Assembly (NCBI GenBank): GCA_963809825.1
Contig: CAWELJ010000014.1
Location: forward strand, 49,639 to 113,638
DNA from: an uncultured Acidimicrobiaceae bacterium
GTDB taxonomy: Bacteria > Actinomycetota > Acidimicrobiia > Acidimicrobiales > RAAP-2
Direction of reading: 5' to 3'
Length of the DNA stretch: 64,000 nt
Position 1 is the first letter of the stretch. Every line of letters starts with the position of its first letter. A program made the position numbers and the translations under genes. The notes beneath the pieces were generated by a model. The model ran no database searches. It was not told the origin of the DNA and worked only from the letters and a program-made list of their open reading frames with translations. This document shows positions 1-64,000 of the stretch, one piece after another.

Positions 1-276
1 GCCGGTGGAGCGGTCGAACGCCACCAGGGTCTCGCGCTGGTTGGTGATGCCGATGGCTGCCACCGTGTGGCCGGCCTGCGCCAGGCGGCCGCCGACCTCG
101 GCCAGGGTGGCCCGCACCGCGTCCCAGATCTCGGTGGGGTCGTGCTCCACCCATCCCGGGCGGGGGAAGTACTGGGTCAGCTCGCGGTAGGCGACGTCGG
201 CGACCCGGGCCTGCTCGTCGACGACGAGCGCACGCACGCCGGTCGTGCCCGCATCGATGGCGACGACCTTGGCCAT
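1..276 (-). CDS. glpK: glycerol kinase, N-terminal 92 codons (gene continues off the left edge)
   Basis: Reverse-strand translation from ATG (276-274) reads MAKVVAIDAGTTGVRALVVDEQARV...YFPRPGWVEHDPTEIWDAV...GITNQRETLVAFDRSTG, the typical GlpK/FGGY N-terminus. It is absent from the ORF track because there is no stop in the window. Confidence 0.85.
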   Translation of the reverse strand, partial: MAKVVAIDAGTTGVRALVVDEQARVADVAYRELTQYFPRPGWVEHDPTEIWDAVRATLAEVGGRLAQAGHTVAAIGITNQRETLVAFDRSTG

Positions 277-394
277 GGGGGGCTGACGCTAATGGTTCGC
301 GGGGAACCGGCGCCGTGGGGCCGGCGCCGGCGGCCCGTCCCGCGCTAACCATCGCGAACGGCCCGTGACCTGCATGGTTATTGCGCGCCTTTGG

Positions 395-424
395 TTGACA
401 AGGGCGTAACTACAGTGCTGTAAT
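395..424 (+). promoter_or_regulatory. putative nrdJ promoter (TTGACA-18 nt-TGTAAT)
   Basis: TTGACA at 395-400 and TGTAAT at 419-424 with an 18-nt spacer. It sits directly upstream of NrdR box 1 and about 130 nt upstream of the nrdJ start. Confidence 0.45.
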
Positions 425-425
425 G

Positions 426-441
426 ACACAGCATCTCGTGT
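426..441 (+). promoter_or_regulatory. NrdR box 1
   Basis: ACACAGCATCTCGTGT matches about 12 of 16 positions of the NrdR-box consensus acaCwAtATaTwGtgt. The ends are palindromic (ACAC...GTGT). Confidence 0.65.
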
Positions 442-457
442 CTCGGGGGAGGGCCAG

Positions 458-473
458 CCACTATATGTTGTGG
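458..473 (+). promoter_or_regulatory. NrdR box 2
   Basis: CCACTATATGTTGTGG matches about 13 of 16 positions of the NrdR-box consensus. Centre-to-centre distance to box 1 is 32 bp, the classical tandem spacing. Confidence 0.7.
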
Positions 474-552
474 TGAGGCGACTCCGCCCCCTCCCGGGCA
501 GGCAGAGCGAGCAGCGACCCCGAGACACCGCCCACGAGGAGGAACCAGCGCC

Positions 553-3471
<2,919 letters not shown>

Positions 3472-3656
3472 TTCGCCCCGGTCGTGCGGCGCATGCCACG
3501 CCGGTGAGCAGACCTCGGCAAGGAACGATTCCATCTCCGCCTGGTCCGCGAACAGCTTGCGGTAGAGGTACCGGGGGTTCCAATCGAGCAGGACGCCGCC
3601 CACGTCGAATACCACTGCCCCGATCGGAGGACCTTCTCCAGCACTGTGAGAACACA

Positions 3657-3667
3657 CATATAATATG
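3657..3667. promoter_or_regulatory. AT-rich palindrome CATATAATATG containing a TATAAT hexamer, upstream of the DeoR gene
   Basis: Perfect 5-1-5 palindrome inside the only strongly AT-rich patch of this region (3645-3685). TATAAT lies at 3659-3664, 9-18 nt upstream of the candidate DeoR starts. No clear -35 element was found. Confidence 0.3.
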
Positions 3668-3672
3668 GTAGA

Positions 3673-4440
3673 TTGAACATCATGGATGTGCACACTCGCC
3701 ACCGGATGATCCTGCAGTCCCTGCGCCAACACAGCCCGGTGCTGGTCGGGGAGCTGGCCGATGCGCTCGAGTGCTCCGAGATGACCGTACGCCGTGATCT
3801 CGAGTCCTTGGAGCGCAGTGGGGGCCTGCGTCGGGTGCATGGGGGGGCCGTGAGCGTCTTCCTCAGCGCCGAGGAGACCCCATACGGGATCCGGGCCCTC
3901 GAGTGCAGCGAGGCCAAGGCGACAATCGGCGCCGCTGTGGCCAGCCTCTTGGCCGATGGCGAGACGATCGTCCTCGACGGTGGCACCACCGCCATGGAGG
4001 TGGCCCGAGCGATCCGCAGCCGACGACTGACCGTTATGCCGCTCGCTCTGAGGCCGAGCTTCGAGTTGCACGAGTGCCCGGACATCAAACTCCTCCTCCC
4101 GGGCGGCGAGGTCCGTCCGGGAGAGCTGTCGTTGACGGGGAGTCTCACCGAACTGTCCTTGTCTCAGCTCCGATTCGACACGTGTGTGATGAGCCCATGC
4201 GGCATCGATGCCAAGGCGGGCGTTACCACGCACCTGCTCGCCGAGACGGCGGTCAAGCGAGCAGCCGCCAGAGCCTCACAGCGCGTCATCGTCGTGGCAG
4301 ACTCCTCGAAGCTCGGGCGAGTGGCGTTCGGCCACGTCTGCGATCTCGATGAGATCGACATCGTCGTTACTGATGCAGGAGCCGACCAGCAGCGAGTTGA
4401 GGAATTGCGGGCGATGGGAGTCGACATCCGCTGCGTGTGA
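3673..4440 (+). CDS. DeoR-family transcriptional regulator
   Basis: N-terminal HTH (VLVGELADALECSEMTVRRDLESLERSGGLRRVHGGAV) plus a DeoR C-terminal effector domain. The ORF-track start is TTG 3673, and ATG 3682 is equally plausible. The stop overlaps the next ORF start (GTGA at 4437-4440). Confidence 0.9.
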   Translation: MNIMDVHTRHRMILQSLRQHSPVLVGELADALECSEMTVRRDLESLERSGGLRRVHGGAVSVFLSAEETPYGIRALECSEAKATIGAAVASLLADGETIVLDGGTTAMEVARAIRSRRLTVMPLALRPSFELHECPDIKLLLPGGEVRPGELSLTGSLTELSLSQLRFDTCVMSPCGIDAKAGVTTHLLAETAVKRAAARASQRVIVVADSSKLGRVAFGHVCDLDEIDIVVTDAGADQQRVEELRAMGVDIRCV

Positions 4441-5526
4441 CGTTGACTCCGGGCTCGAGCCGACGAACGGCACCAACGTCGGCGGACCGCTGGCCCAGCG
4501 TGGCCGTCATCGCAGTGTTCTTCGTGCACGGATTCTTGTTCGCCTCCTGGACGGCGCACATACCCCAGCTGAAACAGCACCTCGGGCTCAGCGACGGCCG
4601 GCTCGGACTCGCCTTGCTCGGGGCACCCATCGGGTCGGTCCTGGCCCTGGTGGTGGCCGCCCGCGTGCTGCCGAGAGTGGGAAGCGGGCGGATGGTCCGC
4701 CTGGCGCTCCTCGGGTATTGCCTCTCGGGGCCATTCATCGGGCTCACTGGTTCTTTCGGAACCTTCTTCATCGCGTTCCTGATTTGGGGATTGTTCCAGG
4801 GGATGCTCGACGTGTCGATGAACACCCAAGCAATCGAGGTCGAGCGGGTTTCCAGCCGCGTGCTGATGCCGGGTTTCCATGGTTCTTGGAGCAGTGGCGC
4901 CCTCGTCGGTGCGGTTATCGGAGCGGCCGCGGTGGGACTCGGCATTTCGTTGAGCGAGCAGCTGCTTGTCCTGGCGGTACCGTGCCTCCTGGGCGTCGGC
5001 TGGCTCACGACCCGGATGATCCCCGACCGGCAGGATGGGAGACGGCCCCGAACCTTCGATCGGCAGCCGCGAAGGGCGCCACGGTATGCTGCAGAGGGAG
5101 CTCATCGTCCTCGGGGGCATCGCCTTCGCCGACATGCTCTGCGAGGGCGCCGCAGCCGATTGGGCCGCCGTCTATCTCCACGACTCGGTGCACACAGCAG
5201 CCCTTGTGGCTGGGATGGGGTTTGCGCTCTATGCCCTCGCCATGCTTGCCGTTCGGCTCGCCGGCAATCGGCTCTTCACCAGGTTCGCCGTCCACCGAGT
5301 GCTCCCTTTGCTCGCCGTCATCGCCACGATCGGATTCGCCGTCGCTCTGGTCGTCGCCCGTCCCGTGAGCGTGTTGATCGGATTCGGCTTGCTGGGGGCC
5401 GGACTCGGATGCGTCGTAGCGGGCCCGCGAGCGGTGATGCGGGTCGATCGCCCTCAGGGCGTGCAGGCCCAGGCGCCGGTGACGTGGACCTTGCCCTTGC
5501 CCGGATTGCCCCGGAAGGAGCTGTAA
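4437..5526 (+). pseudogene. MFS transporter, frameshifted and 3'-truncated
   Basis: TM1-6 are read in the frame of 4437 (VFFVHGFLFASWTAHIPQLKQHLGL...LLGVGWLTTRMIP). TM7-10 continue in the +1 frame (ORF 5035..5526: LIVLGGIAFADMLCEGAAADWAAVYL...LIGFGLLGAGLGCVV). The last two helices are absent, and the reading frame runs into the antisense of the next gene. Confidence 0.7.
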
Positions 5527-5960
5527 CCGGCGAGGGTGATGCTCACCTTCCCCGTGGTGTGGGTGGTGGTGATCGTCCCGTTCTTCGTCTCCGAGGCCCA
5601 GTTCCAGTTCGTCGTGCCGTCGGGCGTGGCGCCGATGAGGGCGACGTTGGGTCCCTCGCCGTTCGACTGGGCGAAGTTCTTCCACGTCCCGGCCTTGGGT
5701 GCGTAGAGCTGCAGGGTCCACTTGGTGGCCGGCGCGCCCTTGAGCGTCCCGTTCAGCATGAACGTGGCCCCCTTCGACGTGACCACCTGCTGGCTGCAGG
5801 GCGTATTGGGCTCGCTGAGCGTTCCGCTGACCGAACCGGTGAACTTGAACGAGGTCTGACTCGGGGCGGCTGCCGCACCCGCCATCGCCGGCGCGACGAA
5901 GAGCGCCAGCCCGCATGCAGACGCAATGACGCTGTTCCTGACCGTTGTGAACGCTGGCAT
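5454..5960 (-). CDS. secreted protein of unknown function (168 aa)
   Basis: GGGAGG lies about 6 nt upstream of the ATG. There is an N-terminal signal peptide (SACGLALFVAPAMAGAAAA) and a Thr/Gly/Lys-rich, beta-type mature part with two Cys. No family was recognised. Confidence 0.7.
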   Translation of the reverse strand: MPAFTTVRNSVIASACGLALFVAPAMAGAAAAPSQTSFKFTGSVSGTLSEPNTPCSQQVVTSKGATFMLNGTLKGAPATKWTLQLYAPKAGTWKNFAQSNGEGPNVALIGATPDGTTNWNWASETKNGTITTTHTTGKVSITLAGYSSFRGNPGKGKVHVTGAWACTP

Positions 5961-6044
5961 GACCGTCCTCCCTGCGCCCGATGGCGCCTCAGTTCCAGAG
6001 GGATGACGAAGTGGAGGGCCGGGGGTTACAGCGGGCTCGATCTG

Positions 6045-6950
6045 CTAGTTCATGGCGTGGGCGCGCTCGCGGAGGATGCGCTGGAACTGGTGGACCGCGA
6101 GCGTCGCCGGCACCGTGGTCTCCATGAAGTCCCGGAGCGCCCGGAGGAATTCGCGGGGTGCCTCGACGTGGGGAAAGTGACCGGCCCCCGCCACGATCTC
6201 GAGGCGACTGTTCGGCATGGCGGCGTGCGCATCGTGGGCGTGGCTGACCGGGATGATGGAGTCGTCCTCGCCCCAGACGATCAGCGTCGGGACCTGCTGG
6301 GTGAGGTAGAGGCGGTCCATCGCACTGACGGTCTGGCCTCCGGGATCGATGACGGACCGGATGGTCCTGATGAACGACTGACGGTTCGCACCGTCGGTCA
6401 ACGAGGCGTACGACCGCCACATCTCGCCGACGCGCGGCATGCGGATCCCTCGGGAATGGAGCAGCCGGCTGAGCTCGTCCCCGGGCGCCCGGAGAAACGG
6501 CGGGAAGATGATCGGCATCAGGTACTCGGCCCCGGGCAGGGTCATGAACCGCAGCAGCCAGCTCACCTCGCGGCCGAGCCCGCCGCTGTCGACGAGGACC
6601 AGGCGCTCGCACCATTCGGGGTTCTGGTAGCAGAACTGCATGGCGACGCCCCCGCCGAAGGACTGGCCGACCACGGTCGCGCGGGGGACGCCGACGACTC
6701 CCAGCAGGTCGCGCAGAACGTTGGCGTAGGCGCCCAGCGAGTAGTCACCGGTCGGCTTGGCCGACTGACCGTGGCCCAGCAGGTCCGGCGCGATCACCGT
6801 GTACCGCTCGGTCAGGTCGGGCATCACCTCCCGCCACGCTCCGGAGCTCCCGGCGATCCCGTGGATCAGGAGGATGGCGGGCCCCTCGCCGGCCATCCGA
6901 AACCCCAGGTCGTGGCCGTGAATCTGCACGTGCTGTAGTTCGAATCCCAC
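6045..6950 (-). CDS. alpha/beta-fold hydrolase
   Basis: Motifs HG (LLIHGIAGS), nucleophile elbow GQSFGG, and C-terminal GHFPHVE. I place the start at GTG 6950, preceded by GGAGG. The longer ORF-track N-terminus is Arg/Pro-rich and implausible. Confidence 0.85.
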   Translation of the reverse strand: MGFELQHVQIHGHDLGFRMAGEGPAILLIHGIAGSSGAWREVMPDLTERYTVIAPDLLGHGQSAKPTGDYSLGAYANVLRDLLGVVGVPRATVVGQSFGGGVAMQFCYQNPEWCERLVLVDSGGLGREVSWLLRFMTLPGAEYLMPIIFPPFLRAPGDELSRLLHSRGIRMPRVGEMWRSYASLTDGANRQSFIRTIRSVIDPGGQTVSAMDRLYLTQQVPTLIVWGEDDSIIPVSHAHDAHAAMPNSRLEIVAGAGHFPHVEAPREFLRALRDFMETTVPATLAVHQFQRILRERAHAMN

Positions 6951-7023
6951 TGTGCCTCCGTTGTCGGAGCCGAACCTACCCTGCCTCCGGTACCCGGCGG
7001 GGGAGGTTCGGAGGCGAGTCCGG

Positions 7024-9204
7024 CTAGGAGGCTGATCCGGTGGTCGCCACCGCCCCGGGCTGGAGGGGTGGCGGCGGCGCCACCACGGGCTGGAGGCCCG
7101 CACCTTCCACGTCGATGGACGGCAGGACACGATCCAACCAGTGCGGGAGCCACCAGGCCCGCCCGCCGAGCAGCGCCATGGCCGCCGGGATCAGCGTCAT
7201 GCGCACGATGAACGCGTCGACCGCGACGCCCACGGCCAGCGCGAAGGCGATCTCCTTCGTGATGAGGTCACTGGCGATGACGTAGCTGGCGAAGATGGAG
7301 AACATGATGATGGCGGCTGCCGTGACCACCGGTGCCGACATGCCGAAACCGGTCCGGACTGCCTCGACGGGAGGCCTGCCGGATGCGTGCTCCTCGCGCA
7401 TGCGGCTGACGAGGAACATCTCGTAGTCCATGGCCAAGCCGAAGAGGATGCCGGTCATCATGAGCGGCAAGAAGCTGATCACGGGAGCAGAAGCCGGCAG
7501 CGCGACCAGGTTGGCGAGGTGCCCGTCCTCGAAGATCCAGACGACGGCGCCCAGCGCCGCACCGATGGTCAGGAGGAAGCCGAGAACCGCCGTGAGCGGC
7601 ACGAGGAGCGAGCGGAAGACCAGCATGAGCAGGAGGGCGGCGATGCCCACCACGACGAGCAGGTAGAGCGGCAGCGCGGCGCCGAGCTTGGCCGAGACGT
7701 CGATGCCGAGTGCAGTCGGCCCGGTCACGAGCACGCGCGCGCCGAACGGTGCCGCCACGGCCGCCGACTTCTCGCGGATGGTGGCAACGAGGTCCTTGGT
7801 CGCCGCCGAACTCGGGCCCGACGTCGGGATCACGTCGACCACGGTGACGTTCTTGGCCGCGTTCTGGATGGGTGGGGAGACGGAGGCGACCCCCGGCACC
7901 GCCGCCAGGTCCTTGGTCGCCGTCTCGGCCACCGCGACGGGGTCCAAGCGGGCGGGCGCATCGACCACGACGAGCAGCGGCGCGTTGACCCCCGGACCGA
8001 AACCACGCGCCAAGAGGTCGTAGGCCGTGCGCGCCGTGTCGGACTTGGGCAGCGTCCCTGCGCTGGGCAGGCCGAGGTCCAGCTTGAGCAGCGGCGAGGC
8101 GATGGCCAGGAGCAGGATCACCCCCGTAATGACCACGAACACGGCGCGCTTGGTGGTGAACGCGACCCAGCGGGCGAAGAAGCCCCGACCGGGTGCCTTC
8201 ACCCGCGACGGCTTGATCTTGGCCCCCGCGAACCCGAGGAGGGCGGGAATGAGCGTCACCGCGATCAGGACGGCCACGACGACGGTCCCGGCGGCGCAGA
8301 GCCCCATGACGGTCAGGAAGGGGATGCCCGTCACGCTCAGCCCGACCAGTGCCACGACGACGGTGCAGCCGGCGAACACGACGGCCATCCCCGCCGTCCC
8401 GGCCGCCGTGGACGCAGCCTCCTCGGGCGACGCGCCGGTGCCCCTCTCGTCTCGGTAGCGGTGCACGATGAAGAGGGCGTAGTCGATCGCCACGGCCAGG
8501 CCCAGCATCGTGGCGAGAATCGGTGCGGTGGCCGACAGCGAGATGACGCCGCTCAGCGCGTTGATCGCGGTCAGCCCTATCCCCACGCCGATCAGCGCGT
8601 TGAGCAGGGGCAGGCCCGCCGCGATCATGGAACCGAAGGTGATCGTGAGCACGAGGAACGCGATCAGGAGACCGAGGGCATCGGAGTTCTTCGTCGTCGG
8701 CTGGTTGACGATGCCGCCGCCGAAGGCGACCGTCACACCCTGGGCGCGCGCCGGCCGGGCTGCCGCAACGAGGTCCCGCTTGGCCTCGGCGCTGATGTTG
8801 CTCGCCGGGACCTTGAACGCGACCGTGGCGTAGCCGATGCGACCGTTCTTCGAGATCGACGTGCTGCCGTAGGGGTCGGTGACGAGCAGGACCTGTGCCC
8901 CTCGCCGGGCCTGGGCGATCGATGCCTCGACGGCCGCCTTGATCGTGGGGACGTGCAAGGTCGTGCCCGCCGGGGCCGCGAAGACCATCTGGGCCGTGGC
9001 GCCCGAGGCGGCGGGGAAGCGCTGCTCGAGCAGGTCCATCGCCTGCTGGGACTGGGTACCCGGAACCGTGAACTGCGTCGACTCCGGCTTCGAGACGATG
9101 ACCGAGATGGAGGCCACCGCGATCAGGATCATCAGCCATGCGAGGAGGGTCGCCCAGCGATGTCGAAAGGTGCCCCGACCGATGCGTGCCAGCAATCCCG
9201 CCAT
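7024..9204 (-). CDS. MMPL-family (RND superfamily) membrane transporter
   Basis: 726 aa with the typical MmpL N-terminus (MAGLLARIGRGTFRHRWATLLAWLMILIAV). It has two 6-TM bundles with extracytoplasmic loops. GGAGGA lies upstream of the ATG. Confidence 0.9.
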   Translation of the reverse strand: MAGLLARIGRGTFRHRWATLLAWLMILIAVASISVIVSKPESTQFTVPGTQSQQAMDLLEQRFPAASGATAQMVFAAPAGTTLHVPTIKAAVEASIAQARRGAQVLLVTDPYGSTSISKNGRIGYATVAFKVPASNISAEAKRDLVAAARPARAQGVTVAFGGGIVNQPTTKNSDALGLLIAFLVLTITFGSMIAAGLPLLNALIGVGIGLTAINALSGVISLSATAPILATMLGLAVAIDYALFIVHRYRDERGTGASPEEAASTAAGTAGMAVVFAGCTVVVALVGLSVTGIPFLTVMGLCAAGTVVVAVLIAVTLIPALLGFAGAKIKPSRVKAPGRGFFARWVAFTTKRAVFVVITGVILLLAIASPLLKLDLGLPSAGTLPKSDTARTAYDLLARGFGPGVNAPLLVVVDAPARLDPVAVAETATKDLAAVPGVASVSPPIQNAAKNVTVVDVIPTSGPSSAATKDLVATIREKSAAVAAPFGARVLVTGPTALGIDVSAKLGAALPLYLLVVVGIAALLLMLVFRSLLVPLTAVLGFLLTIGAALGAVVWIFEDGHLANLVALPASAPVISFLPLMMTGILFGLAMDYEMFLVSRMREEHASGRPPVEAVRTGFGMSAPVVTAAAIIMFSIFASYVIASDLITKEIAFALAVGVAVDAFIVRMTLIPAAMALLGGRAWWLPHWLDRVLPSIDVEGAGLQPVVAPPPPLQPGAVATTGSAS

Positions 9205-9217
9205 CAGTTCCTCCGCG

Positions 9218-10063
9218 TCAGGCTCGGCCGCCGGGCCCCATGGAATGGGGGATCCGGTTCTCGTGGTGCCTCACGATGCACCCGGAGGTGCTGCCCCGCC
9301 GCCCGTTCACGTCCACAAGGTTCTTGTGTCGGTAGCGAAGGGCGACGGGTTGAGCCCTCGTGCCCAGGAGGCCCTGCGTGCGAACGATGCGGGCTCTCAG
9401 CGCTTCGGCGTGAATTTGGTAGCTGGCCGGCGCGGCGAGCGGGGTCAGCGTGACCGACCGGCGGCCCGAGCTCACGATGATCTTCGTCCCTCCGGCGCCG
9501 ACGTCCACCTCGGACGGGCCGAGCAAGATCTCCTTGTGGCTGGTGCCCGGCTCGAGGATGCCTTCGAACGTGGGGTGCTGGCCGAGGACCCCGATGCTGA
9601 CCCAGGATCGCCCCGTCGTCGTGGCCACCGTGACCTGGTACGCCGCCACCGCGATGCTGTAGGTGGCCGGGCCGCCGCTGGACGGCAGGGCGGTGAGCAA
9701 CGGGGCCTTGGGGTTCGTGACCGTCCCGTGGTGCGCGGGGGGTGTGGTGCTCGTCCCGGACCCCCCTCCGTTCCCGCTGCCGATGACCCCGGACTTGACG
9801 AGCCCGAGCGCCGCCCCGGCAGCGATCACTGCCAGCGCCACGACGGCGACGGCGACCCGGAGCCAACGGGCCGAGCCCGGCTGACCGGGGCCCCGGCTGC
9901 CGCTCCCGACCGCCGGGATCTTGTCGGTGTCGCCGTAGGTCGGGTAGGCCAGGGCGTCGGGGAAGAGCTGGCCCTGGCCCTCCGGTCCGAGCTGGTGGAA
10001 CACGGTCGTGTCAGACGGCACTGCACCGGGCACCGCTTCGCCGGGATGCACCTCCATCGCCAT
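9218..10063 (-). CDS. single-pass membrane protein with a DUF4115-like (RodZ C-terminal-like) extracytoplasmic domain
   Basis: GGAGGTG RBS, one TM helix (WLRVAVAVVALAVIAAGAALGLV), a Gly/Ser/Thr linker, then YSIAVAAYQVTVATTTGRSWVSIGVLG...GGTKIIVSSGRRSVTL, which resembles DUF4115. There is no HTH. A basic 60-aa tail has high GC3. Confidence 0.6.
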   Translation of the reverse strand: MAMEVHPGEAVPGAVPSDTTVFHQLGPEGQGQLFPDALAYPTYGDTDKIPAVGSGSRGPGQPGSARWLRVAVAVVALAVIAAGAALGLVKSGVIGSGNGGGSGTSTTPPAHHGTVTNPKAPLLTALPSSGGPATYSIAVAAYQVTVATTTGRSWVSIGVLGQHPTFEGILEPGTSHKEILLGPSEVDVGAGGTKIIVSSGRRSVTLTPLAAPASYQIHAEALRARIVRTQGLLGTRAQPVALRYRHKNLVDVNGRRGSTSGCIVRHHENRIPHSMGPGGRA

Positions 10064-10344
10064 CTGAGTCCACCTCCAACGCCCGGGTCTCGACTACCTC
10101 AATCTCAATTATGACCCGGCCTCGCCACAATTTTTGCACGCATCAACCCACGCTGCCGCCCGCCCCGGCACCACCGTGGCCCACCCACAGGATCCCACGT
10201 CACGGAGCCAGGTGGGCGCCAGGACGCGATCGAGCCGTTCGAGGCCCCCCGGGGTCCGCGACGGGCTCGATCCGTGTGCCCGTGCGCCATCGGCGGGCCG
10301 CCCGGAACGGTGTCCCCGCCGGACCGATCCCACCGCCTGAGGGC

Positions 10345-10851
10345 TCACCGGCCCACGCTGCCGTCGACGAGCTCCCGGGTGATGTCCATGTGGCCGACGT
10401 GCCGCGCCGTCTCCTCGATGAGGTGGTACACGGCCCAGCGCAGCGTCGTGGGGCGAAGGTCGCCGGCGGAGGGCAGGTCGAGGGAGGTCGCCCGGTCGAG
10501 CACCGCGTCGGCCAGTGCGCTCTCGGCACGGTAGAAGGCGACCGCCTCGGCGGGGCCCCACCCGTCGGGCAACTCGAACATGTGGGCCCGCCACCCCATG
10601 TCCATCGGCTCCCCGGCGCAGATGGCGCGGAGCCAGAGCCTCTCCGCATAGCCCAGATGGACCACGAGCACGCCCAGGGAGTTGGCCGTCGGAGCCGGCG
10701 TCCAGCGCAACTGTGCCGGGGTCAGCCCCTCGACCTTGTAGATGGCGCTGTCGCGCAGGTGCTGGAGCCACGCCCTCGCCATCGGCAGCTCGGCGAGAGG
10801 TACGGCCTCTTCGGGCCGCGCCACCCGCAATTGCGGAGGAGACTCCGGCAC
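10345..10851 (-). CDS. DinB-like / DUF664 family protein
   Basis: 168 aa. A four-helix DinB pattern with conserved His positions (VVHLGYAERLW ... YHLIEETARHVGHMDITREL). Confidence 0.8.
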   Translation of the reverse strand: MPESPPQLRVARPEEAVPLAELPMARAWLQHLRDSAIYKVEGLTPAQLRWTPAPTANSLGVLVVHLGYAERLWLRAICAGEPMDMGWRAHMFELPDGWGPAEAVAFYRAESALADAVLDRATSLDLPSAGDLRPTTLRWAVYHLIEETARHVGHMDITRELVDGSVGR

Positions 10852-10872
10852 GGGCCGTCCGATGGCGGGTCG

Positions 10873-11391
10873 TCAGCTGGTCGTCGATGTGGTGGCGAGA
10901 GTGCCGCCGCACACGGACGTGTACCAGTTGGCGATGGTCAGGCCGTCGGTCTGGAGCTGCGTGTTCTTGCCCAAAGTCTCGAAGGACGAGATCAGATCCT
11001 GCTCGCTCGACGCGTTCTGGATGTCGGACTTGACCTTCTGCACGTAGGACAGGAGGTTCTTGAACGCCGTCTGGACGTTGGCCGGTGCCGTGTGGATCAC
11101 GGCAAGCGCCTTCTGCACGTTGGCCTGGTCGGTGTTGAACGCATTGAGCAAGGCCTGCTTGGCCGCGGCGAAGTTGCCCGAGGCCATCGCCTTCCCGAGG
11201 GAAGAGCCGACGGAGCTCGACCCGGTCTGCTCGCTCTGCACGGTCCGGCACATGGCGGCCGTGGGATTCGAGCCATTCACGTGGCTCGAGTGATGCTTCT
11301 TGTGCGCCGACGCGGCGCTCATCGGGGCGAGGGTCAGAGCGACGCCGACCATACCGACGCAGATGCCTTGCCACAGCCGACTGTGCTTCAC
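10873..11391 (-). CDS. secreted helical protein of unknown function with a His-rich mature N-terminus
   Basis: GGAGGTG lies 7 nt upstream of GTG 11391. The signal peptide is LWQGICVGMVGVALTLAPMSAASA, followed by HKKHHSSH. The remainder is Ala/Gln/Asn-rich and helical with two Cys. The longer 379-aa ORF-track version is an upstream extension with no support. Confidence 0.6.
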   Translation of the reverse strand: MKHSRLWQGICVGMVGVALTLAPMSAASAHKKHHSSHVNGSNPTAAMCRTVQSEQTGSSSVGSSLGKAMASGNFAAAKQALLNAFNTDQANVQKALAVIHTAPANVQTAFKNLLSYVQKVKSDIQNASSEQDLISSFETLGKNTQLQTDGLTIANWYTSVCGGTLATTSTTS

Positions 11392-11566
11392 GATCGCCAC
11401 CTCCACGGTCTCGAACTGCGGAATCGACGCTACAGCACCCGTTGTGGTTACACGCGGTTCCTGCGTGCTCCGTAAGGCCTGGTCCGGGCCCCGCGGGTGG
11501 GACAGGCCCATCTCGGTTGGCATAGGGTGTGGTGCCTGACGGGGCGTCAGAAACGGGGGCGACGAG

Positions 11567-12439
11567 GTGGACGATCTGAACGGCAGGGTGGCGGTGGTCA
11601 CCGGGGGAGCGGGCGGCATCGGCCGCGGCATCACCGAGGCGTTGCTCGAGGAAGGGGCCCGCGTCGTCATCGCCGACGTCGAGGCGCCCGTCCTCGAGAT
11701 GGCGGTGAAGGAGCTGGCCGACAGCGGTGAGGTGCGTGGTGTCGTGACCGACGTCTCCTCACCCGAGTCGGTGGAGGCGCTGGCGGCCGACGTCTTCTCC
11801 CGGGAGGGCGCGTGCCATCTCCTCTTCAACAACGCCGGGGTGACCTCGGGCGGGGGCGGACGGCCCTGGGAGCAGGAGGCCAACGACTGGACCTGGTGCT
11901 TCTCGGTCAATGTCTTCGGCGTGGCCAACGGCATGCTGTCGTTCGTGCCCCGGATGATCGAGTCGGGCGAGCCGGGCGTGGTGGTCAACACCTCGAGCAT
12001 GGACGGCGGCATCGCACCGGTGCCCTACGCCTCGGTGTACGCCTCGAGCAAGGCCGCCATCTCGTGCCTGACCGAGGCCCTGGCCCACCAGCTCGTCGCC
12101 GCCGGCACCGACCTCCGGGCGGCCGTCTTCTACCCCTCTGGCGGGTTGCTCGACACGGGCCTGTGGACTGCGCAGCGCAACCGTCCCGCCGAGCTCGCCC
12201 GCACCAAGCCCCGCCCGCCGGCGCCCGGCACCACGTTCGAGGAGTTCAGGGCGCAGCTCGAGGCGGCGGGCCGCTCGGTCGACGTGATGGATTTGCGCGA
12301 GCTCGGGCGCTTCTGCGTGCAGGGTGTGAAGCGGGGCGACTTCATCATCGGGCACGGGCTCGAGGAGGCGGCGTCCATGCTGCACCGGCGGGCCGAGGCG
12401 ATCGGGGCCGGCCAGCTGCCCCCGGCGGCGTTGAGCTGA
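11567..12439 (+). CDS. short-chain dehydrogenase/reductase (SDR)
   Basis: Cofactor motif TGGAGGIGRG, NNAG, and catalytic YASSK. The stop overlaps the next start (ATGA). Confidence 0.9.
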   Translation: MDDLNGRVAVVTGGAGGIGRGITEALLEEGARVVIADVEAPVLEMAVKELADSGEVRGVVTDVSSPESVEALAADVFSREGACHLLFNNAGVTSGGGGRPWEQEANDWTWCFSVNVFGVANGMLSFVPRMIESGEPGVVVNTSSMDGGIAPVPYASVYASSKAAISCLTEALAHQLVAAGTDLRAAVFYPSGGLLDTGLWTAQRNRPAELARTKPRPPAPGTTFEEFRAQLEAAGRSVDVMDLRELGRFCVQGVKRGDFIIGHGLEEAASMLHRRAEAIGAGQLPPAALS

Positions 12440-13680
12440 TGACCGCGACCACGGCCGTTCCGGAGCGCTACACCGTCGTCTCCGCGGACGGGCACGCCGG
12501 GGGCGACATCGGGGACTACCGGCCGTACCTGGCCACGCGCTGGCACGACGAGTTCGACGCCTGGGCGGCCGAGTACGTGAACCCCTATGCCGACCTGATC
12601 GCGCCCATCGCGTACCGCAGTTGGGACAGCGACCGGCGCCTGTCCGAGACCGAAGCCGACGGGATCGCCGCCGAGGTGCTGTTCCCCAACACCGTTCCGC
12701 CCTTCTTCGCCGAGGGCAACCTCGTCGCCCTGCCGCCCACGCCCGAGGACTACGAGCGGCGCTGGGCCGGCGTGCAGGCCCACAACCGCTGGCTGGCCGA
12801 CTTCTGCGCCCGCACGCCGGGTCGTCGGGCCGGCATCGTGCAGGTCTTCGCCAATGACATCGACGACGCCCTCGCCGAGGTGCGCTGGGCCGCCGCGACC
12901 TTCGACCCCTTCGGCGGCATCCTGCTGCCCTCCATACCACCCAACTCGCACCTGCCTCCCCTGTGGGAGGACCACTACGAGCCGCTGTGGCGCGTCTGCG
13001 CCGAGCTGGACGTCCCCATCAACATCCACGGCGGCAGTGCTCTGCCCGACTACGGCGAGCACGAGGCGGCCCGGGCCATGATGCTGATCGAGATCCCCTG
13101 GTTCAGCCACCGCTCGGTCTGGCACCTCATCTTCTCCGGCGTGCTCGAGCGGTACCCGACGTTGCGCTTCGCGGTGACGGAGCAAGGTGTGGCCTGGTTG
13201 CCCCGGGGGCTGCAGACGCTCGACTGGTTCTACGGGCGCATGACGACGACCAACGCGGCCGAGTCCAATTTCTTCGGTGCCGCCGCGGCCAACATGACCC
13301 TGACCCCCTCGGAGTACTTCGCCCGCAACTTCTGGATCGGCGCCAGCTTCTTGCGCCCGAGCGAATCGCCCCTCTGTCGCGAGCTCGGTGTCGGCCACGT
13401 GATGTGGGGGGCCGACTACCCGCACTCCGAGGGCAGCTACCCCTACACGAGAGAGGCGCTCCGGGTGGCGTTCGCCGACTATGCCGAGCCCGACGTGCGG
13501 GCCATGGTCGAGTCGACGGCGGCGCGCTTCTACGGTTTCGACCTCGACCTGCTGCGCCCGGTCGGTGACCGCATCGGGCCGCTGGTGTCCGACGTGGCCG
13601 AGCAGCTCGCCCCGGAGAATTGGCCGACCAACACGACGTGCAACGCGTTCGATCCCACGCAGATCCTGCGGGCGTGGTGA
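12439..13680 (+). CDS. amidohydrolase-2 (ACMSD/LigW-like metal-dependent hydrolase/decarboxylase) family protein
   Basis: Begins YTVVSADGHAG and ends with MWGADYPHSEG. It is a paralogue of the gene at 14474. Confidence 0.88.
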   Translation: MTATTAVPERYTVVSADGHAGGDIGDYRPYLATRWHDEFDAWAAEYVNPYADLIAPIAYRSWDSDRRLSETEADGIAAEVLFPNTVPPFFAEGNLVALPPTPEDYERRWAGVQAHNRWLADFCARTPGRRAGIVQVFANDIDDALAEVRWAAATFDPFGGILLPSIPPNSHLPPLWEDHYEPLWRVCAELDVPINIHGGSALPDYGEHEAARAMMLIEIPWFSHRSVWHLIFSGVLERYPTLRFAVTEQGVAWLPRGLQTLDWFYGRMTTTNAAESNFFGAAAANMTLTPSEYFARNFWIGASFLRPSESPLCRELGVGHVMWGADYPHSEGSYPYTREALRVAFADYAEPDVRAMVESTAARFYGFDLDLLRPVGDRIGPLVSDVAEQLAPENWPTNTTCNAFDPTQILRAW

Positions 13681-13700
13681 CGAGCCGGATGGGAGGAGAC

Positions 13701-14477
13701 ATGACGACAGTGCGCTACGGCGCCCGGGCGACCCAGGTCAACCGGGAAATCGATGCCAAGAAGGCGGACATCTGGTCCGAGGCGGTCACGGCCGTCTACG
13801 AGACCGACCCCGAGATCATCGCCGCGGTGCTCCCGCCGCCGCTGGTGCCCGGACCCGACCCGTTGGTGCGCATCACGATCACCCGGGTCGAGATGCCGGG
13901 CCTGCCCGTGTTCGGCGCGGGCTGGATCGGCGTGCAGGCCCGGCACGAGGACCGGCTGGGGGAGTACCCGATCCTGATGCCGATGACGACCGAGCAGTCC
14001 CTCATCGGGGGGCGCGAGGTCAACGGCGAACCGAAGAAGCTGGCCGAAGTCGAGGTCACCCGGGAGGGGGACAACGTGTCGGCCCGCATCGCCCGCATGG
14101 GTTCGGTGATCTGCGAGATCACCGGCCGCATCTCGGGCGTCCGGGACAACTACGAGTTGGCCAAGACGGACTTCTGGTTCAAGCTGTCGCCCTCGTGTGA
14201 GGCGGCCGGTGTGCTCGACCAGGATCCCCTGCTCGTCTACGGCGAGAAGACCGAGCGGACGCGGGTGCACGAATCCATAGAGGGTGAGCTCATCCTGAAG
14301 GAGGCGCCCCTCGACCCGGTGGCCGACCTGGTGGTGCGCCGCATGGTGGACCTCAACTGGACCGAGCGGGCGTCCACCCAGGTCGGCCGGATCATCGGGC
14401 CGGTGCCCCGCGCCGGCCTCGAGCCCTTCATCCACCAGCGTTACGACGACATCTCGGTGCTCGGGGCGAAGCGGTGA
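13701..14477 (+). CDS. acetoacetate decarboxylase (ADC)-fold family protein
   Basis: GGGAGGAGAC RBS then ATG. 258 aa with ADC-like blocks (GWIGVQARHEDRLGEYPILMPMTTEQSLIGGREVNGEPKK). Confidence 0.75.
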   Translation: MTTVRYGARATQVNREIDAKKADIWSEAVTAVYETDPEIIAAVLPPPLVPGPDPLVRITITRVEMPGLPVFGAGWIGVQARHEDRLGEYPILMPMTTEQSLIGGREVNGEPKKLAEVEVTREGDNVSARIARMGSVICEITGRISGVRDNYELAKTDFWFKLSPSCEAAGVLDQDPLLVYGEKTERTRVHESIEGELILKEAPLDPVADLVVRRMVDLNWTERASTQVGRIIGPVPRAGLEPFIHQRYDDISVLGAKR

Positions 14478-15730
14478 GCGACCGCTACACGATCATCTCC
14501 GCCGATGCCCACGCGGGGCTGCACTGCGAGGGCTACCGGCCCTACCTCGACGCCCGCTACCACCCCCAGTTCGACGACTACCTGGCGGAACGCCAGGCCA
14601 ACCGGGACGAGCAGCTCCAGATGAATTACGACTACATCATGGGGTGGGAGACGGAGAACGAGGAGGGATTGCGGGGCGCCTGGGACATCGAGCAGCGCGA
14701 CAAGGAGCTCGACGCCGACGGCGTGTCCGCCGAGGTGATGTTCGCCGACGCTGACGCCATCACCGGGATGGCATCGCCACCCTTCGGGGCCGGTCTCTCC
14801 GCCGGGGCCATCGCCGACCCCGAGCTCGCGTTCGCCGGGGCCCGGGCGCACAACCGCTTCCTGGCCGAGATGTGCGCGCGCAGCCCGGAACGGCACGGCG
14901 GCATCGCGCTGGTGCCCATCACCCACGGCGTCGAGCGCTCGGTGGCCGAGATCGAGTGGCTGGCCGAGCAGCCCGGCATCCGCGGGATCATGGTGCCCAC
15001 CATGTGGCACGACCTCGTGCCCTACAACCATCCCGACTACGACCCGGTGTGGGCCGCCTGCCAGGCGGCCGGGTTCCCCGTGCACACCCATTCGGGAGAG
15101 GCGCCACAGGACGAGTACAACGGCAACATCGGGATCTACCTGGCCGAGGTGGTGTGGTGGGCCGCGCGCCCCATGTGGCACCTCCTCTTCTCGGGCGTGT
15201 TCGAGCGCTACCCCCGGCTCAAGTACGTCGTGACGGAGGCGGCTGCCTACTGGGCCGCCGACATGATGTGGAAGTGGGACCAGTACATGGGCGGCGGCCA
15301 CACGACCAAGAAGATGGCCGCCTTGCTGAAGGGCAAGATCTCCAAGCTGCCGTCGGACTACTTCGGCGAGAACCTCTTCATCGGCGCCTCCACGATGTCG
15401 CGGGAGGAGATCCGCCGCCGTCACGTGCTCGGGTGCGACGTCGTGATGTGGGGGACCGACTACCCGCACCCCGAGGGCACCTGGCCCCACACCCAGGAGC
15501 GCCTGAAGAGTGACTTCGGCGGCATCCCGGTCGAGGATGCCCGCAAGCTGCTGGGCGAGACCGCGGCCCGCTGCTACGGGTTCGACCTCGATGCCCTCCG
15601 CCCCATCGCGGAGCGCATCGGGCCGACGCCCGCCGAGCTCGGCCAGGACCCGGCGCGGCGCACCGACCCCGAGGAGATCCGGGCCGCCCGCTGGTGGAAG
15701 GACGAGTACCAGGTCCAGGCACCGGGCTGA
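14474..15730 (+). CDS. amidohydrolase-2 family protein (paralogue of 12439..13680)
   Basis: Begins YTIISADAHAG and ends with MWGTDYPHPEG. The GTG start overlaps the previous stop (GTGA). Confidence 0.88.
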   Translation: MSDRYTIISADAHAGLHCEGYRPYLDARYHPQFDDYLAERQANRDEQLQMNYDYIMGWETENEEGLRGAWDIEQRDKELDADGVSAEVMFADADAITGMASPPFGAGLSAGAIADPELAFAGARAHNRFLAEMCARSPERHGGIALVPITHGVERSVAEIEWLAEQPGIRGIMVPTMWHDLVPYNHPDYDPVWAACQAAGFPVHTHSGEAPQDEYNGNIGIYLAEVVWWAARPMWHLLFSGVFERYPRLKYVVTEAAAYWAADMMWKWDQYMGGGHTTKKMAALLKGKISKLPSDYFGENLFIGASTMSREEIRRRHVLGCDVVMWGTDYPHPEGTWPHTQERLKSDFGGIPVEDARKLLGETAARCYGFDLDALRPIAERIGPTPAELGQDPARRTDPEEIRAARWWKDEYQVQAPG

Positions 15731-15755
15731 ACGCAGCGCCGTGAACGCCGGTCAC

Positions 15756-16310
15756 ATGGAGTACTGCGCCAGCGAGGACTGGCGCGCGCTGGTCCACGAG
15801 ACCATCCTGCCGGTGGCGTTGCGCGGCGTGGAGCTCGGCGACGACGCCATCGAGATCGGTCCGGGCCCGGGTTTCACCACCGAGGTCCTGCGCACGGCGA
15901 CGGCGCACCTCACCGCGGTCGAGCTCGACGAGGGCCTGGCGGCCGCGCTGGCCGGACGGCTGGCCGGCGGCAACGTCGACGTCGTGGTGGGCGACGCCAC
16001 GGCGCTGGGCTACCCGCCGGCGCGCTTCACCGGCGCCGCCTCCTTCCACATGCTCCACCACATCGCGCCCGCCGCGGCACAGGACCGCGTCTTCGCCGAG
16101 CTGGCGCGGGTCCTCGTGCCGGGGGGGATGCTGGTGGCCGCGGACGGGACCTACAGCGAGGGCAGTGCCCTCTTCCACGAGGGCGACACCTACAACCCGA
16201 TCGCTCCCGGGGAGCTGGCGCCCCGGCTCGCCGCCGCCGGGTTCGCCGACGTCGAGGTGCGGACCTACGATCTCGGCTGGGTGTGCACGGCGCGGGCCGG
16301 ACTGGCGTAA
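15756..16310 (+). CDS. class I SAM-dependent methyltransferase
   Basis: SAM motif I AIEIGPGPGFTT, with post-I and motif II-like blocks. An alternative in-frame GTG start lies at 15741. Confidence 0.85.
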   Translation: MEYCASEDWRALVHETILPVALRGVELGDDAIEIGPGPGFTTEVLRTATAHLTAVELDEGLAAALAGRLAGGNVDVVVGDATALGYPPARFTGAASFHMLHHIAPAAAQDRVFAELARVLVPGGMLVAADGTYSEGSALFHEGDTYNPIAPGELAPRLAAAGFADVEVRTYDLGWVCTARAGLA

Positions 16311-16353
16311 CCGCACGCCGGCCCGGGAGCGCCGGCTCGCCGACTCGTGACCA

Positions 16354-17268
16354 ATGGCACTACCCGCGCCGCGGGGAGCGCCGGGACAATTGTCTTCAGT
16401 GCCTGTCCTCTTTGGTCTGCTGGCCGCATTCTCCAATGGTCTCAACGTCGTCATGCAGCACGTTGCCAGCATCGGTGACCCACAGCAGTCCAAGGGCTGG
16501 CGGTTCGTCCGCTACCTCGTGTCCAACCCGCTGTGGCTGCTCGGGTGGGCGGCGCTCGCCGGCGCGTTCATCTTCCAGGCCATCGCCCTGCACAACGGGC
16601 CGATATCGGTGGTCCAGCCGCTCCTCGTCACCGAGCTCGTCTTCGTCCTCGTCCTGCGCTGGCTCTGGTTCCACCAGTCCATCCGTCCGATCACGTGGTG
16701 GGCGGCCGGTCTCACGTGCATCTCGCTGACGGTCTTCCTCACGATGGCCGAGCCCACCGGCGGCAGTGCCCTACCCATGAGCGGCGCCTGGGCGTCTGCC
16801 AGCACCGCCACGGCCGCCACGGCGGCGCTGTTGGCCCTCCTTGCCTTGCGTGGCTCGCCGGCACGGCGGGCGGCGCTGCTGGGGGCTTCGGCCTCCGTCC
16901 TCTGGGCGCTCGTGGCCACGTTCATCAAAGCGACCACCGACACGCTGACCCAATACGGTGCGCTCGGCATGTTCACTCATTGGCCGCTCTACGCGCTCGC
17001 CGTGACGGCACTGTTGGCCGAATTCCTGATGCAGGCGGCGTTCCACGTCGGGCCGCTCAGCATGTCCCAGCCGTTCATCGTCATCGTGGATCCCATCGTG
17101 AGCATCGCGCTGAGTGTCTGGATCTTCGGGGAGACCTTCACGCCCGATGTCGGTCGGCTCGCCATCGGATCGTTCGCCTTCGCCGCCATGTGCATCGCCG
17201 TCACCGTCCTGGCCCGCACGGCGCCGGCGACCATGGATCGCGGCCCCGTGCCGGCGGCGCACCCGTAG
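16354..17268 (+). CDS. polytopic membrane protein, DMT/EamA-like (tentative)
   Basis: 304 aa with 9-10 hydrophobic helices. The stop TAG directly abuts the stop of the convergent gene (TAGCTA). Confidence 0.65.
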   Translation: MALPAPRGAPGQLSSVPVLFGLLAAFSNGLNVVMQHVASIGDPQQSKGWRFVRYLVSNPLWLLGWAALAGAFIFQAIALHNGPISVVQPLLVTELVFVLVLRWLWFHQSIRPITWWAAGLTCISLTVFLTMAEPTGGSALPMSGAWASASTATAATAALLALLALRGSPARRAALLGASASVLWALVATFIKATTDTLTQYGALGMFTHWPLYALAVTALLAEFLMQAAFHVGPLSMSQPFIVIVDPIVSIALSVWIFGETFTPDVGRLAIGSFAFAAMCIAVTVLARTAPATMDRGPVPAAHP

Positions 17269-18114
17269 CTACATCTCCCCCACGGGGAAGAAGTCGGGCC
17301 AGTTGGTCTGCATCGACGCGCCGTCGGCGACGATGGTGGCCCCGCAGACGTAGCGCGCGGCGGCGGAGCACAAGAAGAGGACCAGGGCCGCCATCTCGTC
17401 CACCGTCCCCATGCGGACCGTGGTCCCCTCGGCCACCAGCTCGTCGGTGAAGCCCGCTTCGGTCCGGCCGACCGTGGCCAGCTCCGACGCGACCATGCCC
17501 GGTGTCGAGAACACCCCGGGAGCCAGCGCGTTGATGGTCACGCCGCGCCGCATGAGGTACGGCGCCAGGGTCTTCACCATGTTGACGACGCCGGCACGGG
17601 CGGCGCCCGAATGGACGAACATCGGCGCGCCGCGCTCGAAGGAGAACGTGTGGACCACGTTGACGATGGAACCCGAGCCGGCCTCGGCCATGGGGCCCAT
17701 GAAGCGGCTCGTCACGTTCCAGGTCCCGTTCAGGTTCAGGTCGACCACGGCCCGCCAGCCGTTGTCCGTGATCGTGCTGGGCAGGCCCGGGAATTGGCCG
17801 CCGGCGTTGTTCACGAGCGCGTCGACCCGGCCGAACCGCTCGTAGACCTCGTCGCGCAGCGCGTCGACCTCGGCCGGCTCCCGGATATTGGTGGGCACCG
17901 CGGTGCAGTCGCCGCCCACCGCCGTGATGGATACCGCGACCTCGTCGAGCCGGGCCGCGGTCCGTCCGGCGATCACGGCGTGCCCGCCGAGGTGGGCGAA
18001 GGCGTGGGCGACCTCGCGCCCGAGCCCGGTGCCCCCACCCGTGATGACGGCCACCTCGTCCTCGAAGATGCCCTGGGCGAAGACGGCCACCGCCGGTCCG
18101 GGCTCCCAGGTCAT
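17269..18114 (-). CDS. SDR-family oxidoreductase (enoyl/dienoyl-CoA reductase-like)
   Basis: Motifs ITGGGTGLG and NNAGG, with the start at ATG 18114 (MTWEPGPAVAVFAQGIFEDEVAVITGG). The ORF-track upstream extension was rejected. Confidence 0.88.
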   Translation of the reverse strand: MTWEPGPAVAVFAQGIFEDEVAVITGGGTGLGREVAHAFAHLGGHAVIAGRTAARLDEVAVSITAVGGDCTAVPTNIREPAEVDALRDEVYERFGRVDALVNNAGGQFPGLPSTITDNGWRAVVDLNLNGTWNVTSRFMGPMAEAGSGSIVNVVHTFSFERGAPMFVHSGAARAGVVNMVKTLAPYLMRRGVTINALAPGVFSTPGMVASELATVGRTEAGFTDELVAEGTTVRMGTVDEMAALVLFLCSAAARYVCGATIVADGASMQTNWPDFFPVGEM

Positions 18115-18121
18115 CGGGGGA

Positions 18122-19372
18122 TCACCCGGCGAAGTCCCAGCTCTCGCCCTTCTCGTAGTGGTGCAGGACGTTCTTGGCGATGAGGATGCGGTGCACCTCG
18201 TCGGGGCCGTCGGCCAGCCGCAGCGTGCGGGCACCGAGGTACATCTGGGCCAACGGGAGGTCGTTGGTGACCCCGGCGGCGCCCCACACCTGAATGGCGC
18301 GGTCGACCACACGGATGTAGGCGGCCGGGACGAAGACCTTGATGGCGCTGATCTCCGTGCGGGCCTGCGGATCCCCCTTGTCCACCTTCTCGGCGGCGTG
18401 GATCGTCATCAATCGGGCGGCCTGCAGGTCCATGTAGCTGTCGGCCACGAAGCCCTGCATGAACTGCTTGTCCCTGAGCAGGCCGCCGTGGACCTCGCGG
18501 GTCAGCAGGCGCTCGATCATCAAGTCGAAGGCGCGCCACATCTGGCCGACCGAGTTCATGCAATGGAAGATCCGGCCCGCGCCGAGCCTGTCCTGCGCGG
18601 CCCGGTGGCCGTCGCCGACCTGGCCGAGCAGGTTCTCCACGGGGACATGGACGTTGTCGTAGCGCACCTCGCAGTGGTCCGATTTCGGGCTTCCCCAGAT
18701 CCCGATGCCGCGCTCGATGATGACGCCCGGATTCGAGGTGGGCACGATGATCTGGGCCATCCGTCCCGGGCCCTCCTCGTCCTTGGACTCCTTGACCCGG
18801 CACATGACGATGAAGAAGTCCGCCGCCAGCCCGTTGGACGTGAACCACTTGTGCCCGTTGATGACCCACTCGTCACCCTCGCGGATGGCGGTGGTCTGAA
18901 TGGAGCGCGGGTCCGAGCCGGCGTTCTCCGGTTCGGTCATGGAGAAGCCCGACTGCATCGTCCCCTCGACGAGTGGGAGGAGCCACTTCTTCTTCTGTTC
19001 CTCGCTGCCGTACTTGACCAGGATGGTCTGGTTGCCCGAATTCGGGGCCACCACGCCGAAGAGCGCTGCCGCCCCCACGGCGTAGGCGAGAATCTCGTTC
19101 ATGTAGGCGTGCGCCATGAAGTCGATGCCCATGCCGCCGTACTCGGGGGGGAGGTGGGGTGCCCACAGTCCCTCGGCCTTCACCTTCTCCTGGATCTGGA
19201 GCCGCAGCGCCTTGGCTTCGGCGCGCTCGGCATCGGTGACGTTGCTGCCCCGGGCATGCCAGAGGAGCGACTCGTTGGGCAGGATCTTCTCGTTGACGAT
19301 GCGGGCGGTGCGGAGCCGGATGTCGTTGATGTCGTCACTCAGCCCGGCAATGGGCGTCACGTTGATGGGCAT
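18122..19372 (-). CDS. acyl-CoA dehydrogenase
   Basis: 416 aa with ACAD blocks (GFSMTEPENAGSDP, GDEWVINGHKWFTSNG, C-terminal GPDEVH). Confidence 0.9.
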   Translation of the reverse strand: MPINVTPIAGLSDDINDIRLRTARIVNEKILPNESLLWHARGSNVTDAERAEAKALRLQIQEKVKAEGLWAPHLPPEYGGMGIDFMAHAYMNEILAYAVGAAALFGVVAPNSGNQTILVKYGSEEQKKKWLLPLVEGTMQSGFSMTEPENAGSDPRSIQTTAIREGDEWVINGHKWFTSNGLAADFFIVMCRVKESKDEEGPGRMAQIIVPTSNPGVIIERGIGIWGSPKSDHCEVRYDNVHVPVENLLGQVGDGHRAAQDRLGAGRIFHCMNSVGQMWRAFDLMIERLLTREVHGGLLRDKQFMQGFVADSYMDLQAARLMTIHAAEKVDKGDPQARTEISAIKVFVPAAYIRVVDRAIQVWGAAGVTNDLPLAQMYLGARTLRLADGPDEVHRILIAKNVLHHYEKGESWDFAG

Positions 19373-19413
19373 GGATCGGTCCCCCGTGGGTCTTCGTCTC
19401 TCAGGCTCGAACC

Positions 19414-20733
19414 TTACGCAGATTCTCTGGCCCGCTTCGACCCGGCCACCCAGCGCCCGATCAGGGCCCGCTCGTAGCGGCCGCGCCCGACGAAGCTGAC
19501 CACCCAGCGGGCCAGCGCGCCGAACCGGTTCTTGAAGCCGGTGAGGAAGGTGATGTGCACCACGAGCCAGAGCAACCAGCCGATGAACCCTCCGACCCGC
19601 AGCGGCCCGACCTTGGCCACGGCCCGGAAACGGGAGATCACGGCCAACGTCCCGAGGTCGCGGTAGCGGAACGGCCGCGAAGGCTTGCCCTCCAGCCGCC
19701 GCACGATCGTGTGCGCCGCGTGGGCGCCCGACTGCATGGCCACCTCGGCCACACCCGGCAGGTCGTCGAGGGTCATCAGGTCGCCCACCACGAAGATCTC
19801 CGGATGCCCCGGCACCGAGCAGTCCGGCCGCACCGGGATCCGCCCCAGGCGGTCGGTCTCGACGCCTGCGGCCACCGCGAGGTGCGCACCCAGCCCGGAG
19901 GCGCGGGTGCCGGCCGCCCAGACCTTGGTGGCGGCCGGGATCCGCTCCGTCCCCCCGTCACGCTTCGTGATCTCCACGCCCCGGTCGTTCAGGTCGGTCA
20001 CCATGGCGCCGAGGTGGATCTCGACCCCCATGCGGGTGAGGTCGTGCGCGGTCATGCGCGACAGGCGGGGACCCATTGCGCTGACCAGCCCGTCGGTCCC
20101 CTCGACCAGGACGACGCGGGTCTCGTGCGGGTCGATCCTGCGGTAGTTGTGCCGGAGCGCACGCCGCGAGAGCTCCTTGAGCTGTCCGGCCATCTCGACC
20201 CCGGTCGGGCCTCCTCCCACGACGACGAACGTCATCAGTCGCCGGCGCTCCTGCTCGTCCGGCTCGGCCTCGGCCAGCTCGAAGGCGCCGAAGATCTGGC
20301 CCCGCAGGGCGAGGGCGTCGTCGAGCGACTTCACGCCCGACGCGGCGCGGCGGAACTCGTCGTGCCCGAAATACGAGGTCGTCGCGCCGCCGGCGACGAT
20401 CAGGCTGTCGTAGCCGATGGTCAGGGGTTTGCCGAATTCGTCGGCGTGCACCTCCCGGGACCCCACGTCGATGCGCTGCACCTCGGCCAGCACGACGCGG
20501 AACGAGGGGTAGTTCCGCAGCACGTCCCGTATGGCGGGCGCGATCTGGCCCTCCGAGAGGATTCCCGTGGCGACCTGGTAGAGCAGCGGCTGGAACAGGT
20601 GGTGGTTCGTGCGGTCGATCAGCGTCACGCGTACCGGTGCCCGCTTCAGGGCGCGGGAGGCGAAGAGGCCGCCGAAGCCGCACCCGATGATCACGACGTG
20701 GTGCCGGGTGTCGGTCCCGTCGTATCCGGTCAC
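19414..20733 (-). CDS. ndh: type II NADH dehydrogenase (NDH-2)
   Basis: Two dinucleotide folds (VVIIGCGFGG, FVVVGGGPTGVE), the VFVVGD motif, and a C-terminal amphipathic/membrane segment. The GTG start overlaps the stop of the upstream NUDIX gene (GTGA). Confidence 0.9.
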   Translation of the reverse strand: MTGYDGTDTRHHVVIIGCGFGGLFASRALKRAPVRVTLIDRTNHHLFQPLLYQVATGILSEGQIAPAIRDVLRNYPSFRVVLAEVQRIDVGSREVHADEFGKPLTIGYDSLIVAGGATTSYFGHDEFRRAASGVKSLDDALALRGQIFGAFELAEAEPDEQERRRLMTFVVVGGGPTGVEMAGQLKELSRRALRHNYRRIDPHETRVVLVEGTDGLVSAMGPRLSRMTAHDLTRMGVEIHLGAMVTDLNDRGVEITKRDGGTERIPAATKVWAAGTRASGLGAHLAVAAGVETDRLGRIPVRPDCSVPGHPEIFVVGDLMTLDDLPGVAEVAMQSGAHAAHTIVRRLEGKPSRPFRYRDLGTLAVISRFRAVAKVGPLRVGGFIGWLLWLVVHITFLTGFKNRFGALARWVVSFVGRGRYERALIGRWVAGSKRARESA

Positions 20734-21152
20734 AGCAGGGTATCCACCACGGTCTGCACGTAGAGCGCCAGGGGCATGTCCCGGATCTCCTCGAGTGTGA
20801 ACCAGCCGACGGCATCCGTCGTGCCCTCCGCCTCGGGCCGCAGCGTCCCTTCCCACGACTCCACCCGGTAGATCAGGCGCACGGTGTGCAGGCTCGTCCC
20901 GTCCGGGATCGTGCGCACGTCGGAGAGGACCTCGAGCAGCGGGCCGAGTGACACCGTCAGTCCCGACTCCTCCTCCATCTCGCGGCGCAGGGAGTCCGGT
21001 GGGCTCTCGCCGTGCTGGACGCCGCCGCCGGGGAGGAACCAGCGACCGCGCAGGGTGAGGGCGGACGAGGCCCGGGCCAGGAGGAGGCGCCCCTCGGCGT
21101 CCCGGGCCACCCCGTATGCGGCGATCCGCTGGCGCTGCTTGTCGGTCGGCAC
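20730..21152 (-). CDS. NUDIX hydrolase
   Basis: Nudix box GGGVQHGESPPDSLRREMEEESGL. The start is uncertain (GTG 21152 chosen). The longer ORF-track N-terminus is not protein-like. Confidence 0.8.
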   Translation of the reverse strand: MPTDKQRQRIAAYGVARDAEGRLLLARASSALTLRGRWFLPGGGVQHGESPPDSLRREMEEESGLTVSLGPLLEVLSDVRTIPDGTSLHTVRLIYRVESWEGTLRPEAEGTTDAVGWFTLEEIRDMPLALYVQTVVDTLL

Positions 21153-21260
21153 GGGGGGAATGCTGGCCCCCGCCCGGGCTGCCCGCCAACTCCGCCGGAA
21201 ACTACCCTGGCCCCGGCCCCCGGCGACGACACCGGCGGGCGGAGGAAGGGGAGTGCGCAC

Positions 21261-21728
21261 ATGGACACCGCGGCCGAACTCGAGGCCATTCGACGCCTCA
21301 AGTACGCGTACTTCAGGAGGCTCGACCTCAAGCAATTCGAAGATCTGGCGCTGCTCCTCACCGAGGATGCCACCACGTCCTACGAGGACGGCAAGACGGT
21401 GCTCGAGGGCCGGGCGGCCATCGCGTCGTGGCTGTCGGCCGTCCTGGGCGACAGGGGTATCGTCACCGAGCACCACGGCCATCATCCCGAGATCACCTTC
21501 ACGTCGGACACCACGGCAGAGGGGATCTGGTACCTCCAGGACCGCGTCATCGTGCCGGCGGCCGACGTCGAGATCGCAGGGACGGCCTTCTACGACGACC
21601 GCTACCGCCTGACCGGGGAGGGGTGGCGCATCGCACACACGGGCTATACCCGCGTCTTCGAGGAACACCGCACGCACTCCACGTGGGAGGTGCGGTCGTT
21701 CACCTCTCGCTTCGACGAGCCGGGTTGA
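21261..21728 (+). CDS. SnoaL-like / NTF2-fold protein
   Basis: 155 aa beginning MDTAAELEAIRRLKYAYFRRLDLKQFEDL, typical of SnoaL_4-type proteins. GGAGGAAGGGGAG lies upstream. Confidence 0.75.
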   Translation: MDTAAELEAIRRLKYAYFRRLDLKQFEDLALLLTEDATTSYEDGKTVLEGRAAIASWLSAVLGDRGIVTEHHGHHPEITFTSDTTAEGIWYLQDRVIVPAADVEIAGTAFYDDRYRLTGEGWRIAHTGYTRVFEEHRTHSTWEVRSFTSRFDEPG

Positions 21729-21737
21729 CCCCCCGGG

Positions 21738-22739
21738 CTACATGTCCGCCCGGCTGGGCGGGCTGAAGGTGAAGCCGGGATCGAAGAGTGTGGCCGGCCC
21801 GAGTGCCTTCTCCAACGCTTCGACGAAATCCGGTTCGAGGTCCAACTCGAGCGCCTTCACGTTCTCGGCGATCTGCTCGGGCCGGCTGGCCCCCACGATG
21901 GCACTGCTGACGTTCTGGTTCTGCAGCACCCACGCCAGGGCCACGGAGGCCGGGGTGTAGCCGGCCTCGCGGCACAGGGCGGCATAGTCCTGCACGGGCT
22001 CGAGCACGTCGTCGCGCAGGAGCCAGCTCATCTCACCGCCCTCGGGTCCAGTCGCCCGCGTGCCCGCCGGCGGCGTCGCGCCGGGCAGGTACTTGCCCGT
22101 CAGGATGCCCTGGGCGAGCGGCGACCACACGATCTGGCTCACGCCCTCGTTCTGGCACAGCGGGACCACCTCGGCCTCGATCACCCGCCAGATCATGGAG
22201 TACTGGGGCTGATTGGAGACGATCCGGTCGAAGCCCATTTCGTCGGCCAGCCGCAGGGCATCTTCGATCTGGGTGGCCGTCCACTCCGAGACCCCCACGT
22301 AGTGCACCTTGCCTTGGCGGACGAGGTCGTCGAAGGCCTGCAGGGTCTCCTCGAGCGGGGCCTCGTAGTCGAACCGGTGGGCCTGGAGCAGGTCGACGTG
22401 GTCGGTCTGCAGCCGCTCCAGCGACGCGTGCAGCGACTCCATGATGTGCTTGCGCGACAGGCCACGATTGTTGGGGTTCGGGCCCGTCGGCCAGTAGACC
22501 TTCGTGAAGATCTCGATGGAATCGCGCGCCACCCCCTCGAGGGCACGGCCGAGCACCGTCTCGGCCTGTCCCAGCGCATAGACGTCTGCCGTGTCGAACG
22601 TCGTGATCCCCGCGTCGAGGGCGGCTCTCACGCACGCCCGGGCCATGTCCTCCTGAATCTGGCTCCCGTGCGTGATCCAGTTGCCGTACGAGAGGGAGGA
22701 GACGAGCATGCCGGAGCGGCCGAGGTGGCGGTAGTCCAT
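21738..22739 (-). CDS. aldo/keto reductase
   Basis: 333 aa with AKR blocks (MDYRHLGRSGMLVSSLSYGNW, FDTADVYA, HRFD, SPLAQGILTGKY). Confidence 0.9.
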   Translation of the reverse strand: MDYRHLGRSGMLVSSLSYGNWITHGSQIQEDMARACVRAALDAGITTFDTADVYALGQAETVLGRALEGVARDSIEIFTKVYWPTGPNPNNRGLSRKHIMESLHASLERLQTDHVDLLQAHRFDYEAPLEETLQAFDDLVRQGKVHYVGVSEWTATQIEDALRLADEMGFDRIVSNQPQYSMIWRVIEAEVVPLCQNEGVSQIVWSPLAQGILTGKYLPGATPPAGTRATGPEGGEMSWLLRDDVLEPVQDYAALCREAGYTPASVALAWVLQNQNVSSAIVGASRPEQIAENVKALELDLEPDFVEALEKALGPATLFDPGFTFSPPSRADM

Positions 22740-22776
22740 GCACCCGAGCGTAACCGGCTCCTCCTACGCTCGTCTC

Positions 22777-23199
22777 GTGGCCAGAGAGGAAACGCTGCAC
22801 GTGCGCCGGGGGCTCGACCTGCCGCTGGCCGAGATCTCGTGGCGCGCCACGACGTCGGGCGGACCGGGTGGCCAACACGCGAACCGCGCGCTCAGCCGGG
22901 TCGAGGTCCAGTTCGACGTCGAGCGTTCCGTGACGCTCGGCCCGCGCCAACGGGCCCGATTGCTCGACCGCCTCGGCCCCACCGTGCGGGCGAGCGCGTC
23001 GGAGTCACGCTCCCAGGCGCGCAACCGCCAGCTGGCGCTCGAGCGGCTGGCTTCGAAACTCAGTGCGGGGCTGCGCGACCAAGCTCCCCGCCGTGCCACC
23101 CGGCCGACGAAGAGCTCGCAGGTGCGACGGGTGGAGCAGAAACGCCACCGCGCGCAGACCAAGCAGACACGGAGGGCGCCCCGGCCCGACGAGGACTGA
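22777..23199 (+). CDS. arfB: alternative ribosome-rescue factor ArfB (GGQ peptidyl-tRNA hydrolase)
   Basis: Motif SGGPGGQHANR and a basic C-terminal tail (RRATRPTKSSQVRRVEQKRHRAQTKQTRR). The start is uncertain (GTG 22777 or 22801). ATG 22738 would overlap the divergent AKR start. Confidence 0.8.
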   Translation: MAREETLHVRRGLDLPLAEISWRATTSGGPGGQHANRALSRVEVQFDVERSVTLGPRQRARLLDRLGPTVRASASESRSQARNRQLALERLASKLSAGLRDQAPRRATRPTKSSQVRRVEQKRHRAQTKQTRRAPRPDED

Positions 23200-23209
23200 G
23201 ACGGGGAGT

Positions 23210-24142
23210 TCAGGCGGTGAAGGCGAAGCGCGACAGCGCCGGGCCGAGGTCCCCGTCGAGCCGGGCCAGCAACTCGGGGTCCTCGTCGGCCCGCGGTCCC
23301 CGCAGCGCGGTCAGCGCGGCGTAGCCCTGGGCGACCAGCGTGGCGTCCTCCGACCCCGCGTCGGCCAGGCCCAGGTCGCTCGAGTGGGGGAACGGGGATC
23401 CCACCGTCAACACGATTTGGCCCTTCTCCTCGGGCTCGCCCTCCATGATGGAGCGCGCCGCCTCGGCTGCGGCCGGTCCCTCGATCTCCTCACGGTTCGG
23501 TGCGTCCCATGCCCCCGGGCCGCGGGCGGACTTGATCAGGCCCGCGCCGCTCACCCGGGCCCAGCGCACGCCACGGATCTCCTCGGGCGGCAGGTGCGGC
23601 ACGTTCAGGTTGAGCACCGTCCGCGCCGGGGCGGCCGCGAGCATCGGGATGAGCGCCACCGCCAGGTCCGCCGCCGACTCCCAGGGATCAGGCTCGACCC
23701 CGACGCGCAACGAGACCGCCAGCGCACTGATCCCGAGCTGGCTCGCGGTCAGTGCGGCGCCGACCGTGCCCGAGTGCAGCACCGAACGGCCGACGTTGAC
23801 GCCGTGGTTGATGCCGGAGAGGACCAGGTCCGGCTTGGGCCCCACCGCCCCGAGGGCACCGGCGATCACCGACAACGCCGGCGGCGCGTCGAGCCCGTAG
23901 GCCTCGACACCCTCAGCCCCCTCCACGATGGCGCGCTGATAGGTGATCGTCGTCCGGTCCGTCACCGAGCCGACGGCGGCACTGGCGCCGCTGAAGTTGG
24001 AGCTCGGTGCCACGACGATGATCTCGTGCGCAGGGGTCGGCCCGTCGGACCCTGCAGCGGCCGCCCACGCGACGAGCGCCCTGGTCAGTGCAGCCAGCCC
24101 CGGCGCTCCCACTCCGTCGTCGTTGGTGACGAGAATCCTCAC
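23210..24142 (-). CDS. surE: 5'/3'-nucleotidase SurE
   Basis: Motifs MRILVTNDDGVGAPGL and SGINHGVNVGRSVLHSGTVGAA. Confidence 0.9.
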   Translation of the reverse strand: MRILVTNDDGVGAPGLAALTRALVAWAAAAGSDGPTPAHEIIVVAPSSNFSGASAAVGSVTDRTTITYQRAIVEGAEGVEAYGLDAPPALSVIAGALGAVGPKPDLVLSGINHGVNVGRSVLHSGTVGAALTASQLGISALAVSLRVGVEPDPWESAADLAVALIPMLAAAPARTVLNLNVPHLPPEEIRGVRWARVSGAGLIKSARGPGAWDAPNREEIEGPAAAEAARSIMEGEPEEKGQIVLTVGSPFPHSSDLGLADAGSEDATLVAQGYAALTALRGPRADEDPELLARLDGDLGPALSRFAFTA

Positions 24143-24282
24143 GTGCGCCCACCCTACCGGTCGCCGCCCGCGACCTCCGAGCCCGTCACCTCGTGTTGGC
24201 CCCCCTGTTACCGGGGCTTCACCGCAGTGGCCGGAGCCCCCTCACCCCTTCTCTCGCCCTGGTCTGCTTCAATTCACTCGCA

Positions 24283-25227
24283 ATGCCGACCCGCACGCCC
24301 AGAATCTCCGTCGCCTCGCCCACGGGCCAGCAGTGGCGCATCGGGCACGGCCGCCAGGAGGTGATCGTGTGCGAGGTCGGCGCCACCCTGCGTGCCTATG
24401 CGATCGGGGACCTCGCGGTGATCGACGGCTTCGGTCCCGACGAATGGTCCCATTCGGGCCGGGGGCAGGTGCTCGCCCCCTGGCCCAACCGGTTGGCCGA
24501 CGGCCGCTACGAGTTCAACGGGGTGCGGGCCCAGGCCGCTCTCGACGAGCCCGAGCGGCGCAACGCCATCCACGGCCTCGTGCGCTGGCTCCCCTGGACG
24601 CTCCAGACCCGGCACCAGAACCAGCTCTCCCTCCGCCTCCAGCTGCATCCCCAACCGGGCTACCCGTTCTCGCTCCTGCTCGAGCTCGAGTACCACGTCG
24701 GCCGGGACGGCCTGACCGTGACGACGCGCGCGCAGTCGCTCGACGAGGGGCCGATCCCCTTCGGTCTGGGGTTCCACCCCTATCTCACGGCCGGGCCCGA
24801 GACGGTCGACGGGGCGATCCTGCACGTTCCGGCGCGCCACACGCTCGACCTCGACGACCGTGGCTTGCCCACCGGGGCGCTCACGCCGGTGGAGGGCTCC
24901 CACCGCGATTTCACCACCTCGCGTTTCGTCGGCCCGGCCGTGCTGGACACTGCGTACACGACGCTGCAACGCGACGCCGACGGCAAGGCCCGGGCCAGCC
25001 TCGATGCGCCGGGCGGCGTCACCGGGGCCACGCTCTGGGTGGACCAGGGGTTTCCCTATCTCATGGTCTACACCGGCGACACGCTGCCAGAGGTGCAGCG
25101 CCGCCGTCGCGCCGTGGCGATAGAACCCATGACCTGCCCGCCCAACGCGCTGCGCACCGGCAAGGACGTCATCGATCTCCAGCCCGGCACCGGATGGACG
25201 GCGCGCTGGGGGATCACCCCCCGGTGA
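24283..25227 (+). CDS. aldose 1-epimerase (mutarotase) family protein
   Basis: Motifs GQVLAPWPNRL, NAIHGL, FGLGFHPY and AIEPMTCPPNA. The start was set at ATG 24283. Confidence 0.85.
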   Translation: MPTRTPRISVASPTGQQWRIGHGRQEVIVCEVGATLRAYAIGDLAVIDGFGPDEWSHSGRGQVLAPWPNRLADGRYEFNGVRAQAALDEPERRNAIHGLVRWLPWTLQTRHQNQLSLRLQLHPQPGYPFSLLLELEYHVGRDGLTVTTRAQSLDEGPIPFGLGFHPYLTAGPETVDGAILHVPARHTLDLDDRGLPTGALTPVEGSHRDFTTSRFVGPAVLDTAYTTLQRDADGKARASLDAPGGVTGATLWVDQGFPYLMVYTGDTLPEVQRRRRAVAIEPMTCPPNALRTGKDVIDLQPGTGWTARWGITPR

Positions 25228-25237
25228 GCACACGGCG

Positions 25238-25978
25238 ATGAGCGCCGCCCCGCTCGAGGGACAGGTCGTCGCGGTCACGGGCTCGTCCAGCGGGATCGGC
25301 GCCGCCACGGCGCGGGCCTTCGCCGATGCCGGCGCAGCCGTACTGGTGAACTCCTCGCGCACGGTTGCCGAGGGGGAAGCAGTGGCGGCCGCGCTGCCAG
25401 ATGCCCTGTACCTGCAGGGTGACGTCACGGATCCCGCGTTCGGTGACCGCCTGGTGTCCGCCGCCCTCGACCGGTGGGGTCGCCTCGACACACTGGTCAA
25501 CAACGCGGGGACCACTGCGCTGATACCGCACCAGGACCTGGCGGCGGCCTCGGTCGACGTCTGGCGGCGAATCTTCGAGGTGAACGTGTTCGGCACCTGG
25601 GCCGTGTCGGTCGCCGCCATGCCGGCACTGCGTGAGGCCCGCGGCTCCATCGTCAACGTCGCATCCGTCGCCGGCCTTCGACCGACCGGCTCCTCCATCC
25701 CCTACGCCGCGAGCAAGGCGGCGCTCAATCACCTGACCGTGCTCCTGGCCAAGGTCGTCGGTCCCGAGGTCAGGGTCAACGCCGTGGCACCGGGTCTGAT
25801 CGACACCCCGTGGACCGAGGACTGGGACTTCGTGCGCGACGCCGTCCGCCAGGTCGCCCCGCTGCGGCGCTCGGGCCAGCCCCGGGACGTGGCCGAGGTG
25901 ATCGTGGCGCTGGCCGGTGCCGCGTACGTGACCGGGCAGGTCGTGGCCGTCGACGGCGGTCTGACCATCGCCACCTGA
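25238..25978 (+). CDS. SDR-family oxidoreductase
   Basis: Motifs VTGSSSGIG, NNAG and YAASKAA. Confidence 0.9.
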   Translation: MSAAPLEGQVVAVTGSSSGIGAATARAFADAGAAVLVNSSRTVAEGEAVAAALPDALYLQGDVTDPAFGDRLVSAALDRWGRLDTLVNNAGTTALIPHQDLAAASVDVWRRIFEVNVFGTWAVSVAAMPALREARGSIVNVASVAGLRPTGSSIPYAASKAALNHLTVLLAKVVGPEVRVNAVAPGLIDTPWTEDWDFVRDAVRQVAPLRRSGQPRDVAEVIVALAGAAYVTGQVVAVDGGLTIAT

Positions 25979-25983
25979 ACGGC

Positions 25984-26916
25984 TCAGGCCGGCGGGGTCA
26001 CCATCCAGCGCACGGCCGCCGAGAGGGCGCGGGCGAGCGGCGTCACCGCCGCCGTGTCGACGAAGAGGTCGAGCGGTCGCGCCAGGGACAGCCCGAGCTC
26101 GCCGCGGGCCCAGTCCGGGAGCACCCCGACCGAGGCCGCCAGCACCAACGAGTAGACGGCGCGCTCGGTGGGACGCCGGGCCACGCCGCGCACGAGCCAG
26201 TCCCGAGCCGCACGGGCCTGTGGCCCGGCATGGAGGTCGGGCCGCACCCGCAGCAGGTAGCTCTCCACCTCGTCGACGGAGCGCGGCGCCCAGGTCGCTC
26301 CGAGGGCGTAGGCGACGGGAGCCACCTCCTCGTAGTAGCCGTCACACTGCTCGGGGGTGAGGGGCACGTTCCCGTAGCGGCGCGCCGAGGCCAGGAAGCT
26401 CGAGACCTCGGCGACGTGGATGAAGGTGACCAGCTCGGGATCGTCGGCCGAGTACGGGCGCCCGTCGGGCGCCGTTCCCTTGACCCGCCGGTGCACCCGC
26501 TGCACCTGGGCGATGGCCGCCTCCGCCTCGGCGGTCGTGCCGAACGTCGTGGCGGCGACGAAGGCGGCCGTGCGCCGGAGCCGGCCCAGCGGGTCCTCCC
26601 GGTAGCCCGAATGATCGGCCACGCCCGCAATGGCCAGCGGATGGAGCATCTGGAGGAGGAGCGCGCTGACGCCGCCGATGAGCATGGAGGGCAGGTCGGC
26701 ATGCACGAGGCGCGCCACGCCGTCGGGCGCCAGGTAGGCGTCGTCCGGATCGGTGGCGATCGCCTGCGGCTCCTCGTTGATCCCGATGGCCCGCCGCACG
26801 TTGCGTGCCATGTCACCCCGTACGGGCGACGCCAGGCCGCCCACCAGCCGCAGCGGGGCCACGGCGACGGCGCCGCCCAGGGAGGCGGCACGCTCGACGG
26901 GGTTCAGGGGACTCAT
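25984..26916 (-). CDS. DUF2236 / MpaB-type oxygenase family protein
   Basis: 310 aa with blocks LLLQMLHPLAIAGVADHSGYREDPLGRLRRTAAF and RVHRRVKG. The start is at ATG 26916. Confidence 0.72.
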   Translation of the reverse strand: MSPLNPVERAASLGGAVAVAPLRLVGGLASPVRGDMARNVRRAIGINEEPQAIATDPDDAYLAPDGVARLVHADLPSMLIGGVSALLLQMLHPLAIAGVADHSGYREDPLGRLRRTAAFVAATTFGTTAEAEAAIAQVQRVHRRVKGTAPDGRPYSADDPELVTFIHVAEVSSFLASARRYGNVPLTPEQCDGYYEEVAPVAYALGATWAPRSVDEVESYLLRVRPDLHAGPQARAARDWLVRGVARRPTERAVYSLVLAASVGVLPDWARGELGLSLARPLDLFVDTAAVTPLARALSAAVRWMVTPPA

Positions 26917-26949
26917 GCGCTGAGCTTGGCACGTGGCAGAGTGCTGTCC

Positions 26950-27936
26950 ATGCGCTTCGTCGTCGTGGGGGCCGGTGCAATCGGGGGCGCAGTCGGCGCC
27001 CGTCTCTACCAGAAGGGCTTCGACGTCACCCTGGTGGCCCGGGGCGAGCACGGCAGCGCCCTGCGCTCGGGCCTGGTCCTCGAGGCGCCCGACGACACGG
27101 TGACCCTCCCGATCGCGGCGGTCTCCGATCCTGCCGAGGTGGCGTGGGACGAGCACGCGGCAGACGACACCGTCGTGCTGCTGGCCGTGAAGGGACAGCA
27201 CACCGAGCATGCGCTCACGCAGCTCACGGTGGCGCCCCCGTCCACGCCGGTGGTCTGCATGCAGAACGGTGTGGAGAACGAGCGCCGGGCGCTGCGCCAC
27301 TTCGCCAACACGTTCGCCATGTGTGTGATGTGCCCCGCCACCCAGCTGCGCCCCGGCGTCGTCCAACTGCACTCGGCGCCCGTCTCGGGGATGCTCGACC
27401 TGGGCCGCTTCCCCGCCGGCCTCGACGACCTCGGCCAGGGCATCGCCGACGCCGTCGCCACCACGTCGTTCCAGTCGGTCGCCCGACCCGACATCATGCG
27501 CTGGAAGTACCGCAAGCTGCTCATGAACCTGGCCAACGCGGTCGAGGCGCTCTGCGGCCCCGCGGGCCGGTTCAGCGCGCTGGCGAAAGCGGCACAGCGC
27601 GAGGGCAGTGCGGTCCTCGCTGCGGCGGGCATCGACGTGGCCAGCTCCGAGGAGGACCGTGCCCGCCGCGCCGACAACTTGCAGCTGTCGCCGACCGAGT
27701 CGGGCGCGTGGCAGGGCGGGTCGAGTTGGCAGAGCCTGGCCCGAGGGGCCGGCTCCATCGAGGCCGAGTTCCTCAACGGGGAGATCGTGTTGCTGGGCCG
27801 GCTCCACGGCGTGGCGACGCCGGTGAATGCGTTGTTGCAGCGTCTCGCCGTCCGCGCCGCAGTCGAGGGTGCGCCTCCCGGCTCGTGGCGGGTCGAGGAT
27901 CTGAGCGCGCTGGCGGGGGTGCCCCATGGCGGGTGA
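26950..27936 (+). CDS. ketopantoate reductase (PanE/ApbA) family oxidoreductase
   Basis: N-terminus MRFVVVGAGAIGGAVGARL, plus VKGQHT, NGVENE and a C-terminal helical domain. Confidence 0.8.
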   Translation: MRFVVVGAGAIGGAVGARLYQKGFDVTLVARGEHGSALRSGLVLEAPDDTVTLPIAAVSDPAEVAWDEHAADDTVVLLAVKGQHTEHALTQLTVAPPSTPVVCMQNGVENERRALRHFANTFAMCVMCPATQLRPGVVQLHSAPVSGMLDLGRFPAGLDDLGQGIADAVATTSFQSVARPDIMRWKYRKLLMNLANAVEALCGPAGRFSALAKAAQREGSAVLAAAGIDVASSEEDRARRADNLQLSPTESGAWQGGSSWQSLARGAGSIEAEFLNGEIVLLGRLHGVATPVNALLQRLAVRAAVEGAPPGSWRVEDLSALAGVPHGG

Positions 27937-28412
27937 GCGGGCGAAGGAACTGGCCGACGACTTCGCCGAGGCCAACGAGGACGCCCTGGCGTTCGCCGCG
28001 CCGGTGTACGGAGAGGGAGTGGACCCTCAGCGTGCCCGGAGAAGGGTGGTCGGTCGGCGTGCTGCTCCACCACATCGCCGAGGGACACGCCCATGGCACT
28101 CGCTGGCTCCAGGGGATGGCCCGCGGGGAGGGCGTTGCCGAGACGGCCGAGGACATCGACCGGGTCAATGCTGCGCACGCCGTCCGGGCGGAGGCGGTGG
28201 GCCCCGCGGAGACCATGGCCCTGCTCGAGGTGAACGGCGCCCTCCTGGAGGAGGCGTTGCGCGGTCTCAGCGACGAGGACCTCGACCGGACGGCGCCGTT
28301 CGGGCCGGCGGGCGGGCGGCAGCTCCCGACGGGGGACCTGGCGGTGGTGGCGGCCCGCCACACGCGCGAGCACCTGGCGCACGCCCGCGACACGGTCGCC
28401 CGGGAGCGTTGA
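27926..28412 (+). pseudogene. DinB-family protein interrupted by a frameshift
   Basis: The N-terminus (MAGERAKELADDFAEANEDALAFAA) is in the frame of 27926. The rest (CTEREWTLSVPGEGWSVGVLLHHIAEGHAHG...HTREHLAHARDTV) is in the frame of ORF 26805..28412. The switch lies near 27985-28000. Confidence 0.6.
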
Positions 28413-28424
28413 GGACGCTCCTCG

Positions 28425-28841
28425 TCAGTCCCAGGCGCCGTTGCCGCCGACGCGCTCGACGCTGATCCGCAACACGTAGCCCGGTGGCGGGTCGTCCATG
28501 GGCGGGAACCGGACGTCGGGCCCGAGGTAGCGGTGCGCCAGCTGTTGCAGCAGCTCCGGCGCGCCGCCGTCGGTGATCCGGGCGGTGCCGTAGAGCACCA
28601 GGTATTCGGCCAGCCCGCCGGGTCCGGGTCTCCCCGTCTCGAGAGAGATGGCGACCCTCGCATCGCGGGCCACGTTGCGCAGCTTCTTGTGGTTGAAGAG
28701 GTGCCCCGCCACCACGTCGTCACCGTCGAGCCCGATCCACACGACGGTGACCTGGGGGCTGCCGTCGGGGTTGAGCGTCACGAGGTGGGCGAGATGGCCG
28801 CCCTCGATGGCGCGGCGCACGGGCGCGGCGAGGGGCGGCAT
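28425..28841 (-). CDS. PPOX-class (pyridoxamine 5'-phosphate oxidase-like) probable F420-dependent protein
   Basis: 138 aa with the pattern HLAHLVTLNPDGSPQVTVVWIGLDGDDVV...VAISL. The ATG overlaps the sulfatase stop (ATGA). Confidence 0.78.
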   Translation of the reverse strand: MPPLAAPVRRAIEGGHLAHLVTLNPDGSPQVTVVWIGLDGDDVVAGHLFNHKKLRNVARDARVAISLETGRPGPGGLAEYLVLYGTARITDGGAPELLQQLAHRYLGPDVRFPPMDDPPPGYVLRISVERVGGNGAWD

Positions 28842-31126
28842 CAGTCCGCGTGGAGGGCGGCGCGCACCTCGTCCGCCCGGTTACCCACGGCAGCGCCGGG
28901 AGTGTCGATCCGTAGCTCGTGCACCGTGCCCGTGAACGGCGCCGGTGGCGTGTAGCGGGTGGACACGGGGAGGCCGATGTCACGTCCGAGCCGGAGCCCG
29001 GCGCCGCCGTGTTGCATCGCCACCGGCAACGCGCCCTCGACGACGGTCCGGTCGGCCTCGCGGTCGTCCACCAGAAGGACCAGACGACCGGGCGCGCCGC
29101 CCTTCCCGAGGTCGCACGCGACGCCGATGTCGTGGCGGCCGGCGGTGAGCGCGGACGGTGCGGCGAGCTCGAGCGCATCGGCCGCCCGGGCGAACGTGAA
29201 GTGAACGACGCCGTCCACCACGTAGAGGGCGAAACCCCCGAACCAGTCGCCGAGCGCGAAGATGACGCCGTCGGCCGGGCCCGGACCGACATCGATGGCC
29301 GCCGTCATGCGGAAGCCCCCGAACAGGAGGGGGATCGACTCGTCGGCCACCGCGCCGCCACCGGGCCGGTAGGTGCGCGACGGTCCGGCCGGCCAGGCCG
29401 GGGGGATGAAGCCGCCGAGGCGATCGACGAGACCGTCGGACACGGGCAGGACGTTGTTCCGCTCGGCCTCGGCGCTCCACAGGTCCGCCAACGTTCGCAC
29501 GCGCGCCGGGTGCTCGTCCGACACGTCGATCGCCTCCGAGAAGTCCACCGTCAGGTCGAAGAGCTCCCAGCGGTCCTCGGTGAAGTTCCGGCTGCCGACC
29601 GCAAGCTCCTCCTCGTCGAGGACGCCGGTGCTGATGTGGTCCGTGGTGGCCTTCCAGCCTTGGTGGTAGATGGAGCGGGAGCCCATCATCTCGAAGTACT
29701 GGGTGTGATGCAGCTCGGCCGCGTCGGGGTCCTCGAGCACCCCGAGCAGGCTGACACCGTCGACGCCCTGTTGGGCCACGCCGTCGACCTCGGCGGGGAT
29801 CTCCAACCCGGCGGCGGCCATGATCGTCGGCATCAGGTCCACGGCGTGCGCGAATTGCGGGCGCACGGCGCCGGGGCGTGCAATCCGACCGCCCCAATGG
29901 ATGATCAGCGGGGTGCGCGTGCCTCCGAGCCAGGTGTAGCGCTTCCAGAGCTTGTGCGGGGTGTTGCCCGCCCAGGCCCAGGCCCACGAGTAGTGGTTGT
30001 AGGTGGTGAAACCTCCCCAGTCGTCGTAGTGGGCGAGGTTGTCGGCCAGCGACTCGCGGACGTGGGCGCTGAACCGGTGCTCGTTGGCGCTGCCGATCTT
30101 CCCCCCCTCGGCGCTGGCACCGTTGTCGGAGAACACCATGACAAGGGTGTTCTCCATGACGCCGAGGCCTTCGAGCGAGGAGACGACGCGGCCGATCTGG
30201 GCGTCGGTGTGGGTCAGGAACCCCGCGAAGACCTCCTGCTGCCGGCTCAGGAGGCGCCGCTCGTCGGCCGAGAGCTCGCTCCACGCCTGCACCCATTCGG
30301 GCCGTGGCGTCAGCACGGTCCCCTCGGGGACGATCCCCGCGTCGACCTGGCGGGCGAACAGCTCCTCCCGCCAGGAGTCCCATCCCTTGTCGAAGACGCC
30401 CCGATAGGGGTCGACCCACTCGGGCGTGACGTGGTGGGGCGCGTGCATGGCGCCCAGGGCGAAGTACAAGAAGAAGGGCTTGCCGGGCGCGGCCTGCTGC
30501 TGGTCCTGCACCATGCGGACGGCTTGGTCGGCCAGGTCTTCGCTGAGGTGGTAGCCCTCTTCGGGCCGCCGGGGCGGGTCGACGTAGTGGTTGTCGCAGA
30601 CCAGGTTCGGGGCCCAGTGGTTGGTGTCGCCCTGCAGGAAGCCGTAGTGGCGCTCGAACCCGAGGCCGAGCGGCCACGAGTCGAAGGGCCCGGCCGCCGA
30701 GCGTTGCCAGCGCGGGGTCAGGTGCCATTTCCCGACGGCCAGCGTCGAGTACCCGGCGTCGCGCAGCAACCGGGGCAGCGCCGTCGCCGTCCTCGGCAGG
30801 CGTGCGTGATAGCCGGGGAACGCCAGGGGGATGTCGGCCAGGAAGCCCATCCCGACCGCATGGTGGTTCCGGCCCGTGAAGAACGATGCCCGGGTCGGCG
30901 AGCACAACGATGTGACGTGGAAACGGTTGAAGGGCGCCCCGCCCGCCGCCAGTGAGTCCAGGTGGGGCGTGCCGATGTCCGAGCCGAATGCGCCCAGGTG
31001 CCCGAACCCCGTGTCGTCGAGCACGATGACCACGACGTTGGGCGCGCCGGCGGGCGGCTTGGGGTCGAGAGGGAAGCGCGGCGTCGACTCGGCGGCGGTG
31101 AAGCCGATCTGCTGGGGCACGTCCAT
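28841..31126 (-). CDS. arylsulfatase (Cys-type, formylglycine-dependent) with a C-terminal lectin-like domain
   Basis: Motifs VVIVLDDTGFG, the CSPTRASFFTGR sulfatase signature and GKWHL. The 761-aa architecture resembles actinobacterial AtsA. Confidence 0.9.
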   Translation of the reverse strand: MDVPQQIGFTAAESTPRFPLDPKPPAGAPNVVVIVLDDTGFGHLGAFGSDIGTPHLDSLAAGGAPFNRFHVTSLCSPTRASFFTGRNHHAVGMGFLADIPLAFPGYHARLPRTATALPRLLRDAGYSTLAVGKWHLTPRWQRSAAGPFDSWPLGLGFERHYGFLQGDTNHWAPNLVCDNHYVDPPRRPEEGYHLSEDLADQAVRMVQDQQQAAPGKPFFLYFALGAMHAPHHVTPEWVDPYRGVFDKGWDSWREELFARQVDAGIVPEGTVLTPRPEWVQAWSELSADERRLLSRQQEVFAGFLTHTDAQIGRVVSSLEGLGVMENTLVMVFSDNGASAEGGKIGSANEHRFSAHVRESLADNLAHYDDWGGFTTYNHYSWAWAWAGNTPHKLWKRYTWLGGTRTPLIIHWGGRIARPGAVRPQFAHAVDLMPTIMAAAGLEIPAEVDGVAQQGVDGVSLLGVLEDPDAAELHHTQYFEMMGSRSIYHQGWKATTDHISTGVLDEEELAVGSRNFTEDRWELFDLTVDFSEAIDVSDEHPARVRTLADLWSAEAERNNVLPVSDGLVDRLGGFIPPAWPAGPSRTYRPGGGAVADESIPLLFGGFRMTAAIDVGPGPADGVIFALGDWFGGFALYVVDGVVHFTFARAADALELAAPSALTAGRHDIGVACDLGKGGAPGRLVLLVDDREADRTVVEGALPVAMQHGGAGLRLGRDIGLPVSTRYTPPAPFTGTVHELRIDTPGAAVGNRADEVRAALHAD

Positions 31127-31186
31127 GTGCCGAGGGTAGACGGTCGACCGCCGGATGCGCCGTGCGCAGGGCTAACGTTGGGCCCG

Positions 31187-31471
31187 ATGCAGGGTCATCT
31201 GCCCGGACCGCCTCAGCCCCACTTCCCCGAGGGACTGGCGCCCTTCATCGGCTACATGGCGACCCGGGAGCCACGCCCCTACGACGACCGGCCGCCCGAG
31301 GAACCGGCCTGGGGGGAGGCCGAGGACGGCGTGCTGGACCTCTTCGCCGACGTGGGGGAGTGGGAGCCGATGCACCGGCCGCTGTTCAAGGCGACGGCCG
31401 TCGTCGTGTCAGTCTCGCTGGCTCTGGCCGCGGTGAGCACGGTCCTCGAGGTGCTCCTCACCGCTCACTGA
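31187..31471 (+). CDS. small tail-anchored membrane protein (94 aa), hypothetical
   Basis: High GC3, an acidic/Pro-rich N-terminal part, and a C-terminal TM (AVVVSVSLALAAVSTVLEVLL). The RBS is weak and the start uncertain. Confidence 0.4.
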   Translation: MQGHLPGPPQPHFPEGLAPFIGYMATREPRPYDDRPPEEPAWGEAEDGVLDLFADVGEWEPMHRPLFKATAVVVSVSLALAAVSTVLEVLLTAH

Positions 31472-33057
31472 CGGCGCCGGCGCCGCACCAGCGTCCAGGT
31501 CGCGACGCCCACGACGACGAGAGCACCGGCGATCGCGGGTGCGATGGCCCAGGCGTCCGAGCTCCCGCCGGGTGCGGGTGCGGGTGCCGGTGCCGTCGTC
31601 GTGCTGGCCGGCACCGTGGTCGTGGGGTGGGCCACCGTGGAGGACGTGGGGCTCGATGGCGGTGTGGCGGCGGGAGCCGAGAACGCCACCACGCGGTTGG
31701 CGCCGGTCGCCACGAGGAGCCCGGCCCCCACCGACGGCGTCGGGAAGTGGTTGGCCGGCACGCCGACGGTGGCGTGTAGCCGGACGGAGCCGGTGGACGA
31801 GTCGAGGCCGTAGAGGACGCCGTCCTGGCCGATGGTCCACACCAGGCCGTCGGCGACGATGGGTGGGCCGCCGCCGACGGGCGCCCTCCAGAGGAGGCGC
31901 AGCGCCTGAGGGGACGCCGACGCCCGCACGGCGATCGTGCCGCTCAGGCAGGGCAGGTAGACGGTGGAGCCCACCACGGCGACCCCGCCGTCGATGTCGT
32001 CGGGACAGGCGCCCGGCAGTGCATCCTCCTGGCCGCCGATGCCGCCCAGCCTGGCACCGTCGAGAAGGTAGGCCACGCCGGACTTGCCGGCGGCCACCAC
32101 CTGCCCGTCGGGCAGCAGCGCCGGCGCCGTGGAGAGGTCCAGGTCGGTCGCGTTGTTGCGGGCCCATTCCGACGGGGCGAAGTACTGCAGCAGGTGCAAC
32201 GAGGGCGAGAGCTCGAGCACCGAGTCGCTGTTGTCGTAGGCCTGGCCGGCCGACGCGACCGAGCCGTTGCCGGCCGTGACCCAGATGTTGCCCCCGGCAT
32301 CGACCACGGGGGCGGCGCCGCCCATCCAGATCGCGCCGCGGCTCTCGCCGTCGGCGGCGTCGACATCGAACGTCGTTGCGACGCCACCCGTCTCGGGCAC
32401 CGAGATCACCCAGCCCCGGTACGACCCGCAGTCGCCGTAGTTCCCGCCGAAGCCGAAGACGACACGTCCCGCGTCGAGCGTCAGGCCCGTGCGTTGCAGC
32501 AGCGCCGCCGCGGTCGATCCCCTCGGGTCGACGCCCTGGGTGAGCTCCGTCCTGCCCGTCGCCGTGCTCAGCCCGACGAGCTCATGGGTCGGACTCCCGT
32601 TGACGAGCTCGTCGGCGACGACGAAGAGCTCCGAACGGGCCTCGTCGATGACCGGCGTGCCGGTTATCCCGACGCTCGGGGCGATGTTGCCGCAGGGGAG
32701 CGACCCCGAGGGGACGGGCGTGCCGACGTGGCTCGACCATTCCACCGTGCCGTCCCTGGCGGAAAGCGCGTACACCGTGTCGTTCTGGGTCGCGACGAAG
32801 ATCCGACCGCCCGAGACCAACGGCTCGCCGTAGAGTTGGCCGTCGAGAGACGGCGACGTCCAGGCCCGCGAGGACAGGGTGACGGAGGAAACGGCCGCGG
32901 CGACGCCGCCTCCCGCCGTGCTCCCGTGGTAGACGGTCCACGACGGCGTGGCGGGCACCACCGTCGTTGCGGCTATCGCCGGGGCGCTCCCCGCCAAGGT
33001 GATCCACACGAGCGCCGCCCCGACGACGCCAGGGCGTGTCGCCCTGGTCCACCTCAT
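31465..33057 (-). CDS. PQQ-like/BamB-like beta-propeller repeat protein, secreted and C-terminally membrane-anchored
   Basis: Signal peptide, repeated propeller blades (GRIFVATQNDTVYALSARDGTVEW, GLVWTIGQDGVLYGLDSSTG), a Pro/Thr/Ala linker, a C-terminal TM and an RRRRRQ stop-transfer. Confidence 0.8.
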   Translation of the reverse strand: MRWTRATRPGVVGAALVWITLAGSAPAIAATTVVPATPSWTVYHGSTAGGGVAAAVSSVTLSSRAWTSPSLDGQLYGEPLVSGGRIFVATQNDTVYALSARDGTVEWSSHVGTPVPSGSLPCGNIAPSVGITGTPVIDEARSELFVVADELVNGSPTHELVGLSTATGRTELTQGVDPRGSTAAALLQRTGLTLDAGRVVFGFGGNYGDCGSYRGWVISVPETGGVATTFDVDAADGESRGAIWMGGAAPVVDAGGNIWVTAGNGSVASAGQAYDNSDSVLELSPSLHLLQYFAPSEWARNNATDLDLSTAPALLPDGQVVAAGKSGVAYLLDGARLGGIGGQEDALPGACPDDIDGGVAVVGSTVYLPCLSGTIAVRASASPQALRLLWRAPVGGGPPIVADGLVWTIGQDGVLYGLDSSTGSVRLHATVGVPANHFPTPSVGAGLLVATGANRVVAFSAPAATPPSSPTSSTVAHPTTTVPASTTTAPAPAPAPGGSSDAWAIAPAIAGALVVVGVATWTLVRRRRRQ

Positions 33058-33088
33058 TCCGGGGTCGGCCTCGGCCGCAGCAGCGGCG

Positions 33089-34387
33089 TCAGCCTCCGGC
33101 GCCCGAGCGGCCGCGGCGCCGGAGCGTGGCGTCGACGGCGACGGCCACGAGGAGGACGACAGCTGTGGCGACGTCTGTTCCGGCGGTGGTGATGTTGAGG
33201 AGGGCGAGGCCGTTGTTGAGGGTCGCGATCACGAGACCACCGAGCAAGGGGTGGATGGGTTTGCCGTAGCCCCCGAAGAGGCTGGCCCCACCGATGACGG
33301 CCGCGGCGACCGCGTAGAGCACGTACGTGCCGCCGTCGAAGCCGATCGTGATGGAGCCGAGGCGGGATGCGTAGACCACGGCTGCCAGTCCGGCGGTCAA
33401 GCTGCAGAGTGCGAACGCGATGGTCCGGATCCGAGCCACGTGGATACCGGCCCGGCGCGCCGCCTCGGGGCTCGCCCCGATGGCGTACATGTAGCGCCCG
33501 AGCCGCGTGCGGGCGAGCAGGAACGAGTGGGCGACCAGTATGACCAGCACGAACGGAATGACCCAGGGGACCCCGCTGACAGGGGCGGCCGCGATGCCTC
33601 GGTTGCGGTTGCAGATGTAGACCAGCACGGCGCCGGCGACGGTGACCGCGCCGAGAGTGAGGAACGTGATGCTGAGCGGAGGCGTGGTGAGCCCTTGGAC
33701 GCGGCGCCGCGAGGCGCGGATGACCGTGATGATCGCGTAGGCGCCGACGAGCACCAAGAGGAGGATCCATCCCGCCGCAGGGGTCATTGTCCCACTGACG
33801 AGGTCGTTGATGTAGTTGTTGGTGATCGTGATCACGCCGCCGACGGCACCCTTGTCGGAGTCAAAGACGTAAATCAGGACGCCCTGCCAACCGAGCAGGC
33901 CAGCAAGGGTCACCACGAACGACGGGATCCTCAGCCGAGTGATGATGGTGCCCTGAAAGGCACCGATGAGGGCGCACGCGGCCAGGCCGACGATGAGCCC
34001 GGCCCACCAGACCCAGTTCTGCGGTGCAGTGATCAGAGCCATGGCGATGGACGCGCCGACGGCCCCCACGAATCCGACCGAGAGATCGATCTCACTCAGG
34101 ATCAGCGCGTACAGCTCGGCCATTCCCAGCAGGATGATGAAGGTCGACTGCACGAAGAGGTTGACGATGTTGGTCGATGTCAGGAACGCGCTCGACTTGG
34201 CTGAGAAGAAGATGCTGATGACGAGGAGCCCGATGATGATGGGCAACGCGCCACTCTCGCCCCCGCGGATCCGCTTCCACCACGCCCGCACGTAGTCAGG
34301 GAGCGATTCCGCCAGGACGTCCGGCGCCAGGACGACGAGCTCGTCGGGTGCGATGGCGCTGTCGGGGGTGCTGGCCGTCTCGGTCAT
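33089..34387 (-). CDS. sugar ABC transporter permease (CUT2, XylH-like)
   Basis: 432 aa and polytopic. CUT2 permease blocks include GRYMYAIGASPEAARRAGI. Confidence 0.9.
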   Translation of the reverse strand: MTETASTPDSAIAPDELVVLAPDVLAESLPDYVRAWWKRIRGGESGALPIIIGLLVISIFFSAKSSAFLTSTNIVNLFVQSTFIILLGMAELYALILSEIDLSVGFVGAVGASIAMALITAPQNWVWWAGLIVGLAACALIGAFQGTIITRLRIPSFVVTLAGLLGWQGVLIYVFDSDKGAVGGVITITNNYINDLVSGTMTPAAGWILLLVLVGAYAIITVIRASRRRVQGLTTPPLSITFLTLGAVTVAGAVLVYICNRNRGIAAAPVSGVPWVIPFVLVILVAHSFLLARTRLGRYMYAIGASPEAARRAGIHVARIRTIAFALCSLTAGLAAVVYASRLGSITIGFDGGTYVLYAVAAAVIGGASLFGGYGKPIHPLLGGLVIATLNNGLALLNITTAGTDVATAVVLLVAVAVDATLRRRGRSGAGG

Positions 34388-34394
34388 CGGTGCG

Positions 34395-35189
34395 TCACCG
34401 AGCGGCTTCCGCTCGGGTCGACTGACCCGTGGTCATGTATTCCACGATGACCTGGCGGTCGAACTCCTCGGCGGGGCCGGACGCGACCATCTGGCCCAGG
34501 TACAGAATTGAGACCTGGTCGGCCACGGCGAAGACGTCGTTGAGGTTGTGAGATATGAGGATGACCGCCGTGCCCTGGCTGGAGAGATGTTCGATCAACT
34601 CGAGCACCATCTTCGTCTGCGCCACGCCGAGGGCGGCGGTCGGCTCGTCCATGATCACGAGCTTGGCGGCCTGCATGACGGCCTTGGCGACCGCAACGGA
34701 CTGGCGCTGGCCGCCGGACAGCGATGCGACCGGCTGGCGTATGGAGCGGATGGTCGTGACGTGGAGATCGGCCAGGGTCTGGCGCGCCGCCAGCTCCATG
34801 AAGGACTCGTCGAGCAGTCCGTGGCGTCGCTTCTCGTGCCCGAGGAACATGTTCTGGACGATGTCGAGGTTGTCGCACAGCGCCAGGTCCTGGTAGATCG
34901 TCGTGATCCCGTGCGCCTCGGCGTCGTTGGGCGTGTGGAAGCGTACGTGTTGACCTTCCCAGAGGATCTCCCCTTCAGACGGCTCCCACAAACCCGAGAT
35001 CGTCTTGATGAGCACGGACTTGCCAGCGCCATTGTCGCCGGCCAGCGCAGTGACCTTGCCGGCCGGGACGGTGAAATTGACCCCGCTGAGCGCACGGACG
35101 GGTCCGAAGACCTTGCTCACTCCCCGCAGTTCGAGCAGTGGTGCCCCGTCGGCCATGTTGTCCCCTATCACGCTGCCACCGTTGAGCAT
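34395..35189 (-). CDS. sugar ABC transporter ATP-binding protein (single NBD)
   Basis: Walker A GDNGAGKS, signature LSGGQRQ, Walker B LVIMDEPTAAL. An alternative start lies at the internal ATG (MADGAPLLEL). Confidence 0.9.
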   Translation of the reverse strand: MLNGGSVIGDNMADGAPLLELRGVSKVFGPVRALSGVNFTVPAGKVTALAGDNGAGKSVLIKTISGLWEPSEGEILWEGQHVRFHTPNDAEAHGITTIYQDLALCDNLDIVQNMFLGHEKRRHGLLDESFMELAARQTLADLHVTTIRSIRQPVASLSGGQRQSVAVAKAVMQAAKLVIMDEPTAALGVAQTKMVLELIEHLSSQGTAVILISHNLNDVFAVADQVSILYLGQMVASGPAEEFDRQVIVEYMTTGQSTRAEAAR

Positions 35190-35291
35190 GGACCTCCCAT
35201 GACCGACCCCCCGTCGAGGACGGGGGGTCGGTCTGGAAGCACTTCAATGGGATCGACACTACCCAGCCGGGCAGCGCGATCCAATGATTGC

Positions 35292-36488
35292 TTACGGCGT
35301 GATGCCCGCCGCGCTGCAAGAAGCGGCGTACGAGCCGGCGCAGAGTTGCGACGCCGGCACGAAGTTGTCCTTGACCACCGTGGCGTTCATGTTCTTCGGC
35401 GTGACCCACTTCGGCGACATGAGCACGGAGGGGACGCTCACGTTGGCCGTGGTGTCCTTGGTGGTGCCGTTGACCAGTGACGCCGGGGGCTTGGATCCGG
35501 CACGCAGGTACAGCGCCAGCGCCACCGCGGCCTGCGCCTCGAGGTAGATCGGCTTGTACACCGTGCCGCACTGGTAGCCGGAGAGCACGTTCTGCAGGCC
35601 CGTCAGCTGGGCGTCCTGCCCCGTGGTCGGGAAGGTCTTCGGCTTGACGTGGAGCGACTTCAGGTACGTGATGATGGCGGCAGCGTTCGCGTCGTTGGGG
35701 ATCAGCGCCGCGTTGGTACTCGGGTGCGCCGTGTAGACGGCCTGGAACTCGGTCTCTGACGTCGGCGCGTCCCATGACCCGGCCGTGTGCGCGACCGCGA
35801 CCCACTTCTTGCTCTTGAACAGCGGGTTGAGCACCGAATCGGAGCCCTGAGCGAACAGCGTGGCGTTGTTGTCGGTCACTGCACCGTGCATGACCACGAC
35901 CTGCGGCTTCTTGACGTGCCAGGCGGCGACGCAGCTCACGAGGCCCGCACCCTGCAGCTTGCCGACCGTCACGTTGTTGAAGCTGACGTAGTAGGCACGG
36001 CTGCCGCCGAGGGTGAGGCGGTCGTAGTCGATGACCTTGACCCCACGCGACTTCGCGTACGACTCGATCTGCGCGCCGACGCCGGAGTCGAGCGGGTCGA
36101 CCAGCAGTACGGTGGCGCCGTTCGAGATGTCAGTCTGGGCGTCGGTCAGCTGGGTGGCGTCGCTCCCGAGGGCGTTCTGCACGACGTACTGGGACGAGCT
36201 CAGCCCGGCTGTCGTCAGCGCCTTGATGATGTCAGGCTGGTCGAACTCGACATAGCGGGTCGAGCTGACGGTGTCGGGCAGGATCGCGGCGACCTTCCCG
36301 TGGCCGGACGCAGCCAGACCCTTGAACGCCTTCATGGCGGTGAAGCTGTTGGTGAATGAACTCGTCGAGATGTTGGACGGCCCGCTGGCACGTACCGAGG
36401 CCGAAGCCCCCCCGTACACAGCGGCGACCAGCATCGACGACACGGCGAGGGAGAGCCCCCCGAGCATGCCTGCCCTGCGGAATCGCAC
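35292..36488 (-). CDS. sugar ABC transporter substrate-binding protein (periplasmic-binding-protein type I, XylF-like)
   Basis: AAGGAG RBS then GTG, a signal peptide, and type I PBP blocks (VAAILPDTVSSTRY, VKVIDYDR). Confidence 0.88.
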   Translation of the reverse strand: MRFRRAGMLGGLSLAVSSMLVAAVYGGASASVRASGPSNISTSSFTNSFTAMKAFKGLAASGHGKVAAILPDTVSSTRYVEFDQPDIIKALTTAGLSSSQYVVQNALGSDATQLTDAQTDISNGATVLLVDPLDSGVGAQIESYAKSRGVKVIDYDRLTLGGSRAYYVSFNNVTVGKLQGAGLVSCVAAWHVKKPQVVVMHGAVTDNNATLFAQGSDSVLNPLFKSKKWVAVAHTAGSWDAPTSETEFQAVYTAHPSTNAALIPNDANAAAIITYLKSLHVKPKTFPTTGQDAQLTGLQNVLSGYQCGTVYKPIYLEAQAAVALALYLRAGSKPPASLVNGTTKDTTANVSVPSVLMSPKWVTPKNMNATVVKDNFVPASQLCAGSYAASCSAAGITP

Positions 36489-36670
36489 GTTGTCTCCTTA
36501 TTGGTTGTGGCCCCACCCCGTGAAGCGGGCCCCCGTTGCTGCCGTCATCCCCCAACGGGGGTGGCTGTATTGCAGTTTCGTTTCAACTTCTTGAACCTTA
36601 TAGAGGAGAAGGTCCCATTGCTGGGCATGGCCTGTGACAGGGCGACCCCGTTACGGGCAGTGGGCGTCGA

Positions 36671-37621
36671 TCAGGAGGCGGTCGCGGCGGCCCACGCGGC
36701 GGCACCGGCGAGGCCCGCGTCGTCTCCTAGGGCTGCCGGCAGGATGGCCAGGTCGCTCGGGTGGTGTTCGGGACGGCTCAGCACCGTCTCACGGAGCGAG
36801 GCGAAGAACTCCTCCCGCCGTCCGAGCCCGCCCCCGATGACCACGAGGCTCGGGTAGAACGACATGACGAGGTTCGACACGCCCGCGGCGCAGGCGTCGA
36901 TGGCGCTCTGCCAGATCGCGATCGCCCTGGCGTCGCCCGCGGCCGCCGCAGCCGCCACCTCTTGCGCGTTGCGGGCGGTCACCCCGGCCTCGTGGGCGAT
37001 GCGGGCCACGCCGCTGCCCGACCCGAGTTCCTCGAGCGTGCACGGCGACCGCTCCCGCCAGGCCTGCCAGTCGATGACGGTGTGGCCGACCTCGGCCAGC
37101 GACCGCCTCCCTCGCAGCAGACGTCCGCCGAGCACGACTCCGGCCCCGATCCCCGTCGAGATGGTGAGGTAGGCGACGTCCGCGGTCCCCGCGCCGGCGC
37201 CGAACGCGGCCTCACCGACCGCCGCCAGGTCGGCGTCGTTGGCGATGTGCGCGGTCATGCCCAATTGGTGCGACAGCTCGTCCCTCGAGAGCCGTTCCGG
37301 CCACCCCTCGGGGAGGTGCGGGGCCCACATCAGGCGCCCGTGCTCGTAGTCGACCCCCCCGGGCAGGCCGACGACCGCATGGGACACCGGGCCGTGCGCG
37401 CGTTCGGCGCCGACCTCCCTGATGAGCTCGATCAGCGCTCCCGGCACGTCCGCATCCCCCGGCGTGGCGGACGACCGGCGGAGCAGGACGTCTCCTTGCG
37501 GCCCGACCAGCGCAGCCCGCATCTGTGTGCCGCCCACGTCGGCCGCAAGGACAGGCTGTGGCGTCACCGTGCATTCCCCATGACCCTCAGTATTCCGCGG
37601 GGACGAGCGGGCCACCACCAC
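36671..37621 (-). CDS. ROK-family protein (sugar kinase type, no HTH)
   Basis: Motifs AADVGGTQMR, ANDADLAAVGE and ISTGIGAG. The usual CxCGxxGC zinc motif is not visible after the conserved His. An alternative GTG start lies at 37567. Confidence 0.8.
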   Translation of the reverse strand: MVVARSSPRNTEGHGECTVTPQPVLAADVGGTQMRAALVGPQGDVLLRRSSATPGDADVPGALIELIREVGAERAHGPVSHAVVGLPGGVDYEHGRLMWAPHLPEGWPERLSRDELSHQLGMTAHIANDADLAAVGEAAFGAGAGTADVAYLTISTGIGAGVVLGGRLLRGRRSLAEVGHTVIDWQAWRERSPCTLEELGSGSGVARIAHEAGVTARNAQEVAAAAAAGDARAIAIWQSAIDACAAGVSNLVMSFYPSLVVIGGGLGRREEFFASLRETVLSRPEHHPSDLAILPAALGDDAGLAGAAAWAAATAS

Positions 37622-37634
37622 CGGGTGGCGGTGG

Positions 37635-38633
37635 TCACCAGGTGGTGACGGCGTAGGTGTCGGGCGCTCCCTTCAGGTGCGTCAGCAGCTCGCTCTCGTG
37701 CAGAAGCCCCGTCTGGGAGCCGACCTCCTGCACGACGCTCATGGCGTTCACCGGCGCCCAGATCAGCGCCGTCTCGAGCGGGTGGCCCTTGACCAGTGCG
37801 GCAACGAGCGCGGAGGAGAACGCGTCCCCCGCACCGGTCCGTTCCTTCGGCGGGGAGGGATCCGGGAACGACGGGACGCGATAGCGCTTCGACCCGTCCG
37901 AGGCGTAGGCGCCGTCGGGCCCGTCGGTCACGACCACGATCCGTGGCCCGAGACGGTGCAGGGACTCGAGGATCTCGGACAGCTGGCCGTGATCCCCGCC
38001 CCCGATCTCGACCGCCTCTTCGCGGTTGCAGATCAGGAGGTCGGCTCTGCGGTACAAGCCCCGCATGGCTGCGACGCCCTGGGCGATCTGGAACGTCCCG
38101 GGTTGGAACGCGAAGGAGACGCCGGGTTCGGCGTCGAGCCAGGCCACGAGCCGGTCGTAGTACTCGGCGGCGTCCGACCCGACCGAGCTCAGGTAGAGCC
38201 AGCGCGGCACTTCACGGGGGCTGAGGTGCGGCCAGTGGTAGTCGTACAGCTCGTGGCGCACCAGGATGGTGCGGTCCTGCCCGAACCAGAGGACGAAGTT
38301 CCGGTTGCTCGGCTGCGTGGGGTCGAACCGCACCAGGTGGGTGTCGATCCCCTCGTGCTCCAGCGCGGACTGCATGGTGCGGCCGATGTCATCGGTCCCA
38401 ACATGGGCCGCGATCGCCGTCGTGAGACCCAGCCGGGAGAACCCGACCGCGGCATTGGCCGCGTTCCCGCCCGCCTCGACCGTCAGCGCGTACTCGAAAG
38501 GGACCTTGCCGCCGAAGGGCAGGTCCATCCAGTGCCCCCTGTCGTCCGCCCAGATCCGGATGTGCGCATCCGACAGCCTGATGAACACGTCGGTTGCGGT
38601 GTCGCCCACGCTCAGGACGTCATAGTGCGCCAT
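37635..38633 (-). CDS. PfkB-family carbohydrate kinase
   Basis: Motifs GGNAANAAVG and the C-terminal TGAGDAFSSA, 332 aa. Confidence 0.9.
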   Translation of the reverse strand: MAHYDVLSVGDTATDVFIRLSDAHIRIWADDRGHWMDLPFGGKVPFEYALTVEAGGNAANAAVGFSRLGLTTAIAAHVGTDDIGRTMQSALEHEGIDTHLVRFDPTQPSNRNFVLWFGQDRTILVRHELYDYHWPHLSPREVPRWLYLSSVGSDAAEYYDRLVAWLDAEPGVSFAFQPGTFQIAQGVAAMRGLYRRADLLICNREEAVEIGGGDHGQLSEILESLHRLGPRIVVVTDGPDGAYASDGSKRYRVPSFPDPSPPKERTGAGDAFSSALVAALVKGHPLETALIWAPVNAMSVVQEVGSQTGLLHESELLTHLKGAPDTYAVTTW

Positions 38634-38709
38634 GGGGATATGTCACCCCGGATCGGGCGGATCCGACAGGGCATTAGGTCACGACGCCGAGGCCACGGGA
38701 CCAATTGCC

Positions 38710-38988
38710 CTACGCCGGCATCTCCTCGGGCCCGTACCCCACCTTCTTCAGGAGCCGGCGCAGGTTGGCGAGTTGTTCGGTGTCTATGTCCTTGTGGCGC
38801 GGCTCGAAGGTCTCGGTCTCGCCGTCGATCGCGACCACGAGGTGGCCCTTGTTGGTCTCCTGCACGGTGCCCAGGGCATTTAGCAGCGAGACGATCGAAT
38901 GCCACTCGATGTTGTGGCTCGTGGGGTGCCGGAAGATCTGGGACAGCGTGTCCCGCTGATGGCTGTTGACGTGCTCTGGGCTTCCCAC
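38710..38988 (-). CDS. small conserved-looking hypothetical protein (92 aa)
   Basis: GGAGGA lies 6 nt upstream of GTG 38988. The protein reads SPEHVNSHQRDTLSQIFRHPTSHNIEWHSIVSLLNALGTVQETNKGHLVVAIDGETETFEPRHKDIDTEQLANLRRLLKKVGY. No family name was recalled. Confidence 0.6.
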   Translation of the reverse strand: MGSPEHVNSHQRDTLSQIFRHPTSHNIEWHSIVSLLNALGTVQETNKGHLVVAIDGETETFEPRHKDIDTEQLANLRRLLKKVGYGPEEMPA

Positions 38989-39217
38989 GTCCGGTCCTCC
39001 CGTCTCGTGCCCTGCCGACGGCCGACGCGACCGTCGTGGCACTGCCGAAGTCTGCGCGAACGGGCAGGGTATCGGAAGTGCCGAAGGACCTTTCTGCGAG
39101 TGCGCGGCGTGCTCATCCCGGCCCGGACCTTTGGCCCTAGCGGCTGTGGGCAACGGGAATGGAGACTGGGGCCGGGTCCTTCGACCCCGGAGATGACCGC
39201 ATCAGAGGAGGCTGCAC

Positions 39218-39574
39218 ATGAGCACCGGTGACGAGTGGTCCCCAGATGAGGCGCTCGGAACGGAGACCTTCCGCCAGGGCGATGCCGCCGAGGACGAGGG
39301 CGAGCGCACCAACCCGTCCTTTCTGGAGGACCTCGAACAGGATCCGTCGCTCGACCCTGCCCTGGTCGCCGACGAGCTGGAGCTCGAGGAGCTCGGGGCC
39401 CAGCTGGACGACCCCGAGCTGCTGGTCACCCTCGAGGGTGGCATCGATGACCCCGATGGTGCCGACCGCCCTCCCGCCCACCACCGCGAGGGCGAGGAGG
39501 GCTGGGACCTGAGCGCACCCCTCATTGCGGGCGGGGACGGCGATGGCGACGCGCTCGCCGGGGCCGGCGATTAG
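39218..39574 (+). CDS. highly acidic protein (118 aa), possibly DUF5709-like
   Basis: AGAGGAGG RBS. About one third of residues are Asp/Glu. The family assignment is from memory only. Confidence 0.6.
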   Translation: MSTGDEWSPDEALGTETFRQGDAAEDEGERTNPSFLEDLEQDPSLDPALVADELELEELGAQLDDPELLVTLEGGIDDPDGADRPPAHHREGEEGWDLSAPLIAGGDGDGDALAGAGD

Positions 39575-40815
39575 TCCAGGACCTCCCGGGTCAGCCTGAG
39601 TCGACCGGCCGCGTCGGCGAGGTCCGCCCGGGCGCGGGGGTCGGCCACCTGCTCAATCAGCAGTTGCGCCTGCGCATGCTGCGATCGCCCGAACAGCTCG
39701 GCACACCCGTGCTCGCTGATCACGGCCGAGTGCTGGAAGGACGTGACGGGGTTGGTCAGTACCGGCACGACCGCGGACGAGTCCGTCTTGTCGTGCCAGG
39801 CATGCAACGCCACGATCGCGTGGCCGCCGGCAGAGTGCAGCGCGCCCGACACGAAATCGGGTTGGCCGCCGAACCCGGAGTGGATCTGTTCGTCGATGAA
39901 GCTGGCATTGGCCTGGGCGAACAGGTCGACCTGCATGGCCGCGTTGACAGAGAGCATGTGCGGGTGCGCAGCGATGCGTGCCGGGTCGTTGACCATCTCG
40001 GTTCGCAGCATCTGCACCTGTTCGTTCCCATCCGCCCATCGGTACAGCTCGGGTGAGCCGATCAGGAACGAGGTGTACACCGGCACCTCCGGATCGAGGG
40101 CGCCGGCACGATCGAGGTCCATGACCCCGTCGCTGATCATCTCGGACCAGACGCGGAGACCTTGCCGGCCCGACATCATGCGGGCCGCCACGGTGGGGAT
40201 AAGTCCGATGCCCAACTGCAGTGTCGTGCCGTCGGACGCGAACGAGGCCACGCGCTCGCCGATGGCAGCCGCCGCAGCCTCGGAGCCGTGCCCCGCGGGC
40301 GAGGTCAGGGGCTCGTCGATCTCGATCACACCGTCGATCCAGTCCAGGGGGATCTCCCCGGCGCCGAAGGTGTAGGGCATGTGCGGGTTCGCCTGCGCCA
40401 GGACCAGGCCGCCGCGGGCCCGGACCTGGTCGATGGCGGCGGGCAGCACGTTGACCTCAATCCCGAGGGAGACCCTGCCGTCCCGAGGGAGTGAGGTGTG
40501 GAGCAGCACGGCATCGGGTCGCCGGACCGTGTCGAAGAGGCGCGGGACGAGCGAGAGCCGCATCGGGAGGTAGTCGAGCATCGGATCGTGGCGCATTCCC
40601 GGGCCGACGAACGGGGTCTCGCAGATGAAGGACGGGTGTTTCGAGAAGTCGTATTGGGCGTTGAGCTGGAACACGCGACAGGTCTCGAGTGCCTGGGTGA
40701 GACCCTCGATCAGCGTGAACGGCGTGGCGGAATTGCCCGAGATCACGATCCTGGGCTCGTGCGGGCCCAGTGCACGGATCCGTGCCACCACCTCCTCGAA
40801 GGAAAGCGTCCGCAT
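39571..40815 (-). CDS. acetyl-CoA hydrolase/transferase family protein
   Basis: 414 aa with blocks [12 protein letters not shown] and [13 protein letters not shown]. The start was set at ATG 40815. Confidence 0.85.
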
Positions 40816-40938
40816 GGGACTCAGTGTCACAGAGGCCCACGGCGGCAAACAGGGACATTGGACCCTATCGGCCAGTGCTCTCATCAGGGACGATCGGTGC
40901 AGGTGGCGTGTACAAGCGCCGTCGTGGAGGTAGGGGTC

Positions 40939-43254
40939 GTGCAGGAGATTCGATGGTTCGAAGAGATCCGGCTCACGGATACGGATTCGGTGGGCGGCAA
41001 GGGCGCCAACCTCGGCGAGCTGACGGCGGGCGGTCTACCCGTGCCACCCGGGTTCGTCATCACCGGGGAGGCCTACCTCGATGCCATCGGCCGGGCGGGC
41101 ATCCGGGAGCGGCTGGTCGCCATCCTCGCCGAGGCCCGCACCGCCTCCCAGGACGACCTCGACCGCCTGGCTGCCGAGGCCCGCGACCTCGTGCACGCCG
41201 TTCCCATCCCCAAGGACCTCGCTGACGGCATCGTGAAGGCGTACCGCAAGCTCGGCAAGAACGTCCGTGTTGCCGTGCGCTCGTCGGGTATCGGCGAGGA
41301 CGCCGAAGGCACCTCGTTCGCAGGCATGAACGAGACGTTCACCAACGTCGCGGGCGAGGAGCACGTCCTGCGCCGCGTCGTGGACTGCTGGGCCTCGCTG
41401 TGGAAGGCCCGCTCCATCTTCTACCGCGGGGACAAGGACCTGACCGCGGAGCCGTCCATCGCCGTGGTGGTACAGGAGATGATCCCCTCAGTGCGCTCGG
41501 GTGTGATGTTCACGATCGATCCTTCGACCGGCGAGACGGATCACATCGTGATCGAGGCCGCGTTCGGCCAGGGCGAGGTGGTGGTGAGCGGACAGGTCGA
41601 GCCCGACACCTACGTGGTGTCGAAGGAGGGGCCTCGCCTCCTGCACGCCCGCGTGGGAACCCAGTTCTTCGAGATCGTGCGTGGGCCCGATGGCGAGGAC
41701 CAGCGGGTCGATCTCGACGCCGCCGAGGGCGGCCGCAGGGTGCTCTCGGACCAGGAGGTCATCGAGGTTGCGCGCATCGGCCTGGCCACCGAGGCGCACT
41801 ACGGCTCGCCGCAGGACACGGAGTGGGCCATGGCCGGAGGCAAGACCTACCTGGTGCAGTCACGGCCCGTGACCGCCGTGGGCGGCCTCGCCGCTCCGGC
41901 CATCACGGCTGAAACGGGCACCCTCCTCGTGCAAGGGCTGGCGGCCTCGGCGGGCCGGGCCTCGGGGGTCGTGCGCGTGCTGCAGACTCCCGATCAGGGC
42001 GAGCGCCTGCAGGCCGGAGAGGTCCTGGTCGCACCCATGACGAGCCCCGATTGGGTGCCGACCATGCGCCGCGCCGCCGCCATCGTGACCGACGGGGGCG
42101 GCATGACGTGCCATGCCGCCATCGTCTCGCGTGAGCTGGGTGTGCCCGCAGTCGTCGGTGCCCGCACCGCCACGACCGTGCTGCGCGACGGCGAGCTCGT
42201 CACGGTCGATGGCGCCCAGGGCACTGTGACCGAGGGCGCAGCCCCGGCCGTGGTCGTCCCGGCTGTGGCCGCACCGGCGCCGGCCGGGTCGAGCGGCCCG
42301 GGAGCGCTCGCCACGAAGATCTACGCCAACATCGCCTTCGCCGATCACGCCGAGGAGGTGGCCGCGCTCCCGGTCGACGGCGTTGGTCTGCTGCGCGCCG
42401 AGTTCATGGTGACCGATGCGCTGAAGGGGGTGCACCCACGCAAGCTGCTGGAGCGGGGTGAAGAGCAGACCTTCGTGGACAGCATGGCCAAGTCGCTGCT
42501 GCGGATCACCAGGGCCTTCGAGCCGCGGCCCGTCGTGTACCGCAGCATCGACTTCCGCTCCAACGAATTCTCCAACCTCGAGGGGGGCGACCAGTTCGAG
42601 CCGCATGAGGAGAACCCCATGATCGGCTATCGGGGCTGCTACCGCTATGTCCGCGAGCCTGACCTCTTCCGGCTCGAGCTCGACGTCCTGGCCCGGGTGC
42701 TCCAGGAGACGCCGAACATCGTGCTGATGATCCCCTTCGTGCGCACGGCCTGGGAGCTCGAGGCGTGTCTCGAAGTGGTCGACACCAGCCCCGTCGCGGG
42801 TGCCCTCCCGGTGTGGGTGATGGCCGAGGTGCCGTCCGTGGCCTACTGGATCCCCACCTACGCCACCATGGGGATCCAGGGCGTCTCCATCGGGAGCAAC
42901 GACCTGACCCAGCTCATGCTCGGGGTCGATCGCGACTCCCAGGTCTGCGCCGACGTGTTCGACGAGGCCGACCCCGCCGTACTCGATGCGATCGGGCGCA
43001 TCATCGGCGGCTGCCAGGCTTCGGGGATCACCTCGTCGCTGTGCGGCCAGGCGCCGTCCAACCGGCCGGCCTTCGCAGAGCACCTCGTCCGCCAGGGGAT
43101 CACGTCGATCTCGGTGAACCCGGACGCAGTCGAAGCGGTGCGCAAGACGGTGGCGGCCGCCGAGTGGCGCATGCTGCTCGAAGCCGCGGTGCCCGGCCGT
43201 CCCGAGATGTCGGGCGGCGTGGCGCCGCGCCACCCGCTCCGCCCCCGGCGCTAG
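40939..43254 (+). CDS. ppsA: phosphoenolpyruvate synthase (pyruvate, water dikinase)
   Basis: Motifs [12 protein letters not shown] and the swivel-domain phosphohistidine block [24 protein letters not shown], plus a C-terminal PEP-utilising TIM barrel ([10 protein letters not shown]). GGAGG lies 8 nt upstream of GTG 40939. Confidence 0.9.
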
Positions 43255-43353
43255 GGGAGCGCCCCGGCTCTCGGGTAGGAGAGGCCAGCCGTTGGGTGAC
43301 GGCGGTCCCGGTCCCAGCGGACCGCTCCGCGGACCGGGCAGACTGGTGCCCCT

Positions 43354-44130
43354 GTGGGTGACGCGGCCACGTTCCGACTCGACGGCCATGTGGCCACGAT
43401 CACCTACAACCGGCCCGACGCGCTCAACGCCGTCAATGCCGAGATGCGACGCGACCTCAACGATGCCTTCTCGCGGTTTCGTGACGACGAGGAGGCCTGG
43501 GTGGCCATCGTCACCGGAGCCGGGCGGTCCTTCTGCGCCGGTGCGGACCTGCGCGACGGCACCGGCTCCACCGGGGAGTTCGCCGGCACGTTCTGGGAGA
43601 AGCCGACACTGAATTCCTTCGAGAGTGGGTGGGAGATCTTCAAGCCCGTCATCGCCGCCGTGAACGGGTACTGCCTCGGGTACGGGCTCACGCTGGCCAG
43701 CTGGTGCGATTTCGTCCTGGCGAGCGACCGAGCCGAGTTCGGTCTCCCCGAAGTCAATCTCGGCGTGCCGGCGATCGTGGCGTCCATTCGCCTGCCGCAG
43801 CGGGTCAACTGGGCCGACGCCATGGAGCTGCTGCTCACGGGCGAGCGCATCGGAGCCGAACGAGCCCTCGCCATGGGTCTCGTCTGGCGGGTCGTCCCCC
43901 ACGACACCCTGCTCGACGAGGCGAACGCCCTGGCCGCACGCCTCCTCAAGGGCGCGCCGCTGGCGCAGCGGGCGATGAAGGAGATGGCGATGCGCACGCG
44001 CCACATGGCGACCTTGGAGGCCATCCGCTTCGGCGAGACCATGCGGCACGTCGCCGGCGGGACCCGGGACGCGGCGGAAGGTCGCCAGGCGGGGGCGGAG
44101 CAACGACCGCCGCGTTGGTCCGGACGATGA
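43354..44130 (+). CDS. enoyl-CoA hydratase/isomerase (crotonase) family protein
   Basis: Motifs ITYNRPDALNAV, TGAGRSFCAGADL and AAVNGYCLGYG. Confidence 0.9.
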   Translation: MGDAATFRLDGHVATITYNRPDALNAVNAEMRRDLNDAFSRFRDDEEAWVAIVTGAGRSFCAGADLRDGTGSTGEFAGTFWEKPTLNSFESGWEIFKPVIAAVNGYCLGYGLTLASWCDFVLASDRAEFGLPEVNLGVPAIVASIRLPQRVNWADAMELLLTGERIGAERALAMGLVWRVVPHDTLLDEANALAARLLKGAPLAQRAMKEMAMRTRHMATLEAIRFGETMRHVAGGTRDAAEGRQAGAEQRPPRWSGR

Positions 44131-44138
44131 GGCAGTCC

Positions 44139-45698
44139 TCAGTTCGTCGCTGAGGACTGGTTCAGGGCAGCCACCATGAGCTGCGTGGCCTGGGCGATGT
44201 GGGACTGACACTGGTACTGGGCGGCGAGCAGCACCATCAGGTGGGAATCGAAGGCGTCGAGGTTCCGCTCGTTGAGCATGGAGAGGATGGCCCCGGCCTT
44301 CTTGTCCTTGCCCAGGGCGGTGCAGACGAGCCTGGCGTCGGCGATCAGACCGGCATCGCTCTTCGCAGAGAGGGACCCGCCCACTTTGCGCATCAACACC
44401 AGGTAGGCCGCCCGGGGGTCCTTGGGCAGCGACTGGTCGCCGTAGTAGACGACCGCCTCGGCCAGGGCGGCCGCCGGCGCCGCGGCCGCCAGGCGGGGCA
44501 CCTGACCGGTGGGGAAGGCGAGCAGGCTGAGATAGAGCCCACGTTCCGCATTGTCACCGCTCTGCCCCGGGGAGAGACTGTGGCGCACCATCCAGACCAG
44601 GGGGCCGGTCTCGTAGAACTCCTGGCCGCCCGGGCCCTGGTTGGCCAGGCCGTCCTCCTTGGAGCTGATCCAGGCGTGGTCGAGAGGTTTGGTGCACGGG
44701 CCGGTCACCGAGGCACACCGGGCGAGCCCGATGCCGTACCGGCTGTTGCCCCAGGTGTTGGCGGAGTAGAAGAGCCAGAACTCGTTCTGATCCTGAATCA
44801 TGGAGGGGCCCTCGACCAGCCCACCCTCCCACGACTGGGTCGCCCCGATCAGCGGATGGGCCGGCCCGACCGTCGAGAGGCCGTCGGGAGCAAGCTGCTG
44901 GGAGTAGATGACGGTCGGCTTGTCGCAGCAGTCACCGTCGCTCTTCCACAGCAGGTACGGCGTCCCGTTGGACGAGACGAACACGCTGGGGTCGATGGCC
45001 CCGCCCTCGTCGAGCGGGCAGATGAACGCCGAGCCCGAGGTGTCGCTGAAAGGCCCCGCCGGGTTGGTCGACGTTGCCCGGGAGATGCACGCGGCACTGG
45101 TCTCCCCCCGGGTGGTACGGACACACCCGGCCACGGGCGGGGAGGCCAGGCAGCCCAGGGGGACGACTGCCGGTGTCGAGTAGTACATGACATAGGTCCC
45201 GTCGGGTCGCGCCCAGACGGCCGGACCCCACTGGAAGGCGGGAACGGTCCAGTGCGGCACGGTCGGCAGCGCATCCCCGAGGAACTGCCCGGCGAACCCC
45301 TTGTTCCGAGCGAGCCCGATCACGGGCACGTTCGCCCCGGAGTGGTATTGGGAGGGGCCGCTGCTCGAGGCGTAGATGTAGAGCACGTTCGGAGTGCGCA
45401 GTCCGAACGGGTCAGCGAAGTTGCCGTCGTAGATGGGCTGATCGTGGAGGAGACCCGAGAGCACGTTGAGCTGCAGGCCGTTCTCCATCGAGGGATGGGC
45501 GCCGATCGGACCAGAGGTGAGCGCCGACCCCGGTGGCGGGTCGATCTGGCCGGCCCGGACCGGGCTCTGCGGAATGGTCGGGCGCGTCCCCGTGGTCGTG
45601 GTGACCGACGTCGTGGCGGTCCCCCCGCACGACGCCAGGATGCAGGCGGCCAGTGCGCACCCCGCGATCACGGCCGCCCAGGCGGAGCGTGTCCTCAC
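44139..45698 (-). CDS. lipoprotein: GH43-type five-bladed propeller glycoside hydrolase fused to a C-terminal DUF732-like domain
   Basis: Lipobox LASCGG. GH43 catalytic-type motifs are FADPF, GAIDPSVF and VEGPSM. The C-terminal 90 aa form a helical two-Cys module (ARLVCTALGKDKKAGAILSML...AAQYQCQSH) like mycobacterial DUF732. Confidence 0.78.
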   Translation of the reverse strand: MRTRSAWAAVIAGCALAACILASCGGTATTSVTTTTGTRPTIPQSPVRAGQIDPPPGSALTSGPIGAHPSMENGLQLNVLSGLLHDQPIYDGNFADPFGLRTPNVLYIYASSSGPSQYHSGANVPVIGLARNKGFAGQFLGDALPTVPHWTVPAFQWGPAVWARPDGTYVMYYSTPAVVPLGCLASPPVAGCVRTTRGETSAACISRATSTNPAGPFSDTSGSAFICPLDEGGAIDPSVFVSSNGTPYLLWKSDGDCCDKPTVIYSQQLAPDGLSTVGPAHPLIGATQSWEGGLVEGPSMIQDQNEFWLFYSANTWGNSRYGIGLARCASVTGPCTKPLDHAWISSKEDGLANQGPGGQEFYETGPLVWMVRHSLSPGQSGDNAERGLYLSLLAFPTGQVPRLAAAAPAAALAEAVVYYGDQSLPKDPRAAYLVLMRKVGGSLSAKSDAGLIADARLVCTALGKDKKAGAILSMLNERNLDAFDSHLMVLLAAQYQCQSHIAQATQLMVAALNQSSATN

Positions 45699-45810
45699 CG
45701 GCCAGCGCTCCCCACGCCCACAGCATGGAGTCCCGACGACGTGTCGTCAATGGCCCTTGCCCGGGACCGGGAGTCCTCCGCTGCGGGATCGCGATCGCGA
45801 AGGCCCGCGC

Positions 45811-47436
45811 TCAGATCTCCTCGGGCACCATCTCGATCGAGCCGCAGGGGCACTCCTGGACGCACAGGCCGCAACCCTTGCAGAAGTCGTAGTCGAAGCG
45901 GTACCCGTGCGCCTCGTCGACCTTCATCACCGCGTTGTCGGGGCACACGCCGAAGCAGTTGTCGCACTGGAAGCAGTTCCCGCACGACATGCAGCGGCGC
46001 GCCTCGAACAGCGCCGTGGACTCGTCGAGGCCTCCGACGACCTCGTCAAAGGTCGAAGTCCGGCGGGCGGCCTCGAGGCGGGGACGCACCGCGTGCGGCG
46101 CGTCGGCGTAGTACCACGTGTTGAGGTGCTCGGGCGTGGCCACCTCGTGGCGGGCCGGGCGCTCCCACTCGCGTCCGTCCAGCCAGGCGTCGATGGCCCG
46201 CGCCGCCCGCTTGCCGTGCCCGATGGCGTCGGTCAGCGTGCGCGCACCCGCCACGATGTCGCCGCCGGCGAACACGCCCGGGCGAGCCGTCATCAGGTCG
46301 GCCCCGACCGGAACCACCCCGCCGTCGACCGTGATCTCCGGTGTCCCGTCCAGCAGCGACAGGTCAGCCTCCTGCCCCAGCGCCAGCACGACCGAGTCCG
46401 CCCGCAGCTCTTCGAACTCGCCGGTCGGCTGCGGGAACCCGTCGTCGTCGAGCTCCATGCGCTCGATCGTCAGGACCTCGCCGGCCTGACCGACGATGGT
46501 CGACAGCCACTTGAGCCGCACCCCCTCCTCGACGGCGTCCTGGACCTCGTCGACATTGGCCGGCATGCGCTCCCGGGTGCGCCGGTACACGACCACCGCG
46601 TCGTCGGCGCCGAGCCGCCGTGCCGTGCGGGCGGCGTCCATGGCGGTGTCGCCACCGCCGTAGATCACGACCCGCCGGCCGAGCACCGGCGGCTCGTTGT
46701 CCTCCGTCTCGCGCAGCACGGACACCGCGTCGAGGATGCGGGCAGAGTCGCCGGCGGGGATGTCGGCGTGCTTCCCACGCTGCGCCCCCACGGCGAGGAA
46801 GGCGGCAGCGAAGCCACCGTCTTCCATTGCCTGCGCGAGATCCTCGACCGTGTGGTCGCAGACGATCTCGACGCCCATGGACGCGATCCGATCGATCTCG
46901 CTCTCGACGACGTCCCGGGGCAGGCGGTAGGAGGGGATGCCGTAGCGCATCATGCCGCCGGGCAGCGGCGACGACTCGAAGATGACGACCGCATGGCCCA
47001 GGAGACGCAGGTGGTAGGCGGCCGAGAGACCTCCCGGGCCGGAGCCGACGACGAGCACCCGCTTACCCGTGGGCGCCCCGGGCGGGTCGGGCGCCCAGCC
47101 GTCCTGCAGGGCGCGGTCGCCCAGGAAGCGCTCGATGGCGTTGATCCCGACCGTCTCGTCGACGGTGGCCCGGTTGCAGGCGGTCTGGCACGGGTGGAAG
47201 CAGGCCCGCCCCATGACGGCGGGCAGCGGGTTGTCGCGCATGATCTGGCGCCACGCCGCTTCGTAGGATCCGTCCTCGGCCAGGTACAGCCACTGCTGGA
47301 TGTTCTCGCCCGCGGGGCAAGCGTTGTTGCAGGGGGGGAGACGGTCGACGTACACGGGCCGCTCGACCCGCCACGACCCGGTCTTGTTGGCCAGGCTGGA
47401 GCCGACCTCGAGCGTGATGGCGAAAGGCCTCTCCAT
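45811..47436 (-). CDS. GltD-like NAD(P)H-dependent flavoprotein fused to a C-terminal 2x[4Fe-4S] ferredoxin domain (takes the place of the OFOR delta subunit)
   Basis: GltD N-terminal Fe-S region (PPCNNACPAGENIQQW, CFHPCQTACNR), dinucleotide folds (VLVVGSGPGGLSAA, VVIYGGGDTAMD), and a C-terminal CMSCGNCFQCDNCFGVCP ... CKGCGLCVQECP. The ATG overlaps the beta-subunit stop (ATGA). Confidence 0.85.
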   Translation of the reverse strand: MERPFAITLEVGSSLANKTGSWRVERPVYVDRLPPCNNACPAGENIQQWLYLAEDGSYEAAWRQIMRDNPLPAVMGRACFHPCQTACNRATVDETVGINAIERFLGDRALQDGWAPDPPGAPTGKRVLVVGSGPGGLSAAYHLRLLGHAVVIFESSPLPGGMMRYGIPSYRLPRDVVESEIDRIASMGVEIVCDHTVEDLAQAMEDGGFAAAFLAVGAQRGKHADIPAGDSARILDAVSVLRETEDNEPPVLGRRVVIYGGGDTAMDAARTARRLGADDAVVVYRRTRERMPANVDEVQDAVEEGVRLKWLSTIVGQAGEVLTIERMELDDDGFPQPTGEFEELRADSVVLALGQEADLSLLDGTPEITVDGGVVPVGADLMTARPGVFAGGDIVAGARTLTDAIGHGKRAARAIDAWLDGREWERPARHEVATPEHLNTWYYADAPHAVRPRLEAARRTSTFDEVVGGLDESTALFEARRCMSCGNCFQCDNCFGVCPDNAVMKVDEAHGYRFDYDFCKGCGLCVQECPCGSIEMVPEEI

Positions 47437-48443
47437 CAGGGAGCCACCGCCTCGGTCTCGAGCAGCCCGTAGAGGTCGATGTTGCGGTCCGCCATTGCCT
47501 GCAACGCGGCGATGATGTCCGGCCGCGCCGGGTCCCCCGCCGCGTCGAAGAGGTGCGCGTAGCGGCCCTGCAGGCGCAGGTACTCCTCCACCCGTGCCGG
47601 ACGTCGGATGGTCGAGGCCCGCACGACCTCCCCGTTCTCCGCCTCGAACACCGGGAAGAGCCCGGTCTGCGTCGCCAGGCGGGCGACCTTCACCGTGTCG
47701 CCCGGTGCGGAGCCCCAGCCCAGCGGGCAGGTGACCAGAATGTGGATGTAGCGAGCGCCGTGCAGTTCCATCGCCCGCGTGACCTTGTCCTCGAGGTCGT
47801 GGAGGTCCGCCACGGTTGCCGTCGCCACGTACGGGATCCGGTGGGCCATGGCCAGCTCGGGCATGTTCTTGCCCTGTCCGAAGGAGTTGCCCGGATGGGG
47901 GCCGACCGCCTCGGTCGTGGCCGTCCGCGCTGCCGGCGGGGTCGCTCCCGACCGCTGCACGCCGGTGTTCATGTACGCCTCGTTGTCGTAACAGATGAAG
48001 AGCACGTCGTCGTTGCGCTCGAACATGCCCGAGAGGCACCCGAAGCCGATGTCCACCGTGCCGCCGTCGCCGGCCTGGCTGATCACCCGGGTCTCGGCGC
48101 GGCCCTTGACCCGTAGCGCCGCCGCGACCCCGGTCGCCACCGCCGGCGCGTTGCCGAAGAGGGAGTGGAACCAGGCGATCTGCCACGAGGTCTCGGGGTA
48201 CGGCGTCGAGAACACCTCGAGGCAACCGGTCGCGTTCACCGCCACCATCTGTCCGCCCGTGGCGCGCATGGCGGCATCGAGTGCGTATCTGGCACCCAGC
48301 GCCTCGCCGCAACCCTGGCAGGCGCGGTGACCCGACGTCAGCGAGTTAGCGCGCCCGGCGTCCGACTGCACGGTGCGGTCGGAGCGGTTCACCAGCCGGT
48401 TGCCGACAGCGAAGCTGCCCACCTGATAGAAGTGCACGCTCAT
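47436..48443 (-). CDS. 2-oxoacid:ferredoxin oxidoreductase beta subunit (TPP-binding, Por/Vor/Kor family)
   Basis: Motifs CQGCGE, GDGGTVDIGFG and NEAYMNTGVQRS. Confidence 0.9.
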   Translation of the reverse strand: MSVHFYQVGSFAVGNRLVNRSDRTVQSDAGRANSLTSGHRACQGCGEALGARYALDAAMRATGGQMVAVNATGCLEVFSTPYPETSWQIAWFHSLFGNAPAVATGVAAALRVKGRAETRVISQAGDGGTVDIGFGCLSGMFERNDDVLFICYDNEAYMNTGVQRSGATPPAARTATTEAVGPHPGNSFGQGKNMPELAMAHRIPYVATATVADLHDLEDKVTRAMELHGARYIHILVTCPLGWGSAPGDTVKVARLATQTGLFPVFEAENGEVVRASTIRRPARVEEYLRLQGRYAHLFDAAGDPARPDIIAALQAMADRNIDLYGLLETEAVAP

Positions 48444-48445
48444 AT

Positions 48446-49699
48446 TCAGCCGATCCTCGAGGCAACGACGCCGAGGTCGCGCAGCATGTTCTCCGCCGTC
48501 GGCCCGGAGCGGCGCTGTGTCGCCATGCGCTCGAGTTCACGCTCAACCAGGGCCATGTTGAGGTCGAGAAACGTCAGCCGCTCCGACTCACCCCGGAGTG
48601 CCGCCTCGAAGACCCCTCGCAAGGACGCCTTGGTGATGGGACGGCCGCCCAGTCCGGCCACCACGGTGGAGACGGGAACGGGGAGGCCGCTCAGCGCCAT
48701 GGCGATGTCGGTCGAGAGCACGCCGCCGAAACCCACGCTGAAGGCCTTCTCGAGCACGACGACGTCACGCGCGCTCCCGAGCGCGCGGCGCACCGCGTCG
48801 ATCGGGAACGGCCGGAACGACGTGATGCCCAGCGCGCCAATGCGAAATCCGGCCTCGCGTTGCTCGTCCACGACGTCCTTGATCGTCCCGAGCACCGAGC
48901 CCATGGCGACCACGACCACGTCGGCGTCGGCGCTGCGGTACGGGTGCACGAGCCCGCCCGAGTCGCGCCCGAAGGCCTCAGCGAACTCGGCACCCAACTC
49001 GCCGAGGCGGCCGAGCGCGGTCAGCTGGCGGGCATGGGCCAGGTAGCGGACCTCCTCGAACGCATCGGGCCCGACCATGGCGCCGATCGAATAGGGATCG
49101 GCCGGGTCGAGGACCTGCCGCGGCTCGTAGGGAGGGAGGAAGGAGTCCACCAGTGCCTGGCTCGGCAGGTCGACCTGCTCGGTGGCGTGGGTGAGGATGA
49201 AACCGTCCATGTTCACCATGACCGGGACGGACACCTCCTCGGCGAGCCGGAAGGCCTGAATGTGCAGGTCGGCAGCCTCCTGGACCGTCTCGGCGAAGAG
49301 CTGGACCCATCCCGCGTCGCGCGCTGCCATGGCGTCGCTGTGGTCGTTCCAGATGTTGATCGGGGCGCCGACGGCGCGGTTGGCCAGCGTCATCACGATG
49401 GGCAACCCGAGCCCGGCGGCGTTGTAGACGGCCTCCATCATGAAGAGGAGCCCCTGGCTGGCCGTGGCCGTGAAGGAGCGGGCCCCTGCGACGGAGGCGC
49501 CGATCGCCACCGACATGGCCGCGAACTCAGACTCCACGTTGATGAACTCACAGGGCGAGAGCTCGCCCTTCTTCACCATTTCGCCCAGCGCCTCGATGAT
49601 GTGGGTCTGCGGGGAGATGGGGTAGGCGCACACGACCTCTGGCCGGCACAGGGCCACCGTCTGGGCCACGGCCCGCGAACCCTCAATCTGCCGGCGCAC
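48446..49699 (-). CDS. 2-oxoacid:ferredoxin oxidoreductase alpha subunit
   Basis: Motifs AYPISPQTHIIE and ESEFAAMSVAIGAS, 417 aa. Confidence 0.9.
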   Translation of the reverse strand: MRRQIEGSRAVAQTVALCRPEVVCAYPISPQTHIIEALGEMVKKGELSPCEFINVESEFAAMSVAIGASVAGARSFTATASQGLLFMMEAVYNAAGLGLPIVMTLANRAVGAPINIWNDHSDAMAARDAGWVQLFAETVQEAADLHIQAFRLAEEVSVPVMVNMDGFILTHATEQVDLPSQALVDSFLPPYEPRQVLDPADPYSIGAMVGPDAFEEVRYLAHARQLTALGRLGELGAEFAEAFGRDSGGLVHPYRSADADVVVVAMGSVLGTIKDVVDEQREAGFRIGALGITSFRPFPIDAVRRALGSARDVVVLEKAFSVGFGGVLSTDIAMALSGLPVPVSTVVAGLGGRPITKASLRGVFEAALRGESERLTFLDLNMALVERELERMATQRRSGPTAENMLRDLGVVASRIG

Positions 49700-50291
49700 C
49701 GAGCATCGTCCTTCCGTCGGCGCTCATGACCCCGCGCGCCTGCTGGAACACCTCGGCCACCGCCGCCACGTTGCGCTCGGCCACCGAAGGGTTGGCACTG
49801 AAGCGCTCGCGGATCGCCGAGGAGATCGCGCCCACGGTGACCTGGGCGGTCAGAGCGGCGAACCCTCCGAGCATCGCCGCGTTGGGGAGCGGCTTTCCGA
49901 TCTGCCGCAGCGCCACCTCGGTGGCAGGCACCGTGAGCAGGCGCTCGGGCCGGAACCGGGAGGCCAGCGAGCCCAGCCCGAGCTCGTCGAGGGCCCGGGA
50001 GGAGTTCACCAGGAGGTAGCCGTCGGGGCCGAGGCCAGCGAAGAGATCGACCTGGTGCACCAGGGTCGGGTCGATCACGATGACGCAGTCCGGTGCCACC
50101 ACCGGCTCCCGGGTCCGGATGGCTCGCTCGCCGAGCCGGCAGTAGGCGACAACGGGTGCACCCATCCGTTCGGAACCGAAGCTCGGGAAGGACTGCGCGT
50201 GCCGGCCCTCCTCGAAGGCAGCGAGCGCGAGGAGGTCCGCCGCCGTGACGGCGCCCTGCCCGCCCCTGCCGTGGAAGCGCACTTCGAACAC
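49683..50291 (-). CDS. 2-oxoacid:ferredoxin oxidoreductase gamma subunit
   Basis: Begins VFEVRFHGRGGQGAVTAADLLA (GTG 50291). It overlaps the alpha start by 17 nt. The ORF-track N-terminal extension was rejected. Confidence 0.85.
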   Translation of the reverse strand: MFEVRFHGRGGQGAVTAADLLALAAFEEGRHAQSFPSFGSERMGAPVVAYCRLGERAIRTREPVVAPDCVIVIDPTLVHQVDLFAGLGPDGYLLVNSSRALDELGLGSLASRFRPERLLTVPATEVALRQIGKPLPNAAMLGGFAALTAQVTVGAISSAIRERFSANPSVAERNVAAVAEVFQQARGVMSADGRTMLGAPAD

Positions 50292-50359
50292 CGTTCCAGC
50301 GTGCCTGCGGCCCCGGGGGTTCAGTAGAGCCAAAGGTCCCCGGTGCCCGGGACCCGGAC

Positions 50360-50373
50360 GTGACGAAAGTCCC
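50360..50373. promoter_or_regulatory. DosR/DevR-like half-palindrome GTGACGAAAGTCCC (hypothetical operator)
   Basis: Matches 12 of 14 positions of the core GGGACTWWAGTCCC of the mycobacterial DosR box. It lies in the 163-bp divergent region between the OFOR gamma gene and the 58-aa ORF/gap/hydrogenase string. Confidence 0.25.
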
Positions 50374-50454
50374 TGGTGCTCGGCGCAGGGACGGGCATGA
50401 ATTGCCTTGCCGTGCCCCGGGTCCAGCGCCCGGCCCATTCAGGAGGAGCGAACG

Positions 50455-50631
50455 ATGAAGATCGAACTGACCGATGCCCAGGCGGCGGACCTGCTCGAGC
50501 TCCTGCGGGGGGCGCTCGGCGACCTGAGCTCGGAGATCGCGGCGACGGACAACGCGTCGTACCGCGAGGGGCTGCGCAACCGGCGGGCTTCCCTGGAGAG
50601 CGTGCTGGAGCTGATGAGCGCACAGGGGTAG
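50455..50631 (+). CDS. 58-aa helical protein of unknown function, first gene of the gap-hydrogenase string
   Basis: Strong RBS AGGAGGAGCGAACG then ATG. The sequence is MKIELTDAQAADLLELLRGALGDLSSEIAATDNASYREGLRNRRASLESVLELMSAQG, with high GC3. Confidence 0.6.
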   Translation: MKIELTDAQAADLLELLRGALGDLSSEIAATDNASYREGLRNRRASLESVLELMSAQG

Positions 50632-50733
50632 CGGATTCGATCGGGGACCTTTGGCACTACTGCGCACGGGGTGCCGATGGGACCATCGAATCGGGAGGGC
50701 CCCACGGCCCCCGAGGTGATGGAGATGTCGACG

Positions 50734-51747
50734 ATGGCCGTACGAGTCGCAATCAACGGGTTTGGACGGACGGGACGTGCCTTCCTCCGCGCCGCCCTGA
50801 AGTCACCCCACGACGTCGAGGTGGCCGCCGTCAACGACCTCGGCGATCCCGAGGCGCTCGCCCGACTGCTGGCCCGCGACTCGGTCCACGGGCACTTCCC
50901 GGTGCCGGTGTCCGTCGAGCACGACACGATGATGGTCGGCTCCTCCCCCGTGACGATGTTGATGGAGCCCCACCCGGCCGAGCTGCCCTGGCGCGAGCTG
51001 GGCATCGACGTGGTGATCGAGAGCACGGGCCGCCTCACCAGCCGGGAGAAGGCGGCCGCTCACATTGAGGCGGGGGCGCGGCGGGTGGTCATCTCTGCGC
51101 CGGCCAAGGAAGCGGACGCCACGTTCGTCGTCGGCGTCAACGAGGACACCTTCGACCCGGGCCGCGACTTCGTCGTCTCCAACGCGTCGTGCACGACGAA
51201 CTGCCTGGCCGTCATGGCCAAGGTGCTCGACGATGCGTTCGGCCTGGAGCAGGGCTTCATGACCACGGTTCACGCGTACACCGACGACCAGCATCTGGTC
51301 GATGCCCTCCACAAGGACCCGCGGCGCTCCCGTGGGGCGGCGATCAACATCGTGCCGACCACCACCGGAGCGGCGCGGGCCACCGGACTCGTGCTCCCGG
51401 ACGTCGACGGGCACCTCGACGGGCTGTCGCTCCGGGTCCCGGTGCCGGACGGGTCGATCACGGACCTGGTGGCCCTGTTGGCGGCAACGCCCACGGTCGA
51501 GGAGATCTGCGGCGCCTACCGTGCCGCCGCCGAGATCGGGCGGCTCGCGGGTCTACTCGAGTACTCCGAGGACGACCTTGTGTCCACCGATATCGTGGGG
51601 TCCTCCGCCTCGTGCATCTTCGACTCGAAGCTGACCATGGCGCAGGGCAACCTGGTCAAGGTACTGGGGTGGTACGACAACGAGACCGGCTATTCGAGCC
51701 GGCTCGTCGACCTGGCCACCGTCGTGGGTGGCGCGGGGGAGCACTGA
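50734..51747 (+). CDS. gap: type I glyceraldehyde-3-phosphate dehydrogenase
   Basis: Motifs INGFGRTGR, active site SNASCTTNCLA and WYDNETGYS. An alternative in-frame ATG lies at 50719. Confidence 0.92.
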   Translation: MAVRVAINGFGRTGRAFLRAALKSPHDVEVAAVNDLGDPEALARLLARDSVHGHFPVPVSVEHDTMMVGSSPVTMLMEPHPAELPWRELGIDVVIESTGRLTSREKAAAHIEAGARRVVISAPAKEADATFVVGVNEDTFDPGRDFVVSNASCTTNCLAVMAKVLDDAFGLEQGFMTTVHAYTDDQHLVDALHKDPRRSRGAAINIVPTTTGAARATGLVLPDVDGHLDGLSLRVPVPDGSITDLVALLAATPTVEEICGAYRAAAEIGRLAGLLEYSEDDLVSTDIVGSSASCIFDSKLTMAQGNLVKVLGWYDNETGYSSRLVDLATVVGGAGEH

Positions 51748-51783
51748 TCGCCGAACCCGTCCCCGACGCCGCCCCACGGCGCG

Positions 51784-52962
51784 GTGCTCGTCGCGCCGAC
51801 CCCCGAGCGGCGTAGGTTGGGAGCAGTGCATGCCGGAGACGATGCGGTCATCGCCCTCGACGGCCTGGACCGTCTGATCGCGCTGCTCGTCGCACGCGGC
51901 TACCGGACCTTGGGGCCGGTCGCCCGAGACGGTGCCATCGTGCACGGCGAGGTAACCGGTGCCGGCGACCTGCCTGCCGGCTGGCACGACATCCAGGCTC
52001 CCGGCCGGTACCGCCTCGAGCAGTCGGGTGACCCGGAGCTCTTCGGCTGGGCCGTGGGGCCGGCGTCCTGGAAATCCGAGTTCTTCCAGCCCGCAGAGAC
52101 CGTGTGGCGGGCGACGATGAGCGACGGTGCGGTGTCCCTGCGGGTGCCGCCCCCACCCGACCGGCCCGTGGCCATCGTTGGGGCGCGGCCCTGCGAATTG
52201 GCCGCGCTGGACATCCTCGATCGCGTCCTCGCCGGCGGTGAGGTCCCCGACGACCGCTACAGGGCCCGCCGCGCCGGAACGCTGGTCATCGCGGTGGAGT
52301 GCGGAAAGCCGTCCTCCACCTGCTTCTGCACGTCGATGGACACCGGTCCCGACGCCGGCGCGGGGTACGACCTCGCCCTGACCGAGTTGCTGGTGGGTGC
52401 GCACCGCTTCTACGTCATGGTGGGCACCGAGGCCGGTGCGGATCTGCTCGAGGAGCTGGACTGGACCGCGGCGACAGAGGACGACCGCCGTGCCCGCCGG
52501 GACGTGGTGGACGGGGCGCGGGCCGGCATGGGGCGCTCCCTCGAGACGGAGGGTCTCGCCGCGCTGCTGGGTCGCAACCTCGAGCACCCGCGATGGGATG
52601 AGGTGGCCGAACGGTGTCTCTCCTGCGGCAACTGCACGCTCGTCTGCCCGACCTGCTTCTGCGCCGACGTCAAGGACGTGAGCGAGGTCGACGGCACGAT
52701 CGAGCGCCGGCGCTCATGGGCCTCCTGCTTCGATGTCGACCACTCCTACCTTCACGGCGGCCCGATCCGGCCCACCACGTCCTCGCGCTACCGGCAGTGG
52801 CTGACCCACAAACTGTCGACGTGGTGGGACCAGTTCGACACCTCGGGCTGCGTCGGCTGCGGGCGGTGCATCGCCTGGTGCCCCGTCGGCATCGACATCA
52901 CCGAGGAGGCGGCCGCCATCCGCAGCACTGACGGTGCGCTGGCGCCGGGGGACATCCGGTGA
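51784..52962 (+). CDS. hyhB: [NiFe]-hydrogenase group 3b-type Fe-S subunit (AsrA/HyhB-like)
   Basis: 4Fe-4S motifs CLSCGNCTLVCPTCFC and CVGCGRCIAWCP, plus an STCFCTS cluster. The start is uncertain (GTG 51784 or 51826). Confidence 0.82.
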   Translation: MLVAPTPERRRLGAVHAGDDAVIALDGLDRLIALLVARGYRTLGPVARDGAIVHGEVTGAGDLPAGWHDIQAPGRYRLEQSGDPELFGWAVGPASWKSEFFQPAETVWRATMSDGAVSLRVPPPPDRPVAIVGARPCELAALDILDRVLAGGEVPDDRYRARRAGTLVIAVECGKPSSTCFCTSMDTGPDAGAGYDLALTELLVGAHRFYVMVGTEAGADLLEELDWTAATEDDRRARRDVVDGARAGMGRSLETEGLAALLGRNLEHPRWDEVAERCLSCGNCTLVCPTCFCADVKDVSEVDGTIERRRSWASCFDVDHSYLHGGPIRPTTSSRYRQWLTHKLSTWWDQFDTSGCVGCGRCIAWCPVGIDITEEAAAIRSTDGALAPGDIR

Positions 52963-53429
52963 GCGAGGCGGCGCTGAACCTCCTCTCGGGCCACGCGTTC
53001 CTGGCCGGTTTCCCTCCCGAAGCCGTTGCGCTCGTGGCCGAGCACGCCGAGCCCGCCTCCTTCCGTCCGGGCGTGCTGCTCTTCCGGGAGGGGAGCCCCG
53101 CTGAGGTCACGTATTTCATCACCAAAGGCACTGTCTCCATCGAGATCCACGCGCCCAACCGCGGACCGATGGTCGTCGAGACGCTGCGGGCGGGGCAGGT
53201 GGTCGGGCTGTCGTGGGCCGCCCCTCCATTCCGCTACCAGTTCGACGCTCGCGCCGTCGACGAGGTGGACGTGGTCTGTGTCGACACCGCCCACTTGCGG
53301 GTGGCGCTGGCCGAGAACCCCCTGCTCGGGTTCCTCCTCCTCGACCGGCTGGCGGGGGTGATCCTCGAACGGCTCCAAGCGACCCGCATCAGGCTCCTCG
53401 ACATTTACGGCAGGAGCGATGCTCGCTGA
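52959..53429 (+). CDS. stand-alone cyclic-nucleotide-binding-fold protein (no DNA-binding domain)
   Basis: 156 aa with the cNMP beta-roll pattern (FLAGFPPEAVALVAEHAEPASFRPGVLLFREGSPAEVTYFITKGTVSIEI...LRAGQVVGLSW). The GTG start overlaps the hyhB stop (GTGA). Its own end overlaps the hyhG start by 11 nt. Confidence 0.85.
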   Translation: MSEAALNLLSGHAFLAGFPPEAVALVAEHAEPASFRPGVLLFREGSPAEVTYFITKGTVSIEIHAPNRGPMVVETLRAGQVVGLSWAAPPFRYQFDARAVDEVDVVCVDTAHLRVALAENPLLGFLLLDRLAGVILERLQATRIRLLDIYGRSDAR

Positions 53430-54279
53430 GGCCGCGGCAGAGCCCGCCGCCGTGGGGCCCTTGGTTCCCATGCCGTATGTGGTCGTGGGCCGGCGGGAGG
53501 AGGCCGCCGACGTGGTGACCCTCTCGATCGAACCCGCGCAGGGGGCGGTGCCGGCCTTCCGGCACGGCCAGTTCAACATGGTCACGTCCTTCGGCCGGGG
53601 CGAGGTGGCGATCTCAATGTCCAGTGCCCCCGGCGCTCCGGGACCGGTCGAGCACTCCATTCGCCGGGTGGGCGCGGTCACCGCAGCGCTCTGCGACGCC
53701 CCGGTGGGCTCGCTCGTCGGGATCCGTGGGCCGTTCGGGACCTCGTGGGGCATCGACGAAGTCGAGGACGGCGCCGACGTGGTGGTCATGGCGGGCGGCA
53801 TCGGGCTGGCGCCGTTGCGCGGTGCGATCCGGGATCTCGTGGTGCGCCAGAGGGCTGGCCGCGGCCGTGTCTTCGTGCTCGCCGGCGCCCGCTCGCCTGA
53901 CCAGATCCTCTTTCACGACGACCTGATCGCCTGGACTGAGGCGGGGGCCCACGTGGGGATCTCTGTCGACGTGGCCGCGCCGGGTTGGACGGGGCTGGTC
54001 GGCGTCGTCACGGCGCTGCTGCCGGGCGCGCCGTTCGAGGCGCCCGGGTCGCTGGCCCTGCTGTGCGGACCTGAGATCATGATGCGCTTCGGCGGCCGCG
54101 CCCTGGTGGACCGGGGCGTCGAGGCCGGGCGCGTCCGGGTCTCGCTGGAACGCAACATGCAGTGCGGCATCGGCCTGTGCGGCCACTGCCAGCTCGGGCC
54201 GCTGCTGGTGTGCCGCGACGGCCCGATCGTCGGCTACGGCGGGCTGGCCGAAGTGCTGTTCATGGAGCGAAACCGGTGA
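53419..54279 (+). CDS. hyhG: hydrogenase diaphorase-type FAD/NAD(P)-binding [2Fe-2S] subunit (AsrB/HyhG-like)
   Basis: Ferredoxin-reductase fold ([17 protein letters not shown]) and a C-terminal [12 protein letters not shown] cluster motif. Confidence 0.85.
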
Positions 54280-55088
54280 CGCCCGAAGAGATCCCCACGT
54301 TGGCCGTATGGAAGTTCGCCTCCTGTGACGGGTGCCAGCTGAGCCTGCTCGACTGCGAGGACGAGCTGCTGGCCCTCGCCGGTGCGGTGAGGATCGCACA
54401 TTTCACCGAGATGACCCGTGCGCATGTCGATGGCCCGTACGACGTCTCCCTGGTCGAGGGTTCGATCACGACGGCGGAGGACGTCGAGCGGATCCGAGCG
54501 GTGCGTGCCGCATCCCACCGCCTGATCACCATCGGTGCCTGTGCCACCTCGGGCGGCGTCCAGGCGTTGCGGAACGCCACCGCGGAGGGCGAGTTCGTCC
54601 GGGCGGTCTATGCCCACCCCGAGTACGTGTCGTCACTCGCGACCTCGACTCCGATCTCCGCCCACGTGCCGGTCGACTTCGAGCTCAACGGGTGTCCGAT
54701 CGATCGTCATCAGCTGCTCGAGGTCATCACGTCCTCACTCGTCGGGCGGCGCCCGGTCATCCCGGATCACACGGTGTGCCAGCAGTGCAAGGGCCGGGGC
54801 ACGGTCTGTGTCCTCGTTGCCCACGGGACGCCGTGCCTCGGACCGGTGACCCGGGCGGGCTGCGGTGCGCTGTGCCCGTCGGTCGGCCGCGGCTGCTACG
54901 GCTGCTTCGGACCCGTCGGCGGCGCGAACACGGATGCGCTGTCGAAGCATCTGCTCGAACAGGGCATGACGCCCCTGGACGGGTCGCGCCTCTTCTCCAC
55001 CTTTTATGCGGGCAACGAGGTGTTCGGCCGCCAGTCGGTCACGCTCCGGGCACGCGCCGGAACGGCTCGGACGGAGGCAGCGCCATGA
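54276..55088 (+). CDS. hyhS: [NiFe]-hydrogenase small (delta) subunit, group 3b type
   Basis: Motifs ASCDGCQLS and GACATSGG, with C-terminal Cys clusters ([34 protein letters not shown]). The GTG overlaps the previous stop. Confidence 0.9.
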
Positions 55089-56389
55089 CGCCTCCCGACG
55101 AGCGCCGGCGCACGGTCTCGGTCGAGGGATTGGCGCGTGTCGAGGGCGAGGGCTCGCTGCGCGTCGAGGTGCGAGACGGGCGTGTGGAGGACGTGGAGCT
55201 GCAGATCTTCGAGCCCCCCCGGTTCTTCGAGGCCTTTCTCCGAGGTCGTCGTGCGACCGAGGCGCCCGATCTCACCGCCCGCATCTGCGGCATCTGCCCG
55301 GTGGCGTACCAGATGAGCGCCTGCGCCGCGGTGGAAGACGCCCTGGGGGTCGATGTCGGGCGTGGTATCGCCGACCTGCGTCGCCTCCTCTACTGCGGCG
55401 AGTGGATGCAGAGTCACTCGCTGCACGTGCACATGCTGCACGCCCCCGACTTCCTGGGCTGTCAGGACGCCGTGGAGATGGCGCAGCTGCACCGGACGGC
55501 CTTCGAGCGGGGCCTGGCGCTGAAGAAGATGGGCAACCGCATCATGGAGACGGTCGGCGGGCGGGCCATCCACCCCGTCAATGTGAAAGTGGGGGGGTTC
55601 TACCGCGCTCCGAGCAGACCCGAGGTGGCCGCCCTGGCGGGCCCGCTCACCGACGCCCTCGACAATGCGCTGGCCACCGTGGAATGGGTTGCGGGGTTCG
55701 ACTTCCCCGACGTGGAGGGCGACTACCGCTTCGTGGCGCTGCGTGAGCCCGGTCGCTACCCGCTCGAGTCGGGCCGAGTCGCCTCGTCCGACGGTTTGGA
55801 CACGACCGCGGCCGGGTTCGCAGATCTGGTCGTCGAGGAACACGTGGCCCGTTCGACCGCTCTGCACGCCCGGCTCGAGAACCGGCTCGAGTACCTGACC
55901 GGACCGTTGGCCCGCTACGCCCTCAATTCGGCCGAACTGCCCGCCGTGGCCGCCGAGGCGGCGGCGCGGGCGGGTCTGGGTCCCCGCTGCACCAATCCCT
56001 TCCAGAGCATCGTCGTGCGCGCCGTCGAAATCGTCTTTGCCTGCTGCGAGGCGCTCAGTCTCGTCGAGCGCTACGAGCCGCCCGATCCACCCCACGCGCC
56101 GGTACCCGAAGGTGGTGGCGTCGGCACCGGTGCCACGGAGGCGCCGCGAGGCCTTCTTTTCCATCGTTACCACATCGATCAGGAGGGTTCGATCACCGAG
56201 GCGCGGATCGTGCCCCCGACGTCGCAGAACCAGATCACGATCGAGTCGGACATCAGACGGACGGTCCAGGCTTCGCTCGAGCTCACCGATGACGAGCTGA
56301 CCTGGAGGAGCGAGCAGGCGGTGCGCAACCACGACCCCTGCATCTCGTGCGCGACGCACTTCCTCGACGTGACCGTCGTCCGCTCGTGA
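55085..56389 (+). CDS. hyhL: [NiFe]-hydrogenase large (alpha) subunit, group 3b type
   Basis: N-terminal Ni-binding RICGICPVAY and C-terminal DPCISCATH followed by a 9-aa extension. The size (434 aa) and the BGSL gene order fit group 3b. Confidence 0.92.
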   Translation: MTPPDERRRTVSVEGLARVEGEGSLRVEVRDGRVEDVELQIFEPPRFFEAFLRGRRATEAPDLTARICGICPVAYQMSACAAVEDALGVDVGRGIADLRRLLYCGEWMQSHSLHVHMLHAPDFLGCQDAVEMAQLHRTAFERGLALKKMGNRIMETVGGRAIHPVNVKVGGFYRAPSRPEVAALAGPLTDALDNALATVEWVAGFDFPDVEGDYRFVALREPGRYPLESGRVASSDGLDTTAAGFADLVVEEHVARSTALHARLENRLEYLTGPLARYALNSAELPAVAAEAAARAGLGPRCTNPFQSIVVRAVEIVFACCEALSLVERYEPPDPPHAPVPEGGGVGTGATEAPRGLLFHRYHIDQEGSITEARIVPPTSQNQITIESDIRRTVQASLELTDDELTWRSEQAVRNHDPCISCATHFLDVTVVRS

Positions 56390-56413
56390 GCGTCGCCGGC
56401 TGGCCGGCGCGTC

Positions 56414-56953
56414 GTGCTGGCGGCGGTCGGCTCCGAGTTCCGCGGGGACGACGGTGCAGGCCCCGCGGTGCTCGATCAGGTGGGTGAGCTCGACGGCGTG
56501 GACATGCTCGGCGCGTTGGCCTCACCACTGGACCTCCTCGGGACATGGGACGGCGCGGACCTCGCCATCGTCGTCGACGCCGTCGACGGCATGGACCCGC
56601 CCGGGGGGGTGTGCGTCATTGAGGTGGACTTGGCGTCCGCACCAGACGTGTCCGGCCGGACGCGGTCGACCGCCAGCAGCCACGGTCTCGGTGTGATCGA
56701 TGCGCTCCGTATCGCCCGCGCCATGGGCACGGCGCCAGAGCGGGTGCTCCTGGTCGGCGTCTCGGGCGGGGACTTCGACCGGAGCGCCGGACTCGGCCCG
56801 GCGGCGTCACGTGCCGTGGAGCAGGCCGCCCGACGGGTCGTCGAGCTCGCCGGTGCAGCGACCGCCCTCGGGGAGGACCGGTCCCCACCTGGAGCCGCGG
56901 ACCGCCTCGGCCCAAGGCGGGGCGGGTCGTTCCAAGGGGACCATCGGCACTAG
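56414..56953 (+). CDS. hydrogenase maturation endopeptidase
   Basis: Motifs VLAAVGSEFRGDDGAG, IVVDAV and HGLGV, typical of the HycI/HoxW-type protease family. Confidence 0.8.
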   Translation: MLAAVGSEFRGDDGAGPAVLDQVGELDGVDMLGALASPLDLLGTWDGADLAIVVDAVDGMDPPGGVCVIEVDLASAPDVSGRTRSTASSHGLGVIDALRIARAMGTAPERVLLVGVSGGDFDRSAGLGPAASRAVEQAARRVVELAGAATALGEDRSPPGAADRLGPRRGGSFQGDHRH

Positions 56954-57002
56954 CCCGCGGCGGCGGGCAGGGAGACACTGCAAGGGCACCGAGGAGGTTG
57001 TC

Positions 57003-58346
57003 ATGAGCTTCCGCGATCGGGTGGATGCCGGTCGTCACCTGGCCGAGGTGGTGCGGGCCGCCGCCGGCATCGGCGAGACGGGCGCCGTCGTCTTGGGACT
57101 GCCGCGCGGCGGCGTCCCGGTGGCCTTCGAAGTCGCACGGGCGCTTTCGGCGCCCCTCGACGTCATTGTGGTGCGGAAACTGGGGGTGCCGTTCCAGCCC
57201 GAGTTGGCCATGGGTGCCATCGGGGAGGGAGGAGTGCGCGTCGAGAACGAAGAGGTCCTGCACACCTGTGGCCTCGACGCCTCCGACGTGGACATGGTCG
57301 AGCGTCGCGAGCGCCCCGAGCTCGAGCGTCGTGCCCGCGAGTACCGCAGCGGCCACCCACGGGTGGATCTCCACGGACGGTGTGCGGTCATCGTCGACGA
57401 CGGCATCGCCACGGGATCAACTGCTCGTGCCGCCTGCCAGGTCGCCCGCGCCCACGGGGCGGCCCGTGTCGTGCTCGCCGTCCCGGTCGCCTCGCGCTCT
57501 GCGGTGATGGGACTGCGCGACGTGTGCGACCAGATGCTCTGCGTCGAAGTTCCCGAGCCCTTCTATGCCGTGGGGGAGTGGTATCGCGACTTCTCGCAGA
57601 CAACGGACGATCAGGTCGTCGAGCTTCTCCGCCTTGCCGGTGCCGCCGATGGCGGCCGGACCGGGCGCGACCTCGGTGACGACGGTCTCCTCCGTGACGA
57701 GGACGTCGACATCCCCACCGGCGACGTGATGCTGACGGGCCGGCTGACCGTCCCCGCCGGCCTGATCGGAACGGTGGTCTTCGCGCACGGGAGCGGCAGC
57801 AGCCGCCACAGCCCGCGCAATCGCTATGTGGCCGGTGTCCTGAACGAGGCAGGCCTCGCCACGTTGCTGGTCGACCTTCTCACTGTGGACGAGGAGCTGG
57901 ATCGTTCCTGCGTGTTCGACGTCCGGTTGCTGGCCCACCGGCTCGACGACGCCAGCCAGTGGGCGAGGCTCCAGCCCGGGGTGGCGTCGGCGGGCGTCGG
58001 CTTCTTCGGCGCCAGCACCGGTGCCGCCGCGGCGCTGTGGGCCGCGGCCCAACCTGAGTGCCCTGTCTCGGCGATCGTGTCCCGTGGCGGACGGCCCGAC
58101 CTGGCGGCGCCTCTTCTCCCGGCGGTGAGGGCGCCCACACTGCTGATCGTGGGAGGCCACGACCAGGTGGTGCTGGATCTGAACCGCAACGCACAGGCAG
58201 AGCTGCAGTGTGAGAGCGTGCTCACCGTCGTACCGGAGGCCTCGCACCTCTTCGAGGAGCCCGGCGCGCTGGAGACGGTCGCCGGCCTGGCTCGCGACTG
58301 GTTCGTGGAGAAGATGGGAACGGGAGGGGGCTCTAGCGATAGGTGA
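57003..58346 (+). CDS. phosphoribosyltransferase domain fused to a dienelactone-hydrolase-like alpha/beta hydrolase
   Basis: GAGGAGG RBS. The PRTase part has VLGLPRGGVPVA and the PRPP loop VIVDDGIATGST. The C-terminal half has VVFAHGSGSSRHSPRN, GASTGAAAAL and GGHD. Confidence 0.85.
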   Translation: MSFRDRVDAGRHLAEVVRAAAGIGETGAVVLGLPRGGVPVAFEVARALSAPLDVIVVRKLGVPFQPELAMGAIGEGGVRVENEEVLHTCGLDASDVDMVERRERPELERRAREYRSGHPRVDLHGRCAVIVDDGIATGSTARAACQVARAHGAARVVLAVPVASRSAVMGLRDVCDQMLCVEVPEPFYAVGEWYRDFSQTTDDQVVELLRLAGAADGGRTGRDLGDDGLLRDEDVDIPTGDVMLTGRLTVPAGLIGTVVFAHGSGSSRHSPRNRYVAGVLNEAGLATLLVDLLTVDEELDRSCVFDVRLLAHRLDDASQWARLQPGVASAGVGFFGASTGAAAALWAAAQPECPVSAIVSRGGRPDLAAPLLPAVRAPTLLIVGGHDQVVLDLNRNAQAELQCESVLTVVPEASHLFEEPGALETVAGLARDWFVEKMGTGGGSSDR

Positions 58347-59025
58347 AGGTCATGGCATTGGACGCCCCGCCCGAGGTGTTGATCGTGACCGACACCGCCG
58401 TGAGGCCCGCTGAAGGCGGGACCGTCACGTTGCAGGAGTTCTGCGTGGGACAGTTCGTCGGTGCCACCTGACCGTTGAACGTGGCCACGATCTGGCCGTT
58501 CGTGCTGAGGAAGTTCGAACCGGCCACCTGGAGAGCCTGGCCCGCGGCTGCGCTCGACGGCGTGAGAGCGGAGATCACCGGCGGTCCTCCCGGGGAAACG
58601 GGCTCCGTGCTGGTGGTCGTGACGCCCGTGGAGGGGGAGGGACGGGCCGCTGCGCCTTTCCCGGAACCGGTGCCGCTGTGGGCCGGGTGGACCGTCGGGC
58701 GATGATGGGGCGCCGTGACCGTCGAGGCCGAGGTCGCCGCCTTGGGGGTCTCGTTGGCGGTGGCCAACGAGACCACGAGACCGGTCGCTGCAGCGACCAA
58801 CAACGCGGCGACAGCCACCACGGCGGTGACGAGCCAGCGGTCGAGTTGGATATCTCGTGCCGTGCTCGCTTCGGACGTCTCGACCGTGCGCCCCCGTGGC
58901 GGGACAGGCGCCTGCGACGCACCGCCGGCCGACTCCCGGGCGCGTCGGACTGCGCTCTCCATTGCACCGAGCGCTCGGCTGCTCGGCGTGCCCTGAGGCG
59001 GCTCTCCCGCGTGCCCGTCCGTCAT
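58333..59025 (-). CDS. single-pass membrane protein with a C-terminal IPT/TIG-like Ig domain
   Basis: TM helix WLVTAVVAVAALLVAAATGLVV, a Ser/Thr/Pro linker, then PVISALTPSSAAAGQALQVAGSNF...VSVTINTSGGASNAMTFTY. The 3' end overlaps the convergent gene by 14 nt. Confidence 0.7.
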   Translation of the reverse strand: MTDGHAGEPPQGTPSSRALGAMESAVRRARESAGGASQAPVPPRGRTVETSEASTARDIQLDRWLVTAVVAVAALLVAAATGLVVSLATANETPKAATSASTVTAPHHRPTVHPAHSGTGSGKGAAARPSPSTGVTTTSTEPVSPGGPPVISALTPSSAAAGQALQVAGSNFLSTNGQIVATFNGQVAPTNCPTQNSCNVTVPPSAGLTAVSVTINTSGGASNAMTFTYR

Positions 59026-59143
59026 CCGGTCCTCCTCTGCCTACCCTTCCCCGAACGGCTGCTCTCATGCATCGAGCAGGTGACGGTCCGCCTGGGGCGC
59101 AAGCGTTGGCAGGAGGGGCCGGTTTCGTGCGACCCTGAACGTC

Positions 59144-60217
59144 GTGTCGCCCTCCCGCCAGATCGTCGTGTGCGACGGCGACGAGACCGGACAGGAGCTG
59201 CTCAATGAGGCGCTGCGGGTCCTCGCCCCCGACGTGGTGGGCTTCGACCTCGATCTGATCCGGTACGACCTATCCCTCGGGAACCGCCGGGCCACGGCGA
59301 ATGGGGTGGTCCGCGATGCGGCCGCGGCCATGCGCGAGACGGGCCTGGGACTCAAGGCAGCCACGATCACCCCGGAGATGACCGGTGACGTCGGGAGCCC
59401 GAACCGCATCCTGAGGGAGGGCGTCGGCGGATCCGTCATCGTCCGGACGGGACGGCGGATCCCCGGTGTCGCACCGCCGGCTCCCGTCGTGCACCCGATC
59501 GTCGTGGTCCGCATGGCGGTGGGCGACGCCTACGGGGCCGAGGAGGGACGCGACGGAGAGCCGGGCACGGGGGCGGAGCAGGCCTGGCGGACCGAGCGCA
59601 TCGACCGCTCCGTCTGCCGTTCCGTGGCGGAGTTCTCCTTCCGCACGGCGTCGAAGCTCGGTGCGTGCGTCTATGGCGGCCCGAAGTGGACCGTCTCGAC
59701 CGTGTACGAGGGGATGCTGAAGGAGGAGATGGACAGAGGGGCGTCCCGCTATCCCGAGGTCATGTATCGCCCGACACTGATCGATGCCGCCTACGCGGGC
59801 CTCCTCACCGAGTCGAGCGGCAACCCGCTCGTGGTCCCGGCCCTCAACCGGGACGGCGACTGCCTTTCGGACCTCGTCCTGGCCCTTTTCGGATCGATCG
59901 CCGGCGCCGAGTCCGTGCTGCTGGCCCTCGACGACGACATGCATCCCGTCGTCGTCATGGCCGAGGCGCCGCACGGCACGGCGCCCTCGCTGATGGGGAA
60001 GAACGTCGCCAACCCGATGGCGATGCTTCTCGCCTGTGCCGCCGTGCTCGACTACGCCGCGCAGGGCGATGCCGAGGTGACCGGGACGTCGGCTGCCATC
60101 CGCCGAGCCACCCTGGGTGCCGCGGCCGACGGGATCCGCACCTTCGATCTGGGCGGAGAGGCCTCGACGTCGGAGGTCGTGGACGAGGTACTGGTGCGGC
60201 TACGCCGCGAGCGTTGA
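59144..60217 (+). CDS. isocitrate/isopropylmalate dehydrogenase-family protein (divergent)
   Basis: Motifs NRDGDCLSDL and EAPHGTAPSLMGKNVANPMAMLLA. The N-terminal VVCDGDETGQEL deviates from the usual GDGIGPE. Confidence 0.82.
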   Translation: MSPSRQIVVCDGDETGQELLNEALRVLAPDVVGFDLDLIRYDLSLGNRRATANGVVRDAAAAMRETGLGLKAATITPEMTGDVGSPNRILREGVGGSVIVRTGRRIPGVAPPAPVVHPIVVVRMAVGDAYGAEEGRDGEPGTGAEQAWRTERIDRSVCRSVAEFSFRTASKLGACVYGGPKWTVSTVYEGMLKEEMDRGASRYPEVMYRPTLIDAAYAGLLTESSGNPLVVPALNRDGDCLSDLVLALFGSIAGAESVLLALDDDMHPVVVMAEAPHGTAPSLMGKNVANPMAMLLACAAVLDYAAQGDAEVTGTSAAIRRATLGAAADGIRTFDLGGEASTSEVVDEVLVRLRRER

Positions 60218-60551
60218 GAGCGGTCTGTCGAATCGCGGCGGCGCCGTGCTCGTCGCCTTCGTCGTGCGCAACCCGCTCCTGGCCTTCGCCGGCCCAAGGC
60301 AGAGCCCCGGGCGCGGTCGAGACGGACGCCGAGACGGTGTCCGTTCCGTTGCGGAACCATTGCTCCATCGGCTTCCGGCGGCTTCGAAGCGTCGCATTTG
60401 ACCTGCGCCGTCCGACACGAGCACCAGGTCCTCCACAGTCTTTCCTCTCATGTGGATTGTTGCAGAGACGTCACCGTTGCCCGCAGACCGACAGGCGCGT
60501 GTTTGAAGTCTGACCACCCCGGGTACACGGGACGGGTTTGGATGCGACGGC

Positions 60552-61460
60552 TCACCCCGACGCGAGGGGAGCGAAGAGATCCCCGTGCGTCTGCACCCTG
60601 TCCAGTACATGGTCAGTGGTGAAGCGGAGGAGCGCGGGGTCGCGCTTCTTGGCGCAGGCGTGGACCTCGGCCAGAGAGACCGGCGTCGAGACGGTCGGGA
60701 TGGACTTCGCTCGAACCGAGTAGACGCCGATTGTCGTCTTGGCCGGATGGTTCTGGCTCCAGTCGATGAGAACGCGACGCGGTCGCAACGACTTCCGCAT
60801 GTTGGACACGACCAGGTCCGGATGCGCTGTTTCGAGTTTGCGAGCAACATCGTGCGCGTGATCGCGCAGCGCATCCCACGTCGTTCTGGGTCTCGTCGAC
60901 GCGTACAGCTGAAGACCCTTCGACCCGCTCGTCTTGGCGATAGCGTCCATATTCTCTTTGGCGAGCTCGTCGATCACCCACCGGGCGACGACGCAGCACT
61001 CGACGATCGAAGCACCCTCGCCGGGATCGAGGTCGAACACCATGAAGTCAGGGTTGGCGGGAAGCTTGCGATGTCGTCCGACGTGCCACAACGGCACGTG
61101 GAACTCGATCGTTCCGAGGTTCGCCGCCCAGGCCAGCGTCGGGAGATCGTTCACCATCGCGTAGGGGATCGCGTCGTTCCCATCGGTGGAGGACACGGTG
61201 ACGGAGCGGACCCATGGGGGTGCATGCGATGGGATGTGCTTCTCGAAGAAGAACTTGCCTTCGACGCCGTCGGGAAACCGCTTCATCGTCAGCGGCCGTT
61301 CCTTGACGTGCGGCAGCATCACGTCGGCGATCCGCACGTAGTAGTCGATGAGCTGACCCTTGGTGAACCCGCACTCTGGGAAGAGGACCTTCTCGAGGTT
61401 GGAGACCGACAGCTCTCGCCCCTCGATGGTGGTCCGGGTCACCGACTTCGAGGCGCTCAT
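60552..61460 (-). CDS. ligD: LigD polymerase/primase (AEP) domain protein
   Basis: Motifs SNLEKVLFPECGFTKGQLIDYY, FDLDP, KTSGSKGLQLY and VLIDWSQN. The ATG overlaps the stop of the upstream PE-ligase gene (ATGA). Confidence 0.9.
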   Translation of the reverse strand: MSASKSVTRTTIEGRELSVSNLEKVLFPECGFTKGQLIDYYVRIADVMLPHVKERPLTMKRFPDGVEGKFFFEKHIPSHAPPWVRSVTVSSTDGNDAIPYAMVNDLPTLAWAANLGTIEFHVPLWHVGRHRKLPANPDFMVFDLDPGEGASIVECCVVARWVIDELAKENMDAIAKTSGSKGLQLYASTRPRTTWDALRDHAHDVARKLETAHPDLVVSNMRKSLRPRRVLIDWSQNHPAKTTIGVYSVRAKSIPTVSTPVSLAEVHACAKKRDPALLRFTTDHVLDRVQTHGDLFAPLASG

Positions 61461-62929
61461 GAACTCTCCACGATGATCTCGTGCGGGTCCTTGTCCGGTC
61501 GCAGGCCTCGCCAGGTCGGGTGTCGGAGGCGGCCCGCCGCCGTCCACTCGCCGAACGACACTTCGCCCACGAGCTCCGGGCGGACGAAATGTGCCGCAGC
61601 GGCGTCAGTGCGTGGCAGCGGGGCGGTGAACGGACTGTCGGTCGACACCAGCGGTCCGAGGTCGTCGAGCAGGGCCTGTCGGTCGGACGCACTGAACCCG
61701 GTCCCGACCTTCCCGACATAGCGCAACCCCCCGTCGGTCGGAAGTCCCAACAGGAGCGCCCCCAAGCTCCCCGCGCGCTCCCCGCGGCCCTCGGTCCAGC
61801 CCCCGATGACGATTTCCTGGGTCCGGAAGGTCTTGACCTTCACCCAGTCCGGGCTCCGCCGACCCGGTCGGTAGGAGGAGCCCAGGCGCTTGGCCACCAC
61901 GCCCTCGAGCCCGTTCTGCACGGCGGCCGCGAGGACATCGTCACCCGACACGTCACGGAAGGACTCGGTCGTGATGAAGCTCCCGCCCGCAAGTTGCAGT
62001 GATTCCAGTGCGGCCCGGCGTTGCTCGTAGCCCTCGGTGAGCAGCGAGTGCCCGCGCAGGTAGAGGACGTCGAACGCGACGTACGTCACGGGATCCGAAG
62101 CCGCCCGCCGACGGGCCTCGCGCTGATTCGCGACGTGCATCCGGTGCTGCAGTGCACCGAAACTGGGGCGGCCGTCCTCTCCCAGTGCGACGATCTCGCC
62201 GTCGAGCACGCAGGTCGTCATTCCGAGGAAATCTCCGACGTCGGCCAGCTCGGGGAACGCGACGGTGATGTCCAAGTCATTGCGACTCAGGGCCCGGACC
62301 CTACCGCCCTCGACGAACAGGATCGCCCGCACGCCGTCCCACTTGATCTCGAAGGCCCACGACGCGCTGTCGGCTGGTAGCTCGCCGGACGTTGCCAGCA
62401 TGGGCTTCAGGGAGGTCGGGAGGGGGTCGGCCCGGGTCGAAGGGCCGTGCAGATGGATCATCCAATTGCGGTCCTTCGTCTGGAAGAGGACGTAACTGCC
62501 CGACACCGTCGAACCGTGGAGGACGAACTTCACCTCGCGGTCGGACCACTTCTCGACGTCGTAGTGGCCCTTGTCCCAGATGAGCATCCGGCCGCCTCCG
62601 TACTCCCCCCGCGGTATCTCACCCTCGAAGGTGGCGTACTCGAGCGGATGGTCTTCGGTGTGCACCGCGAGATGATTGTGGTCCGGAGCCTCCGGGAGGC
62701 CCTTGGGGAGCGCCCAGGAAACGAGGACGCCGTCATGCTCGAGGCGAAGGTCCCAATGCAGGCTGCGCGCATGGTGCTCCTGGATGACGAACCTCGGCGC
62801 GCCCTTGCGCGTCGTCGGACGCCGGCCCATCGGCTCCGGGGTCTTCCGGGCGTTCCGCTTGGCCCGGTAGGTGTCGAGGGTGTCGGTGCGCTTCGTGGCC
62901 CGGGACCCTGGCGGTTTTGGTGTCACCAC
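61457..62929 (-). CDS. ligD: LigD 3'-phosphoesterase + ATP-dependent DNA ligase domains
   Basis: The PE domain has FVIQEHHARSLHWDLRLEHDGVLVSWALPKG and HTEDHPLEY. The ligase has the adenylation motif EIKWDGVR plus an OB domain. The start is taken at GTG about 62929, and the longer ORF-track N-terminus is unsupported. Confidence 0.88.
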   Translation of the reverse strand: MVTPKPPGSRATKRTDTLDTYRAKRNARKTPEPMGRRPTTRKGAPRFVIQEHHARSLHWDLRLEHDGVLVSWALPKGLPEAPDHNHLAVHTEDHPLEYATFEGEIPRGEYGGGRMLIWDKGHYDVEKWSDREVKFVLHGSTVSGSYVLFQTKDRNWMIHLHGPSTRADPLPTSLKPMLATSGELPADSASWAFEIKWDGVRAILFVEGGRVRALSRNDLDITVAFPELADVGDFLGMTTCVLDGEIVALGEDGRPSFGALQHRMHVANQREARRRAASDPVTYVAFDVLYLRGHSLLTEGYEQRRAALESLQLAGGSFITTESFRDVSGDDVLAAAVQNGLEGVVAKRLGSSYRPGRRSPDWVKVKTFRTQEIVIGGWTEGRGERAGSLGALLLGLPTDGGLRYVGKVGTGFSASDRQALLDDLGPLVSTDSPFTAPLPRTDAAAAHFVRPELVGEVSFGEWTAAGRLRHPTWRGLRPDKDPHEIIVESS

Positions 62930-63252
62930 CCACCACGGTACCGAGTACTCGGGTTGGCCGGGCCAGGGAGAGTGGACCCGTGCACGCGAGGGGGTGGAGC
63001 GGAGTGTCCACGCAGGGGCGCGCCGAACCCTTGGTTCACGGAGGGTGTCGACCCTCACACCGGAACGGATGGGAGCGGTTCTCGACACCCGCGACTCCCA
63101 ATGCTCCTGAGTGACGTCGCGCCGGTTGCGCTGCCGCGTCGGCGTCCACGATGACATAGGCGACCCGCAGGTTTGTTGCTTCGGCAGTTTCTGGAGTCTC
63201 GGTGTGGGTATTTCTCCGCGCGCCACCGGACGACGGCAGGAGGTCAAGGGCC

Positions 63253-63843
63253 ATGTCTACAAGCGCCATTGCAGGGAGCGGCCGTATGGAGCGGACAGAG
63301 CTCGATACCCCCGAGCCTCGGGCACGGGTCGATCTGGGACGCGTCGGCCTCGGAACCGCAGGAGTCGTTGGCGTTCTGGTGTCGGCCTGGGGTGGCATCG
63401 TCCCCTATGTCGGGCCCCTGTTCAGCTACAGCGGCGACGGTTCCAGTGCCTGGCACTGGAACCTCGCTCACACCGTCCTGGCGTTGGCTCCCGGCGTTGC
63501 GGGAGTTCTGCTCGGACTGTTCGTGATCGCAGAATCGAGAGGCATCGCCGTCGGCCGGGGACGGCTCAGCCTGGCAATGGCGGGGACCCTGTTGATGATC
63601 TGCGGGGCATGGTTCGCGGTCGGCCCGCTCGCCTGGCCGGTGATCTCGAACGGGTCCGGGTACTTCGTCGCATCGACACACCTGCGAGTCCTGGCGTACG
63701 AGGTCGGCTACAGCATCGGCACCGGCTTGATCCTCGTCGTCTGTGGAGCCTTTGTCGACGGGTGGGCGTCGCGCCACCAGCCGAAGGTGGCCGCCGTGGT
63801 GCCGGCTGATTCGACGCATGGCGCGATCGAGTCGGGGATCTGA
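63253..63843 (+). CDS. four-TM membrane protein of unknown function
   Basis: GCAGGAGG RBS before ATG 63253. There are four hydrophobic helices and the protein is Gly/Ala/Val-rich. Confidence 0.65.
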   Translation: MSTSAIAGSGRMERTELDTPEPRARVDLGRVGLGTAGVVGVLVSAWGGIVPYVGPLFSYSGDGSSAWHWNLAHTVLALAPGVAGVLLGLFVIAESRGIAVGRGRLSLAMAGTLLMICGAWFAVGPLAWPVISNGSGYFVASTHLRVLAYEVGYSIGTGLILVVCGAFVDGWASRHQPKVAAVVPADSTHGAIESGI

Positions 63844-63849
63844 ATCGAC

Positions 63850-64000
63850 ATGACGAAGACCCGAACACGGGGGAACGCCCTCGATCTACTCGAAGAGGAG
63901 GACGTGGAGTTGCGCAGGCTCTTCACCACGCTGCGCCTCAGGCGCGGCTCATCGGTGGACGAGCGGGCGGAGTACGGGGACATCGCCAAGGAAGCGATTC
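63850..64000 (+). CDS. hemerythrin-domain-like protein, N-terminal 50 codons (runs off the right edge)
   Basis: My translation is MTKTRTRGNALDLLEEEDVELRRLFTTLRLRRGSSVDERAEYGDIAKEAI. The DxLxLLxxxHxxxxxLF-like opening resembles actinobacterial hemerythrin-domain proteins, although the usual His is Asp/Glu here. It is a partial ORF. Confidence 0.45.
   Translation, partial: MTKTRTRGNALDLLEEEDVELRRLFTTLRLRRGSSVDERAEYGDIAKEAI

Follow-up and report, generated by a model that had tools for sequence, protein, structure and literature searches.

The DosR/hypoxia-induced set of Mycobacterium smegmatis includes the H2-evolving hydrogenase Hyh together with PEP synthase, PfkB, a P-type ATPase and TAG synthases (PMC2799521; bioRxiv 10.1101/2023.09.11.557286). 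The PfkB protein MSMEG_3947 of this organism is DosR-regulated (bioRxiv 10.1101/2023.09.11.557286). For NfnB and DsrL-2 a YRR motif was published as determinant for NADP(H) (PMC7596348). DsrL-like proteins linked to 2-oxoacid oxidoreductases (OFORs) were already noticed in 2020, and a hydrogenase-linked cNMP protein is present in the literature as HoxI-like.

A stretch of 64,000 nt (the window) from an uncultured soil actinobacterium (Acidimicrobiales; contig CAWELJ010000014.1, assembly GCA_963809825.1) was investigated. The original prediction described an OFOR operon and a divergent hydrogenase operon on it as one electron-disposal unit. The locus is best read, judging from its genes and boxes, as an Acidimicrobiales version of the DosR/Hyh hypoxia island of M. 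smegmatis, plus a predicted NADP-reducing 2-oxoacid oxidoreductase. It widens a survival strategy already known from M. smegmatis and is not a new type of system.

Results

With Pfam and NCBIfam all genes of the original prediction were found in place or nearby, and the content and order of both operons were matched (Table 1). A GC3 of 0.84-0.94 backs every reading frame of the locus.

Table 1 Genes and DosR-like boxes of the locus, with positions in the window
Feature	Position	Strand	Evidence and remarks
ROK-family sugar kinase (glucokinase-like)	36671..37621	-	Pfam ROK E 1.7e-41; NCBIfam ROK glucokinase subfamily, below cut-off
PfkB-family carbohydrate kinase	37635..38633	-	Pfam PfkB E 8e-36
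DosR-like box CGGACCTTTGGCCC	39124..39137	+	13.8 bits; intergenic, between 92-aa/PfkB/ROK unit and divergent 118-aa ORF
Acetyl-CoA hydrolase/CoA-transferase family protein	39571..40815	-	start taken as ATG 40815; Pfam AcetylCoA_hyd_C E 1.9e-42
DosR-like box GGGACATTGGACCC	40852..40865	+	13.9 bits; divergent CoA-transferase/PEP synthase intergenic region
PEP synthase (pyruvate, water dikinase), 771 aa	40939..43254	+	start GTG 40939; NF005057 786 bits (cut-off 598); TIGR01418 760 bits (cut-off 740)
GH43+DUF732 gene	44139..45698	-	between crotonase and OFOR operon
OFOR delta fusion (NfnB/GltD/DsrL-like iron-sulfur flavoprotein + PorD)	45811..47436	-	NCBIfam NF009410 734 bits (cut-off 516), full length
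OFOR beta (PorB-like, TPP-binding)	47436..48443	-	Pfam TPP_enzyme_C; best NCBIfam PorB 319 bits, below cut-off of 405
OFOR alpha (PorA-like)	48446..49699	-	Pfam POR_N E 7e-71, PFOR_II; best NCBIfam archaeal PorA 446 bits, below cut-off of 550
OFOR gamma (PorC-like)	49683..50291	-	start GTG 50291; Pfam POR E 1.5e-38; TIGR02175 PorC_KorC 189 bits (cut-off 81)
DosR-like box 1 GGGACCTTTGGCTC	50327..50340	-	18.5 bits; ~37 nt upstream of OFOR gamma start
DosR-like box 2 GGGACTTTCGTCAC	50360..50373	-	19.7 bits, best match of whole window; 82 nt upstream of 58-aa ORF
Conserved 58-aa protein	50455..50631	+	GC3 0.91; strong AGGAGG ribosome-binding site; pattern IELxDxQAxxL...EIAxTDNxxYRxxLRxRR
DosR-like box 3 GGGACCTTTGGCAC	50644..50657	+	19.2 bits; exact IUPAC pattern match; upstream of gap
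Type I glyceraldehyde-3-phosphate dehydrogenase (gap)	50734..51747	+	TIGR01534 394 bits (cut-off 367); Pfam Gp_dh_N, Gp_dh_C
HyhB, AsrA-like Fe-S subunit	51784..52962 (alternative start 51826)	+	Pfam Fer4_22 E 3e-32; best NCBIfam sulfhydrogenase beta HydB, ShyB
cNMP-binding-fold protein, 156 aa, HoxI-like accessory subunit	52959..53429	+	Pfam cNMP_binding E 1e-11
HyhG, FAD/NAD(P)-binding + [2Fe-2S] subunit (AsrB/PyrK-like)	53419..54279	+	Pfam NAD_binding_1, DHODB_Fe-S_bind; best NCBIfam hydrogenase gamma, ShyC
HyhS, [NiFe]-hydrogenase small subunit	54276..55088	+	Pfam Oxidored_q6; best NCBIfam sulfhydrogenase delta HydD, ShyD
HyhL, group 3b [NiFe]-hydrogenase large subunit	55085..56389	+	best NCBIfam ShyA, HydA; structures 9nez, 9e15, 5yxy
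HycI-type hydrogenase maturation endopeptidase	56414..56953	+	Pfam HycI; TIGR00072 87 bits (cut-off 47)
Weak DosR-like box GGGACCATCGGCAC, candidate only	56937..56950	+	12.2 bits, two pattern mismatches; 53 nt upstream of PRT start
Phosphoribosyltransferase (PRT) + alpha/beta-hydrolase fusion, 447 aa	57003..58346	+	Pfam Pribosyltran E 3.6e-13, weak hydrolase matches

By sequence the OFOR was identified as a four-subunit enzyme of the pyruvate/2-ketoisovalerate type. The subunits reach no NCBIfam equivalog cut-off, so pyruvate or a related 2-oxoacid is its candidate substrate. The genes of gamma and alpha overlap by 17 nt, and alpha and beta are separated by 2 nt, as predicted. In contrast, the junction of beta and delta is TGATG with an overlap of 1 nt instead of the proposed ATGA. 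OFOR gamma is annotated with 202 aa in the related loci L081, L082 and L166.

The delta subunit consists of an N-terminal Fe-S domain, FAD domain, NAD(P) site with YRR, linker and a C-terminal PorD part with two [4Fe-4S] clusters. Pfam matches were Fer4_20, Pyr_redox_2 and Fer4_7, and PorD models cover residues 483-540. Among solved structures, the NfnB-like modules of 9bov, 9n5u, 8oh5_C and 4ylf_B come closest. The YRR motif (Y284, R285, R286) is invariant across 10 homologues, aligns with 'VYRRTEREMPA' of NfnB and indicates NADP(H). Since the FAD and NAD(P) motifs of the flavoprotein are also intact, the predicted wiring of the OFOR to pyridine nucleotide through this subunit is a reasonable reading. 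By its full-length match the fusion belongs to the curated yet uncharacterised family NF009410 with DsrL/NfnB architecture, and OFOR-linked relatives were known before.

The plus-strand genes run divergently and begin 163 nt from OFOR gamma, with gap as first long gene. According to its sequence the Hyh operon is complete, with B, the HoxI-like cNMP protein, G, S, L and protease, and gap at the head. The spacing and the four overlaps read as claimed: GTGA for hyhB/cNMP, 11 nt for cNMP/hyhG, GTGA for hyhG/hyhS and ATGA for hyhS/hyhL. Gaps of 24 nt and 49 nt follow between hyhL and protease and between protease and PRT. A VND motif that follows the Rossmann strand of the GAPDH may point to NAD as the preferred cofactor. 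For hyhB, an annotation with 378 aa is given in L081.

The best solved relatives of HyhL are the sulfhydrogenase I (SHI) alpha subunits of P. furiosus and T. kodakarensis (E 4e-62). The structures 9nez, 9e15 and 5yxy matched over the full length with E 4e-62 to 6e-61, whereas E 1e-36 to 1e-44 was obtained for groups 3c, 3a and 3d. HyhL contains the motifs RICGIC (C68, C71) and DPCISCATH (C419, C422) plus a C-terminal tail. Together with the AsrA/AsrB-like HyhB and HyhG, these results place HyhL in group 3b, as predicted.

The cNMP-fold protein of 156 aa has no DNA-binding domain, and a comparison of 66 orthologues showed a degenerate phosphate-binding cassette. In 74 of 80 related hydrogenase loci, which come from many phyla, its gene is flanked by hyhB and hyhG. 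Hence, it belongs regularly to this hydrogenase clade and is not, as assumed, special to the combination with the OFOR. The PRT-hydrolase fusion gave no NCBIfam match; it also adjoins the hydrogenase in L030, L046, L165 and L167.

PEP synthase, CoA-transferase and crotonase had been placed immediately upstream of the OFOR genes. They are located 3' of this operon, and the GH43+DUF732 gene, absent from the original prediction, intervenes. PEP synthase (Pfam PPDK_N, PEP-utilizers, PEP-utilizers_C) is the most constant OFOR neighbour and directly adjoins the operon in seven loci (L082, L084, L165, L166, L168, L121 and L149). For the CoA-transferase, NCBIfam matches were only distant, to butyryl-CoA:acetate and succinyl-CoA:acetate CoA-transferases. 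The ROK gene is the last of the 92-aa/PfkB/ROK unit, a position kept in L083, L165, L166 and L167.

A position weight matrix (PWM) for the box was built from loci outside the window only and then scored over the 64 kb. The box was defined here by comparison of loci; its consensus GGGACYTTTGGYMC is only similar to the DosR consensus of M. tuberculosis, TTSGGGACTWWAGTCCCSAA (PMC2275270), with agreement at 10-12 of 14 core positions. The three top matches of the window are the boxes flanking the 58-aa ORF. Intergenic DNA makes up 13% of the window, yet holds five of the eight matches (P = 0.0017). In general, the boxes are conserved islands within otherwise diverged orthologous intergenic regions. 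The core of box 1 is invariant in six such regions that are otherwise 48% identical. Box 2, in the same divergent OFOR/58-aa intergenic region, is kept in L083, L084, L165 and L166, and L083 and L165 also have box 3 in front of gap. Furthermore, 49 nt of the operator region on the OFOR side recur in inverted orientation as a stretch that includes box 3 (50294-50342 and 50642-50690, 73% complementary), and this inverted arrangement faces both operons. Equivalents of the box between CoA-transferase and PEP synthase occur in L082 and L083, and L083 has two high-scoring boxes just upstream of PfkB. A box upstream of hyhB was found in only 7 of 72 hydrogenase loci. The 58-aa protein matched no Pfam or NCBIfam family; homologues adjoin the OFOR in L083, L165, L166 and L168 and lie elsewhere in L005 and L082.

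Discussion

The adjacency of OFOR and hydrogenase operons is far above chance. An OFOR operon was detected within 10 kb in 4 of 80 hydrogenase loci (random expectation ~0.4; rough Poisson P ~8e-4), and a hydrogenase operon in 4 of 80 OFOR loci (~0.14; rough P ~1e-5). The predicted conservation in relatives could be confirmed with L082, L165, L166, L167 and L169, and the two operons share an intergenic region with conserved operator-like boxes. The divergent OFOR/gap-hyh layout is kept in the first three, and in L167 and L169 hyhB is the immediate divergent neighbour of the OFOR; delta identity in these Acidimicrobiales relatives is 70-90%. The operons are linked but rearranged in L006, L012, L018 and L077, also in L090, L098 and L135. 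They recur jointly in at least five further arrangements, one with a group 3d hydrogenase. This NAD-reducing enzyme ends 37 nt before OFOR gamma in L152; this position beside a second NAD-linked hydrogenase class supports the original prediction.

A fixed unit, as originally proposed, is not in accordance with the remaining loci. No such OFOR was found within 10 kb in 76 of the 80 hydrogenase loci, and the majority of OFOR loci likewise have no hydrogenase over this distance. In L083, L084, L168 and L170 the OFOR island is present and the hydrogenase absent. Thus, both operons do not form an obligate unit or a single machine, but are frequent yet dispensable neighbours. We propose that they would be coupled by the soluble pyridine-nucleotide pool.

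Under O2 limitation a NarL/DosR-type regulator would turn on all box-bearing units together. Four units, namely OFOR, gap-hydrogenase, CoA-transferase/PEP synthase and PfkB-ROK, are preceded by conserved DosR-like boxes and are predicted to stand behind this one low-oxygen switch. Glycolytic carbon would give pyruvate, with PEP synthase possibly in the ATP-conserving direction. The OFOR would oxidise pyruvate or a related 2-oxoacid to acetyl-CoA, CO2 and NADPH, the low-potential electrons passing through the clusters of the PorD part and of the N-terminal Fe-S domain to FAD and then NADP+. Hyh would re-oxidise NAD(P)H from OFOR and GAPDH and reduce protons to H2. Acetyl-CoA may be converted to acetate by the CoA-transferase/hydrolase or to storage lipid. 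H2 formation from NAD(P)H is endergonic at standard conditions and is feasible only if the pool is very reduced or H2 is low, which counts against this pathway; the strongly exergonic OFOR reaction could keep the NADP pool highly reduced. The NADP(H) signature YRR and PEP synthase are just as typical of metabolism that runs in biosynthetic, reductive directions, which argues against a fermentative role. We consider it about an even chance that the locus forms the centre of a DosR-type island for the response to low oxygen, with a by-pass that ferments sugar to acetyl-CoA, CO2 and H2.

Fermentative H2 formation in an aerobe has already been published as the M. smegmatis Hyh/DosR model. Genes for Hyh, PEP synthase and PfkB are common to the M. 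smegmatis hypoxia set and the window. The 2-oxoacid oxidoreductase, predicted to reduce NADP, goes beyond the M. smegmatis island. No DosR-type regulator or sensor kinase is encoded in the 64-kb window. A larger hypoxia-type island, of which this locus is one part, is probably the better description. The loci of relatives add Usp, Pyridox_ox_2, nitroreductase, a GAF-HisKA_3 (DosS-like) kinase and GerE response regulators, and also WS_DGAT (TAG synthase), DUF1918 and a P-type ATPase.

Gene content and operon structure

The open reading frames (ORFs) of the original prediction were translated and scanned against Pfam and NCBIfam, and every gene named there was found. The features of the region, with the operon of a 2-oxoacid oxidoreductase (OFOR) and the genes of a [NiFe]-hydrogenase (Hyh), are listed in the table. 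At the junctions, the 17-nt overlap, the 2-nt gap and the overlaps GTGA, 11 nt, GTGA and ATGA stood as described; only the border of the OFOR beta and delta genes had to be corrected to TGATG, a 1-nt overlap. A longer ORF for the gamma subunit, starting at 50438, was discarded on the basis of homologue gene lengths and overlapping start/stop junctions. On the same grounds the long versions of the hyhS and hyhL ORFs were given up for the starts proposed originally. The PEP synthase is bona fide, with a score over two equivalog cut-offs.

Genes of the OFOR and hydrogenase region of the window and of its surroundings
Feature	Position (nt)	Strand	Remarks
OFOR gamma	49683-50291	minus	Pfam/NCBIfam
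OFOR alpha	48446-49699	minus	Pfam/NCBIfam
OFOR beta	47436-48443	minus	Pfam/NCBIfam
OFOR delta fusion	45811-47436	minus	Pfam/NCBIfam; 541-aa GltD/NfnB-like Fe-S flavoprotein with C-terminal PorD-type 2x[4Fe-4S]
58-aa ORF	50455-50631	plus	163 nt from gamma start
Type I GAPDH (gap)		plus	in the plus-strand string after the 58-aa ORF; exceeds TIGR01534 cut-off
hyhB		plus	first of six genes in the order listed
cNMP-fold protein	52959-53429	plus	156 aa
hyhG		plus	
hyhS		plus	
hyhL		plus	
HycI-type protease		plus	
Phosphoribosyltransferase (PRT)/alpha-beta-hydrolase fusion	57003-58346	plus	
GH43 glycoside hydrolase with C-terminal DUF732	44139-45698	minus	missed in the original prediction
Crotonase	43354-44130	plus	
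PEP synthase			past OFOR
CoA-transferase/acetyl-CoA-hydrolase-family gene			past OFOR
PfkB and ROK kinases			past OFOR
Sugar ABC transporter			past OFOR
Small ORF, about 92 aa	38710-38988	minus	no assigned function; between CoA-transferase and PfkB
Small ORF, about 118 aa	39218-39574	plus	no assigned function; between CoA-transferase and PfkB

In the window, the GH43-DUF732 gene and the crotonase gene separate the OFOR operon from the PEP synthase gene. They look like lineage-specific insertions, since the PEP synthase gene directly follows the delta gene in most of the related Acidimicrobiales contexts. Crotonase also occurs in the close relative L167. The positions of the two small ORFs of about 92 and 118 aa are kept in the relatives L165 and L166, with a DosR-like box between the two.

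For a near-identical locus (L081; ENA ERZ25039517 contig_22028) several gene calls were broken: OFOR alpha was split into 151 and 103 aa, the CoA-transferase was called with 202 aa and the ROK kinase with 95 aa, and the frame differed at the hyhL/protease junction. As the same genes are intact in the window, this points to indel errors in that assembly.

The G+C content of the window is 70%. A sigma-70 promoter scan of the window gave no match and a terminator scan five matches against 4.4 expected; both scans are uninformative for this high-GC genome. With Rfam at the gathering threshold, no RNA family was detected in the whole window.

The oxidoreductase and its flavoprotein delta fusion

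One operon encodes the OFOR set of alpha (POR_N and PFOR_II), TPP-binding beta, gamma (POR domain) and a 2x[4Fe-4S] delta domain. As far as contig ends permit, each of the 80 metagenome loci examined has the order gamma-alpha-beta-delta. Unlike a free ferredoxin-like delta of about 10 kDa that hands electrons to soluble ferredoxin, the delta domain of the window forms the C-terminus (residues 483-540) of a 541-aa flavoprotein, the gene of which is translationally coupled to the OFOR beta gene. Those of the 120 matches listed that are full-length homologues keep to 541-546 aa. It matched NCBIfam NF009410 (PRK12771, 'NAD(P)-binding protein'), a curated and uncharacterised family, with 734 bits at a cut-off of 516, residues 7-540 corresponding to profile positions 21-566. 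For residues 30-490 the best solved relatives, with E 1e-62 to 5e-91, are NfnB and NfnB-like modules of larger enzymes, among them Sporomusa StnC (4ylf_B, 5jca_L, 8oh5_C, 9n5u_A and 9bov_A).

The FAD motif GSGPGG, the NAD(P) motif GGGDTAMD and the segment VYRRTRERMPA align with NfnB. The triplet YRR is invariant in ten delta homologues; NfnB and DsrL-2 owe their preference for NADP(H) to it (PMC7596348). In the alignment with these solved relatives, the FAD and NADPH motifs and five of the Fe-S cysteines correspond. Of the partners of the NfnB/StnC type (NfnA, formate-dehydrogenase-like or HydBC-like proteins) none is present, and no sign of bifurcation was seen. An NfnA-like gene with PyrK-like FAD/[2Fe-2S] domains was found neither in the OFOR operon of the window nor in those of the 80 related loci. 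An AlphaFold2 model of the fusion from a 10-sequence alignment, with a mean pLDDT of 52 and termini below 50, was too poor for a fold search.

The delta fusion shares with DsrL the N-terminal Fe-S domain, the FAD domain with embedded NAD(P) domain, the linker, the C-terminal 2x[4Fe-4S] domain feeding a partner enzyme and the YRR mark of NADP(H) (PMC7596348). The partner of DsrL is DsrAB, whereas that of the window protein is OFOR, its C-terminal domain matching PorD models. An identification as DsrL was rejected: the domain order fits, but linkage to genes of the POR/VOR type without dsrAB is a published exclusion criterion (PMC7596348). No dsr genes were found among the window ORFs by the Pfam and NCBIfam scans. 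DsrL-like genes linked to genes of pyruvate/ketoisovalerate:ferredoxin oxidoreductases exist and were left out of the DsrL analysis (PMC7596348). This exclusion remark was the sole mention found in a literature search for a GltD/NfnB-fused OFOR delta, and no characterised one was retrieved; a Pelobacter genome paper and a review on the distribution of Nfn had no bearing on it. Hence, the delta fusion has been seen previously and not studied. The putatively NADP-linked OFOR is the truly uncharacterised element of the locus.

Pyruvate is the likely substrate by the ranking of NCBIfam models. The Por models ranked first, yet all scores fell short of the equivalog cut-offs (PorA 446 vs 550, PorB 319 vs 405, PorC 192 vs 225). 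The PadE, PadG and PadI models of PadEFGHI from Azoarcus/Aromatoleum, an OFOR-type enzyme called 'NADH-dependent' in NCBIfam, match gamma, alpha and beta of the window with 154-272 bits, far below their cut-offs of 300-700. An identity as Pad (phenylglyoxylate) was ruled out on these scores (PadG 272 vs 700, PadI 182 vs 700, PadE 154 vs 300). Phenylglyoxylate:NAD+ oxidoreductase owes its use of NAD to an extra FAD subunit, which is separate and of another type, not a delta fusion.

The hydrogenase and its cNMP-fold protein

HyhL contains the NiFe motifs RICGIC (C68, C71) and DPCISCATH, followed by a FLDVTVVRS tail of the cleavable type, and the NiFe cysteines are invariant in 12 homologues. 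Among solved structures, it matched the sulfhydrogenase I alpha subunits of P. furiosus and T. kodakarensis over the full length (E 4e-62 to 6e-61), well ahead of Mvh (7e-44), Frh (1e-38) and the NAD-reducing enzyme SH (4e-36). ShyA and HydA were on top of the NCBIfam ranking. By the order of these matches HyhL is assigned as the large subunit of a group 3b [NiFe]-hydrogenase, in line with the original prediction, and the AsrA/AsrB-like beta and gamma subunits round off an architecture of the group 3b type. The four-subunit set is complete, with an AsrA-like Fe-S beta, an AsrB/PyrK-like FAD-NAD(P) gamma, the small and the large subunit, and is accompanied by the endopeptidase. All four subunits are homologous to those of sulfhydrogenase I (9nez, 9e15, 5yxy), with conserved NiFe cysteines in the large subunit. 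The scores of the window proteins are far under the NCBIfam equivalog cut-offs; therefore Hyh belongs to a bacterial clade distant from the archaeal enzyme. The sulfhydrogenase models matched are those of alpha, beta, gamma and delta only, with none for the cNMP-fold protein of the window.

An alignment of HyhL homologues was scanned against one genome per species, which gave 80 loci with 10-kb flanks. They span Acidimicrobiia, other Actinomycetota, Acidobacteriota, Proteobacteria, Ignavibacteria, Zixibacteria, Brocadia, Dormibacteraeota and other phyla. The order B-(cNMP)-G-S-L-protease is kept in 72-80 of these 80 loci. With the window proteins in tblastn, the cNMP gene was detected between hyhB and hyhG in 74 of 80 loci from many phyla. 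It is therefore a standing component of the hydrogenase clade and not of this locus, and it appears to be a fifth component in nearly all bacterial enzymes of group 3b.

The cNMP-fold protein matched Pfam cNMP_binding with E 1e-11; it has no HTH domain and stands alone inside the hydrogenase operon. Its phosphate-binding cassette is degenerate: across 66 orthologues the canonical Glu and the Arg-Ser/Thr pair are missing, an aromatic residue following the Arg, and the canonical cNMP-contact residues are not conserved. Hence, a cyclic nucleotide is not the obvious ligand. Two recent papers touch on a cNMP-fold gene in group 3b clusters: one, on a methanotroph, calls it 'HoxI', and the other notes an ORF with cNMP domain for R. 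equi. By architecture the protein may be likened to HoxI of the soluble hydrogenase (group 3d) of Ralstonia eutropha, which is also a small protein with only a cNMP fold within an operon of an NAD(P)-linked hydrogenase.

Proteins of this kind, about 36% identical to the hydrogenase one, were also found in two loci without hydrogenase (L107, 3636-4052; L139, 6413-6859), where their genes adjoin gap and are divergent from the OFOR operon. For this reason the protein may be a regulator or sensor of the surrounding low-oxygen-type gene set (the island) and not strictly a structural hydrogenase subunit.

Conservation of the neighbourhood

The contexts of close relatives were collected by delta homologues with 70-90% identity. 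Some of these loci were picked since contigs of equal length bore both proteins, which biases the share with hydrogenase upward. The closest loci are all from Acidimicrobiales MAGs, and for this reason a mycobacterial origin of the window, to which DUF732 had pointed, was rejected. Three loci (L082, L165, L166) have the same layout as the window. For L167 and L169, hyhB is directly divergent from OFOR gamma, with 85-150 nt between and without gap. Four further loci (L083, L084, L168, L170) contain the OFOR without hydrogenase within 10 kb.

Within 10 kb of the 80 hydrogenases an OFOR was found in L006, L012, L018 and L077 (a Solirubrobacterales MAG) only, located downstream, convergent or 6 kb away. 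The OFOR-centred sample of 80 metagenome loci (identity 60-69%) includes three with an adjoining group 3b hydrogenase: L090 (tandem, upstream), L098 (co-directional hyhB 211 nt downstream) and L135. For L152 (563-10097) the operon of a group 3d hydrogenase ends 37 nt before OFOR gamma on the same strand, and this OFOR has the same flavoprotein-delta fusion. The large subunit of that hydrogenase (3624-5120) is followed by a protease (5120-5590); its best PDB match is the NAD+-reducing enzyme 5xf9_D (E 2e-188). Under rough assumptions, four of 80 loci in each direction are about 10- to 30-fold over random placement, and arrangements as varied as these speak for proximity having been selected repeatedly.

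Clustering of the ORFs of 83 loci revealed no universal partner past the four OFOR genes. Recurrent neighbours were GAPDH (6 loci), PEP synthase, malic enzyme, Zn-ADH and cNMP-like proteins (5 each), and CoA-transferase, GerE response regulators and Pyridox_ox_2 (4 each). The link of OFOR and hydrogenase is facultative. The description of both operons as one unit is thus an overstatement, although synteny in relatives and a shared predicted operator do exist.

Predicted DosR-like regulation

The orthologous regions upstream of OFOR from six genomes are 48% identical overall, yet two blocks are kept, CCAGGGACTTnnGTCAC and GGGGACCTTTGGCTCTA. The same box is also present upstream of gap. It agrees with the DosR consensus of M. 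tuberculosis, TTSGGGACTWWAGTCCCSAA (PMC2275270), in 10-12 of 14 core positions; this consensus is mycobacterial, whereas the host belongs to the Acidimicrobiia. The predicted boxes ahead of member operons resemble a DosR (DevR) operator of the GGGAC...GTCCC type. Searching the strict palindrome GGGACNNNNGTCCC with one mismatch allowed gave 7 matches vs 10 expected and no enrichment. The operator is asymmetric; a pattern or position weight matrix (PWM) from orthologous intergenic regions was required.

A PWM was made solely from the boxes in three relatives (L082-L084) and used with a match threshold of 13 bits. Its three best matches across the 64-kb window are at 50327, 50360 and 50644. Five of the eight matches with at least 13 bits are intergenic, while intergenic DNA accounts for 13% of the window (P = 0.0017). 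Further matches are placed between the CoA-transferase and PEP synthase genes (40852) and between the PfkB-ROK genes and the 118-aa ORF (39124). The PRT gene is preceded, at a distance of 53 nt, by a weak box. On both sides of the 58-aa ORF are the arms of a 49-nt inverted repeat (50294-50342 / 50642-50690; 73% complementary), so the same operator/promoter module faces both OFOR and gap-hyh. Upstream of hyhB, the box was found in only 7 of 72 hydrogenase loci, which is still a 13-fold enrichment.

In relatives, boxes are also located ahead of genes for Usp, DUF1918, Pyridox_ox_2 and PfkB. Encoded in their islands are Usp, nitroreductase, a GAF-HisKA_3 kinase, GerE response regulators, WS_DGAT and a P-type ATPase, families which we take to be typical of DosR regulons. 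Published members support this in part: Rv0569 and Rv0571c (PMC2275270), the ATPase and PEP synthase (PMC2799521), and PfkB, PEP synthase and TAG synthases (bioRxiv 10.1101/2023.09.11.557286). The Pfam and NCBIfam scans detected no DosR-type response regulator or sensor kinase in the window. L083 is flanked by genes for GerE response regulators, and four metagenome loci also encode such proteins.

Immediately upstream of the OFOR operon of L168, which has no hydrogenase, a GAF-HisKA_3-HATPase kinase with DosS/DosT-like architecture and a nitroreductase were found (4570-6449). Genes for CBS, Pyridox_ox_2, ADH, Usp and PGK surround them.

Discussion

Mycobacterium smegmatis has a single DosR cluster, induced by hypoxia, for Hyh (MSMEG_3927-3931), a P-type ATPase (MSMEG_3926), HspX and PEP synthase (MSMEG_3934) (PMC2799521). 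Its Hyh evolves H2 in hypoxia, and among metabolic enzymes the induction is strongest for PEP synthase (70-fold), PfkB and TAG synthases (bioRxiv 10.1101/2023.09.11.557286). The island MSMEG_3926-3955 is comparable to the window in that a group 3b hydrogenase with its protease lies a few genes from PEP synthase; the P-type ATPase is near, PfkB and TAG synthases belong to the same regulon, and H2 evolution disposes of reductant in an aerobe. The window has this gene set in common and DosR-like boxes are present, its regulation being predicted only. By this analogy, it is best read as the Acidimicrobiales counterpart, in another class, of the DosR/Hyh island for hypoxic H2 fermentation of M. smegmatis. 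The mycobacterial papers cited here report no OFOR with flavoprotein delta and no GAPDH at the locus, and the 2010 annotation of M. smegmatis, unlike the window, has no cNMP gene between the beta and gamma subunits. Additions over the M. smegmatis island are the predicted NADP-wired OFOR, the GAPDH heading the hydrogenase operon and the CoA-transferase.

The DNA offers domain and cofactor motifs, operon structures, conserved boxes and synteny statistics. The observations of the original prediction stood with small corrections, and its interpretation as a 2-oxoacid-to-H2 route was only partly supported. We tentatively favour, at about even odds, the following reading. Electrons from pyruvate would pass the PorD clusters, the N-terminal Fe-S domain and FAD to NADP+. 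By textbook midpoint potentials of about -500 mV for the pyruvate couple and about -320 mV for NADP, this step would be strongly exergonic, and it could hold NADP in so reduced a state that Hyh can reduce protons when H2 is low. GAPDH would contribute NAD(P)H, its VND motif suggesting NAD as cofactor. Acetate or lipid would be formed from acetyl-CoA. PEP synthase may work in the direction of pyruvate and gain ATP, as is reportedly the case in Thermococcus. A farther-reaching reading is possible rather than probable. In it, the gamma-alpha-beta OFOR with its DsrL/NfnB-like delta would be a genuine prokaryotic pyruvate:NADP+ oxidoreductase, a class not known to have a characterised member, which a DosR-type operator would switch on in aerobic Actinomycetota. 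Its strongly exergonic reaction would over-reduce the NADP pool, which would make H2 evolution by the group 3b enzyme (3d in some lineages) thermodynamically feasible, and would supply acetyl-CoA and NADPH for storage lipid.

As the main rival reading, the operons could be neighbours within one regulon only, without a dedicated route from 2-oxoacid to H2. The NADP-linked OFOR would then mainly supply acetyl-CoA and NADPH for TAG or wax esters, or replace pyruvate dehydrogenase at high NADH, while Hyh would act on its own as a general redox valve. Of the neighbours, PEP synthase stays constant and the hydrogenase varies, malic enzyme and Zn-ADH are among the recurrent neighbours, WS_DGAT adjoins gap/OFOR in L083, and in M. 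smegmatis Hyh-dependent fermentation is coupled with TAG storage under DosR (bioRxiv 10.1101/2023.09.11.557286). The independent juxtapositions with two classes of NAD(P)-linked hydrogenases in at least six arrangements are, however, hard to explain without a functional link, and in L167 and L169 a single control region of 85-150 nt is common to both operons. We therefore regard mere neighbourhood as rather doubtful. That the proximity itself arose by chance in one lineage and was fixed without functional or regulatory meaning would fit a plastic region with lineage-specific insertions (GH43, crotonase) and a combination missing from most loci of either kind. The recurrence across arrangements and hydrogenase classes, the enrichment over random placement and the conserved operator-like boxes common to both operons make this highly improbable.

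A reductive, gluconeogenic direction was considered as well. Hyh would take up H2, and NADPH would reduce OFOR via the flavoprotein-delta, so that it works as pyruvate synthase (acetyl-CoA + CO2 -> pyruvate), followed by PEP synthase and GAPDH towards sugars; the CoA-transferase would activate acetate. Group 3b enzymes work in both directions, the canonical role of PEP synthase is in gluconeogenesis, and from CoA-transferase, OFOR, PEP synthase and GAPDH an acetate-to-triose route can be drawn. Furthermore, YRR/NADPH accompanies the reductive direction in DsrL-2 (PMC7596348), and POR is highly expressed in an autotrophic Acidimicrobiia strain with a reversed oxidative TCA cycle (PMC11697166). 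Nevertheless, this direction is unlikely. By textbook potentials, NADPH at about -320 mV is too weak a reductant for pyruvate synthesis at about -500 mV unless bifurcation is involved, and with the NfnA-like high-potential partner absent from the OFOR operon an unseen bifurcation partner would be needed. Catabolism is indicated by the nearby ROK, PfkB and sugar uptake genes and, for L082, by phosphoketolase/acetate kinase, and the hypoxia-type context agrees with H2 evolution in M. smegmatis (bioRxiv 10.1101/2023.09.11.557286). A physical super-complex would be a split Nfn-like bifurcation system, in which the FAD of the NfnB-like delta docks on the NfnA/PyrK-like HyhG and OFOR electrons help to reduce protons directly. 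The NfnB-like body of delta, the PyrK/NfnA-like FAD-NAD and [2Fe-2S] fold of HyhG and the tight adjacency of the operons in some genomes speak for it. Since most of these OFOR operons occur without hydrogenase and most of the hydrogenases without OFOR, such a complex is very unlikely.

Under the farther-reaching pyruvate:NADP+ reading, the locus would be a bacterial functional analogue of two eukaryotic pathways. PNO of Euglena and Cryptosporidium converts pyruvate, CoA and NADP+ to acetyl-CoA, CO2 and NADPH under anoxia and feeds wax ester fermentation; in its single chain, PFOR is joined to an FMN/FAD domain of the cytochrome-P450-reductase type. In hydrogenosomes (PFOR-hydrogenase-ASCT), which use ferredoxin and an [FeFe]-hydrogenase, the oxidation of pyruvate goes together with H2 evolution and a CoA-transferase of the acetyl-CoA-hydrolase family. 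The proposed likeness to the window OFOR is in working only; homology of the NADP modules is not implied.

To our knowledge, fermentative H2 production by obligate aerobes via group 3b hydrogenases is established only in M. smegmatis. For this species, neither where the reductant comes from nor what the very strongly induced PEP synthase does has been settled, the latter being hard to square with the data according to the authors (bioRxiv 10.1101/2023.09.11.557286). The locus and its relatives offer a concrete candidate: an NADP-wired 2-oxoacid oxidoreductase behind a conserved DosR-like operator, mostly beside PEP synthase and repeatedly beside NAD(P)-linked hydrogenases. The pyruvate:NADP+ reading, if true, would also account for the puzzling hypoxic induction of PEP synthase. 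As soil and peat metagenomes are rich in Acidimicrobiales that carry these genes, the pathway could matter for the turnover of H2 and carbon in periodically anoxic soils. The OFOR fusion would be of biochemical and biotechnological interest as a putative irreversible pyruvate-to-NADPH converter. Within the collection of papers searched, none joins DosR, Acidimicrobiia and hydrogenases.

Further observations

The 58-aa ORF encodes a conserved small protein without family assignment (pattern IELxDxQAxxL...EIAxTDNxxYRxxLRxRR), found in the window and in L083, L165, L166, L168, L005 and L082. Its gene mostly adjoins the OFOR promoter region; the L082 copy is located elsewhere in the island.

The PRT/alpha-beta-hydrolase fusion also adjoins group 3b hydrogenases of other Actinomycetota (L030, L046, L165 and L167), including a Mycobacteriales MAG. 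Presumably it resembles Rv0571c of M. tuberculosis. Rv0571c and Rv0569 are members of the DosR regulon (PMC2275270).

At the start of the window, a class II (B12-dependent) ribonucleotide reductase with TSCPD domain is encoded on the plus strand (553-3471), with a weak box-like match (766-779) inside the reading frame. The class II enzyme (nrdZ) is a member of the DosR regulon of M. tuberculosis. Towards the other end, LigD is present as two overlapping minus-strand genes, one for a primase-polymerase domain protein (60552-61547) and one for a phosphoesterase and ATP-dependent ligase protein (61457-63247); the G+C content of this region is locally down to 66%.
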